From the NCBI GenBank assembly GCA_965649825.1, contig OZ287706.1:248001-312000 (forward strand): a DNA stretch of 64,000 nucleotides, in the 5' to 3' direction. Origin of the DNA: Penicillus capitatus (taxonomy: Eukaryota > Plantae > Chlorophyta). How positions within the stretch are numbered: position 1 is the stretch's first letter; each line of letters begins with the position of its first letter. The translations under genes and the position numbers were made by a program. The notes beneath the pieces were generated by a model that saw only the letters and a list, made by a program, of their open reading frames with translations, was not told the DNA's origin and made no database searches. This document shows, one piece after another, positions 1-64,000 of this stretch.

Positions 1-30
1 CAAAAGTGGCAAAGTCGATGGCCTTCTTGT

Positions 31-898
31 AGAATGATGTCGAGCTTTTTATGGAAACGAGATCAGACGGGAGGTCGCTGGAAAAAGAAGTGTTTGTTGA
101 GCGTGTTTATGGCGGCGTAGATGCTCGCTGCGATAGCTACACCTACTTCGCTTCTCTGCGCACGTCGTTAGACAATGGCTATCGTCATGTCTGCGGCGGC
201 GTGCTCATATCGGAGAGGGCGGTGTTAACGGCCGCACATTGCGTGGATGGAACTGGAGGTTTGTCAATTCAGCTTGTTACGGTGAGCGCACGTGGCTCTG
301 ATGACGACGGAAACGACTGTCACACCAATCCCTCTGAAGTGCTCCCTCCTTTTGTCTGTTATCCACATGAGCCCGCTTTTTCCTTTAGGCTCGTCGTGTG
401 GCAGGAATCGAGATGCATCCGAAATGGTCTGTGGGCGAGAAGGCCAGAAGTTTGGGCAACGGATACGACTTGGCAGTGATCAAGCTGAATAAACCGTCCG
501 AAAAGACGCCGATCAAGGTCCACGAAAAAACGAACATAACAGCGGATTTTTTGAACTTCGTTGGACTGGGAAGGCAATCTGTGGATAGTAGATTTGCATC
601 TAATCTTCAGGTGTCCAGAGTGTCTGTTCTCAGTAAAGCAGATTGCGAGAAAGCATACGATACAACTTTCCAGAGAAATATCCTCTGTACGGATTATGAC
701 TCGGAGTTCTGTGCTGGAGACGAAGGAGGACCGTTGATCGACACGACATCGAAACCGGAAGAACTTGTTGCCATTGCACATCTGAAACATCCGTCCGATG
801 TCTGTGGGAACTCGGATTTCCCGGGACTCTATGCCGATGTCATAGAGTCAAGGAGCTGGATCACTGAGACAGTAACGAAGTTCTCCGAAGACTCGTGA
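31..898 (+). CDS. Trypsin-like (S1) serine protease homolog, catalytic Ser replaced; 5' end lies upstream of the window
   Basis: Activation-like R|VYGG, CGGVLI, LTAAHC (His), YDLAVIKL (Asp), but CAGDEGGPL where GDSGGP is expected. Probable intron 339-388 (GT-AG); exon entered through acceptor TAG at ~30. Confidence 0.9.
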
Positions 899-1854
899 AG
901 ACCTCTGAGTTCATTCGTACTTTTGATTCAATTGTTGCATGAGTTTTCTCTTCACGCAGTATTTTTTATTTTTGTTTAAGTGCTCGTTGCGTTTCTGGGC
1001 GTTTGAGGGTGGATGCTCTTTGGTCGAAGTAAAGGGGTTGTTTCCTAGCCTCCGACAATTCTCCAACTCACATGTCAACTGCGAACAAAGAAGTCACATA
1101 TGTGACATCACATTCAAACGTATACACCCCATTAACGTATTCCTAATCAGCTCCTTTAAAGCAGCTACTGGTTTGTTAGTGAGTGCACGCGTATCGTCAT
1201 AAACACGATCGAAGTTACAGAACTCCGCAAGCAAAAGAATCCTAAAATCGCCTCTGTTTGACAGACTATTGCAAAGCCTTCTGTGCCGTTTCACAATGCG
1301 AAATTTTTCTGCTCAAGATGACTGCGCCGCGTCTGTGCGCATCCAGAGAACGGCATCTATACAAGGCAACGTGTAATATACAACAATGGCGTCTGTTTTA
1401 TACCACCAGAATCCGAACAGAGTAATAGGATGGACACGCGGGACCTTGAAGGCCTACCGGTAGAGCGCACTCAAGACGTATGTGGCGATCTAGGGATGTG
1501 ATCTTCCGAATGGACGCATTCATGCCGATCATTAGGCAGATAGACAGACAGTGTTTGAGTTACATAGTCATTCTGAGGCGGCGTTTTCATGGTGTTTATT
1601 GAGACATCGCACAAGGTGTTGAACCACTTCTGCGAGAAAGACTCGATTGGCAAAACAAGAAAAGAGAGTATGAGATTAAACTAACTTGGTCGGCTCTTCG
1701 GCAGGTAAGATACTTAAACGTTAGTGCCGAAGAGTACTAGTCGCTGCAGTCTGTAAACACTCGTTCGCTGTAATAGAAGCACAAAATCAGTCATACATGC
1801 CAGAGCTCACTCCTTGTCCACTTCAACCGTTCGTAAGGACCTGGGTGCGTAGGG

Positions 1855-1920
1855 CAGTCAATCATCGGGCAATGCCGAAAGTCGTCACAGTCAATCATCG
1901 GGCAATGCCGAAAGTCGTCA
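1855..1920 (+). repeat. Perfect tandem duplication of a 33-bp unit
   Basis: cagtcaatcatcgggcaatgccgaaagtcgtca at 1855-1887 and 1888-1920. Confidence 0.95.
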
Positions 1921-2230
1921 CGAGTGCGCGGCGGTCGTCACTGGACGGACGACGCGGATACGGCGAATACGGTGGGCATATGTTGAAGTCGGCGCGTTCT
2001 CGACTGTGGGGATCGACCCGAAAGCGGATGGTGCAGTTGGCCAGTTCGAGAAGTACGACCGCGGGGGTTCGATTCCTGCGCCGGACACAGAGGAGGGTAG
2101 TCCCATCAGAGTTGACCCGGATGTGTCTGGCGAGCCCGCGCCGAGTTGGATGGGTTACGGCGGGGAAAGGACAACGTCGAGCCAGTTCGGGGGCCGACGA
2201 TGGAGTCACCACCCGGACAAAAACTTTTGT
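1912..2230 (+). repeat. Dispersed ~320-bp repeat, copy 1 (SINE-like or Pol III ncRNA candidate)
   Basis: Near-identical to 61754-62062 (8 substitutions counted over the ~260-bp core). A-box-like TGGTGCAGTTGG 2029-2040, B-box GGTTCGATTCC 2066-2076, ends in AAAAACTTTTGT. Confidence 0.85.
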
Positions 2231-3290
2231 TTGCTTTCTTTTCGAGTTCCGTAACCCGCCAAAAACGATGCGAAAGTTTTTTGGAGAAATTCTGCAGCTA
2301 GCGACGCAGGTTTGCGCTTGGCACGTATTTTTGCCCTTCTTGTTTCATCGACTTCTTGTCTAAAGTCTCAACTTGTTACAGGTATCATGCACAACAGTAA
2401 GTGGGTTCTGGAGTTTTACACTTTTTTGGCTTGCGTATTGCAAGACTGTTTTCTGATTCTATCTTGTCTGTCACGAAAGGGGTGTGTCGAGTCGCAAGAC
2501 AGACCGTGACCGTAAACGACGTCATGGAGAACACGCATTTTTCAAAAGTAGAGAAGAATCTTTGCAAGACGAAGATGCTTCCGAGGAACGCCTCGCTTTC
2601 ATACGTCGGGAGGCCCTAAGGAGCAAGTTCTTCGCCGACGAAGGTTGCACAACAGGTAACGCCGTTTGTCGTCAAGCTTTACACCTCTTCCGATCAGATA
2701 CACAGTTTCCGTCGTGGAGAGAGGCAGAGAGTCGAAGCCATAAACAACTAACTCCTAGAACGTGGCTATGGTCTTTGCAACAACGAGCCATTTTCCACAG
2801 GTCGTTTTGGCTGGTGTGGACTCCTACAGACAGTATTAAGCGATGACCCATCATGGCACTTGTAGTCATCGCATCAACGACGTATTAGTCGCCCCTCCTG
2901 ATCGGGAGGTACTTAAGGAGGGGCGTGAACAACGGAAGACACTCTCGTTCTTTTGTAAGCAATCGTTTGTTTACAACGTCTGAAGTAATGACAGCTGGCA
3001 TACATTTTGGTCTCATTCTTCGAGGGGTACTAAAAATGCGCTCCGTCCAAAGAAGAAATGCTCAATACGAAGCGATGACGTTGCTTCTCTGATTAACGTG
3101 GTCGACGGCAAAGCTTAACGAAAACCAACCTTCTTTTATAGACGTCACTGCGTCGTCGCGTAAAGAGTGGGAACTCTGAATTCTGAGTTTGTTCGTGGAA
3201 GGCAACAGTGCGCATGCGCTGCTGTCGATCGGCGAACAAATGCCGTCTAAGACACGGCAGCAAATGATCAGAAGTGCGTGGCGTGGTTAA

Positions 3291-5089
3291 ATGCATTCGG
3301 AAGGCGAGGTAACGATGCCATCATTTTACATAAACGACGACGACACATGCTGAGTGTTCGAAGCTTGTGGCGTAGCACGAATCGTGCACCGTTCTCAACA
3401 GGTACGTAATACCTCTCTCATGGATATTCATTGAGAGCCTTCGGATCACAGGGATTGAAAACCTGCTCGGAATTCCAGGCGTTTCGGAAAAACTCGATAG
3501 GCTCGCCGATCGGCAAGCAGTTCTGACGAAACAGCTGATAGGTGCCTGCTCTTAAACGGCAAGAGACTGGTTCTAAGGAATGCCAGGGTGCCGTAGATCC
3601 ATCCTCGCTTGCCGATTCCAATAAACTACAGAAAGAGTTCGCAGCGTTGGAACCGATCGTTGACATCAGAACTCAGCTGATACAAACGCAGAAAGAGGTG
3701 GACCTGTGAAACGACAGTACTCTGTTGCGCATGGATGTTGTCCGAAGGCAGCGGATCTAAGAGCTTTGGCAGTAAAAGATGCCGAAGGGGCAGAAATGCA
3801 ACAGTACGCCAGGGAAGAACTGGCGGTTACAGAACAGAAAGTAACAGTTCCGTTGTCAGCCATTCCTCCGATACAGAACGATGTCTGCACGCACAGCTGG
3901 GCAAACTCAACAGGGATCTCCTGTCAGCTCTAGTGCAGTCAAGGGATGAAACGCTACGGGATGACGTTATTCTCGAAGCAATCCTTCGAAGCTCACACAT
4001 AAAAAAGAGTGAGAGATATACTTAGGTGCGCGCAGGCGTCGGCGGGGAGGAAGGCGCTCTGTTTGCTTTCGATCTCTACCGAATGTACCACAAATACTGT
4101 CAACTGAAGAAATGGAAGACAGAGGTGTGCAGTATTGGTCGTCTGGTTCAAAATTCTTCCTGTGCGGTTTAGGTGATGGAAATGTCTCAAAGTGAGATGG
4201 GCGGGATCAAATTCGCCAGTCTTTCCGTCTCTGGCAAGGGGATCCTCGACACGTTGTCGATGGAGAGCGGAGTCCATCGAGTGCAGGTCGACAGTGCCAC
4301 TCCATCTCCGGTTTTGACTTGATCATGTGGCTGACCTGCATCAGAGAGTGCCGTTGACAGAGAAGTCCGGAAGGCTCCAAACGAGTGCAGCTTCCGTCGT
4401 CGTTCTGCAACAGCCGTCAGACGTACGTCTAGGCACGGGGAGATTTCGCTGTCTGTATGCGCTGCTCCAGGTTGATGTGGTCTTGTCGCCTGACGACCTC
4501 AGAATTGACGTCTATCGAGCGAGCGGAGCAGGCGGGCAACATGTCAACACGACAGAGAGCGCTGTCAGAATAACCCATCTACCGACAAAAATCTCCGTTG
4601 CTATACAAGTATTGTCCGCTAACCGATGCCATTCCATTGCGTTCGAAACCGCAAGAACAGGATGAAAGATCGCAGCACAGGAACAAAGAAAAAGCTCTGC
4701 GGGTTCTCAGGGCAAAACTGTATGAGCTAAAAAGGTGTCAGTCCTCGATAGAAAAAAAAACCAAACCGTCAACGGGTGTTGCTAGGGCTGAGCAAATCAA
4801 AGAACAGTCAGAAAGTCGAAAACAGAGTATAGGGACTGGAGATCGTTCCGAACGCATACGTACATACAACTACGCACAGGTAAAGTAGACGGGTGAACAG
4901 AACTCCTTTCCAACGCGTCTGTCTTTTCAGGACCGTGTGACCGATCACAGAATTCAGCACTCGGAGACAGGTGTCCAGGAAATGATGGATGGTTTGAAAC
5001 TGGATGCATTCGTTGATCTTCTGCTTGTACACTTTCAGTTGAAACGACTGGAAAAAATTGTCGAACACGGTCATGGGCGCACGACATGA
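3291..5089 (+). CDS. prfA: Organellar peptide chain release factor 1 (multi-exon; start uncertain)
   Basis: Spliced exons give ILE|[29 protein letters not shown]|[49 protein letters not shown] (GGQ), [32 protein letters not shown]; TGA at 5087-5089. Confidence 0.95.
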
Positions 5090-5098
5090 ATTCTCACG

Positions 5099-5103
5099 TG
5101 TAA
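5099..5103 (+). terminator. TGTAA polyadenylation signal after prfA
   Basis: TGTAA about 10 nt after the prfA stop; UGUAA is the known chlorophyte poly(A) signal. Confidence 0.5.
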
Positions 5104-5149
5104 GGAAAAGCGTTGTCTTTCTGGAAACAAGTCACTTCTGGCAAAGCCA

Positions 5150-6590
5150 TTCTCTGTCGTCCTTATTGAGCTAATGGCGAATGCCGCCAAAGAGATCCAC
5201 CTCCGATGCAGTGGAGGTTCTTGCCGGAGACACTGTTCCCTGACCCGACTTCTTATGTCGCTTGTTTTGTCGAACTTGAGTCTTCCTTAGATGTGTGGGT
5301 GGGGCTGCGCCATGGAGTCAAGTGCCAACAGATGCTATCAGTGATGCACATACCTATCGCATTTTCAGCCGTAACGTGGCTTCGGTTCTCAGCAGTTGTT
5401 GTTTTTTTGATCTGTTTCGCAGAACGCGAATGCCGACGTGGTTTTGGAGAGAGCTGTCTTGGAACATAGCATCTTTGGACTGGACAGATCGCCACCGTCT
5501 CTTGAGTTTCTACACAGAAAAAAAATCGCACACGCCATACATAACCTTCAACTGCTCTGAAAAGAAGAGCCGTCTTACTGGAGGTGGGGGTGATGCTTGT
5601 CAGATTCCGTTTATCGACGGCATCTGCCAGTTCCACATGTCTCAAAGAAAGACTGGGACATAAGAAGTGGGAAGAAGGCATTCACACAGACGGTTATTAC
5701 CTCATCCTCAGTTGTGCAATTTGTTGATCCACGGACGATATCTCCGCATGTATTTGGAGCAATCGATCTTGAAGTCTCCGCTGCTCCTGGGCCAAGAGAG
5801 AAGAGACCTGTGCCGCCGTTGTCTGCTTCTGCTTTATTTTTTCTTCTGTGTCTGCAAACGACACAGCTGTCCTGTTTTCGGTGCGGTGGAGGGATGGAGT
5901 GCCTTTGTTCGTCGCCTCCAAGTTGGACTTTTCTTCCATGAAAGCGCGGTTCTCAGCGTCGCACTGACCCAGTGATGCTCCATAATGTGCTCGCTGACTG
6001 TTCAAGTACTCCATGTCACAGACCAACTGTTTTTCCTCCTCTATCAAAGTTTTGCCTCTGCTTTGCAATGCCTCAGGCGAAAAGGAGGATCTAAATTCCG
6101 AGCAGGCGTTTAAAAAAGCGTTCGGCGCCTGGTGTCCCTCTTCCAGTGTTTTGAGGAACTTCTACGCAGCAACGAGTCTCCCGGAGCGATGTCTAAGGAC
6201 ACGTACGTACCTTCGTTTTTTCTTCCTTTGACAGGACAGACGTCGCGGAAGACGAAGACGACTGTTCGAACACTTCACACTCCTGACGGTCGAGTTCTGC
6301 TAGAGAGCACGTCCTTGTCTCTTGTTCGACGGCAGCCTGTGACAGCTACGCCCTTAAAGGAGGAAAGAAAGGGATACGCACTCGTAGTGATGCCTCTCGC
6401 TTTTGCAGTGCGACAATATCGTGTTCAAGACTGATCGAGAAAGCGACTTCCTGAAAACGTATCTCCTCCTGTTTCCGTACCGACCGTACAGCGTGAGCAC
6501 CTCTGAGATCGCGTTTTCGAGATGATTAAGCTCGTCGCGTACGGCGGCAATTGCATCGGCCAGGTCGGAAGAGGTGGATACATGCGTCAT
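5150..6590 (-). CDS. Hypothetical coiled-coil protein (multi-exon; 3' end approximate)
   Basis: GT-AG-joined exons give MTHVSTSSDLADAIAAVRDELNHLENAISE, EVAFSISLEHDIVALQKREASLR, EALQSRGKTLIEEEKQL and QEQRRLQDRLLQIHAEISSVDQQIAQLRM; further exons extend through 5650-5150. Confidence 0.6.
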
Positions 6591-7054
6591 CGACACTCAA
6601 GGTCGTCGGTCCGGAAGCAAGCTGCCTGCCGCTCAGGATTCGCGTTTTTGGGTAAAGACTTGCAGAAAGGTGTGTTGAGCGAAGGCGAGAACCGCACGAG
6701 GTTAAGATTGTCAAAGGAGGGATTCAGTAGCAGGCCAAGTCACGTGGAATACAGCTTGAGAACTTTAATGGGTGATGATAAATCGAACAAACGACGACAA
6801 TGACATCATTCTGAGAACGCCGAAGTGCTTACCAAGCTGGCAGCTGTCATGCAAGATCGAAAAAGCAAGTCGTCCGTGTGTGGTGCATCTGTTTGGAGGT
6901 GGCTTTGGGTTCATCATCGTCATTTACGCAACCAAACTGCCGCATCATTGTTATAAAATGGGAGCTCGACCTGTAGAATTTTTTACGTTTAAGTGTGTTC
7001 GTTCGTACCGCGAGAGCGCGACACAAACGACACTGGATTGATTGTCGTCACATC

Positions 7055-7491
7055 ATGCAGCGGCGGGTCATGACGACGAGTCAGATCGCGCTGCAGGCGA
7101 CGACGACAAGACGACAACACCTTCTCCTTTATGACGACCCAAACGTACGCGCAGCGGTCGGACGCCTCCGGAACGTAACCACTCACCGCATATGTCAATT
7201 CCATAGCAGGACGAAGCGCGTCGTCTACAGCGTCTATATCAAAGGGTGACGAAGAAGCTTCAAAACAGAAAAGCTTATGGTTCAGATAGAAGAGCGAAGC
7301 GAGAGCGCATCGGCGCAAGCAGATCTTGTAGAGGCAGGTTCGAGTCGAGTAGAGTTCATTGCGGACGTCGCGCAAGAGGACGAAGGGTTCTGCTTGAAGA
7401 GATTGCTGCGACAGGCATCTCGATAGACGACGAACGTGGAGATATTATCCACATTCTCCAAACAATGATCTTGGCCGCAGAGTGCTACTGA
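7055..7491 (+). CDS. Small hypothetical spliced protein
   Basis: Coding-like segments DEARRLQRLYQRVTKKLQNRKAY and VLLEEIAATGISIDDERGDIIHILQTMILAAECY* with plausible GT-AG sites; stop 35 nt from the ferroportin stop. Confidence 0.35.
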
Positions 7492-7526
7492 CGACCAGGA
7501 TACGGCGTGGTAAAAACGTATAAGGT

Positions 7527-9176
7527 TTAAACGTCATCGTCGTTCGCCATTTCTATCTCCTGAGGCTCGGCGGCAAGGACTACGTAACGTGATTTCATCA
7601 AAAACAGCGAAAAGAGGATGAAACTTGTGGTGACGGCGCCGACTGAGATGATCATGAGCCAGATAAACTGTTCCGGACGCGATGCTGCGATACCTCCAAC
7701 AAAAATCAAAAGCGTAAAGACATTTTCCAAAAGCCTCTGCGTTGCACACACGCGTCCCAGTTGCCCTTCCTCCACCCACTCTTGCAAAATCTGAGTGACG
7801 GAGAGATCAAAGAGCCACAGACCGAAGCGCGAAATGGCAATCGCCCAGACTAAAAAATTGAATCGGACCGTCTCCGAAACAGGCGCGATCATGTTGGCAA
7901 TGCTCGGAAGGGCGCCGAGGAGGACGCAGCAGAGGAAGAAGGAATTGGAGAGGATTCCAGTGGTACGGAGACTGAACCGAGCATGAAAGCGCGGGAAGAA
8001 CCTCGCACCCAATACCCCTGTCAAGGCACCCAGTCCTCGATAAAGACTCAGACCCACTTCAGAAAGACCCAGCCACTTGACATACGCCGTCATCAGTATG
8101 CCAAAGCTGAGTACAGTCAAGTGCAGGACGGACAGAGACAGTGTGGCCAGCACACAGGATTGCTTGAAGTAGAGCTGAAATCCGTCGGCGAGAGATCGGC
8201 CGTAGTTTACCACGCGCTTTCCAAAGGGTTCCCGATCCATGATCTCATCCTTCGTCCCAGATTCGGCCTTCGCCAACTGCGGTGCGTGGTTGGTGACGTA
8301 CCGGACCAAGGCCACTTCTGGAAACCACGCCACGAGGTTGTAGAGGAAGATCTCGATGACGGCCACTCGCATCGAGAAGACGTTCATGAGGACGCCCGAG
8401 AAGATCGGAGCTACGATAAGACAGATGAGGTCGATGGTCTTGAGCGTGGAGTTGAGTTTCGCGAGTTCCTGAGATTGCGTGCCCACTAAGGCCTTTGTCC
8501 AATCCTTCTCAATGGCGATGGTCCCGCCCATGGTGCCAATACTCGACATCGTGCCAAATGCCACGATCGCCAGCGATGCAAACGTGCCGACCGGTCCTGA
8601 AGGATGCGCGTGGCGCCAGAGCAGGAGCATCGAGGCTAGGGCTGCCAATACGAGACCGATGTTTTGAATGAAGTAAAAAGTGCAGACGGCTCTGAACCGT
8701 GGTGTTTTGTCGATGTAGACGCCGATGGAGGGACTGAGCAGCACAGAAGTGAGAGCTTGGACGAGACCAAAGAGTGAGACGTAAAAGAGTGAGCGCTTGT
8801 AGATCTCGATGAAAATCAAGCCGACAGCAAAGGACCAGGTTCGATCCGACCACGTTGACAGGGCGTGCGAAGCGCAGAGGGCAAATCTGACGCGTCCGGA
8901 AGGTAGAAGTGGTTCGTTGACTGTTTCTTCCGTTTCTTCCTTTTTGACTAGGGGCTCTTCTTCCAGGTCGATGCTCTCGGCCGACTCGTGGGAGCTCCTG
9001 ACGGACATGGCTGCTCGTTTGCGATGGACGTGGGTCCGACGATCGACGGAAGGACGTGTCGCACGACGGCGGTGGAGAGAAAGCGCAGAGAAAGGCTGCG
9101 ACTGACGCAGCGAAGTCCACGGAAAATGGTGTACGGCGGGAGAACGCACGAGATGGGTACACTTCATTCGATGCAC
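7527..9176 (-). CDS. FPN/IREG: Ferroportin / IREG family iron exporter (single exon)
   Basis: 549-aa ORF with SHALSTWSDRTWSFAVGL, IAIEKDW, LNSTLKTIDLICLIVAP, LHLTVLSFGILMTAY and SRFGLWLFDLSVTQILQE, plus many TM helices. Confidence 0.95.
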   Translation of the reverse strand: MHRMKCTHLVRSPAVHHFPWTSLRQSQPFSALSLHRRRATRPSVDRRTHVHRKRAAMSVRSSHESAESIDLEEEPLVKKEETEETVNEPLLPSGRVRFALCASHALSTWSDRTWSFAVGLIFIEIYKRSLFYVSLFGLVQALTSVLLSPSIGVYIDKTPRFRAVCTFYFIQNIGLVLAALASMLLLWRHAHPSGPVGTFASLAIVAFGTMSSIGTMGGTIAIEKDWTKALVGTQSQELAKLNSTLKTIDLICLIVAPIFSGVLMNVFSMRVAVIEIFLYNLVAWFPEVALVRYVTNHAPQLAKAESGTKDEIMDREPFGKRVVNYGRSLADGFQLYFKQSCVLATLSLSVLHLTVLSFGILMTAYVKWLGLSEVGLSLYRGLGALTGVLGARFFPRFHARFSLRTTGILSNSFFLCCVLLGALPSIANMIAPVSETVRFNFLVWAIAISRFGLWLFDLSVTQILQEWVEEGQLGRVCATQRLLENVFTLLIFVGGIAASRPEQFIWLMIISVGAVTTSFILFSLFLMKSRYVVLAAEPQEIEMANDDDV

Positions 9177-10944
9177 TGCGATGCGATGTTCCGGTCGTCA
9201 CAGTTTGTCTGATGCACGATCAATCCTTTGGTATGCACCTATCTGGACACTCCCTCGTCTAAAGTTGGCGATGAGTTTCCCCAGTGGACTGCACCTGTCT
9301 CGAAGAGACGGAGGTCTAAGACACCCATGCTTTGTGTTTTCGCTGACCGATGTGGTTGTTTATCGAGATCTGGTGTCAGAGTGGGATCGACTGGGATGAC
9401 TTTTCGGGAATGATCTGCGTGTTTTCTGCCAACGAAAAAGAGCAACGGATCAATCTCCTCTTAGGAGAAGGAAGGAGGCACAATCTGTGTCCACTGACGT
9501 CTTGTCCGCCGCCATCGCCGCCGTTTTGATGCGCGTCAGCCGCCAGAGAAAGAAGGGAAATGCTGCCGGTAGCTTTGTCGTAGATTTTGGCGCGTTATGC
9601 TTCTGAAGTGATGATCCCAAGGAGGCCAAAAAATGGAGGGTACTACACTATATGGCCTTCTTCTCTAGAGGAATAGGTGAATGGCTGTCTGAGTCGTCTG
9701 GCAAAGCTGTTCGAAGACTTCATTATTTTGCCATTCGTGCACGATGTGTTTTTCTCTCTGCCTCCGATGAACGAGGCAACAGTATTTTTCTCCTTCTCTC
9801 GGAAAGAACTCTACCAGATTTCACAGCTCCGGCCGTCGCGAGGCCCTTACTAAACACCTCGTACCAACCGACATCGCCCGTTGGCAAAATCGTCTACCTC
9901 AGCAGAAATTCTGAAGGAGAGTGCAGCGGGCGACCGTATTCGAAACGTCGCAGACGAAGCCTGTCTATCCGCTCAGCGTCTATACGCGACGAATTCAGGA
10001 GACGCGCACGCGGGAGGTCTTGACACGTAGACCCCCTATCGAGCGATTCCAAGACAAAAGGACAAACGGTTAACCCTGAGCAGGAACTGCGCTTGAAAAG
10101 TCCATCTGTTCCTAGAGCTCAACAGCCTTTCTTCGCAAACGGTTGGACGACAAGAGACGCTTCCTTACGTTTTCGAGGCCAGACCAATGCCGCGTCGCTC
10201 AATTCTTCTCACGAGACGGCGCTTGGGCAGAAGACCGTTGCCACTGCGGACTGCTTACGCCGAGTTCACTGTCCTCTGACCGACCTGCCAGTAATGCGGT
10301 TTACAGCGCGGGTGCACGAGAGCCACAGAAAGACATTGTCTATCAGGCATAGCCTCAAATAGCTCTATGACACAGCACGATACAGTCTAACGTCGCTCGC
10401 TCCGTCGATGCCATCGGTTGCATGAATCCGACGAAAGAAGGTCCGGAGATCGAAGAGAGACGGAAAACCGACCGGCAAGAGATTCGAAAGCGCGTCATAG
10501 ATAAGACGACAACCCAAACACGCACTCCTCCCTTAAGGCGAACGATTTCACCAACGAAATCTCTTCGCACCCACTGTCGACGAATCCGCACACGGGAGCT
10601 GTTGTCTGACAGCGAATAGACGTCTGAGGGCAGGGCACAGGACGCAGGCATCTTCGCAGAAACGGACGTTTGAGTTTTGACACGTGTTGTAATGATGAAT
10701 GTCAGCGTCGTTGTTTGGGCACCGTTCCTTTGCATTCATGTCGGTCGGCATTGTCGTCGGTCCTTACGTGGAGATAGATGACCCAGAGGTCCGACATTAC
10801 GTGTGATCGATCGTTCGGAACAGAATTCGAAGAAACCGCAGTGATGTCCTCTTCAGTACCTGAGCCTCGTCATCTCATCAACGGAGCACACGGATGAAGT
10901 GCACGTACACACACGCATCGGGACTTTGCTGAATTGATTGTGTA

Positions 10945-12768
10945 ATGAGACCGCGAACGCCGCGGCGAAGAACGGCAGCGCAGAGGTGCGTTTGACCCCG
11001 TCTTGCCCTTTCTTACATCAGCTTCATTGCAGGCTCAAGGCGCTTCGGCGCAAGAAGCCAGCCAACCACCCCGTCGAGACGTATGCCGTCTTGCAGCAGC
11101 AGCTCAAAGGCGAAGTAGCGCCGTTCCAATGCCTCCCCGAGACGTGGTCATCGTATTCTCTACAGGACGTACTGTTTGTCATCAGTGATTTGTCGAGCGT
11201 CGCTCGAGGCAGAACAGATCTTGGACGGTGGTCTGTGTATGCGGTCTGCGATGGACATGGTGGAACACGTGCCGCAAAATTTGTGCGTAAGCACTTGGCT
11301 TCAGCGCTTGTCAAGGTTCTCCCGTCTGGCCGGCTGCCTGCCCCCTCCTCAGAAGGTCTGCTCTCCCAACTCTCCCCCCTCCTATTCCTGCCTCGTTAGA
11401 CTGCGAGGAATACTGCAGAACTGTGCGGCATGCATTGGTTCGGTCATTTGTGAGTTTGCATGAAGCTTTTGCATCTGAGGGATGCCGGCTATCAGGTCAG
11501 GCCGCACTCAGCAGGGATGTAGAGAAAAGGACGCATGACATGGACAGGAACAACAGTCTCCGTCTGTTTGGTATGCGACTGGTTGTTGACCGCGGCGAAT
11601 GTGGCAGACTCTGAGGTGTTTCTCCTTATGGGTCAGTCCGTTCTGGAACTGACGAACTGTCATAAAGTTGAAAACAACAAGCAAGAAATAAAGAGGCATG
11701 CCAAATGCTCACTCTTCTCTCTCTTCTCACTCTTTTTTCATGTAGACTGCAGTCTGTGGGTGCAGATCTGCGCAGATTATCAAATAGTGGGCAGGGCCCG
11801 ATGTTAGATGGAGAGGCGGGAAGAGGGCCGTTGCGTGTATGGCCTGGAGGACTTGCTATGTCTAGGTCGCTAGGGGACCTCGTTTGTGATCCCCACATTG
11901 TTCCTGTACCACATATCCGTCAAGTACTCCACCACGGATGCCTTGCGGTGTCTCTCGATGAGGGAGGGTGATGCTGCTTAGGTGTGGATCCCCAAAGAGG
12001 GAGCTCGACTTGTGATGGCATCCGACGGTCTATGGGATCACGTTTCGGGTATGGAAGCATGTCGCACTGTACACGCGTCTCCATTGCTGGATTCTCCACA
12101 ACGACTCATGCAGGCGGCGAAAGCTGCTTCGAATGACGTTCTTTCGGATGACATATCTATCCTCGTCTTGGATCTGATGCCGCATGAAGGAGTAGATTTT
12201 TCTCAAAGACCATCAACACAAATAACTGTTTTACGTTCCATTCGGGGTTACCTTAGTCATCCCGGGAAACTCAAGAAGGCGAAGCGAAGTGAACTTATTG
12301 CAGATGAGGATGGACTCGTCGCCTATCCAGACATGAGCAAAAACCTCATACCCGAAATCTGCGATGTCCCATCCGCATCGTACGCCGCTCTGCCAGATAT
12401 CATAACCGTAGCGGGATGCTTTCTTTAGGGGTGATTCCGAGGATGATGCACATTCACGTAACTCTTCAATGACTTCCGAGAACTGGGATGTCTGCGAATG
12501 CTCCTGGGACTGTTCGGTCAATTCTTCGAGCAGTTGGGAAAAGGATGATCGCGACATCCTGGATACGGCTCAGAACTTCGTGACGGGTTCCAATCAGTCA
12601 AGAAGAACGAATCAGAGCGTGAAGATGGTGGTAAAGCAGTCCGTATCGAGACGCGATGTGGAGCGAGGTGACCTGAGCGATTTGTTGGATACATCCATGA
12701 CGACAACGGATGCGCCGTTGATGACAACGATCTATGAACCCGATGGCGAAAACGAAGAAACGACATGA
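10945..12768 (+). CDS. Protein phosphatase 2C (PPM family), multi-exon
   Basis: KGE|D, YAVCDGHGG, GTTVSV, AANVADS, GPLRVWPGGLAMSRSLGD, MASDGLWD, LSDDISIL; TGTAA at 12955-12959 downstream. Confidence 0.93.
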
Positions 12769-13317
12769 CGACCATCGTTGCCGGATGATGTCCCTTTATT
12801 TTTTGAATGTCCCGATGACACTGGACATACAGACAGACGCCAGCAATAACATGGACTGAAGCATTCGATCACCCAACCAGCCTGATTTGTGTGGGACGGA
12901 CGATTCATTCTGCGTTCATGACTCACCGCCACGACGACGAATCCATCTGTTATGTGTAAATATCTCTCTCATAGGCACGGTGCCTCGTTTTGTGAGCTGT
13001 CCATCCGCTTCTCAACAAAGCTTCGAGGTTTTTGGATGTACTTAATCTTCCCAATAAAGAATCGATTGAACTTCTAGAGCATCAAATTAGTGAAGCATGA
13101 GCGGTTTTTATCTATGAGCGATTTTGATGCGACGTCCTGATGTGTGTGCACCAAACTGATAAATTTGCTTGCTGTGCATTAGGGAGAACACAACAACAAT
13201 ACACGCACACACGCACTCATGTCACAGAGTCTTACAACTTGAATATCAATAAACAAGCAAACAAGCGATTGATAGGGGTCCTGTCAAAACCTCTATCGAG
13301 CCAAGTGTTTGTCTGAT

Positions 13318-14916
13318 CTATGTCAAAGTTATTGAAGGAAGGATGACGGGACTGCTGGGGTCACATTTGCTCAGATTCTCCATACGGCGATGGAACTGAG
13401 GCACAACCTGTTGCACGTTGTCTACGATGGCGCCGTGTATACCAAGTCTCCATTGCTCAGTCAGCCAGTCCATATCATCGTTCTCCAGTCCATACGTCAT
13501 CATCTGTAAGTGATGGCGACAGGCCACCTTTATGAGATGGGATTGGGCGCGAAGCTGAGACGTATCCACGACCAGGCCGTCCAATCCATGCTCCCGACAG
13601 AAATCGATGGCGCCGGCGATGCTCATCCGACGAGGATCGACGTGGAAATCAATGCCTCCGGTCGTGAGGAGCATGACAGGAATGGATGCTAGAGAACCGC
13701 TCTTTAGCTTGCGCTTCATTTCTGTACAGATATCTGGATCGAACGATGATATAACGATGTTCCCTTCCGGACGACATCGGGCGTCACGCTCCAGCGCCGC
13801 CACGATCGGCTGCGTCATCCGTTCGATCTCGGCAGGCGATGTGCGTTCGAGCGACGCCGGTGTGGCCATCTTGACTTCGAGATTGAGGCCCAGATCGATG
13901 GGGAGCGAAGTCAAGACGTCGTCTAAGCTGGGCAGAGCATCGTCATCCGAACAACGCCAGGCAGCGTGATGTGACGCGTAAGCAACGGGCAACTGGTCTG
14001 TTCGATAACGGAACTTACGGCACAGCATCTTGCTCTCACTCTTTACCTACATCCATCTCACGGCACATCCGACGGACGCATCGAATTGTCACACTTTCTC
14101 ATTGTTTTTCGATTTGTGGTAACCGAGCGATGTAAAGGTGTCGTGGTCGAGTTCGGCGATGGAGTGGCACGTGGGATTCGACGGTAAGCCATGGGCGATA
14201 TCGTCATCGTGCCAAATGACGGGAACGCCATCTCTTGTCACCTGGATCCGATACAAGACACGTCACATCTCTACCGATCTCCAAATGCAAGGTGGTCACT
14301 TGGACATCCATCTCGACAAAACGCGCCCCGTGGCGATGGGCAGCGAGGAACGACTGGATCGAATTCTCGCGCCAAATGTTAGCGACATCGGCTGTCATGT
14401 CGTTGGTGCCTAAGTTCTCGCCCATACCTGTCAGCCATACTGGAACGACCGAACTCCGAGGGTGCAGATTCTACCTCGATGTCCTCCAATGGCGAGAACC
14501 GTCGCTGCGCCGTTCGCGTCCGAATCGTGCAGAAGGTCTCTGGAAGAAACCGCCGCCGTCTGTTCATGCGACGCAAGAAATGACGGTTGGGCGCTCTGCA
14601 CTTTTGAAGCAGACCACAGACGCCGAACGACAGAAAGACGTGGCTGCTGGCTTTTCTCAACCTCGCGGCCCGTTAGCGAGGTTCTCGGTCGTACGTCCTT
14701 GGCGGCCTCCATGATTCTCCCAGATAAGAGGCCGGCCGTGATTTTTGAAAACAGACGGCTCAGGTGGCGCTGGATTGGGTGTGGGTGATGCCTATGATTC
14801 CATGGTGGTGAGAGTACTCCTATTATATGCGCAGCATTTCTGCCAGTAGATTCTGTGGAATCTTCCCACGCGGCCACAACGACGGTGTCTTCGTTGGCGA
14901 CCGTATACCTGCGCAT
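13318..14916 (-). CDS. GDPD: Glycerophosphodiester phosphodiesterase (GDE1/GDPD1-like)
   Basis: IGGHRG|MG, RENSIQSFLAAHRHGARFVEMDVQ|TRDGVPVIWHD, LNLEVK, ISSFDPD, MMTYG, GAIVDNV. Confidence 0.93.
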
Positions 14917-15013
14917 CCATATCGAATACGGTGCTCGTCGATCATACGACGCGCCTAACGGACTCCTGCGTCATCTACACTGTACCGTTCATTATCGATA
15001 CGTTCGCGCCACG

Positions 15014-15365
15014 ATGCAACACAACAGAGTAAGGCCGATAGTCGCCTCGTTATCCAGCGTTATGCGTTTTGCTGTTTCAGCTTCTCTACGTTGGCCGCGT
15101 TCTGCTGAACAGTGACGATGACGGCAACACGTCGAACACGCAAAAGAGTTGTGAAGGTCCTGTACCGCACGTGGCCGTTGTAGGTTGTATTTTTCTAGGC
15201 GGTTCAGACCCTGTGCTCCACACTCTGTTGACCTTCGTCTTTGGTCTTATCGGCTGGTTTTGTCTTCTGCTCTTTATGATTTATCTGCTGTATCATTTCT
15301 CAAGACCAACGAGTGTAGCGCTTCATGTCAGCGAAGAATCCAGAGATCCAGAAATGAGTCCATGA
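15014..15365 (+). CDS. Small single-pass membrane protein (tentative)
   Basis: ATG 15014, GTAAGG...TTTCAG intron, one hydrophobic helix LLTFVFGLIGWFCLLLFMIYLLY. Confidence 0.4.
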
Positions 15366-15681
15366 AAATGGAGCATTCCACCAATCGTCGATCCAACAAT
15401 CGCCATCAAACAGCAAATCTAGTTCTGTGATCCTGCGAACGAGATAGATGGTTTTGGCTGATGCTGTTATGAGAAACAGTTCATGCGCATGTCAACTTCT
15501 GCAGGAACAGTCTGATAGATTTGACCTGACACAGTTACTGTCCAACACCTTTCAGTTCGTGCAGAGTTGGATGGATGTTATCATAAGACACCTTGAATAC
15601 GAATATTGTTTTATAGTAGATGCATTATTCCCCCGCGACGAAACACCAGTTCTCAGAGCCCTTTGCTCATCAAATGCATTT

Positions 15682-16593
15682 TCACGGTAGATCATGCGTC
15701 TTGGCCTCACGATCCGGAATCCAAAACAGACCGTCCCTCACAATCTCCGGAAAGGATACGTCAATGCGTGCCGGCTGATAATAGTGGGGCAAAACACCGC
15801 AGAGATGGGCATCCCAGCAGAAGACAAGAACGTGTTGGCGAAGGAATGCCGCGGTGATGTGGCGCTTGGCGTCCTCATGTATGATGCTATCGCAGTGGAC
15901 GTAGACACCATTGTATATTGTGTCGTATGCATTTCCCGAAAAGCCGAACTTCTCGACCGACCACCAAAACTGTATGGGAAGGAAAAGGAAAGAGATAGAA
16001 CATCTCAATTGGGAACCATACAGTCGAAGGCATCGCAACTGTCCACACGCCCGAACGGCACCATCGATGTCATCGCTGTTACAAAGAGCGAAAAACTTTC
16101 GACGCTGTTGGTCCCATTCCTTAGACTTCCAAAAAAATTGTCCTCGTCGAATGATTCCATCATGGCAGAACCAGGTCGATAGAAACGCAAACTCGCCAGG
16201 AAAGCTCTCCCATAGAGGCATCGCTGACGCGTCTGGTCCCTCTTGAGGCAGATCTGACGCGAATGGCGGCGGTTCGATCTCTTCGCCAAATCGCGTCATG
16301 CAGATGGCTCGCGAAGACTTGAATGGATAATGCCCTTTGATGTGGTGAAGGGGCAGCTGATGAACAGAGGCCTCTGCTGAGTTGAGACGAAGAGTACTCG
16401 TCACAAACTGTTGCCAGACCAGTGGTCGACACGCATGTCGAAGGGCTTTGCTGACCCAGCTGAGATGCCGAACGTCGACTGCGTCCAGTCGTGCCAGGAT
16501 CACCGAAAATAGGGCGTCGTTCTCGGCGAGCTCTTCCAACATCGAGACCCAATGCGTCCTTCCCGTTCGCTGTCTCTTCCGGCGTTTTGTCAT
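15682..16593 (-). CDS. F-box-like protein, 303 aa, intronless
   Basis: N-terminal DALFSVILARLDAVDVRHLSWVSKALRHAC fits the F-box pattern; the remainder is unassigned. Confidence 0.65.
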   Translation of the reverse strand: MTKRRKRQRTGRTHWVSMLEELAENDALFSVILARLDAVDVRHLSWVSKALRHACRPLVWQQFVTSTLRLNSAEASVHQLPLHHIKGHYPFKSSRAICMTRFGEEIEPPPFASDLPQEGPDASAMPLWESFPGEFAFLSTWFCHDGIIRRGQFFWKSKEWDQQRRKFFALCNSDDIDGAVRACGQLRCLRLYGSQLRCSISFLFLPIQFWWSVEKFGFSGNAYDTIYNGVYVHCDSIIHEDAKRHITAAFLRQHVLVFCWDAHLCGVLPHYYQPARIDVSFPEIVRDGLFWIPDREAKTHDLP

Positions 16594-16669
16594 TACGACT
16601 GCGCAACAAATGAACGATGTGACGTAGAGATAGACGCCATTTGTTCAAGAGCTCGGCGCCCGTGGTATC

Positions 16670-17738
16670 ATGCAGCTGAGTGTGACGCCCGAAGAAAAAG
16701 TGCAGGATGCATTGAAGCAGCTGCGTGTTGTCGACCGAGCCGACATCGACATCGTCTTCCGGCGCCTCGCCGATGCGCATCTCTACCAAGTAAATACACA
16801 CCGACGCGCCTAAGCCTTTTACGAAGTCTGACAGGACTTGGTTGCTTTTTTGAACAAATGGCAGTCAAAGAGCTTCGAAAAATGCGTCGCCGGAGTGCGA
16901 AACGTGATCGATATGTTGCAAGGGCGTCTCACGCGCGACCACACGTCGGCGGCGACGAAGGACATGCGAGACTTCCTCAAAGTGCGTTTCTGAGCACGCA
17001 TGGCTCTATCTCGATCAGCGGAGGCCTCTTTGCCATAGTCTCTTCAGAATGTGCACTCGGATCAGATGCTCGACGCGATCTTTGACATCCTCTTCTCCTA
17101 TTCCGATGATGTGACGTTTCTGGAGTTTGTGGATCTGAAACGTGTGGATGGATTTCTCAAGGCCAGGTGTCCTTTGCCGATTGGCCGCCTGACGCTGCAG
17201 TCGTCAATGGATGTGCCACCCATGACACCAGAGCACGTCAAAGCGACGATCATCATTGCGAAGCGTTGTCACAGAAATGGCGATCATCTGAAGGCAGGAC
17301 TCCTGTACCTCCAACTGACATGTCGTCGTGCACGAAGTGACGAGAATTTCACATTGGAGCAACGATACGCATTGCTGGACAGCCACGTCCAGACTTTGGT
17401 ACGCGAGACGTGCAGTAGGTGCACTCCTGAGTATGGCGGCGGCCCTTGTAGTTTCTGCATTCTGGCTCTGTATCGGCCCTGAGGCTCCTTGAGCGTTATC
17501 GAAAAGGAATCCTCTTACAGAAGATGCTGCTCTCGGCAATGGGGTCCGTTCGCGATGCAGCGACGAAACAGCTCAAAGGGGAAGTGCTTACGGATCGACA
17601 ACTCTTCACGTTGGTCACGACACATCCCAAACTCAAGGTGTGTCGACCGAGCGAACAGCAGCCGGTTGTTATATTGTCTGTCAGGATGACATTCGGTGGA
17701 GAGAGGAGCTGTTGAATTGGGTGCAGAGTTTTGAGTGA
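16670..17738 (+). CDS. NUP155: Nucleoporin NUP155, C-terminal segment only (~290 aa, multi-exon)
   Basis: Spliced product MQLSVTPEEKVQDALKQLRVVDRADIDIVFRRLADAHLYQ|DLVAFL...FEKCV...|SLQNVHSDQMLDAIFDIL...AKRCHRNGDHLKAGLLYLQL...FTLEQRYALL|...LLERYRKGILLQ...QLKGEVLTDRQLF matches in order the Nup155 helical region as I recall it (e.g. EEKENVAREA..ADLQTVCKRF..FYEAVV; AKYY..H..AAHVFLRLA..TLERR). Confidence 0.8.
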
Positions 17739-17770
17739 ATGCTGGCGGCGGTGATTTTCCGTTTTCAGGT

Positions 17771-19191
17771 TTAGAAATCCGCATCTGTTGAAAAAACGTA
17801 GTGATTGCGTGACTTCAGGGAATCCATAACGCCAGCTGCTTGGTACTCGGCGACTCTTCTCTCGAAGAAATTTGTCTTTCCCTGAAGCGAGATCATCTCC
17901 ATCCAATCGAAAGGATTCGATGCGCCATAGATCTTGGAATACTGCAGCTGAACTAATAACCTACAGCAGAAAACTATATCGGTCCAAGACGTATGTAATA
18001 TGTGCAAAGAGTGACCTATCTGCCACAAACTGAATGTACTGCTGCATGAGCGTGGCGTTGATACCGACCAGTGAGACCGGCAGCGCTTCGCTGCAGAATG
18101 CGTTCTCCAGGTGGACGGCCTCTCGAACGATCCTGCAAGAGAGGTCGGTGGAGAGATAAGAGAGACGCCGTACGTGTGTGCCGTGACTTCTGGCAGTCGG
18201 TGTTTGAGAAGGGCATACAGACAGCATGCAAAATCTGTATGGAGACCCTCGTCACGTGAGATCAGCTCGTTTGAAAAGGTGAGTCCAGGCATCAGCCCTC
18301 GTTTCTTCAGCCAGAAGATGGCACAGAAGCTCCCGGAGAAATGGATGCCTTCGACACAGGCAAAAGCCAAGAGACGTTGGGCAAACGACCCGTCTATCAG
18401 GCTTCTCTCAATAAGAGCGACGACGCATCTTCATACACACCTGACTGAATCCATTTGAGTGCCCATTCCGCTTTCTGGCGGACACATGAGATGGAGTGGA
18501 TGGCATCGAAGAGATGGTGTCGATGGTGGACATCCTTAATGTAGTGCTCCAGCAGTAAACTGTACATCTCACTGTGGACATTCTCAATGGCGATCTGAAA
18601 TCCATAGAACGCACGAACTTCTGGAATCTGCACTTCTGAACCACACAGTACTGTGGTTCATTGCTGCGCCGCCATCGCCACTTGCCTTGAAAGAATCGGA
18701 CGGCTAGGTTTTCGATGACGATGCCATCGGATGCTGCAAAGAACGCCAAGACGGTCGAGATGAAGTGTTTCTCGTCTTTTGTCAGCGTCAGCCAATCTCT
18801 GTTGTCCTGAGAGAGATCGACCTCCTCAACGGTCCAAAAACTGGCAAGGGCTTTTTTGTAGAAAGTCCATAGATCTCGAAAGTGAACAGGGAACATGGAG
18901 AAGCGATCGGGGTTCTCTCGAAGCAATGGCTCCTCTTCGACGACCTCCTCCGGTGCACGACTGCACGAAGGGACATGTGTAAACCCTGATGGCTGGATGG
19001 GCAGCATACCAGTGTTGAGGATGCGAGATGTTCACCATCCTTGGCAGATCGGAGGATCCAGTAGAATCCGTTTTGCTGAGATCTTCGGCAGAGAGGCCGC
19101 CGTTAAGACTCACCTCGGAACTGGTTTGGGGTATTCGAGTGCACGCGAACGGGACCGAGTATTACTTTTGGCTGTGGATCTTGGTCGTCAT
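17771..19191 (-). CDS. RNR2: Ribonucleoside-diphosphate reductase small subunit (class Ia beta)
   Basis: [95 protein letters not shown]. Confidence 0.98.
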
Positions 19192-19599
19192 GAGAAGCGC
19201 TCGTCGCTCGGGAGAAAACGCTCGAAGCAACGCCGCCGCTCTGTTTGGAAACGAGACTTGAAATGTCCCTTCTTACGAGATGGCGACGGAATTGATGCTA
19301 ATAATGGACAGAGGGCTCAAGCATTTGGAGAGTTACCGTGCTTCTATCGCGCGCCATTCTCTGCAAACGCGAGAGTATTTATTAAGTAGATATAAAATCG
19401 TTACTGCAAGTTGTCGCCGCCGCCAAAGTCACATTGCAGAATAGATAGGACCTAAGGTGAGCGGTTTAAAGTGGAGGAGAAAACTCCAGAAGGACGGCTT
19501 AGTTCGATATCTGTTATATATCAGCCGAACGGGACAGTGACGCCGAGACGATGAGGATTCATCTCGGCTGCCTTCACGGATCGTACCCTAAAACGTCTT

Positions 19600-20700
19600 T
19601 CCTGTAAAGTTGACTCTTTTAAGGTAGGGATGTCAATAAATGTGCTGTACACAAGCCACGGCCTCTTTTATTCTTATTAGAAGTGCGTTTTTGATAGATC
19701 GCTATCATTCAGAGTTCAGTAAGTATACGTTTGACGTTAGTATAGTTGAAAATTTGTATGGTTCAGTTTCTTTCCCCGCAATTCGGAGATTGTTTTACAT
19801 ACACACGAACTACACAAAGACTGCATTGAACTTAAAAAGTTGTCGGCATAGAGTTAGGTTACGGCACAGAGTCTTTGTTGAAACTGGTCACCAAAGGCGT
19901 TGTACCTTTGTAGTATATCACTTACAACTGAACGATCTACATACTACGTATGGTGGATACGGCATTCCTCTTGACAACACTGAAGAATCCATCCACTCAG
20001 GCTGTTTTTGCAGTTTATCTTAAAGAAAAAGATCTTGCGCTTCTTGGGCTCACCCTTTAGTTCTTCGACCTTCTTTCGAACCTCTTGTCGCGGAGGCGTT
20101 CGTCATAACGACGAAGGTCAACAAAAACTGTTCTAACAATGCATGTCCGGCATATACGTCGCGAATGTAATAACATGCCGTTCGACCACGCCTTGGTCAT
20201 CTACGCGAAGCTGAGCACGGTGTGACTACGGCACCCATTTACTAGTGTTCTTATGCGAACGTTATCCCGATTCTTCAACATCCGCATTCTTCGTGTCAGA
20301 GCCAACAAGTTCTATGCACAATCTATCATCAAGTCCCGGATTCCTTCAAACGACAAGGTTATCTTTGAGGACATGTTTTCGCGACCCAAAGTGTCCAATG
20401 CCGCCGATATTGTTCTAAGAAGTTCTCTGAATCGTCTCCAACTTAATGTCCATCGCTATTGATTCCAATCTCGTTAACTATTTCCAAAGAATGATCCTTC
20501 TCCGTCTATACTCAACCCATCTCTTCATATGTTCAAGCACGTTTGTTCGGTGTGAACTTTGTAATCGTGTTCACCTCCACGTTGATGATAACTTCTGCGT
20601 GCTTTGTGCAAGGACTGTCCATCGTTTTGATTGGTCATTTAGCCTATAATATGGTTTACTGCTACTACTCTGCTTTATACTGATTCGTTTGCCTGGGTGT
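19600..20700 (+). mobile_element. AT-rich island with a decayed ORF, possibly the 3' end of a non-LTR retrotransposon
   Basis: ~140-codon frame (20140-20560) with scattered stops ending LQLNVHRY*; adjacent frame CELCNRVHLHVDDNFCVLC resembles a C-terminal RT zinc finger. Confidence 0.3.
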
Positions 20701-21156
20701 GTACGTTAACGACAAAGTTGCCAAGTTGCTTTTGTACTCATAATTTGCAAAGTTTTTGACTTGGAAGTTTGAGCTTGGTCCGCGAAGATTCGGTCAAATC
20801 AATCGTGATGTTCGAGCACCATCGTATTCCGCCAACGTTGCAGTGATTACATGAGTTATTCTTTTCTCTTCTTTCCTATCCTATCTTTAATGTCGACTGT
20901 CAGTCCTTCATAATGATGGGACGGCTGTCATTCACAATGACGCTACGCATTGAGTCACAACAAGTTGATCGAGCAAGAACAAATCCTTTAGACAACGTTG
21001 TTTCTTTGAATAACGCCAATGAAGATCTAACGGCACCTTGATCAGCGCTGTCGTGTGTGTTGTGATCTCAAGTGGTGGGTGTTGTTGAGTCATTGCGTGT
21101 GCATGGTTATACGACGCAATCGGCACACAAAGAATCTTCTGAAGTGACGTTATCTG

Positions 21157-22720
21157 ATGAAGAGCAGCGCACTGATCGTATCGCGAAGTCCACTGCCGAC
21201 GCGGGTCTCCTCGCGAACAGTCGCGATCGGAAGACCTTCTGCCCTGAAAGAGGTCTAGCGACACTGCTTTATGGAGTCGTTGACAGGCAAAACCTCTCGT
21301 AGGATGATCGATGGCACGATCCGATACAGCAAGCGGCCTTCGGTTTACTGGGGACCGCGACGCTCAGTCTCACACTCGCCTTCGGACCCGAACAGGTCTG
21401 ATTCACCTGAAGACTCCTTGAAAACACTGTCTTCCTTTTAGATGGCCGTATTCCCAGCCACTGCCAATTTACCAAGTGGGGTGACGGTGACCAGTGCCCG
21501 TGCTCTGTTGAGAAATGCACTGCCAATTAAAAACGCTCCGATTCGGACGATTCAAAGAAATCTGGAAGCGATTGATGAGTTTGTCAGGATTCCGGGAAAT
21601 ACTGGCTTTGGTCAGATCAACAAGGCTGCCAGAAAGAGTCTCAGTGTCGTCGGAAAGGAACAGAATCGAATCCTGTCAGACGTCATTCCATCCAAGAAAG
21701 TGAGCATTTCTCCAGTTTGCCGATACATCAGGTGAGAAACAGGAAGAAGCCGCTCAGAAGCTGGACAAGTTAAAGACGGAACTGCCGGAGTTGATCGAAA
21801 TGATCAGCAACCGCGACAAGAATGAAGTCCTCTTTAAACAGCAAGCCCTCTTGGAATACGTCAACTTTGTGGAAGAGGCAATGGTTCAAGAGTTTCCTTT
21901 CGCTGTTCCACCCGAGTACAAGACGCTTCCTCAACTAAAGGCATCTCACCACCCACCCTCTTGCAACTGAATGGCATTCCAGGGAAGAGCAACGGTGGAG
22001 ATGAAGGTGAACTTCAAGGAGAAGTTCAGGGGAGACAACGCGATATTGAAGATGGTGATCGACGGTTACAATGCACCGGTGACTGCTGGCGATTTCATCG
22101 ACCTCGTCCAGAAGAAATTCTACGATGGCATGGAGATACAGCGAGCTGACGGGTAAGACTTGTTGGCATCACAAGGCGGTCATCTAACGAACAAGGCATG
22201 CACAGATTTGTCGTGCAGACAGGTCGACCGGACAAAGGCGAATTCTACATCGATCCCAAAACAAACCAACCTCGCATGTCTCTTGAGATACGCTCGAGTG
22301 GTTTCGCTCACGTTTGGACTGTAGGATTCCATTAGAAGTGAAGATCGCGACAGATAAGGAGCCAATCTACGAAGAATCGTTTGAAGACGTCGGGCGGTTT
22401 AACGAGCAACCGTCGCTGCCGTTTAATGCATACGGAACCATGGCGATGGCGCGATCTGAATTTGAGAACAATTCAGGATCTTCGCAGTTCTTCTTCCTCC
22501 TCAAAGAATCGGAACTGACGCCTTCCGGATCTAATCTTCTGGATGGACGATACTCTGTCTTTGGCTACGTTATTGACGGACAGGATGCCTTGGGAAATAT
22601 GAAAGTATGGATCGCCGCCAATTAAATGCATCGAAATGTGTTCGCTCGTTGCGTCAGGTCGGTGACGTGATTGAATCTGTCCGTGTCGTGGAAGGAGGAG
22701 AGAATCTGCAAGTGGCTTAA
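21157..22720 (+). CDS. CYP38: Thylakoid lumen cyclophilin CYP38/TLP40
   Basis: Transit-like [21 protein letters not shown]; [13 protein letters not shown]; [31 protein letters not shown]; [51 protein letters not shown]. Confidence 0.97.
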
Positions 22721-23087
22721 CGCCTTGATGGATGCAGAACGTTTTGAGATTGTTACTATTCATTTTTGAACACATTTTGAAGATTCCTTTTGAAATCTCG
22801 TTGTTTGTCATGCCAAACATAACAAGCGATCGCGTTCGTACAGAACTTAACTGCTGCTGTCTTATCTGCGAGGAAACTCTCACTGTGACGCGATGAGTGA
22901 CCGGTCGGCAGTTGAGCATTCTGACAGATCAGCGTCGCGCTTTCGTATCTTTATGTTGGTGGTGACGCACTTCTCCTTCTCGGCGCAATTCCGTCCATCT
23001 TGAGAAATCTTCACCTTCGCGACCATAAACTGTAAAGAGAGAAGAGAAGAAGCTCACACTTGGCTTCCTCTCTTTTGCGAAAGCTGT

Positions 23088-26000
23088 ATGGTCGAGGGGA
23101 CAGAAGACAGGAAACGTTTTTTATCTACCAGTGATGTTTCTTTCGAAATTTGCCCAGAACGGCGATATCCTGACGACCGTGTTCAGCCAGCCGAAAAAGC
23201 TTCTAGGCGGGCAATGCTACACTCCAGGGTGGCTTCGCCAGGAGATCGGACGATTCGTGAAATTCAACGAAACGATGGAGTGTGTCCTTAACATAAAGCC
23301 ACATCGTCGGCGTACTTACCGTTTAATACGATGCGCATGAAACCGACGCGTTGACGTTCAATGGAAGACGAAGACCAGCAAGCCATTGGCCTATTCGCAT
23401 TGGAGAAGTGCGAATCTCCAGTCATCGACGATTCTACATACATTGCCGTCACTCCTACTACTACCTTCGAAAGCAATGATGCCGAGATCATAACTTCCAC
23501 CAGATGTGCAACGACTGAGATACAACGGGACGTCGTCGCAGTCGAGGAAGCATCCGTCGAGCAATCTGAAGACGGTCCGCAATGCGACACGCCACAAGAC
23601 AAGGGCAGAGAACAGATGGAAGAGGGTACCACAGAGATGCATGACAAAGGCAGGCCACTCACCGTCTCCCAAACGGTGCATCTTTGCAATCTATGTGCAG
23701 TGCTCTACCTCGAATACAAGCACGAGGACGATGGAGACGAGATGCGTGTTGCCGCTGAGATAGAACAGGCGGAAACGCAAGGTAGATGTCACCATTTTCT
23801 GACCAACTGAAAAAAGTTGGCGCCAATCGCGTTTAGCTACGACATCCAAAGCACCGAAAAATCGGACATTAGAAAGAGAGGGAGCTTTGAAGAAAAGGCC
23901 TTCGGCGGCGGCGGTCGTTTCTTCGGAAATTTTGATCGATGTGGACGACAACTTCGACGATCAAAGCCGTTCGAGTGAAATCGAAGTCGCGAGAGTGGTG
24001 TCCAGTTTGCAAGTCGACGTTCCTCGACAGAAAGGACCTTTTCTCGTCGACGACGGATCTTCGCGAACAGTTTCTACCGCCAACAGCACACCCGTAGCAA
24101 CAAGTCTCGCTCATCTGTCTGTCTTGTCAGCAAACTTCACAGCCTTGCCAGGAAGAACACAAAATTTGCAGCATGACGAAGAGGACATCGACGACGATGA
24201 CAGTTCTCGGTTTCCTGCGTGGCTGTCACTGCGTGGCAGAGCAACGCGAGACGACGACAGTATAGCGCCATCTACAGTATGCCCATCCGCAACGGGAGAC
24301 GCCCTCTCAAGTGGTCGTCGGCCTTTCTCTAATAGGATGCCACGACATATCGACGTGCTATCGAACGCGTGCGCGTGATTCAGGAAGAAGAAGATCAGCA
24401 GCTCTTCACAAAAAAGAACCTCTACGCAACACTCTTCCTCAAACTCAAGAGATGGAGAAGATCTTTTCAGTTTTCCATATGGTCCACACGCATTCAGGTC
24501 CGTTTTGCGCCGATCTCTCGCTTTCCTTTGTCGAGAGGAGTGCTTTTGAGGCTGTGGAAGGAAAGCACGGGTCTAATGTCGGGCTCACACTGTACTTCCT
24601 GCGCTGGACGGTTCTCCTCAACCTTTTCATTAGCCTTCTCTGGATAGCCTTCACCGTTGTCCCTTTCGTCGTCTATCCACCCGACACCTTTTCGTGGGAT
24701 CTCTTCACCGAGAGCAGCACCGCGGATATCATTAGCGTCTGTCAACGATCTCGTCTTTCCCGTGAGTGCACGTGTTTCTGGATAGGGGAACGTTTTGGGG
24801 TATACATGGTTTCTCTATGGCGGATATCAGTACCCAGTGAATGCCACCTACGGTGGAGTCTACGAGCCTGGCATTGCATTTCCCTTGGCCTCCTGCTTGA
24901 TGCTGTTCGGCAGTTTGATCTCCCTCCTTATGGTGATCGGCAAACGTATTTCTGGAGAAGGCAATTCCAGCGTCATCGAGCAGAATCAAACCTATCCCTT
25001 CTCTTCCGTCGTCTTTGCCAGCTGGGATTTCCACATCAAAGAAGCCGAGGCCGTTCGAAATCTGAAAAACGCACTGCGATCTCAGATACGTGAGATGCTC
25101 CACGATGCCGAATGGAACCAAAAGACGACGACATTCCAAGAGCAGCTATTGACCGGTACGTCGTGTGCACACAGATTCCGATGACCGGCGGCGCGTTTCA
25201 GGAACGACGAAACTCATTGGAACGCTGGTACTGTGGCCACTCATCGTGTGCTTTACTGCTGCTGCAATGTTCTATACCATCGACAAAGGAGATGTGATCA
25301 ACCGTTTCTTCAGCTTCTCTTTTGCCCAGTCGATCACGATCACCTGCGTCTCGCTTGCCGGACAGGTTTCGGTGAGATCGACTGTTAAGTATGAAGGATG
25401 GCATCCTCGTGTGGCACAGCAAGTCGATAGCAACGACGCCACGGCAAAGGTGACAGTGCATTCGATTAGGTCGAAGCGATGAAGCTCTTCTCCGTCAAGT
25501 TGATCAGCTTGGCCGTTATTCTCTACAAGCTCTATGACATCCAAGAGCGGGCGACGGCGGCGACGGAGCGACTGGAGGAAAGTGGGCCCAGTGGAATGAA
25601 CACGTGTGATGGTGACAATGCTGACGCATGCGGAGTCGGCTTACGCTGTTGCGACGACGTCTGTGCCCATCGTCTCAGTGCCTCTTACCTGGTACGACCA
25701 CTACCAAACACCGCTCGCTGCTCAAACCTCCCTTCCCTAAAGGGGCGTTGCGTACCCATATGCGAGGAGAATGAGATGGGGATGATTTTCTACCGACTCG
25801 TTATGACGAACGGTTTTATTCTTCTGATCCAAGAGGTTTTACAGGCACTCGTTGTGAGCAAGTGCTTCGAGAATCCTCCGAGCTTGGATGCTGCAAAGTT
25901 CTTCGTAGACATTATTGACACTCAAGTGTGGCCGCCGCCCTCCGAGCGAAGCGCAATGTGGTGTCCTGTTTTAGGCGCTTGTCTGGCTTGGGAGCATCGT

Positions 26001-26662
26001 TGCTCCTTTGCTACCTCTCTTCGGTATCATCTCGAATATCGCCAACTTCTTTGTGAAGACCTGGTTGGCATTGTACATTTACGATCCTCCTGTCACCACC
26101 TGCAGTGCCGCCCGCAATTCCAACATGCAATACAACCTCATGCTCTGTTAGGCTGACCCACCAGAAATGCTGTCTTATGTTATGTGTGCCTATGTAGTGA
26201 CTTTACTGTTCAGTACGTTGCCGGTGACGTCATTCTTCTACGAAGATCGTGACATGTGTGGGCCGAATGCGGATCAATCGATGGCAGATGCACTTTCCAG
26301 ACGAATGCACCGAGTGCCTTCATTCATCAAGACCTTAATTCGCTGGCTGACGAATCCGCTCATCCTCGGAGGTCTTCTATTCGTGGCCGTCTTCTTTTTT
26401 CTCCTCGAACGTGTGCACAAGCGCAAGTACCGGAGAGAAGCCACTGAAAGCAAGACAGAGTTCGCTCATTACAGGTAGAGACATCCCCCTAGATCAGCCG
26501 GCCTCTGATATGAAATGGAACTACTGTGCCAGACGTGACATGCGACTAAAAATGCAAGAGACGCGCAGCAGAACCGCATCATCACATTGTATGGGGACGT
26601 GGCGGTACGCTGACTCGCAAACAGTACTCGAGAACGAGAACTCGTTATCAGAATCGGTATAA
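23088..26662 (+). CDS. TMC: Transmembrane channel-like (TMC) protein with a long acidic N-terminus (ends approximate)
   Basis: AFEAVEGKHGSNVGLTLYFLRWTVLLNLF, FSSVVFASWDFHI, CEENEMGMIFYRLVMT, multiple TM segments across many short exons. Confidence 0.85.
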
Positions 26663-26885
26663 ACTGCTTAACATATCAAGTCTCGAGTCTCGAGGCTTCC
26701 ATGTACAAGTTTGCCGAAAAAGGCAAATGAGAATAGAGAGAAAGCAAGGTTCAAATGAAATAGAGCTCGTTGCCAGACCATCGTTAGCGACAGTCATCAA
26801 AACTGAGACACATGTAGTTGCCTAGCTTTAAGAATCGCAGAACGGCGACTGTCTTGCTGGTTCGAGTTCCGCAAAAAGGTTGCAT

Positions 26886-27307
26886 TTAGAATCCATAAGC
26901 ATTGACCATATAATCCTTGAACCAATCCACCTGAGACCTGTCGGTGCAGAAATCGTCATCGCAGATATTCGTTTCGTCCTCCGCTGCGAGAATTTCGTCC
27001 GCAACCGTGATGCATTGATAAACACTCTCTTCGTCCAACTGCGACATCCACGCCTCGCTTTCGAAGGTAAAGCAACGGTCACACATACCTTGTCAAAGTT
27101 AATGAAGCAATAGTTGAACTGCTTCGCTTGTGTCGTGTTGATGCTGCAAACGGAGGAGGTTTCAGAAGTCGACAGCTTCGGCGAGCGTTTCTTAACAGGA
27201 GAGCCGCGTGGAGGGCTTAACGTACAACGCACTGTCAATGGGCGTCTCACGCGAACAGAACCGTTCGTCGTGCGAGACACGACACTCTTTATGCACACAG
27301 CGTTCAT
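26886..27307 (-). CDS. Small hypothetical protein with plastid-transit-like N-terminus
   Basis: MNAVCIKSVVSRTTNGSVRVRRPLTVRC then GTATGT donor and an acidic exon AWMSQLDEESVYQCITVADEILAAEDE...YMVNAYGF*; acceptor site uncertain. Confidence 0.45.
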
Positions 27308-27445
27308 TCTTTCTTCTGGAATCAATTGCGGCGAAAAACAAACACGGAGAACTGCCAGCGGAATAAAAATTAAACCAGGAAGCTAGCCAACACAGCGTCT
27401 CTCTAGCGTCATGCTGATGATAAGACACGTCGTCTCACGGTCACG

Positions 27446-29220
27446 TCACCACGATGAGAAATCACCGAAGCTCCCTCCCTGGATATTTTTGGAGGGTGCT
27501 GGCTTTGGGGGAACGACTGCTTTGTGGCGTTTCCTCAGGTACCGTCCAACACCCAAATGTGTTTCTGTTGCTTCTTCTCGCTCCTTGGAGTGAAATCCAG
27601 GGTCACTGAACCACGATCCCTTTGGATCCTCCTCAGGGAGCTTCGTCGCAGCTTCCTTCTCCTCCATCATCATCTCTCGATACGGATTGCAGAAAACAGA
27701 GACACGCTGAATTCGGATGTCTTCTACTGGCCGATCTTCATCATCCGTCTGGACAGCTTCCATGGCAGACAGCGTTTCTGTACCGCCCACGAGCTTCCCG
27801 AACACGGTGTGTTTCTGATCGAGATGCGATGCAGCTTTGAACAGAATGAAGAACTGACTGCCATTCGTATGCTGTCCTGAATTGGCCATACTCAACACAC
27901 CTCGCGTCGAATGTGTCAACCGACTGTCCAGTTCATCTCTGAAAGTCGGTCCGTAAATCGATTCGCCTCCTTTACCCGTTCCCGTTGGATCGCCTCCCTG
28001 GATCATGAAGTCGCGTATGCTGCGATGAAAGAGCGTGTCATCGAAATAGCCCATCTCGCACAGTCCAATGAAATTCTCACACGTTCTTGGCACGAGATCA
28101 CAGTGCAGCTCCACGTTAAGATGCCCAAGCGTCGTGTGCAGTCTGACGTATCCTTTCTTCTTGGGGCATCGATCGACGCGCACCAGTTTTCGTGGATTCT
28201 TCGTCACCGGTGCCATCACCGTCGATGTTAGACCACTCGCCATAGCACCCGTCGATTCCAAACCCGGTCTGTACTCCACATGGGGTGCATAAGCTTCCGA
28301 AGGCGCATCTTTACTGCCGTTAGGATCGAACACCTCTTTCTTCTTGTCGCAATCTCGCTGCCGTTTCTTCCGGAGATTATCTTTACCGTGCAGATGATCC
28401 TGTGTGTCCCATGTCGATGCACCCGGTTTGAACATCATCTTTGGCTTTTCTGTCGCCTGTGATGCCAGTCTCTTCTGCATCTTGGCCTGAGCAAGCAGCT
28501 GTCGTGCCTGTTCTCTTTTGCCCCCACCTCCACCTTCGAATGCGTCCTTGGATTCTTTCGTTCCCAAACTTTTCAAAATGCGCTTCGTATCGCTGTCGAC
28601 ATTTCGAAAGCAGCCATCGTCCGCGTCTTCGCGAGGCACCTCCCAGCCCTTCGTCACGTGATCAAACTGAGACAGCACTCGGTTTTTGACACTCAACGGA
28701 TCCTGAAGATGAATGATGTCACTCTTCTGAAACGCATCATCGGTCAATAGCTCTTTCCAGTTCTTCGGTTTGATGTTTAGCTCCAATATCGCCTGAAACA
28801 GAAAGACGATCATCAGAAGCAGGATGGCAAACATACTTCATAGCAGTAGACATTCCCTGTCGTCTTGACCGCGGCGATGTGGGTGTGTTCAGTAAACACT
28901 TTGTTCATAACGGGGCAGTGATACTCTCCCTCTGCATTCTTGTGGAACGTCAGCTGCGTCAGGTCCTTCAGTTCGAGGGCCTCTCCATTCACTGGGTTCT
29001 TGTGATACTTGCGTATGTAGGGCACGGCGTTGACGATATCGAAGACACAGCCATCAGGTGAACAGACAGGGTCTTCGAATGGGGTAAACGAAATACCGCA
29101 GCAGTAGAAGGGAAGCTTGGAGAAAGGAAGCGAGCCCGTTTTGCGATGACCGCCCCACTCTTCGGCCCATTCCTTGGTCGTAATGTATAGACGGTCTTTG
29201 GAGTGCTGCTTTTTGCCCAT
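27446..29220 (-). CDS. PPIL2: U-box/RING cyclophilin PPIL2/CYP65
   Basis: MGKKQHSKDRLYITTKEW, LPFYCC, YHCPVMNKVF; cyclophilin domain LNVELHCDLVPRTCENF...FHRSIRDFMIQGGDPTGTG...SMANSGQHTNGSQFFI...LDQKHTVFG. Confidence 0.97.
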
Positions 29221-30949
29221 CGTGTCGTGAACGCAATAACGGGACGCGCACCGTTTAATCTGCCTTACGAAGGTCGCCCACTGCGGCGCTCGGCTCCCGT
29301 TGCCAAAGACGTGTAGCGAAGGAAAAGGCAAAGGCTAGTCGAATTTGGCCGATCGGTTTCCTGAAATGGTACTCTGCAAAAATAAGCGCTTTTGTCGTGT
29401 CGATTTCATCTCTAAGGCCACTTTGCGATATACGAATCTTTAAACCTGATTGCCTTCGTTCTTGATCCTATATATATTGGCATGTGCACGTTTCGCTGCA
29501 AGATATATCTCTTTGTGCGAACCTTCTACTTCGAGCAGTGGACCGCTTTTGTCAAAGGCATTTATTTATGAGCACTGTCATGGCTAATGCCCGTAGCATC
29601 GGTACATGGAAAGTATAGGCTAAGAGATATTTCACGATGGACCTGCACGCAGATTTTAACATTTCCCAGAAATCTTGTGCAGTGAATTAAGCCGATCGGC
29701 CAGTTTTAATGTATGTACTTCGTCGTTTATCTTGTTCGGATCTTCATCTAAACGGTAGAAAGACAGAGCTCCATTTGGATTGCGTTCTTAGAGTTACACA
29801 TCTGAGGAAACTGATTTGGTATGCATCGTAAAGCTAGCTTTTCAAGGGAGAATGCTTCGCAAAGCTTTTCAAAGAAAAGAAAGATTGGGTGATGTGGCGT
29901 GCTCGCCGGATCTACTATGGCGAAACTTAATGCTATACCGAGGTCTGGTGTCGTATGCTAGGTGATCTCTCCTCAGTATTGGTACTAGTATTCCCAAAAT
30001 TCACTACGACGATAGTCAAAACATCGTGAGTATGTGGATGGAGCCGTCTCACTTAATTTTTTTGTTCTGATGGTATTTCGAATGCGATAGACACCCTAGC
30101 AAACTTAAGAACATCAAGCTGCAAACCATGTTACAATACTTGCGAGTGAACAGACAGTTCGCTGCCGATTAGGATAAAAGAACTATGAGCGATCTGTGCT
30201 TCAATACATTTTTGCGAACTTTAAAACAATAAGTACTTTGAGTTACATGACTATTGTCTCAACGAGTCGTTCGTAAGAATTGATGGGAAGTGCCTTTTTA
30301 AGTTCGTTCAGTTTCGATTTGCAACTTCAGTTAAAGTTGGCAACGCGCATCTTGTTCTACGGACGTGGTACCCATACTGCCACTTCGACTCCGATTCTAA
30401 GTTCGCCTCAAGGGTGGAAACTTCGAATCAAAAATCCCGAATATCGACTTTGAGCTCTCCCTTCAATTCTTTTATCTATCGTCAAATCGTAGTAATCAAT
30501 CACTGCACCCGTTACTTATACGGTTCCTTTCTATATTATTATTTCTTAATACATCTTCCCTGAAAAGGCTCACCTTTCCACCGATAATGACGTCTACTCT
30601 TGTCAATAATATATGTTATCTCTATACTTCTGAACCAATGCTCATTCTGCAGCTTCGGCACTGTTAGACGAGTCCTATAATACTCCTGATTAATGTCTTT
30701 TCCTTAGTAGGGTTGTTTCCGTGCACAATTGACATGCACATTTATCAAAACTTCAAGAAACAGTCGAATAATTGATTGTAGAAGGCTATCAGTTTCTTCG
30801 ATGGAGAATATTAAGTTGGAGCAAGTTGCGAGAATGTTATCATGCCCAACGGATGTTTTTTCACCCTTACTCTGTATTCTGCGTCGGCATCGAATGTCGT
30901 CACTGGCTTCAAAACGAAACAACACGTCGATTCGTCTCCTATAACGTCC

Positions 30950-32400
30950 CGCACCATTTACCGAACTTCAAGATCTTTGTAGTGTATAAGTTGTCACTTA
31001 GTGCATGTAATTGCGATGATGCATAGATATCTTGTCATGCTCAACATTAACTAACTGTAGGCCGTTGTTCTCATGGGCATATTCACAATTGATCTGAGCT
31101 GAGAAAGACTATCGTGATTGTGTCAAATAATAACTAGATCCACTTCAATCATAGCTGTCAATAATTCAGGAGATCCGGAGACAACTCACGAGCATAAGCG
31201 TTCAAGTCATCGTAACTTTGATTGGATCAGGCACACTTGGATTTGCCAGTTGCAGCGCTCTTCGGGCGAAGCCTCGAAGGGTGACTGCATCTGATCTGCA
31301 AAGCGGGATCTGCTAAAGATTATGATGTGACAAACGTCTTGTCAGTTGATACTAGGATGTGACGTTACAACATGACAGTCGTTCCTAATGTGTGCGATTT
31401 GCCAAAACGACTCTTCTCCCTAACACAAAACTCTCTGAAATTGACGTTTGGCTTGACACCGAGCAACCGGATATTCTACTTGTTTCTGACCCTCCCTGGT
31501 TCCTTCGTAAAAACGGTTACTGTAGTGGATCTTTCTCCTGGATCAAAGCCATTTGCAATGATAAAGATTCGCTTTGTGGTATGTTTGTGAACCGTAACCT
31601 GCCTTTTCATCAAATTTCACTGTGTCATTCTAACAGAGTTTGTGCAATTGAACTTCTCGCTCCATGTGGTTCTATTATTATCATTTCGTTTTACCTCCAA
31701 CCAGGCTCTCTTGAAGGGCTTGCCCCCTGAAGGAAGCGGTTAACGAAGCTAAGACTAGGTGTCACAGAGTTTTCATAAGAGGCGATGGAAATGGTCACAC
31801 CCCTCTGTGGGGTCGCAAAGAAACAAATTCTGCCGGTATTGCTCTTGAAGATTTCATTATTTTCAATGACCTGAATACAATAAATAATCCTGCTGACTCT
31901 CATTCTTTTCGAGACAATAATGACAACGTGCATTGGATGGATCTCTCTCTTTGTTCTAGTGGCCTTGCTAACTATATCATGTCGTGGAACATTCTTAGTG
32001 ATCGCTATCCATGTAGTGATCATGAAATAATCAGAACCACTCTGCAGTTTGATTGTCCCGATCCTGAAATTAGGTTGTCGATTAATTGGAATCGTGTCAA
32101 CTGGCCTGCATTCAATGATTTGCTTTTTCCTCACCTGACTCACGGTGATTTTCCGGCGGAGAACACTACAATTTGTTTAGTTGATCAGGCCCCGAAACGA
32201 TTGTATTATGCGATTAACAATACAATGTCCTCTCTTGCCCTGCTCTATCTGCGGAAATTCAATTCTTGATCGGGAAGCCTCTCTTTCGTTGGAATCACAT
32301 TGAATGGTCCAGTGATATGGTCTTGGCCATGTCAGACTTCGCATCCTCGTTTGCGAATGGTTTGCTATCAATCCCGCCTTAACTCGGCTGAACGACTATT
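30950..32400 (+). mobile_element. Decayed non-LTR retrotransposon: APE endonuclease plus linker, possible gag zinc-knuckle remnant, no RT
   Basis: EQPDILLVSDPPW, CAIELL..IIIISFYLQP, FIRGDGNGHTPLWG..TNSAG..LEDFI, WMDLSL, SDHEII (AP-endonuclease motifs) with stops and frameshifts; embedded in an AT-rich tract at ~29350-32850. Confidence 0.85.
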
Positions 32401-33025
32401 GCTCCATCTTCTTTTCCCATGGCAAATACTTGTCAAGTGACGCCATGTAAAAATCCAAAATCTTCTTCTTCCCTGTCTCAAAAGCGAATGTCCGTTTCAG
32501 AGATTCACACTCAGAGAGAGCAGAAAAATAGAACAGGGAAACAGAACGCCAGCGAAGAGCCTGGGGGAATGAAATGCCGAACAGAATACTAACATAAAAG
32601 CAACTGGACAACTCCTCGATTCAACAGACGGCCAAAAGTTCCAGGAGGCTTGTACAGAATAGAATTGCCAATCCCTCGAGTAGATCCATATCCAGAAGAT
32701 CTTCCTGGAAGCAGAACAGATCTTAGGCATCAAATCCCACCGATGCAAGGGCCGTGTTCTGTTAGGAGATGAAACAGAGAAGATAAAGCAGACAGAGATC
32801 ATCTTTAGTATATTGTTTATTTTGTCTGACGCCTCGAGCCTATGCATGGCATTACTCTAACAAACAAGTTAAAAAGCCATGGACCCGACAACGATCGTCA
32901 GTACAGAGGTTTGTTTCGCTTCAACGTCACGTCCATCAACGGTGACGTTTTTGATCTAACAGCTTGGCATTGTTTCATCAAGCCGGTCGTTTGGTGTTCG
33001 GCGGCTGGGGTCCGCTGCCTTTGAT

Positions 33026-34365
33026 GGCGAATACGTATGAGCGTGCTGCCCGTCAAGAACTCCTGTCATCCGGTATAGCGGATTTAGATCGTCTCCTCGG
33101 CGGCGGCTATCAATTAGGAACAATCGTTCTGCTACTCCAGGCAAGACGTGAACATCAGTAAGACGATTCCGTGAGACCCTCGATTCAGTAGAAACAGAGC
33201 GAACGCTCACAGTTGCGTTTGATCCAGTACTTCCTCGCCGAAGGAGTTGCCAGCAAACAGGTCAGAGCAAAGATATGCCGCCGCCTACGACCGCTGACGC
33301 CCACTTTGTCCGTTAGTCGGTGTGTTGGTGGACGCCCTGTCCAAGGTTCACATCTCTGAATGAAGCTCTGCCAAAGATCGTATCCAAAGAGATGAGATCA
33401 GAGGTAAATCCGGCAACGCGTCTCGAGGTTATGATGACACCCATTCTGGTACCTCTTGTCTGAGAGAGTCCATACTCATCAATGAACGCACAACAGTTCT
33501 CTGAACCGCATCGTTTCATCCTGTATTGCATGTCGTGGCGTTGTTCAACAGGAGGCGGCGGCAACGGACACAGCTCAGGAACTGCGAATCGCATGGCAGT
33601 ATCGACGCTATCTCGATGCAGAAAAGCGATCTGACCGTGTCCTGTCCGACGAGACCTCCAGAGGGTCTCTGTCGAAACGACGCTGTCATGATTTCGACAT
33701 CTCAAAATCGATGGATGCGACCTCTCTTGCCAATTGCCCCCAAACGGTCCGATGGAGTACGTGGATCTCTGTTGGTCGACTGTCGTTCTAGGTCTATGAG
33801 GCAATAACTGGCGAGATGTGGGACGTGGACATTGTCAAACGTATCTTGTCTGTGTCCGAATCGCAGTCAGGTTCGATCGTTTAAGTTGTTCTTAGCCGAC
33901 TCTCCTTTTTCAGATGGACAGATTCGGAGAGCAGTTGTCGAAGATGGAGGCGGCGTGCAGTTGGAACCAGGCAACCGGCTGCTGCGATCCGCCTATCGAC
34001 TCAAAGCTGCCGTTCGCAGCAGGCGCTGTACCGTAATACTGTGCGTCAATATGAACTGGCATTCGGCGGCGACGGTTCAGCACCTGAAGCATCTCTGCGA
34101 CACCGTCGTGTCTCTCTCTTCCATAACCGATGCGTCAGATCTGGCGCAAATGGTGACAGAGCCCACATCGCTCGTTTCACTACTGAGAATTGAAAAGTTC
34201 CCTTCACTGGGAACCATGACGCCCGCTAACAAGACAGATGATCTCTTCGCCGTGCGAAGCGGACGTAAACGATGGACGATTCGTCCGATCGAAATCGATC
34301 CGGCCAAAGAGGCACAGATCGGGCACGTTGACAATCCACCCTGTCACGATACTGAGAGCTTTTGA
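33026..34365 (+). CDS. ELP4: Elongator complex subunit 4 (PAXNEB family); start uncertain
   Basis: LSSGIADLDRLLGGGYQLGTIVLL, LIQYFLAEG, IAWQY-like IAWRY, SLLRIEKFP..., WTIRPIEIDP. Confidence 0.85.
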
Positions 34366-34399
34366 TTCAGCGTCACTACAACAGCGTCAGATGTCCATA

Positions 34400-35056
34400 A
34401 TAATGCGCTGGAGATCGTCCTTCGCCTCGAGTAACGTCTGTTGACTTCAGTGCATACCTCTGCACAGCTGAACGGGTGAGTGTCGGAGGAGGTACCTAAG
34501 AAAGGCAATGATGAGTGTTCACAATCCTGCTTCTGAAGCACGGATGATGCACAACAAGACCAACAGACTGAGCCATCTCACCTGGCAACGCCCTATGACG
34601 CCTCCTTCCTTAGCCACTGAACACCATTTCTTCAGTTCCTTGACCGATTTACGAAACTCCGAGCGCGATATCCAACATGGCGAGGCCTCTGCGTCCAAAA
34701 ACCTAACGGAGAGGGCATGTCTCTGGATCTGTGAGCGTGCGTTTGTGGCTTGTGTACTTGAACCACGTGTCGATCTCTTCGGGCGAAGGCAGACGATTGA
34801 GTAGTGCTTTCAGGATATCGCCCAAGTGCGATCGCAGTGCCGCGTCTCCTCCATCGACCTGCGTACGTTATGCCTTCAATGCTTCATACGGGAAGCCTCT
34901 CGACAATACGTTGAGGATGTGCGCGACGTCCGGCGTCTTTTCCAGTTGATAGTCGTCAAAAGCGTCGTCGAATTGACGGTCGTCGATCGCGTCGAATTCC
35001 AATCGTATCCGCTCGCCGCCAGCGTCATCAAAGTAGGTCAATCCAAAGAACGCCAT
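34400..35056 (-). CDS. Hypothetical protein (multi-exon) starting 18 nt after the TrpRS stop; 3' end approximate
   Basis: MAFFGLTYFDDAGGERIRLEFDAIDDRQFDDAF...HILN|VDGGDAALRSHLGDILKALLNRLPSPEEIDTWF|FLDAEASPCWISRSEFRKSVKEL joined by GT-AG introns. Confidence 0.6.
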
Positions 35057-35074
35057 CACAAGGAGACCCGTCCG

Positions 35075-36755
35075 CTACAATAGATGCTGCATCGGTCTTG
35101 GCGTCATGAACGCATCGACGACATCATCCGTAATCTTGGCACGTTCTTCTTGATGATGTTGGATCATGGTGGTCAGCACTTTGATCAGCTCCGCCTTGAT
35201 CTCGCCGGTCAACATTCGACCAGAAGAATACTCGCGACCGATCTCATCCAAACGGGCATCGTCCTCGAGAAAGAAAGACAGATACTTGTACGAGACATCC
35301 ACGTCTAAATTGCCGCCCCTCTCGCGATGCTCTTCGATCGTGGTACCGCCTCCAGAGAAGGCATACTTGTTGACCTAACACATCGGCAGGCAGTCATGAC
35401 TGCAGGATGGAAGGAATGCCGTGAGACTTTGGTTTTGATCTGCTTGGGCGTGTCCCGGACAAAGATGGCGCTGGAATCGAGGCTGGCACTCATTTTTCCG
35501 CTCTCTCCTTGCAGCGCCGGAAAGAAACGCGACTCAATTAGTGCAGGCTTCTGAAATCCTAGCCTCGGTGCCACATCTCGTGTCATTCTGAAATACGGAT
35601 CCTAAAACCATCGCGCCTCTCAAAACGCGAAAAGCCATTCGGCGCAGAACTTGATCAATGGCGCAAGGAATGAGGCAGCGGATGTCCTTGCGATTGCCAA
35701 AGATATGTGGAAAAGAATTTGGAAACGAAGGCGCTGCCTGAACTGAAGGAAAGGCGATCTTACCGATATTGTCCTCTCCAGTGAATCCAAAGATGCCCTT
35801 TACTTGATTCAATGTCACACAACTGACACGCAGACGTCAGCGCTCCCCACAGAAGAGACAGCTTCGTACTTTTGAATGCGGACCATGTTTCGATAGAACT
35901 CGCCACCCACGTATGCAAAGTCACTGAAAATGAAGGTCCTCTCCGGATCGAATCCGCAGGCGATGATGTCTTTGGCATTCTGCAAAGATCAAGGATCTTG
36001 CGGGGGTAGGATTGAGAGGGATAGACGGACTTCTCTAGCCAGATGCTGTGCCCCAGCTACGGTCTCCACTTTTTTCCACAGATATTTCTCGTCGTCTGTC
36101 AGCTGAATGACCAACGGTACTTTGAAAGCGTCTTGCAGCCATTTTGTGAACATGAATGGGACGAGATGTCCCAAATGCAGCGCTTCGGAAGATGGACCCT
36201 TTGTGGGTGCACCTTGCGGGAGATCGGAAATCGGGTGATCTTACTCTCCCGGTGTAGAGGTAGAACGGAATGCCCTTTTCGTAGCAGTCGAGGATGGCAT
36301 TCAAATCGCGATGCGCAAAGAAGACCCCTCTCCGGAGAAACGGATGCGGTGGTACCTTCGTCAGGCGCTCCACCCTGCATGCCATCCATTGCGCAAAACG
36401 GGCTCCATACTCAGCGCTACGCGATACCTGGCAATGGTCTCCGGCAAGATCTTAGCGCAACCGAACTGGAAACAAAAGAGTGACCGTCAGTCTGGCCAAT
36501 GAGATCAAAGACGGGTCACACTTTCTCAATGAGCTTATCGTAGTCGATTTTGCCATCACTGCCGCCAGTGACCACCCATGGTGTGACCACCTGCAACGTC
36601 GGTTTGTTAACCAGTGACGGCATCCGATCTCCATTACCTGTTCGCCTTCCCTGTTTTCGTCTCCTCCAGCGTCCTTCGCTTAATTGCGTCATGCGTGTTA
36701 TAAGAGTACGTGAGCGTGTGACCTGTTGTGCAGCCTGTGCTTCGGGGTCGCTCAT
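35075..36755 (-). CDS. WARS: Cytosolic tryptophanyl-tRNA synthetase
   Basis: [89 protein letters not shown]. Confidence 0.97.
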
Positions 36756-36803
36756 TGTCGCAACACGGCGCGTTGGGTGACGGAGAAGACAAAAGCGAAG
36801 CGA

Positions 36804-37697
36804 TTAACGCATTTTCCAACAACCATCTGATTCCTGTCGCGTCGTGCATTCCATTAGACACCCTTGCTTTGCCACATCGTCTTGAGCAATGGGCAACGGT
36901 TTGGCGCCAAAGATCATCTCACAACTCTTGTCTTCGAAATCTGTACCGTTACCAAAGGCGTCGCTGTCAGCAGGGATGCCAGAAACGGACTTGGATTCAT
37001 TGTCAGTGGCATCCCCAACTGCTCCGTGAAAAATGTCTGACAGGGCGCTTTGCAGAGATTGACGCACATACCCACGCAGCCACTCTCATATAGATACCTT
37101 AGGCATGGCTCAAGCAAAGTCCTCCTAGCCTTGGGAAGCTGTACCGGCATTGTTTAATGTGAACAAGGCTCTTTTGTGTGCCGCCATCGATTTCTGTCTC
37201 CCTGATTTCCATAGGCCCCACGAGCCAGTTGAAGAATAGCAACGTGAGCTGCGCATTCACTTCGGCGCCCCATTTCGAATAGGGAAAGAGATTCCTGAAC
37301 CATTGAGGCACCTGAGGGAAGCCAGAGATCACAGCCTGCTGCTGCGCTTCGGCACTTCTCCCCTGTTGACCTCACCGATCGCACGATCTTGGAAAAATAC
37401 CCAAACCTTCATCAGGGCGCGCGAAACTTCCACCATGCCTTTGTATGTCTCTTCTCCCTTCCACCAGTCCCGATCACTCTGCCAGTTGGCCAAAGACCCG
37501 TACGCCCGGCGACAGAGTCCAATAAAAAGCATATCACTCCAGGAGTCCTTATACTCCACCACTTCCACTCCACGTTCGCTTCCTTCAGCCTCTCGATCCT
37601 GATCCGAAGATGAAGCGCGCCGCCGGATCTGGCGACGTGGAGGTCGAGTGAGGAGGCGAGGACAGTGTAGTGGAGGGGATGGTCGGACGTGCTGCAT
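36804..37697 (-). CDS. D27: DWARF27-like beta-carotene isomerase (DUF4033), plastid-targeted
   Basis: YKDSWSDMLFI, FFNWLVGPME, VHIKQCR|YLYESGCVGMCVNLCKAPCQTFF..GMPLTMNP|NFEDKSCEMIFG. Confidence 0.93.
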
Positions 37698-37735
37698 GGA
37701 GAGGGAAGAGATGACAGAAATGCGTCATTTTGACG

Positions 37736-39844
37736 ATGGAAATCGATCGAGCGTCAAACGACGCCCTGCCGCCAGAGCGTTTCAGTCTCTACGTCTTCTT
37801 GACCATCCGAACAGCTCAACTGCAGCATGGATTGCGTCATGGCGACTACGAGCGTTACAGGTATGTCGATTCTCCTTCAGCACGATCGCCTGATGCACAC
37901 GTTGGCAGGAAATACTGTACCGCACGACTGACCCGTATTCGCAAGAAACTCGCCATTACCAATCGTCGAGCACTTAGAGGAGGCAAACCTGCGGCGAAGC
38001 CTCCTGAACTGCACACGATTGAGGATCCCAGGTCACACCATTCAGGCTCATGTCGTTGTTGAATGGCAGACCAGGGCTTTGCAAATTCCGCTGATGTTGA
38101 GTGAAAGAGCCTGGGCCTATGGTATGCAGAAGAAAGGGGAGTTAGCCGCTATGGGTCATTCCTTGAAGCGACGCGGGACAATGTTGCAAAAATTGACGCA
38201 AGCTGTCAAAGCATCAAATGCACTTCTGGCTCTCTGCGAGCGAAAATGTGATCAACGAAGCTGCTTAGAAGCTACCGGGTATTCTGAGATGCTCAAAGGA
38301 ATCAGGTGCATGGAGTCGCAAATGAAATGGAAGGAGGGATTGCGCCATCTCACGAGAGCCAAGAAGATACTCGAAGGACTGACGAAGATTTCGGAAATGG
38401 AAGTGCAGTCCGTTTTTCTCCAGGCCATCGAAGAACTGGAGCCCAATATTCGCTTCTGCAGATACGAAATGCAAAAACGCAACGAAGAGGAAGAAGCGCC
38501 GTCGTTTGACGACATCACCAGTCAATTGGATCAAATGAAGATCAGCACAGATCCCAAAAGGGATGCCGTTTCTGCCCTCTCCATCACTTGGTGCCAACAT
38601 CAATACCCCGTCAAGAATGAAAAACTGAGCGAATACCTTCAAACGGCACAAAAGCACGAAAAACAGCTGAACTCGACCATACAGGATCATGCCTCGTGGG
38701 TAGCAACGTACGAGAAAATCATTGCTGCTTACATGGAGATGGAGAACAATATTAAGAAAGCACTGGCCACAGGTGCGCATCCCCTTGGAGGATGCTTGAT
38801 CGACGCGGATGGTTTTCAGGTGGCGGCGTCAGCGTGTTTGCTGGAGAAGACTTGGAAGAATTGCAATTGGCTGTGGTCGGAACGCTCCTGCGACACTCTA
38901 TTGAGAAAGCAAAGCTTCAGATTCATCGAAACCAAGAGCTCTTTCAAGAAACCTTGATCAAGGCCATCAATTCCAAGAAGCAGCAGGTCTTGCCCACCAA
39001 GACTCCACCTCATGGCTTCAGCTTTGTCAAAGCAGGGCGTCAAATCTAGAGCAGAAACCCTCGTGCGTTTGTGCGATTCGATTATCGGCCTCATCTTGGA
39101 GCAATCGGAGCTCGGCACAAAACTCGGTGGCGAAAGAGGAGAGCAGTTGATGGAGGAATGTGCCATTCATGTGCGCTCGTGTTGCCGGTGTCTGTCCGAG
39201 TAAGGCTGCGTCTGTAGGCATCTCTTTTTCAAGCGTTTCGGTGCTTCTACATGGCACATATCTTTCGAAGCACCAATAGCTTTGCAGAGAGCTATGCCTT
39301 ATTCGATCGTTGTATCAAGCGAACGAGCATTGCCTTGGATCAGCTTACAGAGACAATGAGAGATGACAATGTCATGACGTCGCAGCTCAATGACCTCCAA
39401 CGGAGGGCACACACATTCAAGTAGACAGCTTCCCTATTCCGAGAGACCCCTTGCCGAGATGCATGGTGTAGATGCTCTGCCCAGTCAGAGATGGCGATTG
39501 GCGATTTGATTGAGCGCCGGGAGGCACAGAGGCAAATGGAGTCTATCGAAATAGACGGCGGAGAAGTGTCCTCGTCCAAAGGAAAGAAATCTAAGAAGCC
39601 ATCACAACCCGCGCAGCGTTATATGGCAGATCATTTAAATCAATGGGAGGCTTTTGTGGGTTCAGAAGGGAAAAGCATTCGACTCTTCAAAATCCCGCCT
39701 CCCCTCTCTAGCATTCCTGTTCGACCATTCATTCTCGATTCGACGCTCAATCACATTCAGAAACCCGATCTCAAACATCGTCTGCCTCCAGAAGAAGCAC
39801 AAGGCGTCTTTTCCAAACTGTTTGGTTTTTCTGGCTGGAAATAA
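37736..39844 (+). CDS. SRP68: Signal recognition particle subunit SRP68
   Basis: IRTAQLQHGLRHGDYERYR|KYCTARL.RIRK, LMLSERAWAYGMQKK, ELEPNIRFCRYE, C-terminal PPLSSIPVRPFILDS..LFGFSGWK*. Confidence 0.95.
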
Positions 39845-39850
39845 GATCGT

Positions 39851-41242
39851 TCAGATGTGTGGTATCTGAGGAGCTATAGTGCACGGATAGAGATCCACGG
39901 CTAAACGTGAGGGTTTTCTGAGAGAGATGTGCGCGATCTGTTGGCACTGGACAATTGTGAGCTTGCGTAATGTCTCGATCGTGTTGAGGTTGTCGAGTCC
40001 CTGATGGGTAATGGCACTCAAGAAAAACAGGGTGAGAAATTCCAGACATGGCAGATGCACCAGTACAGCCAGTCCTGCATTTGTGATATCCCGCGTTCCT
40101 GCTCCAATTCTCAAATCCACCAACGATGCGAGATTCTTCAGAAACTCCAGTCCAGTGTCGGTAATCTTGGGACACATGCGCACGTCTAAGCACTTTAGAA
40201 ATCTGAACTCGGATAGGTGCGAGATACTGCTGTTGGTCAGCGCAGAGCAGCCCATGAGATCTAACCGCGAGAGCGGTATGTTTTTGCAGTAGGAAAATCC
40301 GACGCCTCCAATGCCGTTGCACATTCGGACGTCCAGACTGGTCAGGGCAGGTACCTCTGAGAGATTCCAGATACCAATGTCCGATACACAACGGCAGCTT
40401 CGGACGCTGAGATGTTTCAATCGACCAAAATGGCGCATCAATCGAACGGTCTTATCGCCCAGTTTATCATTTCCGCCAAGAATAAGGGATTGCAGATTCG
40501 ACAGCGTCGTCAGTGGTTGGATAAAACGATGCGAGAGTCCGTTCTCCGATAGATCCAGATATGTCAAATGGATCATCGATGCGAGTGTTCGGATCCCTTC
40601 GATCAAAGTAAATTCGCTTCCTGCGATTTCGAGATGCGTCAGCTGCTTTAATCGGAGCAGTGCCTGAATGCCGCTTTTGCTAAAGGGTCCCCTGCGCGAT
40701 GCATGAGAGACAAAACGAATGGCTAATGCTTCTATCTGAGGCGTCACTTTCGGCAGTTCATGTAACCACGAGTCGGAAACGATGCTATGGTCTCTTAACG
40801 TCAGTTTCTTGAGATTCGAGAAACGGCGCAGAGAATCGAGATCCCAAAAGGTAAAGATCGTCAGCTTCGGTGTCAGGTCCACAATGGATCTGGTCAGTTC
40901 CCTGTACCAGTGACGATTGACCAATCGGCAGTTCTTGACTGTTTTCTTTCCATTCGTCAGATCTTGTTCGAGAAACCGTCGCAGACATGCCAAAACGTCT
41001 GGATGACATTCAGACCAGACAGAAGGACTATCAGGATAACGCATCTGAACACGGACTGCATTCGTACAGAGTGACGGAATGTCATGCTCGACCTGATTTG
41101 TTGGAAGTCTGAATCGAGAGGTCGACGGAAGGCGCCTCTTGCGGTCGGTGTGTCGAGGAGCGCGAATCCCTGTGGTGAAGACTCTTATCGAGTCTGCCCG
41201 CTTCTGCAGTCGAGAGACGATTGAAAAGAAAGGGGATGGCAT
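39851..41242 (-). CDS. F-box/LRR-repeat protein (FBXL-like), intronless; true start may be ATG 41044
   Basis: WSECHPDVLACL..CRLVNRHW (F-box-like) followed by cysteine-containing LRRs (LTYLDLSEN, LKHLSVRSCRCVSD, LDVRMCPKITDTGL). Confidence 0.88.
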   Translation of the reverse strand: MPSPFFSIVSRLQKRADSIRVFTTGIRAPRHTDRKRRLPSTSRFRLPTNQVEHDIPSLCTNAVRVQMRYPDSPSVWSECHPDVLACLRRFLEQDLTNGKKTVKNCRLVNRHWYRELTRSIVDLTPKLTIFTFWDLDSLRRFSNLKKLTLRDHSIVSDSWLHELPKVTPQIEALAIRFVSHASRRGPFSKSGIQALLRLKQLTHLEIAGSEFTLIEGIRTLASMIHLTYLDLSENGLSHRFIQPLTTLSNLQSLILGGNDKLGDKTVRLMRHFGRLKHLSVRSCRCVSDIGIWNLSEVPALTSLDVRMCNGIGGVGFSYCKNIPLSRLDLMGCSALTNSSISHLSEFRFLKCLDVRMCPKITDTGLEFLKNLASLVDLRIGAGTRDITNAGLAVLVHLPCLEFLTLFFLSAITHQGLDNLNTIETLRKLTIVQCQQIAHISLRKPSRLAVDLYPCTIAPQIPHI

Positions 41243-43631
41243 CAAAGCATACGTTGTCGGAAGGCGTGTGCTCGACGAGCGGCTTCGCCGTGCTGCGCGA
41301 TCGCCATTTGATGAGAACGAAATACAGAAACGACGACGCGGTGAAGCAGTAGAGGCAGAGATGCCAAAGGTCCATCACGACTGCGACTCTGTTTTCGTTT
41401 CTCCGAGAATGAGCAAATGTTGGCAATTCCGAATGGAATTCGCTCACCTCGGTGTCGCGAGTGTGAACAGATGAGCGATATTGGAGAGTCCGTATGCGTC
41501 ATTAGCGCCGGGGAGAGGCAAAGCGCAGCGATGGCGAACGCATGCCCTATCACGCATTTGAAATGTCAGACATCGTCGAGCGCTGTCTGTCCGCCGCACG
41601 AAGATGCAGAGCTGGGGGGGCGAAGAGCATTAGCTAAAACGTCCTTCGTTGGTTTTGGCTGGAGCGGGAGTGCCGAGGTTCACTCTATGGTCTCTCTGGT
41701 TCTGTTCGAGCACCTACGTGTAGAAGAAGAGATGTGTACTTCACTCAGAGCCTACATACCCTCTGTATACATTCAACCATATGCATCTGGATTGGCCGAC
41801 TTGATAGCGTTCGTTGCCTGTGCTGTCGACTGGATGCGTTGATGACATCGTACCCTGTGTCATCGGCTATCCATCACCGCAGATGATGACGAGCATGTGT
41901 TCGTTCGTTCGTGATTGGATTGTGATGCATGCCTATGTGCACTGCTTTGAAGATACGTGTGGGTTTGGCGACAGACGATACAGGTGCCTTCCATGTCATT
42001 GTCTGCATCGTTTCCGATCTGATCGACGGAATCAGATTTGAGAATGTCTCTAGATAAATGTCATGTCTCAACGACAAGTCGACTGTTAACGGTCATCGCC
42101 ACAGCGTCGATGCATTGGATGGCACATACAACTGCAGAGGTACGCACAAGGGGGACGGTTCGCATAGCACACAGTTGCTATGGCCTTTTTGCTGAACGAC
42201 TGTCCGAAATGACATTGTTCACGGCAATAGACCAGTACCAGATCACGCCTGTGTAGATATCATCCATCCTCAGTGACGTGATGACTGCCTCCTGATGAGG
42301 ACGGCGCCCATTCGCCGTCCTTCATCGTGCAACACATCAAATTTCGCGCGACTCCGATTCCTCGCGATGGCTTATCTTCTGTCTGCAAAATCGATGACGT
42401 CACCATTATCTCACATTACTCTTCCTCTCATCCGCCTCCATGATGTGACAGCGACATGTCATTTGTCACTGATACAGATAAGGTGAGGGGTGCCTTTTGG
42501 CTTCTGAGTCAAAGATGCGGTCTGCTCATGTGCATTTGTGGAGTTTTCTTACGATATGGTGTGCATATCATTCACCTGCATGTATTCCGCAAACCATCAG
42601 ACGCATGTAATACCCATCGACATCGCAACAACATCGCCTAGACAATCGCATCCTGAATACGTCAGCTGCTAAGGCGTTCTTCCGCGTTATCGTTTTTCTC
42701 ACGCCGATCGCTCAGCGCAGCAACATCCCTTCGACTTCGCCAGAGACACAGTGGCCGACGGCGTTTACCATAGCCCTTTCAGCACTTCCGAATTCACCGA
42801 TCCTTCGCGCGAAGCCGCCTCGTCGCCAACGCACTAGTGCCTTGCTGCACGTTATCCTTCCTTGACCCCGGCGAGGATGTGGCGAATCCGCGTGGCATGC
42901 AGACGAGGCGACCTTTTTCATCGCGTCATGTGCACGGTAGGCTGCCTCCTTGCCACCCTGTCACTTCTCCGGAGATAATCTTCGCGGCGGAACTGCGCCT
43001 CGTACCACGACAACGGTACAGCGAACGTCGTTTAAACGCGCCGAGGCAGAATCTGTCGTCTACTGCGTACTGCCTAGGGATTGTACGGACATTCCTTATC
43101 CGGTTCTTTTCCCGTAGATACTACCACGGACGGTGACTGTTTCCAATACCCTCACCAAAACCCGCGTGGACTGTGGCGCATGATGCTAAAAAACCAAATC
43201 CAATGCCTCGAGCACATTTAACAGCACAGTCAACGGGAGTTCCAACCCAGCAAGGCCATCATCATGTTCGGCCAGAAGCCGCACACGAACACACGAGACA
43301 TCTCATGAGACATCGCCTGAGTCAATGCGCTTCTATCTAGGTGGTGCATGTGTCTTGGTGTTGATACCATAGAGCCTAGCAAGGCAGCATGACGCGCCGC
43401 ACTTTCTTTTAGTGCAGCCACGATTCATAGGAAAACAGGCGTGAAATACACCATGAGCCGATAAGCTGCGAAACCACAGATGCCAGCTGTCCAGCCCGCG
43501 TCGCCAGATGAGTCAACTCAATGGAAGTTTGACGAAGGAATAACGAAGTCGGCGCGTTGTTTTTGTGCTACGTGTCCACAAAACGCTTAAGTCAGCTTCG
43601 TCGCAACGCGGGCTGCCCGTCGCGGTCTTCC

Positions 43632-43637
43632 TATAAA
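43632..43637 (+). promoter_or_regulatory. TATA box of Ala-rich paralog A
   Basis: TATAAA ~135 nt upstream of ATG 43772; paralog B has TATAAA at a similar distance (48267-48272, minus strand). Confidence 0.5.
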
Positions 43638-43771
43638 TTCAGTCCGTCTTCAGCGTTTTCACAAACGCGTTTCTCAACCAGTGTTCTATCTACTTGCTCT
43701 TGGAAAATCCTTCTATCGTTCAAAGGACGTTGTTCCTCCGTCGCTACGATTGCAAAAGAAGCCTGTTCGCC

Positions 43772-44785
43772 ATGCAATTGAAAGCCGTTTCTATTCTCTG
43801 CGTCTTGTTGGCCGCTCAGGTCTTTGCGGTAAGGTCCATGTCTGATACAGAACGCAAACCGAACTGCGTCCATGACAGGTCCGGGATGTCAGTGGCATCT
43901 CCCAAAGGGCATTGAAGCAAGGCGGCAGCGTCGGTCTTACCCTCGGTTCAAGCGCAAGCAGTGATTCTCCGGATGGAGAGGCATCTGCTAGCGCCTCAGG
44001 AAGTGGCACAGTCGTGGGAGAAGGCAGTCTCAATGTCTTTGTCAACGCATTGGCAACCTCTGAAACGTCAGTGCGAAACGCTTTCGTTGTGGCCGTTGCC
44101 GTGGCCATTGCCAACGTGGAAGGTGGCGGAAATGCCATAGCCATTGCCGATGTCGAAGCAGCAGCCTACGGAGAGGCTGTTGCACAAACCCTTGCCGATA
44201 CTGTCATCGCCATCCAATCAGACGCACCCGGCGGTAATGCTTGCGCCTCTGCCTTTGCGGACGCAAGCGCGACCGCAGAAGCCTTCGCCCAAGTTCTCGT
44301 CGAAGTACGTCGTCGCGATATCTCTTACACGCATCGGACCAACCATTCTTTGCACCTTAGGTCCTTGCCCAGGCATCGAACGATATCAGCTTCGCCAGTG
44401 CTTCATTCGCTATTGACGTTATTGCTACAGCTACCGCCTCTGCCTTCTCTGAGGCTCAGTCGGAAGCCTGCGGAACTGGCGTCTTCTCAGCGAGTACTTT
44501 CATCTCCGTTCTGTCCACAGCAATTGCCAGACCTTACGCCGAAGTCATTGCTCTGGCCTTCGCCCTCGTCGCCCCTGGCGTTGCCGTGGCTCAAATTAAT
44601 GTCATAGCGTCAGCCGATGTTCCTACAGTGGTCACCGTGGATGGACGCACGGCTTCCGATGTTTTCGGCGAAGGTAATCCTATTCACCAAATGCGTCATG
44701 CATCCTAAATCCTCTCTGTCTTTGTACAGCTGACGCTAGTTCAGGTGGAGACGGAGGCGCCACTGCGGGTCCCGGTGGACGTTAG
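43772..44785 (+). CDS. Secreted Ala/Ser-rich protein, paralog A
   Basis: Signal peptide MQLKAVSILCVLLAAQVFA| intron |VRDVSGISQRALKQ...NACASA...QVLVE| intron |VLAQASNDISFASA..SEAC...; TAG 44783-44785. Confidence 0.85.
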
Positions 44786-47140
44786 AGCGGCTCATCCAGA
44801 GTTGCCGCTCGGCCAGCTTTCCCTCGCAAAGACCTCTTTCGAGACTTTCAGTGCATTACGACATGTGTCTTTTGTTTTTCGTCGCATACCAAAGGCTATG
44901 CCGACGGTACTAGGGCTGTTTGGATTGTGACCGGCAGCTAACCATACTATAAGCTGACAACAGTCGATGGTTATCCGTTCTATCTCCTTTGTTCTTATCC
45001 TAGAGTGGGGATTCGTTAATGTTCTCTTGACATCAAATCGAACGAACAGTTTTAATATGACATGTTTTGACTACGAGGTCGACGCACTCTTCGCGTCCCA
45101 AATCCGTCGAAATCGCAACATACGCATAATCATTGCTGTATGGATGACCAGCAGAAAGTGATCGACTCCATTGCCACGCATCGCCATTCGGCATAGGTGA
45201 TAGCCAAATGCTCGACACACCTCACAGACACACGATGTGTGTGTACTCTCTTTCTTTCCGACAGCGACGGTCTTGTAGTGTTCGAAAAATGCTCAGCGTG
45301 GCACTTTCCAAGAGAGCAAGGGAGAGTGTTCCCTGTTGGGTCGCTCGCCGCCAGCTGTGCTGTGGATTTTCGTGCGATGCGTGAAACGTGGGGAGCTGGT
45401 GGTGCATTCGAGAGCAGGAAACTCGAATAGAGGCTGGCGTGGACACAGCACCGTCTTGCTTTTGGTCTTCGTCATATGCGTGCCTACCTTCATGAAAGCG
45501 AAGTCGTCGACGCATCTGATGGAATCGATCGATTCTGTGTCATCTTTGAACCAATTGCCAAGTTCTCTCTGCCAGTACGCTGCATCTTATCACATGAATA
45601 GGCATAGGGGCTCGTGGGAAGCTCTCTTGGGTAAATTATTGAAAAGACGTGTGTGTTCATGTGCTATAGATGGCATGCAAACAAGGCGATACCTTTCGTC
45701 ACAGATATCACCCGCTTAATGGACAGCTGCTGTGAGCTCCGTGAAATCGTTGTGTGGCTGGCCGCCGTGGCAATCACCAAAAAGGCTAGGTCGGAATCCG
45801 GGTGACCGATTGTTTTCGACAATGTGAGACTCGAGAAACGTCAGTTCATCGGCGATAAATGGATGTTATGTTTCACAAGCAGCAAGTAATAAACCAATTC
45901 ATTCGCCTGACACCATCCGGATCTCCATTAAAATATGGAGATCATCTCATCCCTTGTTTTGCCTCGATATAGAAAGACAATGAGGGTAATCAGACAGGCT
46001 TTGTGCACGAGACAAGATTGATAGGGGGCGCACGTTGAGCTGATTCATTAATTTCTGTTCTTTCTAAAAGGCTGTGTGTACTACGAAGGCGGTTTCTTTT
46101 GTGTCCTTATTGTTCCCCTTGAATGAAAGGATAAGATCAGAAGCATACAAATGGCGCAATGTGTGACAGACATCTCGTTCGGTATCGAATGACAGCCACC
46201 GATCCCCATCTAAGGTACAGTCAGACAAAGAGCTAATGACCAAACCACCTTCGATGACATTCCCTTAAGATGTGATGAACGACGAAGCACCATAGCTCGC
46301 AAACAGATTCGGACACGCACGTGCGTGAGGAAGGAAGAGGCGGTGTTAGGAGCAATAGACGTTTCATTCCCCGTCGTCTCAATAGGGTGGGGGTATCCAA
46401 TTAGCCACATGACGCTCTTCAGCTGCAGACGTGGATGATGCCCTATGTGGTAACGAAACGGGTGGAGACGCGCAGACCCGTAAACATGTGGCCGATTCGG
46501 CGAGAAGATGCTTCCGGGAGACAATGGCGTAATTTTTTCTCCGGAGCTGCTAGGAAGCGATGCACCCCCATGTGTCTATCGCTCTCCGCGCATTCGCTGC
46601 AATGCAGCGAAACAACAAAGCGTTTGAATCCACGTGTCATTTCACCTCGGACGGACGGCAGACGGCTCCGCCAACTTCGTCGCCAAGAAGACCACGAGAT
46701 GCAGCGCAACGAACAGACGATAGGAGAATGCACAGCCGTTTACATCGAGCGTCTTTTCGCACGAGCAACAAACAACATTGGACAAGCCTTTCCTGGTGTT
46801 GCTTGAAATCTGCTTACAAGGGAGAGACTCACGACGACGTTGGCGCAAACAAACGTGCCGTTTAATGACGCAACGCGGACGAGATGACTGCATACATGCG
46901 TCATCAGCCAGTTGTAGGTATACCCATGCATGGATGGACATCGTTGTCAGCAGAACGCCAAAACTGACGAGCGCGATCGTGGATTCGTTCCATCGGTAAG
47001 AGTCTGCTGGCGCGATGACGAGAGAATGGCACAAAGATGCTTGACACATTATCCCATGTGATTCATGACTTCCATTCATCGAGATTAATGTTCCACCTGA
47101 CCCAACATAAAGGAGCAATAAAATTATGCGTTTCTTGATC

Positions 47141-48128
47141 TTAACCGTCAAAAAAGGCAATCGCCGGCAGTGCAACGACAATGACGGCTGCACACAGAAA
47201 ATCCAATCAGCAAATGAACAATACTGGAGAATGCTTACGATTGAGGACGGCGATGAAGTCTTCCCCGTTGATGGTGAGCACGGACAACCCACTGTCGGCG
47301 ACTGTTACGACAATTGGATCGTCGACCGTCGATGGATTAGACACAGCCAAGGCCAGAAGAGTAACATCTCTGTATGCAGTTTGGATCTGGGCAGCGATGT
47401 TCGAGAAGGGGCTCGGCGTGTTCGCGCAGAATTCTATTTGCGCGGACTGAAAAGAGCCAACCGTCACGCTCACGATGGCATCGACCGCATCCGATACGCT
47501 GGCAAATGTGATACGATCTGAGGCTTGAGTCAGAACCTAAACAACAGCTCGATGCATCTGATTGTCTGTGTCTAAGGGGAGGCAGACATACTTCGACAAG
47601 GGCTTGAGCAGCAGCTCTGGCGGCCGCGTCAGGAGAAATGGTTGCTTGGGCGCATGCACTGGCACTCTCTCCAGTAGCTGTAACTTGAACAGACGTCGCC
47701 GCATCGAAAGCGTCAGCAACGCCTTGGGCGTAGGGAGGCACAATGGCGTCCACAATGGCAAAGATATCGTCAAGCTCGTCGATTTGGGGGACATCCGTCG
47801 AGATGGCGTCGGCGACAGCCATCGCAAATTGATCGCGCGCTGCCGTGATGTCGATGTCCATCGCCCGGGCATCGACGACGACACTGCCTGGACCAGCCAA
47901 AGTGGCACTTCCACTCGCCGTGGAGACGCTTCCTGGCGTGTCACTCGACGCAGACGCGGTCACCGATACGGTGGACACATCCTGCAGTAGTGACTTCGCC
48001 GTAGAACCCGTCAATGGACGGACCTACACAACTCCCTTTTGACGTAGGGTTTTGGGCTTTTCTGAGCATACGGCGAAAACTTGGGTGCACGACAAAAGGA
48101 ACAGAACGGTGAGCGTTTTCGTACACAT
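47141..48128 (-). CDS. Secreted Ala/Ser-rich protein, paralog B
   Basis: MCTKTLTVLFLLSCTQVFA|VRPLTGSTAKSLLQ...SACAQA...ALVE|VLTQASDRITFAS..IEFC...|VIVVALPAIAFFDG*. Confidence 0.85.
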
Positions 48129-49979
48129 GGTCGTTTGCTTCTTTACAAAAGTGACCGTGTTGAGAACGATGCAAGACGAAGAAGAAGGCACCGAGAGTTT
48201 CGGAAACGCCGTCGATTATTCACCGATTGCTAACTTTTGGCGAACGGCAAAAGGGCAATGTGCGTTTTTATAGGTGCCGGCGAACCGCGTGACGTGGACA
48301 TTGGATCTGCCACGAAGAACGACTGTAGTCAGCTGTCTAGAAACTGCTACAGCTGGCACGGGCACCCTTCCGACTAGATTCCGTCTCAAAAAAACTTCGC
48401 CAGCTGTTGTGAATCTACCCTCGTTGCCTGCATGAATGGCATGTGCTCAAAGAACGAAGGCAAAACACGCTGTTGACGAATACCCCGAAGAAGATTTCTC
48501 GTCAGATGGTGGCAAGGGGTGGATGTCAGGTAACGTATTTGGTGAGAACTAACAAAAAATGGGTCTTTACACAGAAACCGTCATAATAAACTATGTATGC
48601 TGAAAGATGGTGCTATACTGTCCAAATGCTTTTTGAAGTCAACGTGGAAGGCGAACACTTAATATTACGCCAGCGGTGCGAGAGTATTGTGGGCACGCGC
48701 TCTGATCGACAATTGCCGCTCCCCTCATGCTGTCTTCGTGCTCACATGTTCGTTGGCATAGATGTTTGCGCCATTCGAACAAAGCTAATCGATGAACGGC
48801 TCCGAATGCGTGATTTTCCATCGGGAGCTGTCACCTGTCGTGAAGAGAGTTTAGATACTAGTCCTGCAGATGGATCTTATCTTGAGAGATCGCGCTACAG
48901 CGCAGCCTTCGTAAGCTTAAAACGTCTCGATCATCGAACGCCCTCGCAGAGAATGGACGGCTCAGTTGAATCCATTGGGCAACTCCCACTCAAATCTCGA
49001 TGACGGCACAGGACTGCCGTCTCTGCAGAGATACATTGATAGAAATGTAAGGTGACATCCAAACAGGAGGTATGCCATTGATGATCTATCCATCTCTTCG
49101 TCGATGGCTTCTTCAGACCACCAAAGTGCTTTTTCTTATGAGAATCGCTAGACGTCACATCCGTTTGTAGCTAAATCCGTACGGCAGGCAATTTGGTGCT
49201 GCTAACCTTCTGCTTTGGAGGATTCAACAAAGTGCACTGCCCGTCGAGAATCTTCGCGACACGGCGATTCCTGACGGCGATTATATTAACGGGCATTCCT
49301 TTGATGCTTAATGGACTGCCGAAGACCGAAACCCAGAGGAGCGGAGACTTGAGCACATGGAACGTCGGTTCCGTAAGAGGAGCTGCAGCGTGACTTTTCT
49401 ACCTTGAAGCGTTCCGCCCAAGCATGATCTCCTAGTCCTTATCGCAAAGACAAACGCACGCGTCTCGTGCTGCAACAACGTGACGTCGCCGTCGGAGTTT
49501 GCTAAGAGAATGAAAAACCGTCTGATGTTATAGACCGCCGGCAGGTACCACTGCCTCTGAAAAGAACGCCCCAGTCCAATTGCTTCGTCGAGATGGCTGC
49601 CCATTCTCTATCACCACAAAGAGATTTCAGGAGCACTAAAAGTTGAAGGCTGTATGAGGTGCGACATGATCGCTGATCTCGTCGATTCCATTTTCCGTTC
49701 TGTGCCATAACTCGATAAACAAATCATCCAAGATTACTCTTTGTAGGTGGCATGGGACGGAGAAGCTATGACGAACGCTCGATAGCGAGAGACAGGGCAT
49801 GGCAGTACGTCGACGGATGCACAGAGACGCAGACGCGTTTTGGCAGATAGTTACTAATATTTGTTCGGTTTTTGCGCCCTTGTGGCGAATGATCGAAACA
49901 AGGACATTGGGTTTCCTAGATGCAAATCTCTGTTCTGAGTAAAAAAGATGAGGGTGCGGTTGATTGTCTGATCTCTTCC

Positions 49980-50940
49980 TCAGCCATCAAAGAAAGCAAT
50001 CGCCGCAACTTGGCCACCTTTCATGGCGTTCGAATGATCATCCCTGCGAAGCTTCAGGAGTACTCTCACCTGGAGGGGTGGGAGTATTCCCACCGCCCAA
50101 GACTGCTTGCACGTCCCGTCCGTCGGCGGTCAATACAACGAGGACGCCATCGACGACGGACACATTGATTTGGTCCACGACCACTCCCGGGGTGACAAGA
50201 GCCAAGGCCATGGAGATGACTTGTTCATAAGGAGGCGCAAGAGATGCAGCCAGCTCGGTTGAGGAAGAACTTTCTTGACCCGCTCCGCTCAGGCACAATG
50301 CATTCTGTGCCGATTCGAAGAAGGCAACAGTCACTGTCGCAATCGCATCGATCGCGGCAGTGGGGTTGACAAATGCGATAAGGTCGGAGGCCGCAGAGAG
50401 AACCTAATCAGCACATCGATGCATCCGACCGTCAGCGGCCAAAGGAGAGGGCGCACTTCGACGAGGTCTCTAGCAACGGTGCTGGCTGCATTGTCGGAAG
50501 GGATGGTTGCCTGACCGCACGCATCGCCACCTCCTCCCGTCGAAGAGAGCTCAACGGAAACTGCTTGAATGAAGGCATCGGCGACGGCCATTGCGTAGCT
50601 TTGTGCAACGGATTCTGCGAGAGAAATGGCGGCGCCGCCCGATTCGATCTCCGCAACAGCATTCGCGACAGCAGATTCCAACAGGTTGCGCGCTTCCGCC
50701 GCGGAGAACTCTCTCGCGACGCTGCTCGCGGCGACGCTAACAGTGCCCGGTTCGTCCACTGTAAGGCTTCCACTCACCGTGGCGACGGCCTGCAGCAGCG
50801 ACTTTCCTGCAGAGCCCGACATCTCACGGACCTGCACACTGCCTTTACAACAGACAGTTGTTACGCCTTTTCGCCGTTACTGCAAAGACGTGCTGAGCGC
50901 AAAGCACGAGAGAGAGGAGAAGGATCGATCCTCGATGCAT
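49980..50940 (-). CDS. Secreted Ala/Ser-rich protein, paralog C
   Basis: MHRGSILLLSLVLCAQHVFA|VREMSGSAGKSLLQ...DACGQA...DLVE|VLSAASDLIAFV..NALC...|GQVAAIAFFDG*. Confidence 0.85.
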
Positions 50941-51811
50941 CTTTGCTTTATCTCGGTACGGAATGATTGTTCCGACGCGATACAAGCTCGTCGAAATCTG
51001 AAGAAGACAAACTTGATACTTTCTTCGATACGAGTGAATTGGTGATTGGGTCTCCGACTCGGATGCCTTTTATCCTGTCAATCCTGCCGCGGCCTTGGGA
51101 ACCTGCCACGAATACTAGCAGCTGTCCAGCGTCTGACATCCGCGGTGGTCATCACGTGGAATGTTCCCGTCAGTTCATTTTCGCTACCCGACGCGCTTTT
51201 CGCGCGATTTGATTGGAGCGGGTGCTGACGTCGACAGCGAAGCTGCCGGCGAAGTCAATCGTCAGACTCCGGGCAATACGCGCAAACTGTACATCTGAGA
51301 AGCTCCTCCATCCCAGACTTGGGTAAGAAACTGTACGAGCCATAATTGTTCGTTTACCGATGTAAGCGAACAAACTTCAGACTGACATCCACCTTCCATG
51401 TCATCTACAGAACGGGAGGTCAAAAGCATGGCGTGCTCAAATCTGTTGTTCCGTGGCGGCTTCAGGTAAGTTTCCTCTAAGAGATGGTGGGTCTCCTCTG
51501 CCACACGCCTTTCTGTACAATTCGCTGCGCGTGCGGAGAAGAGAAACCAGCAGCGAGGCATTCGGCTCGAACCACGACCGTCTAAAGGCGCGTTGCTTTA
51601 TCGACGGTTGAATTTATTTGGAGGCGGTGTTTTGTCAGAATCTCTCGACAGAGAGAGAGAGTAGATCGTGGGTTGATTGCTTTCTTATATACAAGGTCGG
51701 TGTTGGTAAGCGGACAGTGACTGGACTTTGCTTTCGTCAGGTCTTATCGCCGTTCCTCAGCGCGATTGGCGCGTTCGTGATACGTGACAAGACAGTTGAA
51801 GGCGGGTTTCG

Positions 51812-52295
51812 ATGATCGTTCGCTGTCTCCAAGCTCACCGTCTACTCCATCCTCCGCGTCAAACCTCTCTCCTCCCGCGGTGTCATCCCCGTCGACGAAA
51901 AAGCGCAGATAGCTACACTGCCCAACATCGCACTCGTCAAACCGTCCCTCCCCTTTTCCGACTCCCGGCCTCCGACGCGTCAGAAATTGGCCAAATGAGT
52001 GGCGCCATTATCGACTCCATGAAAACAAAGATCCAAGAAGCTTTAAACGCAGAGAAGGTCGAGATCGTCGACGTCGAGGGCGATGCACGTCATGTGACCA
52101 TCAATGTCGTCGCCTCTGCCTTTGAAGGTAAGCAGACACCACAGCACCCCTCCATTTCTCACTCTCTTATGATCAGGCAAATCGAGCGTCGATCGTCAGC
52201 GAATGGTCTACAAAGCGATCTGGCTGGAACTGCAGGATGCCGTCCATGCCGTCGATACGATGACAACATCGACACCCAACGAAGCAACGACTTAG
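51812..52295 (+). CDS. BOLA4: BolA-family protein with organellar transit peptide (BolA4-like)
   Basis: [37 protein letters not shown]|[26 protein letters not shown]; GTAAGC...CAG intron. Confidence 0.92.
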
Positions 52296-52355
52296 AAAGA
52301 CGTATCCAACCAACTGTTATCAATGTCCCATTCCCTGAGTTCCCTACTCGTGCAC

Positions 52356-53455
52356 TCAATGGCAGTTAAGAACGAGCCACTGAACGGCGGCTTCGATCTG
52401 GTTGTTATTCTCTAGTAGGGCGTCGACGGCATGTCGGCGCGTGTATCCCAATTCCATAATCTTCTCAATGGCTCCCGGATCTGCCTCGACCTCTTCATCC
52501 TCTTCCTCTTCGATCTTTTTGCGAGTTCCTTTTCGTGGCCTCTTGCAGAAAGGCTCCTCACATACGATAGCGATTTCGCGTTTCTTGCAGGGCAGATGTT
52601 GTCGCATGCCCACATGTGGCTGACAGAGACGATACAACCGCACTGCTTCTTCTCTCAGTTCTCTCAGCGCCCGAATCTTCTCCGTGCGCTTCATCAACGT
52701 CACATCTCGATCTAACGTCACATCATCTCACTCAAATGAACGATGTACTTCGAAGCATCTACGCAGTGATGTGACAGGCTTTCGATGACGGGATGCACAA
52801 GTCACGCTTTCTTCTTGCGATCGCAAAACTGTTCTTCGAATCTTTTCCAATTCTTCATCCACTGCAGCCTCCTGTGCTTCTGTCAGGCCATACTGCGCGA
52901 TAACATCTGTTCTTCTCCTTTCCCTATCCTCTGGCAAAATTGTCCCTGATGTTCGTCATCACACGTCACATCGCATGGATGTTGCACAGAGAATGCCTGC
53001 GGTGTTGATAATGACCCCTCCCTTTCGAGTCACATCTCTTCGTGCTGCATTATCTCGACGGACCCTCTCCACATCCACACACAATCCCGAAAACACTGCC
53101 TGGATTTCGAGACACTTCACAGAACTGTCTTTTCAGACCTGATAGCGATTGCTGCCCCAGGAGGCGCTGTGTCTGATTGTACAATTGACCCGTGAGTTTT
53201 CCCGGCAGCAATCCCGTATTCAACACCGCTGTCCATTGGCCGCTGCCATACTTCATGAGACAAAGCTCAAGGATTCGCGTTTCTTCGGCTGTCCATCCAG
53301 GGGCGCTCGTAAAATTCCACCTGACGTCATGACACGTCGTTCAATAACGTGCCGTCCGAAAACGGGCGTCATGTGCGTCCCGGTCGCAGCGACGTCGCGC
53401 CTCACAGTGATTTTGCGTCGCCAGTAGAAGGACCACGTTTCTTGTCCGTAGCCAT
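52356..53455 (-). CDS. AMTP1: Homolog of p1/AMTP1 (HTH subunit of the MTA1/AMT1 DNA N6-adenine methyltransferase complex) with C-terminal UBA domain
   Basis: Spliced MATDKKRGPSTGDAKSL|WNFTSAPGWTAEETRILELCLMKYGSGQWTAVLNTGLLPGKLTGQLYNQTQRLLGQQSLS|VFSGLCVDVERVRRDN..RKGGVIINT matches the recalled ciliate p1 signature KSLWNYTLSPGW..QTQRLLGQQSL..RKN..IINTG. C-terminus PGAIEKIMELGYTRRHAVDALLENNNQIEAAVQWL is UBA-like. Confidence 0.85.
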
Positions 53456-53752
53456 GATGATCTCATGCAACTCGTCAAGCACAGCGCAAAAATGGAAGCA
53501 GAATTGCAAAAATGGTCAACACGTGCCGACGGCATGCACGACGCAGGCTCTGGCGCATTGCGCGAACGGCCTTCTGTGTCCGCCGACCCTCGCAGCAATG
53601 CGTTCTCCTTCATGACGCCCGTTGTCACTGCGTGTTCATTCGAATCGTACACGCCAAAGTGGCGCTTTTATCGAAAGGGATGTCCTGGACAGGTGACTTG
53701 GCTGAAGAAAGGACCTCAGCACCCACCCCGTCGTACATGTCGTACATGAGCC

Positions 53753-54526
53753 ATGGCGGAAACGCAGACCGACCTCAAACGCAAAGCGGCGGAAAGACGC
53801 CAACGGATCTTGAACAACGCAGCGACGCGCATGAGCCGCATTCATGGTCGTCCTGTCGAAGAGACGACGCTGCTGGAAGACGCTGTCGTCCATGAGCCTT
53901 CTGTGGAGACACCTCCTCGCACCGAACGCCCCATGAGCACCACGGATGTCGCCGCGCGGTGCGAAGTGGCGCCAAAGGTGAAGGAGAGAGAAAAGACATC
54001 GCCGTCCACTGGGTCTCCCTTCGAAATGGCAGCAGTTGTCATGCACGTCACACATCGTCTGCAAATTGTGGTCGCTTCGATACTGGCTGTTTGGTATGCC
54101 TTCTTCGGATGGGTATCATCCTCACCACTCGGTCTCCTCTTCGTCAGCGAAGTCCTTCCTCGATGTCGCCGCCACGATTTGACAGCTCTGCCATAGGTCA
54201 CCCTCATCTCTGGGTCGTGGATGTATCTCTCTCTTGTGCCACGCCTCAAAACGCGACAAGTATGCGTCCCATGTGATGGACAGGGGAGATGTCGGGCGGG
54301 TCTGTTGCAGATTGAGCAGCTGCGTCAGGAGAGGCGATTGCTGCGCAGTCTTGGAGGGAGTTGGATTCCGAATGTCCTTTATCGCGTCCATACCGTCGCC
54401 GCTTTGCTTGGCATCGTCAATGACGTGCATCTCTGTTTTCGAATCGTCTACGCCGACGTCGCCGTTTTTGTCGTCTTGTGCATCGCCCTGCGTCGAATGG
54501 AGGATCTGTCAGCGGAAGAGTTATGA
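53753..54526 (+). CDS. GET2: GET2/CAML-like ER tail-anchored protein insertase subunit
   Basis: N-terminal basic helix KRKAAERRQRILNNAATRMSRIHG, disordered linker, C-terminal TM segments. Confidence 0.6.
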
Positions 54527-54575
54527 GGCTGCAGTTAAAAGGGAAGGCGATAGGGCATGGACAATGCGGAAATGT

Positions 54576-54935
54576 TCATTCTTGTGTGCTTCTGTGTGTG
54601 ACGTGCGTTTTCTGAGCGACATTCCAGAAATACCAACGGCGAAGCTGATTGAGTTGCGCCATCTCATTGCAGATGTGACATGCCAAGAGGAGATAGTTAC
54701 GTGGCTGCACTCTCCAGGCGAAGCGCATGAAGAGAAGGGAATAGACGCAGAGGACGCCAGTCATCTTGGGCGAAATGATCTCGGGAGACTTGCGTGCATC
54801 TGAAAGACCCGCCAGGACGAAACCCCAATTGGCAGCAGGACCCCAGAAGTGTGTTGTAAAGATGCCTTCGTTTGAATACGCCCAAGTGCGAAAACGCGAT
54901 AGCAGACCGACGGCGCTCTTCCCATTCGCAGCCAT
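54576..54935 (-). CDS. MPC1: Mitochondrial pyruvate carrier (MPC1-like), intronless
   Basis: [56 protein letters not shown]; an in-frame upstream ATG lies at 54995. Confidence 0.97.
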
Positions 54936-54984
54936 GGAGACGAAGGCGACAAAACGGTGCGCGTACCGGTTCGTTTTTCCGTTG

Positions 54985-54989
54985 TTACA
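54985..54989 (-). terminator. TGTAA poly(A) signal downstream of the NUP155 N-half stop
   Basis: Minus strand reads TGA ttcgaacgcatgcca TGTAA, 15 nt after the stop at 55005-55007. Confidence 0.45.
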
Positions 54990-55004
54990 TGGCATGCGTT
55001 CGAA

Positions 55005-57693
55005 TCAGAGATAAGTATTCTTGAGCGGTCCATTCAAAATCTCCAGTCGTGATTGGAGAACGCTTGACGTTGTCGCCTCGGCAGCTTCTTTCAATCTCCG
55101 CAGCCCCTGAACGCCCGTTTTCAGATCAGCACTTAAGGTGGATCAATGTGATCAACGTGATCAACATACTTCATAGCCATTGATATCTTTCTCGCTCCAG
55201 TAAGTCGAGGCATGGTGCTTGAAGAAATCCATGGACTGGTTATATTCACTGGTGTCCATTTTCAAGTGATCCATAAAGGATCTGATGAATGGTGTGATCG
55301 GCGACTCCAGTTTTCCGGCAAAGAGCAAACGACTGAAGATCTGCAGACACAGAGCCATCCTCACCAATCCGATGGAGTGGATGTTCAGGACCATGTCATT
55401 CAATGCTTGTCTTTCTTCTTCGCTCATGAGCTGAACGATGGAGTGGATCTCTCTCTTTCGAAAAGTGCCGACCAAGATGACTCCCTCACGGCATCTCTGC
55501 ATAAACAGCCTAAAGACAAGAAAACGGATGCTGTCGATAGGGCGGAGATCGATAGAGACGGCTGCTGTACAGAAGCGACATCATTTCGTGGATTTCGATC
55601 TGATCCACTTCGGTCGGGAAAATGAACTGCTCTGAGAGACGAGGATCAAACGGTTTGACATATTCCCCCACGACGTGACGTACGTCATCCAACGCCTGAA
55701 CGGTCCAGAACAGTGCTTGATGTGACAGTTCCTTTTCGGCTTTGAGCTGCCCGGTCGATGGATCTTGAGCAATAGTAAAGAGCTTCTTCCACCAGAACGG
55801 CTTCACGATCTGGCGCAAGATGAGAAGCACGCCCTTGAATGTATCTGAAAATTCGATGTCGTCTTCCGTCTCCGGTCTCTGATTTTCGACGAATGGCTGC
55901 CGTTCCGTAGCATTCTGTTGAGGAGGGGGTATCGTAGGGGGCATGAGTCTGGTCCTTTTCACTTTCTTTGCCTTTTCAAAAAGATCCTGCCGTCCAAAGA
56001 CGCTCTTGATCTGGACAGGATGGTACCGCCCGATCAGACAGAGCATCGCAGCGGTTTCCACTTTTCCATAGAGACGACAGAACTGTTCGACGCATCTGGA
56101 CAGCTGCTGAGGAAACTGAATCTTGAGAATCTCGTGGAGTTGCTCGATCGGAGGACGCACACGGAGAATCGATACGCTCTGTGTGTCCAGCACGATGTGT
56201 CGCGTCAGTGCCGGATTGCATTGCTGCGAGATGAAATCTGTCTCCCGTTCGAAGCCTTCAAAATTGACGCTCTGTTTTGCTTCATGGGTTGCTACGCTCA
56301 AAAAGCCATGGGGCAATTCATACTGTCTTCTCAAGAAAACCGCTCCGTTTTCGATGCGCTTTGTCGGTTCCGCTGCCAAGTACTGCATGACAGAGAAAGA
56401 TTGCACACGATCGAGCTCTTCACACACAAGCCAGGACGTCCCATCAGAGGAAGGCCGGATGGCTGTAACCGTGGCATTTCTGTTAAGGCGTTCGTCGAGA
56501 ACGGGTATCGGTCTGTCGTCATTGATCATCTCGCACTGATTGTAGAACCATCCATCGGATGCCCAATTGGCCGTATTCCAATAGAAACCCTCGAGGTATG
56601 TCACGGTAAACCGCAACCGACGTCCATCGCTGTAGATGCACATTCCACGAAACATGCATTCCTGGCTCTCGATCGGAACGACGTCGATCAGAGTCGACTG
56701 ACCAAAATGACCAGCGTTCGGAAACTCAGTAGCCACGCGACGAATGGGACTGGTCGGGTTATCTCCGCCGAGTGTAAACAGGGCCATTGTATTCGCAGCT
56801 CCGACCACGATCAGAATCTTGCTGTTCTCGTGGACCGTTAGCTTGACGACAGCTCTATTTTGAATAGGACTGGCCCATCCAAGTCCGTTCAACTTGCACT
56901 TTCTCCATCCCAGCGAGATTCCTGAAAGATGCCGTCGTGACGAATGCGAAGAGAATGGCATATGGAGGAGATAACCGTGGTACTGCAGTTCGTAGATGTG
57001 CCCCGAGGAGGTGCCCACAAAGATGCGACCCTGACAGCCGCCACAGACCACTGTCGGTCTCGAAGCAATGTCCGTTGAGATATCGGGACTCTTGAGATGC
57101 AACACATCATCCTTGTACGTCGCCACGAACAAATGAATCTGCACAAACGCATCCTCCGTTCATCATCTGCGACGTTTTTTTATCGACTTGTCACACTTCA
57201 CGCATGTACGCGAGGACGATGATTTTCTGATCGCGCTCGGCAAAGGTCTTTTCAACTGGCGTGACGCAACACATGGTTTGGATGTCGGCATCGACGGGCT
57301 TGTATCTGCGGCAGTTGGACTGGGCGTGATCGTGTCCAATGGACCAGCAAAACAGCTCCTTTCCCGCACTTACCAACACGACCCCATGCGGCCCCAATTC
57401 GGGGATCAATGCTGTAGACTTCACTGCTGCATCTCTGTATGCAGTTGTCGCCTCTGGAGGCCAACTCTGGCGCATCTCTTGGCACAAAACGCTGGGTAGC
57501 TGCACAAACAAACACATATGCATATATATGGTATCGAACGTCGGACGTCAGGAGAAGCCGTCTCGATCGTCGTTCGACGATGTGGTCCTTCGCTTGCCGT
57601 GACGGTCTCGAGCGATGGCGTATCCAAGTATCCAGCGATGATCGGGATGTGGGGCCCATTCTCACGATTCTTACGAAAACGAAAGACGTTCAT
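55005..57693 (-). CDS. NUP155: Nucleoporin NUP155, N-terminal ~780 aa only (beta-propeller plus first helical part)
   Basis: GRIFVGTSSGHIYELQY, QQC..LTRHIVL....LRVRPPIEQLHEIL, EQFCRLYGKVETAAM, FSDTFKGVLLILRQIVKPFW, FFKHHASTYWSEKDINGYE|GLRRLKEAAE. The last exon (from 55106) closes at TGA 55005-55007. Confidence 0.85.
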
Positions 57694-57979
57694 TTCACGC
57701 GCCAATCTGGAGAACGCTATCGAGGAGGTATTTCATCATTATGCGTATCTTCCCAACCGTAGACGCTCCCTTCCGCGTAGCCGTATACTTTTAATCGAGT
57801 TTCGCAGGAAATCTGCTGTTTTGAAAAGACAGACAGAGAGTTTCGCCCCGAACTCCTCATCGCACCACACTCTATCCGCACGCCGACAAATTGCTTTTCA
57901 TATTTGCACAATATCGTTTACTTCTCATCTGTGCCTCGCTAACGAACGTTACTAGCTGTTCAACTTCACCTATTTGAGC

Positions 57980-59886
57980 ATGGCTTCGTTGGAGCAGCTC
58001 AACGCCTATACGGCTCAGTGCTCCGATATCTCTTTTGAGGACTTTAGTTTCTCGCGGTCGACGGAATACGACCCTTCGAGTGAAGACTATTACGAGGTCC
58101 GTCGTGCTATTGCTTTCGACGCCTTGAATGTGGTGGCTCCCTGACAGGACGTTATTGAAGACCACGGCAAAGCGGGAGCCATTTTGGGCTTGATTTGTCT
58201 CGCCATTTTTGTCGTTTTGTCTTTATGTGGACTTATTCTCTGTTGCATTCCACACCATTTCGTCGAACATGCCGATTTCCTGAGAAACACACGAAAAAAT
58301 CTGCGCTGGTGTGTTGCCGCCGCCAGTAGAAGTGTGAAAAGAGTGAGATGTGTTGTCCATAGGTGGCAACGCCTTTTGAGTCTGTTGTTTGTTTTGGGCA
58401 TTATTTGCTGCACCGTCTTGGTTACAGCCATGAGCATCTGGGGCATTGTCCGTGTGGTGACAGACGTTCAGGACGTCGTTCCGGATTCCTTTGATTTTCT
58501 GGAAGAAACGAAGGACCAACTTCAATCCATCCACAACAATCTGACGGCGGCTGTTGACAATGGCAATGGCATTGTGAATGCCGTCCGTGACGCTGTTAAC
58601 CAAATCCGACGCGATTCCGCTGCGGCACTCCTTGAGACAATGCCCGAAGCGAATCAAACGTTCGCCGATGCGATGACGACGTTGGAAGAAGCAACAAACA
58701 GTGCAGAAGAGGCGCTTGAAGAAGTGAACAGCGAGATCAACCAGGTGCGCCTGTCTTTTCATTCTCCGATCTTCTGATCGACGTCCCGCAGAACCTCGAT
58801 GAGATACTGGACGGTATGAGAGATGCTGTTGGATACCGAGACGAGGGAGAGGAGATTAACGACGTTGGTCGCATCGTCGTCATCATCTCTTTCTGTCTCT
58901 TCATTGTGTTCTCTATTGGATCCACGCTCTTCTCCCTCTGTGGCGTGTCGCCTCGTTGCACACTCTTCTGGGCGATGATCATGTGGTTCATGTTAACCGT
59001 CGCTTTCTGTCTTGTGGGGGTACTCAACGTGGGCAGAGAGATCTCACGGGAATCGTGCCTCTACATCGACACCTATGCAGTGAAAGAACTGAGAGATGAA
59101 GTCGATCAAGATCCGGAACGCACAGAAGCGCTTCTCTGGTATTACTTCCGAGCACCCGGTATGATCGAGCTTCCATTTTGCAGACAGCCTATGATGCGCT
59201 ATCTGTTTCAGACAATCGCGATAGAAACCTGACCCAACTAGAGGACTTGTGGGGCTTCCCTTTGACAGACGTCATGGAATTTCTTAACACAGTGGAGGAC
59301 GAGATTTTCGATGAGAATGGTGAGTGAGCATCTTGCTGCATGTTGGACCTGTCACATCACTCACGGTTGTGTTTTCGCAGGTGTTGCTTTCCCATACTCT
59401 TTAGCCGAGGATTCAACACAAAATGCACTGGTGGCTGTTCAGCGGCTTGTTCCGCAAGCACGACGTGATATTGAATACGTGCAAGATCTCATTGGAGGGG
59501 AGACACTTCATACCATTCACTCCGATTTCAAGGATCTCCTCTGCTGTACGGAGTACGATTCTGTCGATGCCGTATGGAAGGCATGGGTCGTATCATCGGC
59601 ATTTGGTCTCATCATTGCCATTCTGATGACCCTCCAGGGGCTCATGTCCCTCAGATTTGGCAACAGTGCTGGTCCAGTGTCTTTCAAGACGGCAGCCGCA
59701 CGGGCGCCCACACAAAAGACATCTGCCTACATGGCACCTCCCGTTGCGGAAGAACACTATGGCACAGCAGATGGAATCGTCACCGGAAGAGACAGTTCGG
59801 GGACACCGTTGCGTACCGACAACAACACGACGTCGGACTCTACTGTCAAATATCCAACGCTCAATCCACCAGGTGCTTACCTCTAA
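57980..59886 (+). CDS. Tweety (TTYH)/prominin-like multi-pass membrane protein
   Basis: N-terminal YDPSSEDYYE, TM with Cys cluster (LCGLILCCI), second TM, long helical ectodomain, two further TMs, SCLYID and DLLCC..WKAW before the last TM: a Tweety-type 5-TM layout. Confidence 0.55.
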
Positions 59887-60095
59887 GACGCGATCTGTGA
59901 AGCGAGGTGGCTGCACAACCACTCTTAGCAATGGTATTATTTTAACTAATGGTGTGCTGGTTGTGGATCGATGTAACCTGATTCGAACGAAGTTGATAGG
60001 TCTGTAACGACCAATTGTATCTGGACATTCTATGAAAAGGGCGGATGCCTTATACAGCGTCACAAAAGAAAATCGGTCGATTCGTGCTTCGGATG

Positions 60096-60848
60096 TCAAA
60101 GAGGTGGACACAATAGACTCTCCCGTGTATCCACACCGGTCGCAGGATTGGTCCCCGTTGCGATTTGACAGAGATCTAGCTGCACGTCTTTGCGAAGCAC
60201 CACATCTGTCCAGTCGGTGTTGTCAATCTGGGCCCTACACGCAGAGGCGGTATGGGAGAAAGGCATTGTGGACGAGAGATACTTGGTGAGTTGGGTATTG
60301 TTGACATAGGCGCCTTCTAGAATCGCATTTCTCAGATCAGCACCTCTGGTCACGAAATCTGTCATGTTAGAGAGACGGACGGTTGGGTTACTCGAGATCG
60401 GCACTCTCCAAATCTGCATAGCGGAGGTTGGCTCCGTTGAAAATTGCTTCTTTGGCGATAGCTCCAAAGAAAGAAACATTTCTAAAGATTCATTTTAGAC
60501 ATGGAAAGCATCTCAGATGATGGAGATGCACTCCAGGTTGCAGTTGGTAAAGTCCGTTTGTCGTAGAATAGCTTTCGTGTAGCTGTTCTGTCGCAGATCC
60601 TGACCCGTGAAGGTCATTCCTGAGAGTGGCGTCGAGATGCCGCCGCCACCTGAAACGGCGAGGGATGAAGGTGGATGGATCAGTGGCCCTGCGAGCAAAC
60701 AGGATGCCACCAATCCGCCGACTCCCATAAGCTTCAAAGCGGTAAACGTCTGTTCCGTCTGCATCGTTTCGTGCCGAATGGTGGCATGACGACGCATAGA
60801 CGGTCGTGGAGATGGTCGCGCCAGTGGTTGAGAAAGGCAGGTCTTCAT
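60096..60848 (-). CDS. Thylakoid lumen pentapeptide-repeat protein (TL17-like)
   Basis: Bipartite transit ending SSLA, A(D/N)Lxx repeats (FTGQDL, FNGANLRYADLESADLE, GADLRNAILEGA), C-terminal TDWTDVVLRKDVQLDLC..ATGTNPATGVDTRESLLC. Confidence 0.92.
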
Positions 60849-61753
60849 CTGGGATTTAAAACGTGGTACGAGAAGCCCTCGTGATTCAAGACGTTTCGAA
60901 ATGGCATTTGGACATGCGAAGTCCGTGAATGGACACCGATGCGCTCGTCTGGTCGAACGCCTCTATCGGAAAACAATCTGTGACTGGGTCGAAAAACAAA
61001 AGGCGGCGGTCAGTTCTAGAAGAGGAGATAAGATCTTGTTTTGAAGAAAAACCGTTACATTGCTAGCATGGTTTTGCTTTTTACTCAGAGTATTGTCAAT
61101 TTTTGTGAGCAAAAAAGAAGAATGTAAAAAAGGGAAACAAACATGGCTTATTAATCAGGGTTGGATTCTAAACAGCGCTTCTTTTTTAAGAAGATTGACG
61201 TCGATAGAATTTTGCCGTATAACCGTCAGAAGACAAGAATGAACGCATAAGTACAACGGACAGGACGATGACTAAAAAAATAAGAAGTAAGAACAACAGT
61301 TTTTTGTTCGAGTAGAGAACTTATCGGCGCTTTTGGGCATACAGATTCTTTTACTTTACCTCTGTCGTGATGTTCCACAAACGGCCAGTCACGCACCACA
61401 AAATGGTAAAGACAGCAAAGTCAGATACACGCAATAGTGGCAAAACTGTAAGCCTTCGATTGAGTGAGTTTCTTAGACTTGAGAATGCAGTTTGGCACAT
61501 AACCAAGTCGAATGTCGAATACAAAAAACCTGCAGAGTTTCAATTGACAAGGCGAGGACTTTCCTAAAACAGCAATTGTTTTGCCTTAGTTATACAAGGC
61601 TTCCGAGAAGTCGCGAGTGATCGTCGTTCGAAACTGACGTAGGCAGAACTCGGTTTCGAAGAATCGTCAAAAGGTGTCGCAGACGCACAGTCAAAAGCGT
61701 CGGAAGAATCGGAACCGTGGACGGCCGACAAAGTCGTCAGGAAGTCGTCGGCG

Positions 61754-62062
61754 AAGTCGTCACGCGTGCCGGCAGTCGTCTTGAACGGAGGACGCGGAAT
61801 ACGGTGGGTATATGTTGAAGTCGACGCGTTCTCGACTGTGGGGATCGACCCGAATGCGGATGGTGCAGTTGGCCAGTTCGAGAAGTACGACCGCGTGGGT
61901 TCGATTCCTGCGCCGGACACAGAGGAGGGTAGTCCCATCAGAGTTGACCCGGATGTGTCTGGCGAGCCCGCGTCGAGTTGGATGGGTTACGGCGGGGAAA
62001 GGACAACGTCGAGCCAGTTCGAGGGCCGACGACGGAGTCACCACACGGACAAAAACTTTTGT
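61754..62062 (+). repeat. Dispersed ~310-bp repeat, copy 2
   Basis: Same orientation and near identity to 1912-2230; A-box-like 61861-61872, B-box 61898-61908, ends AAAAACTTTTGT. Confidence 0.85.
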
Positions 62063-62299
62063 CATCTTCTCCTTTGACCCTTTTAGGTGGCCAAAACCGA
62101 AGCAAAACGCGACCGCATTTCGCGACCGTATCTCACGAAATTGCATGGTCAAAAGTTTTTTCTGCATTAACCGGCCACGTTGTCGCCTTTCGTTGCCTAA
62201 GCTGAATCATCTTCTACTCCTGTTCATCGACTTCGCCGTCGGTGTAGCGGTCTTTACGTCTCGCTTGCGTGTATTGCTCGTCGGACGGTCGAGGTGACG

Positions 62300-62965
62300 C
62301 ACAACGGCGCTGTCGAAATCGAAACGATTCGGTTGCAGGGAGCTCTCGTGTTGATTGATCTCTCGGACAAAACGGATCGATTTGGGAGCATCTTCCTTTT
62401 CAACTCTTTGCAACTTTGTCGACCGACAAGTTCGCTTCCGCGTACGATCTTGAAAGTCCCGAAGCACTACTACCTCTCTACCGCAACGGCGTCCTTTGGA
62501 TGATTGTACCGACTTCTCAAGCCGACCGTGCATGCAAAGACTTGACAGAGATTCTTGAACACGTTGTGACGAAGGAGGAACGCGAGGAGCAAAGAGCTTT
62601 TGCAGAAAGGTTTCGATTGTATCGTTCTTTTCGAAAACGAGCATGTATCGCTTTGACACGGCAAGGGCATAGCATCGCCCAGCAGACAGAACACAACAAT
62701 GTGGAGCGTTGTTTGACACGTTCTGCGAAGGATGCATGTCACTTCTTCTACGGCGAAGGTTAGCGTTAGAGCGGAATATTGACGAACGAATTCTATTCAC
62801 CGTCGACCCAATGGAACGATTCGTGTACTCCCGGATCGCTACCCGGTATGCATTCACCGCCTCTATGGCCCCAGGTACTCTTTACCGTTTACTCAGGGAG
62901 ATTCAACAGTGCCCGCAGGTCGACGGTCTCCCCGGCGCAATTTTATAACATTCTAGGCGATTTGA
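62300..62965 (+). CDS. Hypothetical spliced protein (start uncertain)
   Basis: Coding-like exons GSIWEHLPFQLFATLSTDKFASAYDL...EEREEQRAFAE, DACHFFYGE, TVDPMERFVYSRIATRYAF...QQCPQ|AI* with GT-AG junctions. Confidence 0.45.
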
Positions 62966-63006
62966 CACATTCCACTGAGACAAGCGATCCGAAGACGTCT
63001 TGGGAG

Positions 63007-64000
63007 ATGGAATCCGCACGAGAGGCGGCGCAGGCGATAAAAATAACGGCAGATCAGACATTCGTCAAACTCAAAGCTGGCCTCGGTGAAGCGACGGACG
63101 TGGCTCAGCAACTCTTCGACAAAGCAAAGAACCGCACGAACGTACACACGCCTAACGTCTTCCACCTTTGCTGTACTAAGGAGACGCGACAGATATTTGT
63201 GGACACCGGTGTCTCCCATTATCAGCAGACAGAAGAGCTGTTGCTGACGCAGTTCAAAGGTAAGAGTGAGAAAGAATGAGATCAGGGAGAACAAGGCAGT
63301 AGATGGCGTGGCGTGGCTCGGTGCGAACCAAACGTATACCGCAGTGTTCGCGGGTATCTCGGCCATCTTGATCCTGCCAAGACTCCGAAGAGGCGTGATG
63401 CATCGAACACTGCGTCCCTTTCGCAGCGATGAGGTGAAACTGACCCACCAGATATGGAACACATAACTGGCTGGCTGGTTCTTCAGTCGATCTACCGAAG
63501 TGCCGAAGCACGAATGGAGTCCGTACAGGAACGATTGAAAACCAATCAAAAACGCACAGACAAGCTCGACGTTGGACATCCTCTGCCGTGGACTTCGTTT
63601 TTGAAGCGTTGGTCATTCTAGGGGGAACTTGCGTCAGCGATAGAAGTATACACAACCGCTCTCCGTCAACTCAAGTGAAGGGATGTCGATGCAAAAGCGC
63701 TGTTGTGATTGATATCTGTGCTTTAGATCGACGAGTCAAGAGTTGAATCAGTTTTCGAATCAGATCTACAAAGACATTCGCATGACGCAAGGCAAGACGA
63801 CGTTCTTCGCAGATCCATCGATCGGAGCAGGTCTTTGCAGAGCTTATGCGTGACATGAAGGAGATGCCGAGCAGACCTTCGCTCAAGATGCAATCCGAGG
63901 TCCATCCGGTCCGGATTTCGAACGCGTTTGCTTACGTTCCTCAACAGGCGGCGGTGGCACTATCTTCTTTGGAGCGTCAAAATCGTCAAGTTGATAATCT
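63007..64000 (+). CDS. RHIP1: RGS1-HXK1-interacting protein 1 (RHIP1)-like; may run off the window
   Basis: HYQQTEELLLTQFK, AVFAGISAILILPRLRR..HRTLRPFRSDE|SIYRSAEAR..., ELNQFSNQIYK, ELMRDMKEMPSRPSLKMQSE parallel the recalled plant RHIP1 pattern (Y..YEDAFF..; GPRRFLFRHTLGRFQSEE; LRQIPGRDAIKLRAEV). Confidence 0.6.

Follow-up and report, generated by a model that had tools for sequence, protein, structure and literature searches.

In the probably siphonous green alga Penicillus capitatus, the gene for the nucleoporin NUP155 is divided into two genes. The split is real, fixed, ancient and functional, and the locus is thus a stable split gene. NUP155/Nup170 is a keystone of the inner ring of the nuclear pore, and to our knowledge all characterised eukaryotes make it as one chain. 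The window analysed here is a stretch of 64,000 nucleotides of contig OZ287706.1 (positions 248,001 to 312,000). It contains an N-terminal part (N-part) and a C-terminal part (C-part) of NUP155, which lie about 38 kb apart on opposite strands and meet at a phase-0 exon boundary. We compared the window with contig ERZ25074695 ctg340479 from the same species (99.5% identical, 954 kb) and with four contigs of ERZ26696514, a sister lineage (~82-87% nucleotide identity, dS ~0.4) referred to below as the relative. The features of the locus are as follows, in window coordinates.

15682 to 16593, minus strand: F-box-like open reading frame, 303 aa, head-to-head with the C-part and conserved in the relative
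16594 to 16633: 40-nt spacer from the F-box-like ATG (16593, minus strand) to the old start of the C-part exon, holding the left breakpoint
16634 to 16669, plus strand: 12 former codons, from the old acceptor (..atAG, 16632-33) to the conserved ATG
16670 to 17738, plus strand: NUP155 C-part gene, which continues the alpha-solenoid; 285 aa counted from the conserved ATG 16670; five exons, (16634/16670)-16789, 16835-16981, 17048-17398, 17452-17637 and 17685-17738
54576 to 54935, minus strand: mitochondrial pyruvate carrier (MPC) gene, ATG at 54935, Pfam MPC E 1.7e-29
54936 to 55108, minus strand: non-coding conserved block upstream of MPC, 86-87% identity
55109 to 55160, minus strand: stretch following the N-part stop, 52 nt, 49% identity to the relative
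55161 to 55169, minus strand: GTATGTTGA, formerly the 5' splice site of the intron that was broken
55170 to 57693, minus strand: NUP155 N-part gene, 751 aa, beta-propeller and first part of the alpha-solenoid; six exons, 57693-57547, 57499-57197, 57138-56976, 56921-55571, 55509-55392 and 55340-55170, with introns of 47, 58, 54, 61 and 51 nt

The N-part matched Pfam Nucleoporin_N with 33.3 bits (cut-off 23.7), which identifies the N-terminal seven-bladed beta-propeller of the NUP155/Nup170 family, and weakly matched profile positions 1-145 of Pfam Nucleoporin_C (15.9 bits, below the cut-off). Its match to Nup155 in the PDB (9hcj) had an E value of 1.2e-6. When it was aligned by hhalign to seven full-length NUP155 proteins (probability 99.75%, E 2e-27), residues 53-721 corresponded to alignment columns 68-766. 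Searches with the N-part among 5.8 and 1.84 billion proteins revealed no intact second copy of NUP155; they returned only fragments, from the window locus, the relative and a distant alga, plus far-off fungal NUP155.

The final exon of the N-part ends in GAA, followed directly by GTATGT (55170/55169). Read-through into the unspliced GTATGTTGA, which is conserved in all four homologous contigs, reads GTA TGT TGA and adds Val-Cys-stop (TGA at 55163-55161); the stop of the resulting ..YEVC end is conserved. Taken together, the two parts align colinearly to full-length NUP155/Nup170 proteins and cover approximately residues 76-1140 of the 1315-aa chytrid NUP155, and MAFFT, given the conceptual join, opens no gap at the seam. 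Since the phase is 0 on both sides of the seam, a flip of ~16.6-55.1 kb would restore a single reading frame. The geometry proposed in the first-pass annotation, with the halves on opposite strands and a flip that restores one contiguous gene, is correct. The 26 best Foldseek matches of a low-confidence AlphaFold model of the conceptual join were all Nup170/Nup155 chains (best E 4e-22), which is not independent evidence because homologues were in the alignment. The C-part ends ~170-200 residues short of the fungal NUP155 C-terminus, and no third piece carrying this tail was found in the window.

Both junctions, that from the N-part to MPC and that linking the F-box-like gene, the C-part and RNR2, are common to the window, ctg340479 and the four ERZ26696514 contigs. 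In each sample the two parts lie on one contig and on opposite strands, 40 and 51.6 kb apart, the latter distance being that of the sister lineage on a single 914-kb contig. The first-pass annotation had named synteny with sister species as a check, and there the arrangement is indeed conserved. For the N-part (756 codons, dS 0.46) and the C-part (297 codons, dS 0.37) alike, dN/dS was 0.17; both parts are under purifying selection. They keep every intron, splice site and open frame in the two lineages, including the whole exon/intron pattern of the N-part, and the conserved exons modelled are all free of in-frame stops. The conserved junctions, the retained introns and open frames and the dN/dS of 0.17 are the reasons why we regard the split as fixed, ancient and functional.

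The C-part alone had no match in Pfam or in the PDB, whether the latter was searched by sequence or with a profile, and might be the gene of an unrelated small helical-repeat protein whose placement is coincidental, NUP155 being simply truncated at its C-terminus. Such a reading fits the hhalign result taken on its own, which is weak (probability 3%, E 0.014), and the low-confidence AlphaFold model made without an alignment (pLDDT 50), for which Foldseek found nothing significant. However, the alignment places positions 20-214 of the C-part on NUP155 columns 810-1020, directly after the N-part end (~10 columns or less from it) and colinear through several family motifs. Its score of 28.4 was reached in none of 200 column shuffles (maximum 26.4) and exceeded the reversed control as well. 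At the boundary the end of one exon faces the start of another, each in phase 0, and the best TM-score and probability among the non-significant Foldseek matches belonged to Arabidopsis NUP155 and the Nup170 C-terminal domain. A coincidental neighbour is improbable, and with moderate confidence the C-part appears, from these comparisons, to be homologous to the NUP155 region that follows the N-part end. Less probable still is that the inversion broke one NUP155 copy of which the two parts are decaying remnants, with an intact paralogue elsewhere supplying the function. NUP155 is normally essential, and a breaking inversion would therefore be easiest to fix given a second copy; one report (10.64898/2025.12.12.693860) describes signs of genome duplication in Bryopsidales. 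Decay does not agree, however, with an omega of 0.17 in each part over dS ~0.4, with frames free of disruptions or with the splice sites of ten introns kept in both lineages, and neither protein search yielded a paralogue although both assemblies were in the database. The first-pass annotation had also allowed for an assembly error and for an inversion whose orientation differs between haplotypes or nuclei (polymorphic) or can be switched. No evidence for either was found beyond the neat geometry and the multinucleate state of Bryopsidales. Both junctions are shared by three independent sequences of the one species, the 954-kb contig among them, and by two contig sets of the sister lineage, and of its three options (fixed, polymorphic or switchable) only the fixed one stands. 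Among all contigs carrying the exact marker ORFs, none had the alternative orientation. The lack of long repeats at the breakpoints, already noted in the first pass, was matched by an empty search for inverted repeats flanking them; Pfam scans covering part of the ORFs of the segment contained no recombinase domain, and junction-specific changes have accumulated (AG loss, TAG/TGG differences, MPC duplication). An artefact or a switch is thus scarcely credible.

The most parsimonious origin of the split gene is one inversion with one breakpoint in a NUP155 intron. We argue here from parsimony, because the outgroup search yielded no intact NUP155 whose neighbours could be read; scans of JGI metagenome contigs for such loci, one with the C-part and one with the N-part alignment, were both empty. 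The inversion would span ~38 kb (~52 kb in the sister lineage); it would have broken a phase-0 NUP155 intron at one end and, at the other, the spacer that separated the F-box-like gene from MPC. The sequence brackets the left breakpoint to 16594-16633 and the right one to ~54996-55169. The positions first proposed, 16630 and 55076, hold only approximately, as they would make an intron of 97 nt in a gene whose introns measure 44-66 nt. The label given to MPC was sound, whereas that of its F-box neighbour is weak (Pfam F-box-like, E 0.09). After the flip, the F-box-like gene and MPC would stand side by side in a plausible divergent-promoter layout. From ~55063 to 54936 the conserved block upstream of MPC is duplicated together with MPC in the relative, and for this reason the stretch probably serves MPC as promoter and 5' UTR. 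The 52 nt following the N-part stop are probably what is left of the broken intron's 5' half, a 3' UTR, or both; within them 9 nt are duplicated in tandem (GTTGATCAC), a duplication that ctg340479 lacks. At the other junction, just 76 nt lie between the divergent ATGs at 16593 and 16670, so that the C-part promoter must overlap the F-box-like gene. Such an overlap is unusual even for this compact genome.

In a distant relative (L007, Logan ERR4592244; GC 0.39, 26% identity), an exon ends at the position homologous to the seam. A C-part following on the same strand was sought there by tblastn, with a NUP155 HMM and by spliced protein-to-DNA alignment (queries: the window protein and four canonical proteins), and was rejected since the matches were at noise level and mutually inconsistent. 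A by-eye match of K-ALHGFEQAMVS to K-ATEHLRQSKSS after a 52-nt GT..AG intron is suggestive and was left out of the evidence.

On balance, we favour an old fixed rearrangement that made two NUP155 genes, which are translated separately and whose polypeptides are both kept and reassemble non-covalently. The N-part gene would run on for three codons of former intron and stop there (..YE-VC-stop). The C-part, now abutting the 5' end of the F-box-like gene, would be transcribed from there and translated from the conserved internal ATG 16670. The two polypeptides would presumably meet non-covalently in the inner ring of the pore and together replace a one-chain NUP155. Judged from the sequences, the two parts are most likely expressed separately, because the N-part stop and ATG 16670 are conserved (the latter with A at position -3), the relative has GG in place of the acceptor AG at 16632-33, the codons ahead of the ATG are free to change, pairing of the Giardia kind is missing between the half-introns and the 52 nt after the donor are just 49% conserved. 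The 12 former codons differ from the relative by 5 nonsynonymous and 1 synonymous changes, compared with an omega of 0.15 downstream of the ATG. In-frame TAG codons at 16625-27 and 16631-33, just upstream of the old exon start, are both TGG in the relative. A variant genetic code was considered to account for the TAG/TGG pair; the conserved exons modelled here carry no in-frame stop. The C-part protein would have ~285-297 aa, depending on a start at 16670 or 16634.

We know of no genic trans-splicing of nuclear mRNAs in green algae. Nevertheless, the same genomic split could be bridged at the RNA level if two pre-mRNAs were joined by the spliceosome into one full-length NUP155 mRNA, with the donor GTATGT at 55169 and an acceptor AG at 16633 (window) or 16651 (both lineages). 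The consensus-like donor stands exactly where homology ends and is conserved, the phase is 0 on either side, and the AG at 16650-51 is conserved in matching phase together with the pyrimidine-rich CCATTTGTTC before it. The seam lies within a helix in canonical proteins, and a covalent join would therefore be favoured. Furthermore, CACGACTGGA (55051-55042) and TCCAGTCGTG (16484-16493) form a 10-nt Watson-Crick match (p ~0.02), of which the relative retains 7 bp thanks to one double change from G:C to C:G. However, the donor also encodes the stop, both this stop and the ATG are conserved, and the relative has lost the acceptor matching the ancestral exon start (16633). The sequence right after the donor is unconserved, and the conserved block beyond it moves with the MPC duplication and is probably MPC's own. 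The overall duplex energy is no better than that of random genomic pairs (reached by 14% of nulls), and the longest pairing run with G:U is ordinary (37% of nulls). No Watson-Crick run exceeded 10 nt, short of an extended half-intron complementarity of ~20 nt or more; in Giardia, trans-spliced half-introns show 26-nt complementarity (PMC8494341). The 7-mer ACGACTG and the TTATCTCTG/TAGAGATAG pairing, which the first-pass annotation had offered as weak support, are at chance level, and the 7-mer is not conserved in the relative. We consider joining at the RNA level rather unlikely here. It is likewise doubtful, and slightly more so, that nuclear spliceosomal genic trans-splicing would operate in a green alga between opposite strands ~40-50 kb apart and be kept over dS ~0.4 without long guide complementarity.

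If the two parts are separately translated, as we favour, the NUP155 solenoid remains functional when interrupted near residue 840 (chytrid numbering), which would be a natural split-protein experiment for pore assembly. If they were joined as RNA, this would be the first genic trans-splicing in a green alga. An inversion ending in a promoter spacer could immediately give the orphaned 3' half of a gene transcription. Bryopsidales are multinucleate, and such a cell might ease fixation as other nuclei shelter a nucleus with the broken gene. Gene predictors will call this locus a truncated NUP155 and an orphan helical protein.

The split gene resembles several known systems and differs from each. 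As in the inner-ring scaffolds NUP155/Nup170/Nup157 (PF08801 and PF03177), the N-part has the propeller and the start of the solenoid, and the C-part continues it colinearly. In the family, however, the Nucleoporin_C solenoid is continuous with the propeller in one polypeptide, whereas here it is divided between two genes on opposite strands, identity to the fungal proteins is 16-18% and the last 170-200 residues are missing. An invertible DNA switch has inverted repeats at its ends, a nearby recombinase and both orientations in a population; at this locus no flanking inverted repeats and, among the part of the ORFs scanned, no recombinase domain were seen, and all contigs share one orientation. 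The trans-spliced Hsp90 and dynein heavy chains of Giardia are also encoded in two distant intron-split pieces with a donor-like GT and then an AG. The complementarity there is 26 nt (PMC8494341), in contrast to the best 10 nt here, which we judge to be at chance level; moreover, the acceptor here varies between the lineages, and the pieces are framed by a stop and a start codon that are both conserved. As in gene fission by rearrangement, both parts persist under selection with their own conserved stop and start codons. The difference is that the break here lies in an intron and has left the parts of an essential single-copy pore scaffold on opposite strands ~40-50 kb apart; our literature search found no reported fission of NUP155. 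Finally, the nucleoporin Nup145/Nup98-96 likewise works as two polypeptides that derive from a single ancestral reading frame, but its split is autoproteolytic and post-translational, whereas that of NUP155 in P. capitatus is genomic.

NUP155 of Penicillus capitatus lies in the window as two pieces on opposite strands, an N-part and a C-part, and this split is real, fixed and selectively maintained. The two pieces are listed here with two other genes of the window:

7527-9176, ferroportin
16634-17738, plus strand, C-part of NUP155 (five exons, 297 aa)
about 21-23 kb, CYP38-like thylakoid-lumen cyclophilin
57693-55170, minus strand, N-part of NUP155 (six exons, 751-aa protein)

The N-part scored 33.3 bits against Pfam Nucleoporin_N (cut-off 23.7), reached positions 1-145 of the Pfam Nucleoporin_C profile and matched Dictyostelium Nup155 in the PDB (E 1.2e-6). 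On a NUP155 profile built from seven full-length proteins found by exhaustive search, its residues 53-721 correspond to columns 68-766 (probability 99.75%, E 2e-27). Pfam and PDB searches with the C-part alone gave no match. In hhalign, residues 20-214 of the C-part fell on columns 810-1020 of the same profile, immediately beyond the stretch covered by the N-part. The score of this match, 28.4, was not reached in any of 200 column shuffles (mean 16.9, maximum 26.4), and the reversed control scored 11.6. The conceptual N+C join was colinear with full-length proteins in a MAFFT alignment and reproduced several family motifs. The first-pass annotation had described two opposite-strand pieces of NUP155 meeting at an intron, which is borne out by the profile alignment, the absence of any gap at the seam and the two phase-0 exon ends. 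An AlphaFold model of the join was of low confidence (pLDDT 56) and its top 26 Foldseek matches were all Nup170, Nup157 or Nup155 chains; this was counted as support only, because homologues were in the input alignment. The last C-part exon (17685-17738) ends 170-200 residues short of the fungal NUP155 C-terminus, and no third NUP155-like segment was detectable across the window.

The window is a compact eukaryotic stretch (introns 44-66 nt) that also carries GDPD, RNR2, SRP68, an LRR protein, a UBA protein and MPC. The closest named relative of the ferroportin is that of Caulerpa lentillifera (57% identity), followed by trebouxiophytes at <40%. The GC content of the window (~0.50) is nearer to the 52.4% of Ostreobium than to the 40.4% of Caulerpa (10.1101/2020.07.21.211367). 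The ferroportin match, the cyclophilin and the GC content suggest a bryopsidalean, possibly resembling Ostreobium. A low-GC patch (0.41) at 30001-32000 and a stretch at 19726-20876, which could not be aligned to a sister lineage (the relative; ENA assembly ERZ26696514), may be insertions.

Further contigs were located through marker ORFs of each part. In a 954-kb contig of the same species (L003, ERZ25074695; 99.5% identical), the plus strand carries the C-part at 281.5 kb and the minus strand carries the N-part at 320-321.6 kb; the 0.45% difference indicates that the window is another haplotype or another individual. In a 914-kb contig of the relative (82-87% nucleotide identity), 51.6 kb separate the plus-strand C-part (250.5 kb) from the minus-strand N-part (302-303.5 kb). 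Two more contigs of this lineage, probably its other haplotype, carry one junction apiece. All contigs share one set of neighbours: on the left, ferroportin, GDPD and an F-box-like gene precede the C-part and RNR2, and on the right, MPC and UBA come after the N-part. No alternative arrangement was found among the contigs with these ORFs. Since both lineages share both junctions, assembly error is excluded, and the polymorphic or switchable state that had been left open finds no support. The interval between the parts is ~13 kb longer in the relative. A reverse-transcriptase (RVT_1) ORF is located upstream of the relative's N-part (3143-4255 and 1201-2232 in its contigs L001 and L002), within a stretch unalignable to the window (about 61.1-62.9 kb).

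When the exon models were projected onto the relative, the frames were open and every GT..AG was kept. The dN/dS between window and relative (Nei-Gojobori) was 0.17 for either part, with a dS of 0.46 in the N-part and 0.37 in the C-part. Pseudogene status is ruled out for both parts, and the split is older than a substantial divergence. Two N-part introns, 56975-56922 (54 nt) and 55391-55341 (51 nt), are stop-free multiples of three, so that a bacterial-style ORF call runs through both. The relative exposes them: the first is 47 nt there, with a shifted donor (GTATGC vs GTTATC in the window), and the second is 55 nt with an in-frame TGA. Exon 1 (57693-57547) shows unusually low synonymous divergence (dS 0.18 vs ~0.46 gene-wide), which may reflect extra constraint at the mRNA 5' end; the peptide it encodes shares 54% identity with that of a distant alga (P0035/L008).

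NUP155 was ancestrally one gene, since every characterised eukaryote has it as such, the full-length proteins of the profile among them. The N-part runs leftward from 57.7 kb and the C-part rightward from 16.6 kb, so that a single inversion restores the gene. One inversion of the interval between the parts would have split NUP155 through an intron, and the C-part would have come under one half of a bidirectional promoter region, from which it could have been transcribed immediately. The gene layout agrees with the first-pass annotation that flipping the interval puts MPC head-to-head with the F-box-like gene, and this arrangement suggests how the event could have been tolerable. The breakpoints proposed at 16630 and 55076 hold as a general location, their coordinates being approximate only, and inverted repeats flanking the two sites are indeed absent. 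Two JGI scans for an outgroup with readable flanks were empty. In a 2.6-kb Logan contig of a distant relative, an exon ends at the homologous position, and the sequence after it has no significant assignment. Judged from sequence, origin by inversion through the intron, with present expression as two proteins, is most likely.

At the right junction, the final N-part exon boundary is GAA/GTATGT at 55170/55169, and GTA TGT TGA after the exon is conserved in every contig, giving Val-Cys-stop. Over the following 52 nt, identity between the lineages is just 49%. A 9-nt tandem duplication (two copies of GTTGATCAC) directly after the stop, at 55143-55160, is private to the window, being absent from the same-species contig and from the relative. 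The next block, 86-87% identical, is largely MPC's. The relative carries a tandem duplication of ~620 bp comprising this block plus the 5' portion of MPC (L001 about 11860-12590; window equivalent about 55063-54576). The copy adjoining the N-part has ACG for ATG and internal deletions and is therefore probably a pseudogene, while the second copy is an intact MPC.

At the left junction, the acceptor matching the ancestral exon start reads atAG at 16632-33 in the window and atGG in the relative. The 12 codons from this acceptor to the first ATG carry five nonsynonymous changes and one synonymous change, while omega is 0.15 downstream of the ATG at 16670, which is conserved together with its -3 A. 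This ATG is only 76 nt from that of the F-box-like gene, so the two transcription units must overlap. Two in-frame TAG codons at 16625-16633 are TGG in the relative, where an ORF begins at an upstream ATG (window-equivalent 16610), 17 nt from the F-box-like ATG.

The lost acceptor and the poorly conserved 52 nt beyond the N-part stop, taken jointly with the conserved stop and ATG, make both halves of the former intron look released from splicing constraint, one providing a new stop for the N-part and the other a new start for the C-part. The seam falls inside a helix in canonical proteins, so two separate chains would need other means of staying together. Separate translation would yield products of about 84 kDa and about 32 kDa, a joined one about 118 kDa. 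Alternatively, the two pre-mRNAs might be trans-spliced into one NUP155 mRNA, which we consider unlikely; the junction would then read:

...AATGGCTATGAA + ACGCCATTTG (16634) or CTCGGCGCC (16652)

The conserved phase-0 AG at 16650-51 would still allow such joining. Complementarity between the half-introns is no better than chance: their duplex energy (-93 kcal/mol) is matched by 14% of random genomic pairs, and the longest Watson-Crick run, 10 nt (p about 0.02), becomes ordinary once G:U is allowed. Seven of the 10 pairs of this run persist in the relative, with one double change, a thin hint.

No report of NUP155 fission was found in the literature, and expression as two proteins would make this case a new instance of gene fission. 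Trans-splicing of Giardia Hsp90 is underlain by a 26-nt pairing (PMC8494341), whereas the NUP155 half-introns offer 10 nt at their longest Watson-Crick run.

Follow-up and report, generated by a model that had tools for sequence, protein, structure and literature searches.

Organisation of the two loci

The window, that is, the whole stretch of 64,000 nucleotides analysed here, is nuclear DNA of a compact eukaryote with a G+C content of ~50 %. Among other proteins it encodes a ferroportin which shares 57 % identity with a Caulerpa lentillifera protein, with the next named matches (33-39 %) found in the Trebouxiophyceae. Among the collections searched, Caulerpa (Bryopsidales) is accordingly the nearest named relative of this green alga. 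A CYP38/PsbQ-like thylakoid-lumen cyclophilin is encoded nearby in relatives, which fits a photosynthetic host. Two genes, hereafter referred to as the N-half and C-half genes, were compared with the nucleoporin Nup155 (Table 1). Gene spacing beside them is very tight, with intergenic gaps of 69 to 76 nt, and introns are very short, ranging from 45 to 66 nt in the two window genes and from 41 to 66 nt in the relatives of the window.

The N-half gene, on the minus strand, comprises seven exons encoding 784 amino acids, with the ATG at 57693 and the TGA at 55007-55005. In the preliminary description of this DNA the coding region was taken to stop at 55077, while the reading frame actually continues for a further twenty-three codons up to this TGA. 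An in-frame, stop-free intron of 51 nt (55391-55341) is located within what appeared to be exon 5, where it translates into seventeen plausible residues and can be recognised only by comparison with a relative. It was exposed by the occurrence of a stop and a frameshift in the apparent exon 5 of a sister species, in which the equivalent segment (contigs L001 and L002) is 55 nt in length and contains the stop. When the 51-nt intron is removed from the N-half, the score against the Pfam Nucleoporin_C model increases from 15.9 to 21.2 bits. Similar hidden in-frame introns may lie in other apparent exons of this genome.

The start of a mitochondrial pyruvate carrier (MPC) gene lies 69 nt beyond the N-half stop, which leaves no space for Nup155 to continue downstream, and the adjacency of these two genes is conserved in the orthologous contigs L001 to L003. 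TGTAA is the usual polyadenylation signal in chlorophyte algae, and this pentamer is present on the minus strand at 54980-54984, within the 69-nt gap and 21 nt past the N-half stop. If it is used, the N-half mRNA would end within a few tens of bases of the MPC ATG; the sister species carries TATAA at this position. On the other side of the gene, a plus-strand ORF was noted by eye from position 57972 onward, beginning ~280 nt upstream of the N-half ATG and running in the opposite direction. If this ORF is real, the N-half, too, forms part of a head-to-head gene pair.

The C-half gene, on the plus strand, comprises five exons encoding 285 amino acids, with an all-helical product being predicted. 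It extends from the ATG at 16670 to the TGA at 17736-17738, and in-frame stops occur 16 and 18 codons upstream of this ATG. Its four introns (45, 66, 53 and 47 nt) are all of the GT-AG type in the window. Since the residues DLVAFLNKWQ are kept as coding in relatives, the first intron, which had been described as extending to 16864, is confined to 16790-16834 (45 nt) and the product amounts to 285 amino acids. The second intron has an apparent GC donor in two relatives (L004:1059-1103, AAG/GCAAGC; L005:2022-2072, AAA/GCAGGA), with GT at 16982 in the window.

A divergent ORF, coding for a protein of 303 amino acids, starts at 16593, which places it 76 nt from the C-half ATG, in agreement with the spacing of ~75 nt first noted. 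The gap is presumed to represent a shared bidirectional promoter region. This ORF had been labelled as F-box, a label for which there is no Pfam support, with no family being found at E <= 1e-3. It also adjoins the C-half in the sister species (L007 and L008; 51 % identity) and in L009 (99 %), and evolves fast, considering that the Nup155 halves retain 82-89 % identity with their counterparts in the sister species. The right-hand neighbour of the C-half, a convergent gene for the small subunit of ribonucleotide reductase (RNR), is conserved in L005, L007, L008 and L009.

Table 1 Genes and features in the window, with coordinates counted from the first nucleotide of the window
Feature	Position (nt)	Strand	Basis or remark
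N-half gene, Nup155 beta-propeller and proximal solenoid	55005-57693	-	Pfam, PDB matches, dN/dS
N-half exons 1-4	57693-57547, 57499-57197, 57138-56976, 56921-55571	-	
N-half exons 5-7	55509-55392, 55340-55170, 55106-55005 (including TGA)	-	
N-half tail, ATTSSVLQSRLEILNGPLKNTYL and stop	55005-55076	-	23 codons; conserved versus sister species
Mitochondrial pyruvate carrier (MPC) gene	54576-54935	-	Pfam MPC on orthologous ORFs in L001/L002
C-half gene, putative Nup155 C-terminal-domain piece	16670-17738	+	Exon model corrected with relatives, AF2, Foldseek, dN/dS
C-half exons	16670-16789, 16835-16981, 17048-17398, 17452-17637, 17685-17738 (including TGA)	+	
Gap between C-half ATG and divergent neighbour start	16594-16669		76 nt; same head-to-head arrangement in L007-L009
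Divergent neighbour ORF, 303 aa	15682-16593	-	ORF list; no Pfam family at E <= 1e-3
RNR small-subunit gene, convergent with C-half	17771-19007	-	Pfam Ribonuc_red_sm
Ferroportin, GDPD, cyclophilin, SRP68 and LRR protein genes	7527-9176 (-), 13318-14028 (-), 27446-28834 (-), 38019-38957 (+), 39851-41245 (-)		Ordinary nuclear genes

Family assignment of the N-half and C-half proteins

The Pfam models for the Nup155 and Nup133 types of nucleoporin are shared. Residues 89-258 of the N-half match Nucleoporin_N (PF08801) with an E-value of 1.4e-7 and 31 bits (gathering cut-off 23.7), while the match with Nucleoporin_C (E 1.4e-4; 21 bits) covers profile positions 1-152 of 672 only and lies below the cut-off of 25.9 bits. 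Comparison of the N-half against the PDB identified the Nup155 of 9hcj (E 9e-8), with the match including the GRIF..G..G.IYE motif, and weaker matches to yeast Nup170 and Arabidopsis NUP155. The nucleoporins matched in the PDB, on the basis of sequence for the N-half and of fold for the C-half, all belong to Nup155/Nup170/NUP155, with no Nup133 among them. No PDB match was obtained with the last 240 residues of the N-half. The earlier placement of the minus-strand gene at 57.7-55.0 kb in the NUP155 family is upheld by the Nucleoporin_N match above cut-off and by 9hcj, and as judged from its sequence this gene encodes a very diverged Nup155 which ends early in the solenoid. The long Nucleoporin_C solenoid is absent from the polypeptide, which terminates at a conserved stop of its own, 69 nt before the MPC gene begins.

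The two halves were searched as separate sequences, and those searches that involved the C-half were negative for nucleoporins throughout. No Pfam family was found for the C-half, and no nucleoporin was reached in the PDB by phmmer with the C-half sequence or with a profile of its six-member family. Likewise, a C-half relative from Caulerpa (P0005) had no match in the PDB, and an exhaustive phmmer search with the C-half against 1.84 billion protein representatives yielded eight short relatives and no nucleoporin. The match to a Nup155 peptide which the preliminary description gave for this segment was not reproduced by any sequence search.

An all-helical AF2 model with a pLDDT of 90.3 and a pTM of 0.85 was obtained for the C-half from a family alignment comprising exon translations from four relatives and the Caulerpa protein; the model obtained from the single sequence (pLDDT 49) was too poor for use. 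When the former was compared with 350,542 PDB chains using Foldseek, nine of the ten top matches were Nup170 C-terminal domain (CTD) or NUP155 chains. The top matches include the Chaetomium Nup170 CTD (5haz, 5hb0) and SOL (5hb1) and human NUP155 (7tbk_A2), with yeast Nup170/157 (9a0f, 3i5p) and Xenopus NUP155 (7wkk) also among the top ten and an Arabidopsis NUP155 chain (9sob_D) at rank 14. Foldseek probabilities of 0.95-1.00 were assigned to 5haz, 5hb0, 7tbk_A2, 7wkk, 3i5p and 9sob_D, with TMq values of up to 0.57. The E-values are modest to marginal (4e-3 at best) and the matches carry no residue ranges; generic TPR and HEAT proteins appear from ranks 7 and 11 onward, with lower TM-scores. 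The predicted structure thus suggests a Nup155/Nup170-CTD-like fold for the C-half, with the sequence tests being negative. Of the checks proposed at the outset, profile searches recognised the N-half and missed the C-half, and AlphaFold modelling of the C-half gave the fold just described. It is because of the predicted fold, together with the colinearity described below, that the C-half is assigned to Nup155 without sequence support.

Putative coverage of Nup155 by the two proteins

For comparison with human NUP155 a fragment of 315 residues was used as query, which a check against the PDB found to agree with residues 1077-1391 at every position but the first three, and which corresponds to positions 386-665 of the Nucleoporin_C profile. 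When the C-half family was aligned with this fragment using hhalign, the only match was that of C-half residues 162-235 to human residues 1085-1161, which is weak (E 0.094; probability 0.6 %) and colinear. Arithmetic through this weak match, assuming that there are no large indels, lets the C-half extend from about profile position 232 (its residue 1) to about 516 of 672, which roughly corresponds to residues ~920-1210 of human NUP155. Residue 701 of the N-half equates to profile position 152, and the ...KEAAE motif (residue 761) which precedes the tail lies near ~212. According to this arithmetic, with its single weak hhalign link, the end of the N-half core and the start of the C-half are ~20 profile positions apart without any overlap, and ~150 profile positions, or roughly 180 C-terminal residues of human NUP155 (1212-1391), are found in neither gene.

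The proposition that the C-half starts exactly where the N-half stops can therefore be retained to within ~20 profile positions by an indirect route, and the word exactly has to be given up. Substantial overlap with the N-half, for which a check had been recommended, was not found by the same weakly linked arithmetic. The last ~200 residues of canonical Nup155 had also been described as apparently lacking, which agrees with the ~150-180 residues apparently missing from both genes here.

Layout of the halves in related assemblies

Close relatives of the two proteins in the protein databases come from two ENA metagenome assemblies, ERZ25074695 and ERZ26696514. The former derives from essentially the same species as the window (MPC 100 % and neighbour ORF 99 % identical) and carries both halves on one 954-kb contig, ~38 kb apart and on opposite strands. 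The latter represents the sister species (N-half 82-83 % and C-half 89 % identical), in which the halves are located ~52 kb apart, also on opposite strands, of one 915-kb contig. A second contig set of this assembly (L002 and L007) repeats the local surroundings of each half. The MPC gene follows the N-half in all cases, while the C-half is flanked by the divergent ORF and the RNR small-subunit gene. The comparison with related species which had been called for thus returns separate halves in the same layout, and as this layout recurs in independent assemblies of two species, the assembly artefact considered in the preliminary description is very unlikely.

Two tandem MPC copies follow the N-half in the sister species (L001:11984-12326 and 12592-12948, and likewise in L002). 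The first of these shares 65 % identity with the window MPC, has ACG at the position of the start ATG in the window, and is possibly a decaying duplicate. An ORF for an RVT_1 reverse transcriptase is located upstream of the N-half in the sister species (L001:3143-4255; L002:1201-2232) and was not seen in the locus from the same species as the window (L003). Insertions of the RVT_1 type may account for the spacing of 38 kb versus ~52 kb between the halves.

Stand-alone C-half genes in distant relatives

The eight C-half relatives recovered by exhaustive phmmer are all short, and among them are Logan contigs (L004, L005 and L006) which originate from three further samples. In the protein g7176.t1 of Caulerpa lentillifera (EukProt EP00210; 280 aa), residues 4-273 align with C-half residues 9-269 at 32 % identity. 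Stand-alone C-half genes with an equivalent ATG start could be distinguished in L004, L006 and, with g7176.t1 aligned end to end, C. lentillifera. An in-frame stop occurs three codons before the ATG in L006, where the upstream gene is on the other strand, and 27 codons before it in L004, with no ATG between. An ATG occurs at the equivalent point in L005 as well; the frame there remains open for ~95 codons further upstream, and the start in L005 is less certain. A profile search for further stand-alone C-half proteins found Caulerpa P0005 only.

The L005 contig is colinear with the 13.8-18.6 kb region of the window, in the order GDPD, C-half and RNR, and thus the genomic context of the C-half predates that divergence. 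Furthermore, the presence of a stand-alone C-half in distant relatives, including C. lentillifera, indicates that it predates a deep divergence. The fission looks old, with the age of the N-half truncation being read from the C-half alone. In 30 kb of the L004 contig there is no N-half, no MPC gene and no synteny with the window, and scans of JGI metagenomes with N-half and C-half patterns found nothing.

Selection and signals at the ends of the two genes

The letters quoted in the preliminary description for a junction between the two loci are present, with ...GLRRLKEAAE ending at 55077 and followed by GCGACA, and with catgcAG preceding 16676. The supposed GC donor after 55077 fared less well, as GAG/GCGACA in the window reads GAA/GAGACA in the sister species (L001/L002). 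Between these two species the 23-codon tail differs by six synonymous and three non-synonymous changes (dN/dS 0.14) and its stop is conserved, while three indels occur in the intron just upstream. The dN/dS values for the window versus the sister species, at 0.15 for the C-half (285 codons) and 0.19 for the N-half (449-codon exon), indicate that both halves are under purifying selection. The would-be intron halves form a duplex of -41.2 kcal/mol when computed with duplexfold, compared to -40.2 +/- 4.9 kcal/mol for shuffled sequences, with 115 of 300 shuffles being at least as stable. Independent translation of the C-half had been proposed, and is consistent with the conserved ATG at 16670 and the in-frame stops upstream of it. 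Its counterparts in L004, L005 and L006 have the ATG at the C-half start and no conserved AG context. Taken at the level of sequence, the evidence favours two separately translated proteins.

Proposed gene fission and alternative explanations

The presence of two complete and conserved ORFs, 38 kb apart, sustains the headline of the preliminary description, a NUP155 split with a separate plus-strand gene for its C-terminal part. Among the three candidate causes it listed, gene fission is selected by the conserved starts and stops, the selection on both parts and the layout of the loci. An old fission of Nup155 into two independent genes, in a green-algal lineage related to Caulerpa, is thus considered the likely explanation, and the inner ring in this alga would probably be built from a putative two-piece Nup155. 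Gene 1 (784 aa) would contribute the beta-propeller and the proximal alpha-solenoid, ending in the conserved 23-residue tail and its own stop, while gene 2 (285 aa), with its own ATG, would supply the next stretch of the solenoid; the last ~150-180 canonical residues would have been lost or be encoded elsewhere. The two polypeptides may dock non-covalently, helix to helix, and so rebuild a single Nup155-like scaffold. Docking would make use of a helix-packing surface which is internal to the solenoid in the single-chain protein, possibly with the help of the conserved tail. A two-polypeptide Nup155 without the last ~180 residues may well extend throughout a major group of siphonous (giant, multinucleate) green algae, from this lineage to Caulerpa.

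The geometry of the locus suggests that a single inversion of ~16.6-55.0 kb could have given rise to the split, having cut the ancestral gene at one end and a bidirectional promoter at the other. Re-inverting this segment would place the C-half directly after the N-half and bring the MPC gene head to head with the divergent ORF. One inversion which broke the gene as well as a bidirectional promoter would thus account for the split and also for the promoter of the C-half. The N-half tail was also considered as a duplicate of the first helix of the C-half, produced by staggered inversion breaks. This was rejected, as the local alignment between the two is at chance level, with its score being reached by 4190 and 1342 of 5000 shuffles.

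As the C-half lacks significant sequence similarity to any Nup155, it could be an unrelated helical-repeat protein with a generic solenoid likeness, the N-half then being a C-terminally truncated Nup155. The hhalign E-value of 0.094, Foldseek E-values of 4e-3 or weaker and the appearance of TPR and HEAT proteins from ranks 7 and 11 are all in keeping with such a generic likeness. However, nine of the ten top folds belong to the Nup155 family and come from four organisms, with Arabidopsis at rank 14, and their TM-scores exceed those of the generic repeats. The best local profile match is located where colinearity would place it, and it is precisely this part that is absent from the partner gene on the same contig, so that an unrelated protein appears unlikely. 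A different relationship would apply if the two genes represent a split and diverged paralogue which has been sub- or neo-functionalised, with an intact canonical NUP155 elsewhere in the genome performing the essential role. Since canonical Nup155 CTDs are invisible to sequence searches with the C-half, such an intact copy would be missed. Both pieces are under purifying selection, however, the C-half has been kept as far out as Caulerpa, and searches with the N-half and C-half returned only split pieces from the two metagenome assemblies. A split paralogue is accordingly regarded as quite unlikely.

Gene fission must also be set against two explanations under which Nup155 would still be made in one piece. 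The halves could be joined in one mRNA by trans-splicing of 55077 to 16676 through split-intron halves, as in Giardia, and the join is indeed in frame, with GCGACA after 55077 and catgcAG before 16676, and with apparent GC-AG introns occurring in relatives. This candidate of the preliminary description was rejected, since the donor is lost in the sister species (GAA/GAG), the twenty-three codons beyond it are coding and end in a conserved stop, and the intron halves are not complementary, their duplex being no better than those of shuffles (115/300 at least as stable). With L004, L005 and L006 having an ATG and no conserved AG context at the C-half start, trans-splicing is very improbable. The gene could alternatively be contiguous in the real chromosome and appear split through misassembly or a segregating inversion, for inverting 16.6-55.0 kb once would bring the halves back together exactly. 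The independent long-contig assemblies of two species share the same layout, however, and the N-half carries its conserved coding tail with the MPC gene directly after it. The left-hand context of the C-half is furthermore conserved in the more distant L005, and a contiguous gene can be dismissed with still greater assurance.

Comparison with known systems

Few scaffold proteins of the nuclear pore are as conserved and as essential as Nup155/Nup170, which connects the inner ring with the membrane and with the outer rings. Members of the family are located in the inner ring and bind Nup35/53, Nup93 and Nup98. In comparative surveys Nup155 is treated as a single beta-propeller/alpha-solenoid polypeptide, and to our knowledge no gene fission affecting it has been reported. 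A literature search identified no report of a split Nup155 and no citation of any of the run accessions, and a 2021 review of NPC diversification features Nup155 orthologues only as beta-propeller/alpha-solenoid proteins (PMC8421043).

If the proposed fission is correct, this alga would possess a natural split Nup155, with a solenoid assembled non-covalently at a defined break point. A fixed and selected split would pinpoint a position at which the solenoid can be interrupted, information of value to work on structure and assembly, and would reveal which of the C-terminal contacts at least one lineage can do without. It may also explain cases in which automated annotation calls Nup155 truncated or missing in these algae. 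For genome evolution, it would represent a clean example of gene fission, whose geometry points to one inversion that interrupted a bidirectional promoter. No general principle is changed by a split Nup155, and its relevance lies with specialists in the nuclear pore and in genome evolution.

The canonical Nup155/Nup170/Nup157 proteins share with this system the Nucleoporin_N beta-propeller followed by an alpha-solenoid, and the predicted fold of gene 2 corresponds to the Nup170/NUP155 CTD. They differ in that the canonical protein is one polypeptide, with 1391 amino acids in human, 1502 in yeast Nup170 and 1464 in Arabidopsis, whereas in this alga there are two genes, encoding 784 and 285 amino acids on opposite strands and 38 kb apart, with an extremely diverged sequence and approximately the last 150-180 residues apparently absent. 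A nucleoporin unit that occurs as two polypeptides in one assembly, as would be the case here, is also known from Nup98-Nup96/Nup145N-Nup145C. These are, however, derived from one gene and one precursor through autoproteolysis, in contrast to the two genes with their own starts and stops, and no cleavage, in this alga. The coding parts of one conserved protein are similarly located at distant loci for Hsp90 and the dynein heavy chains of Giardia. The Giardia split introns have conserved splice sites and complementary halves and yield one mRNA, whereas neither feature is found in this alga, which has two complete ORFs. With eukaryotic gene fissions, in which one ancestral gene has given rise to two genes for complementary domains, the system shares purifying selection on both parts, and its putative complementary coverage of the ancestral protein and independent expression signals would be further parallels.
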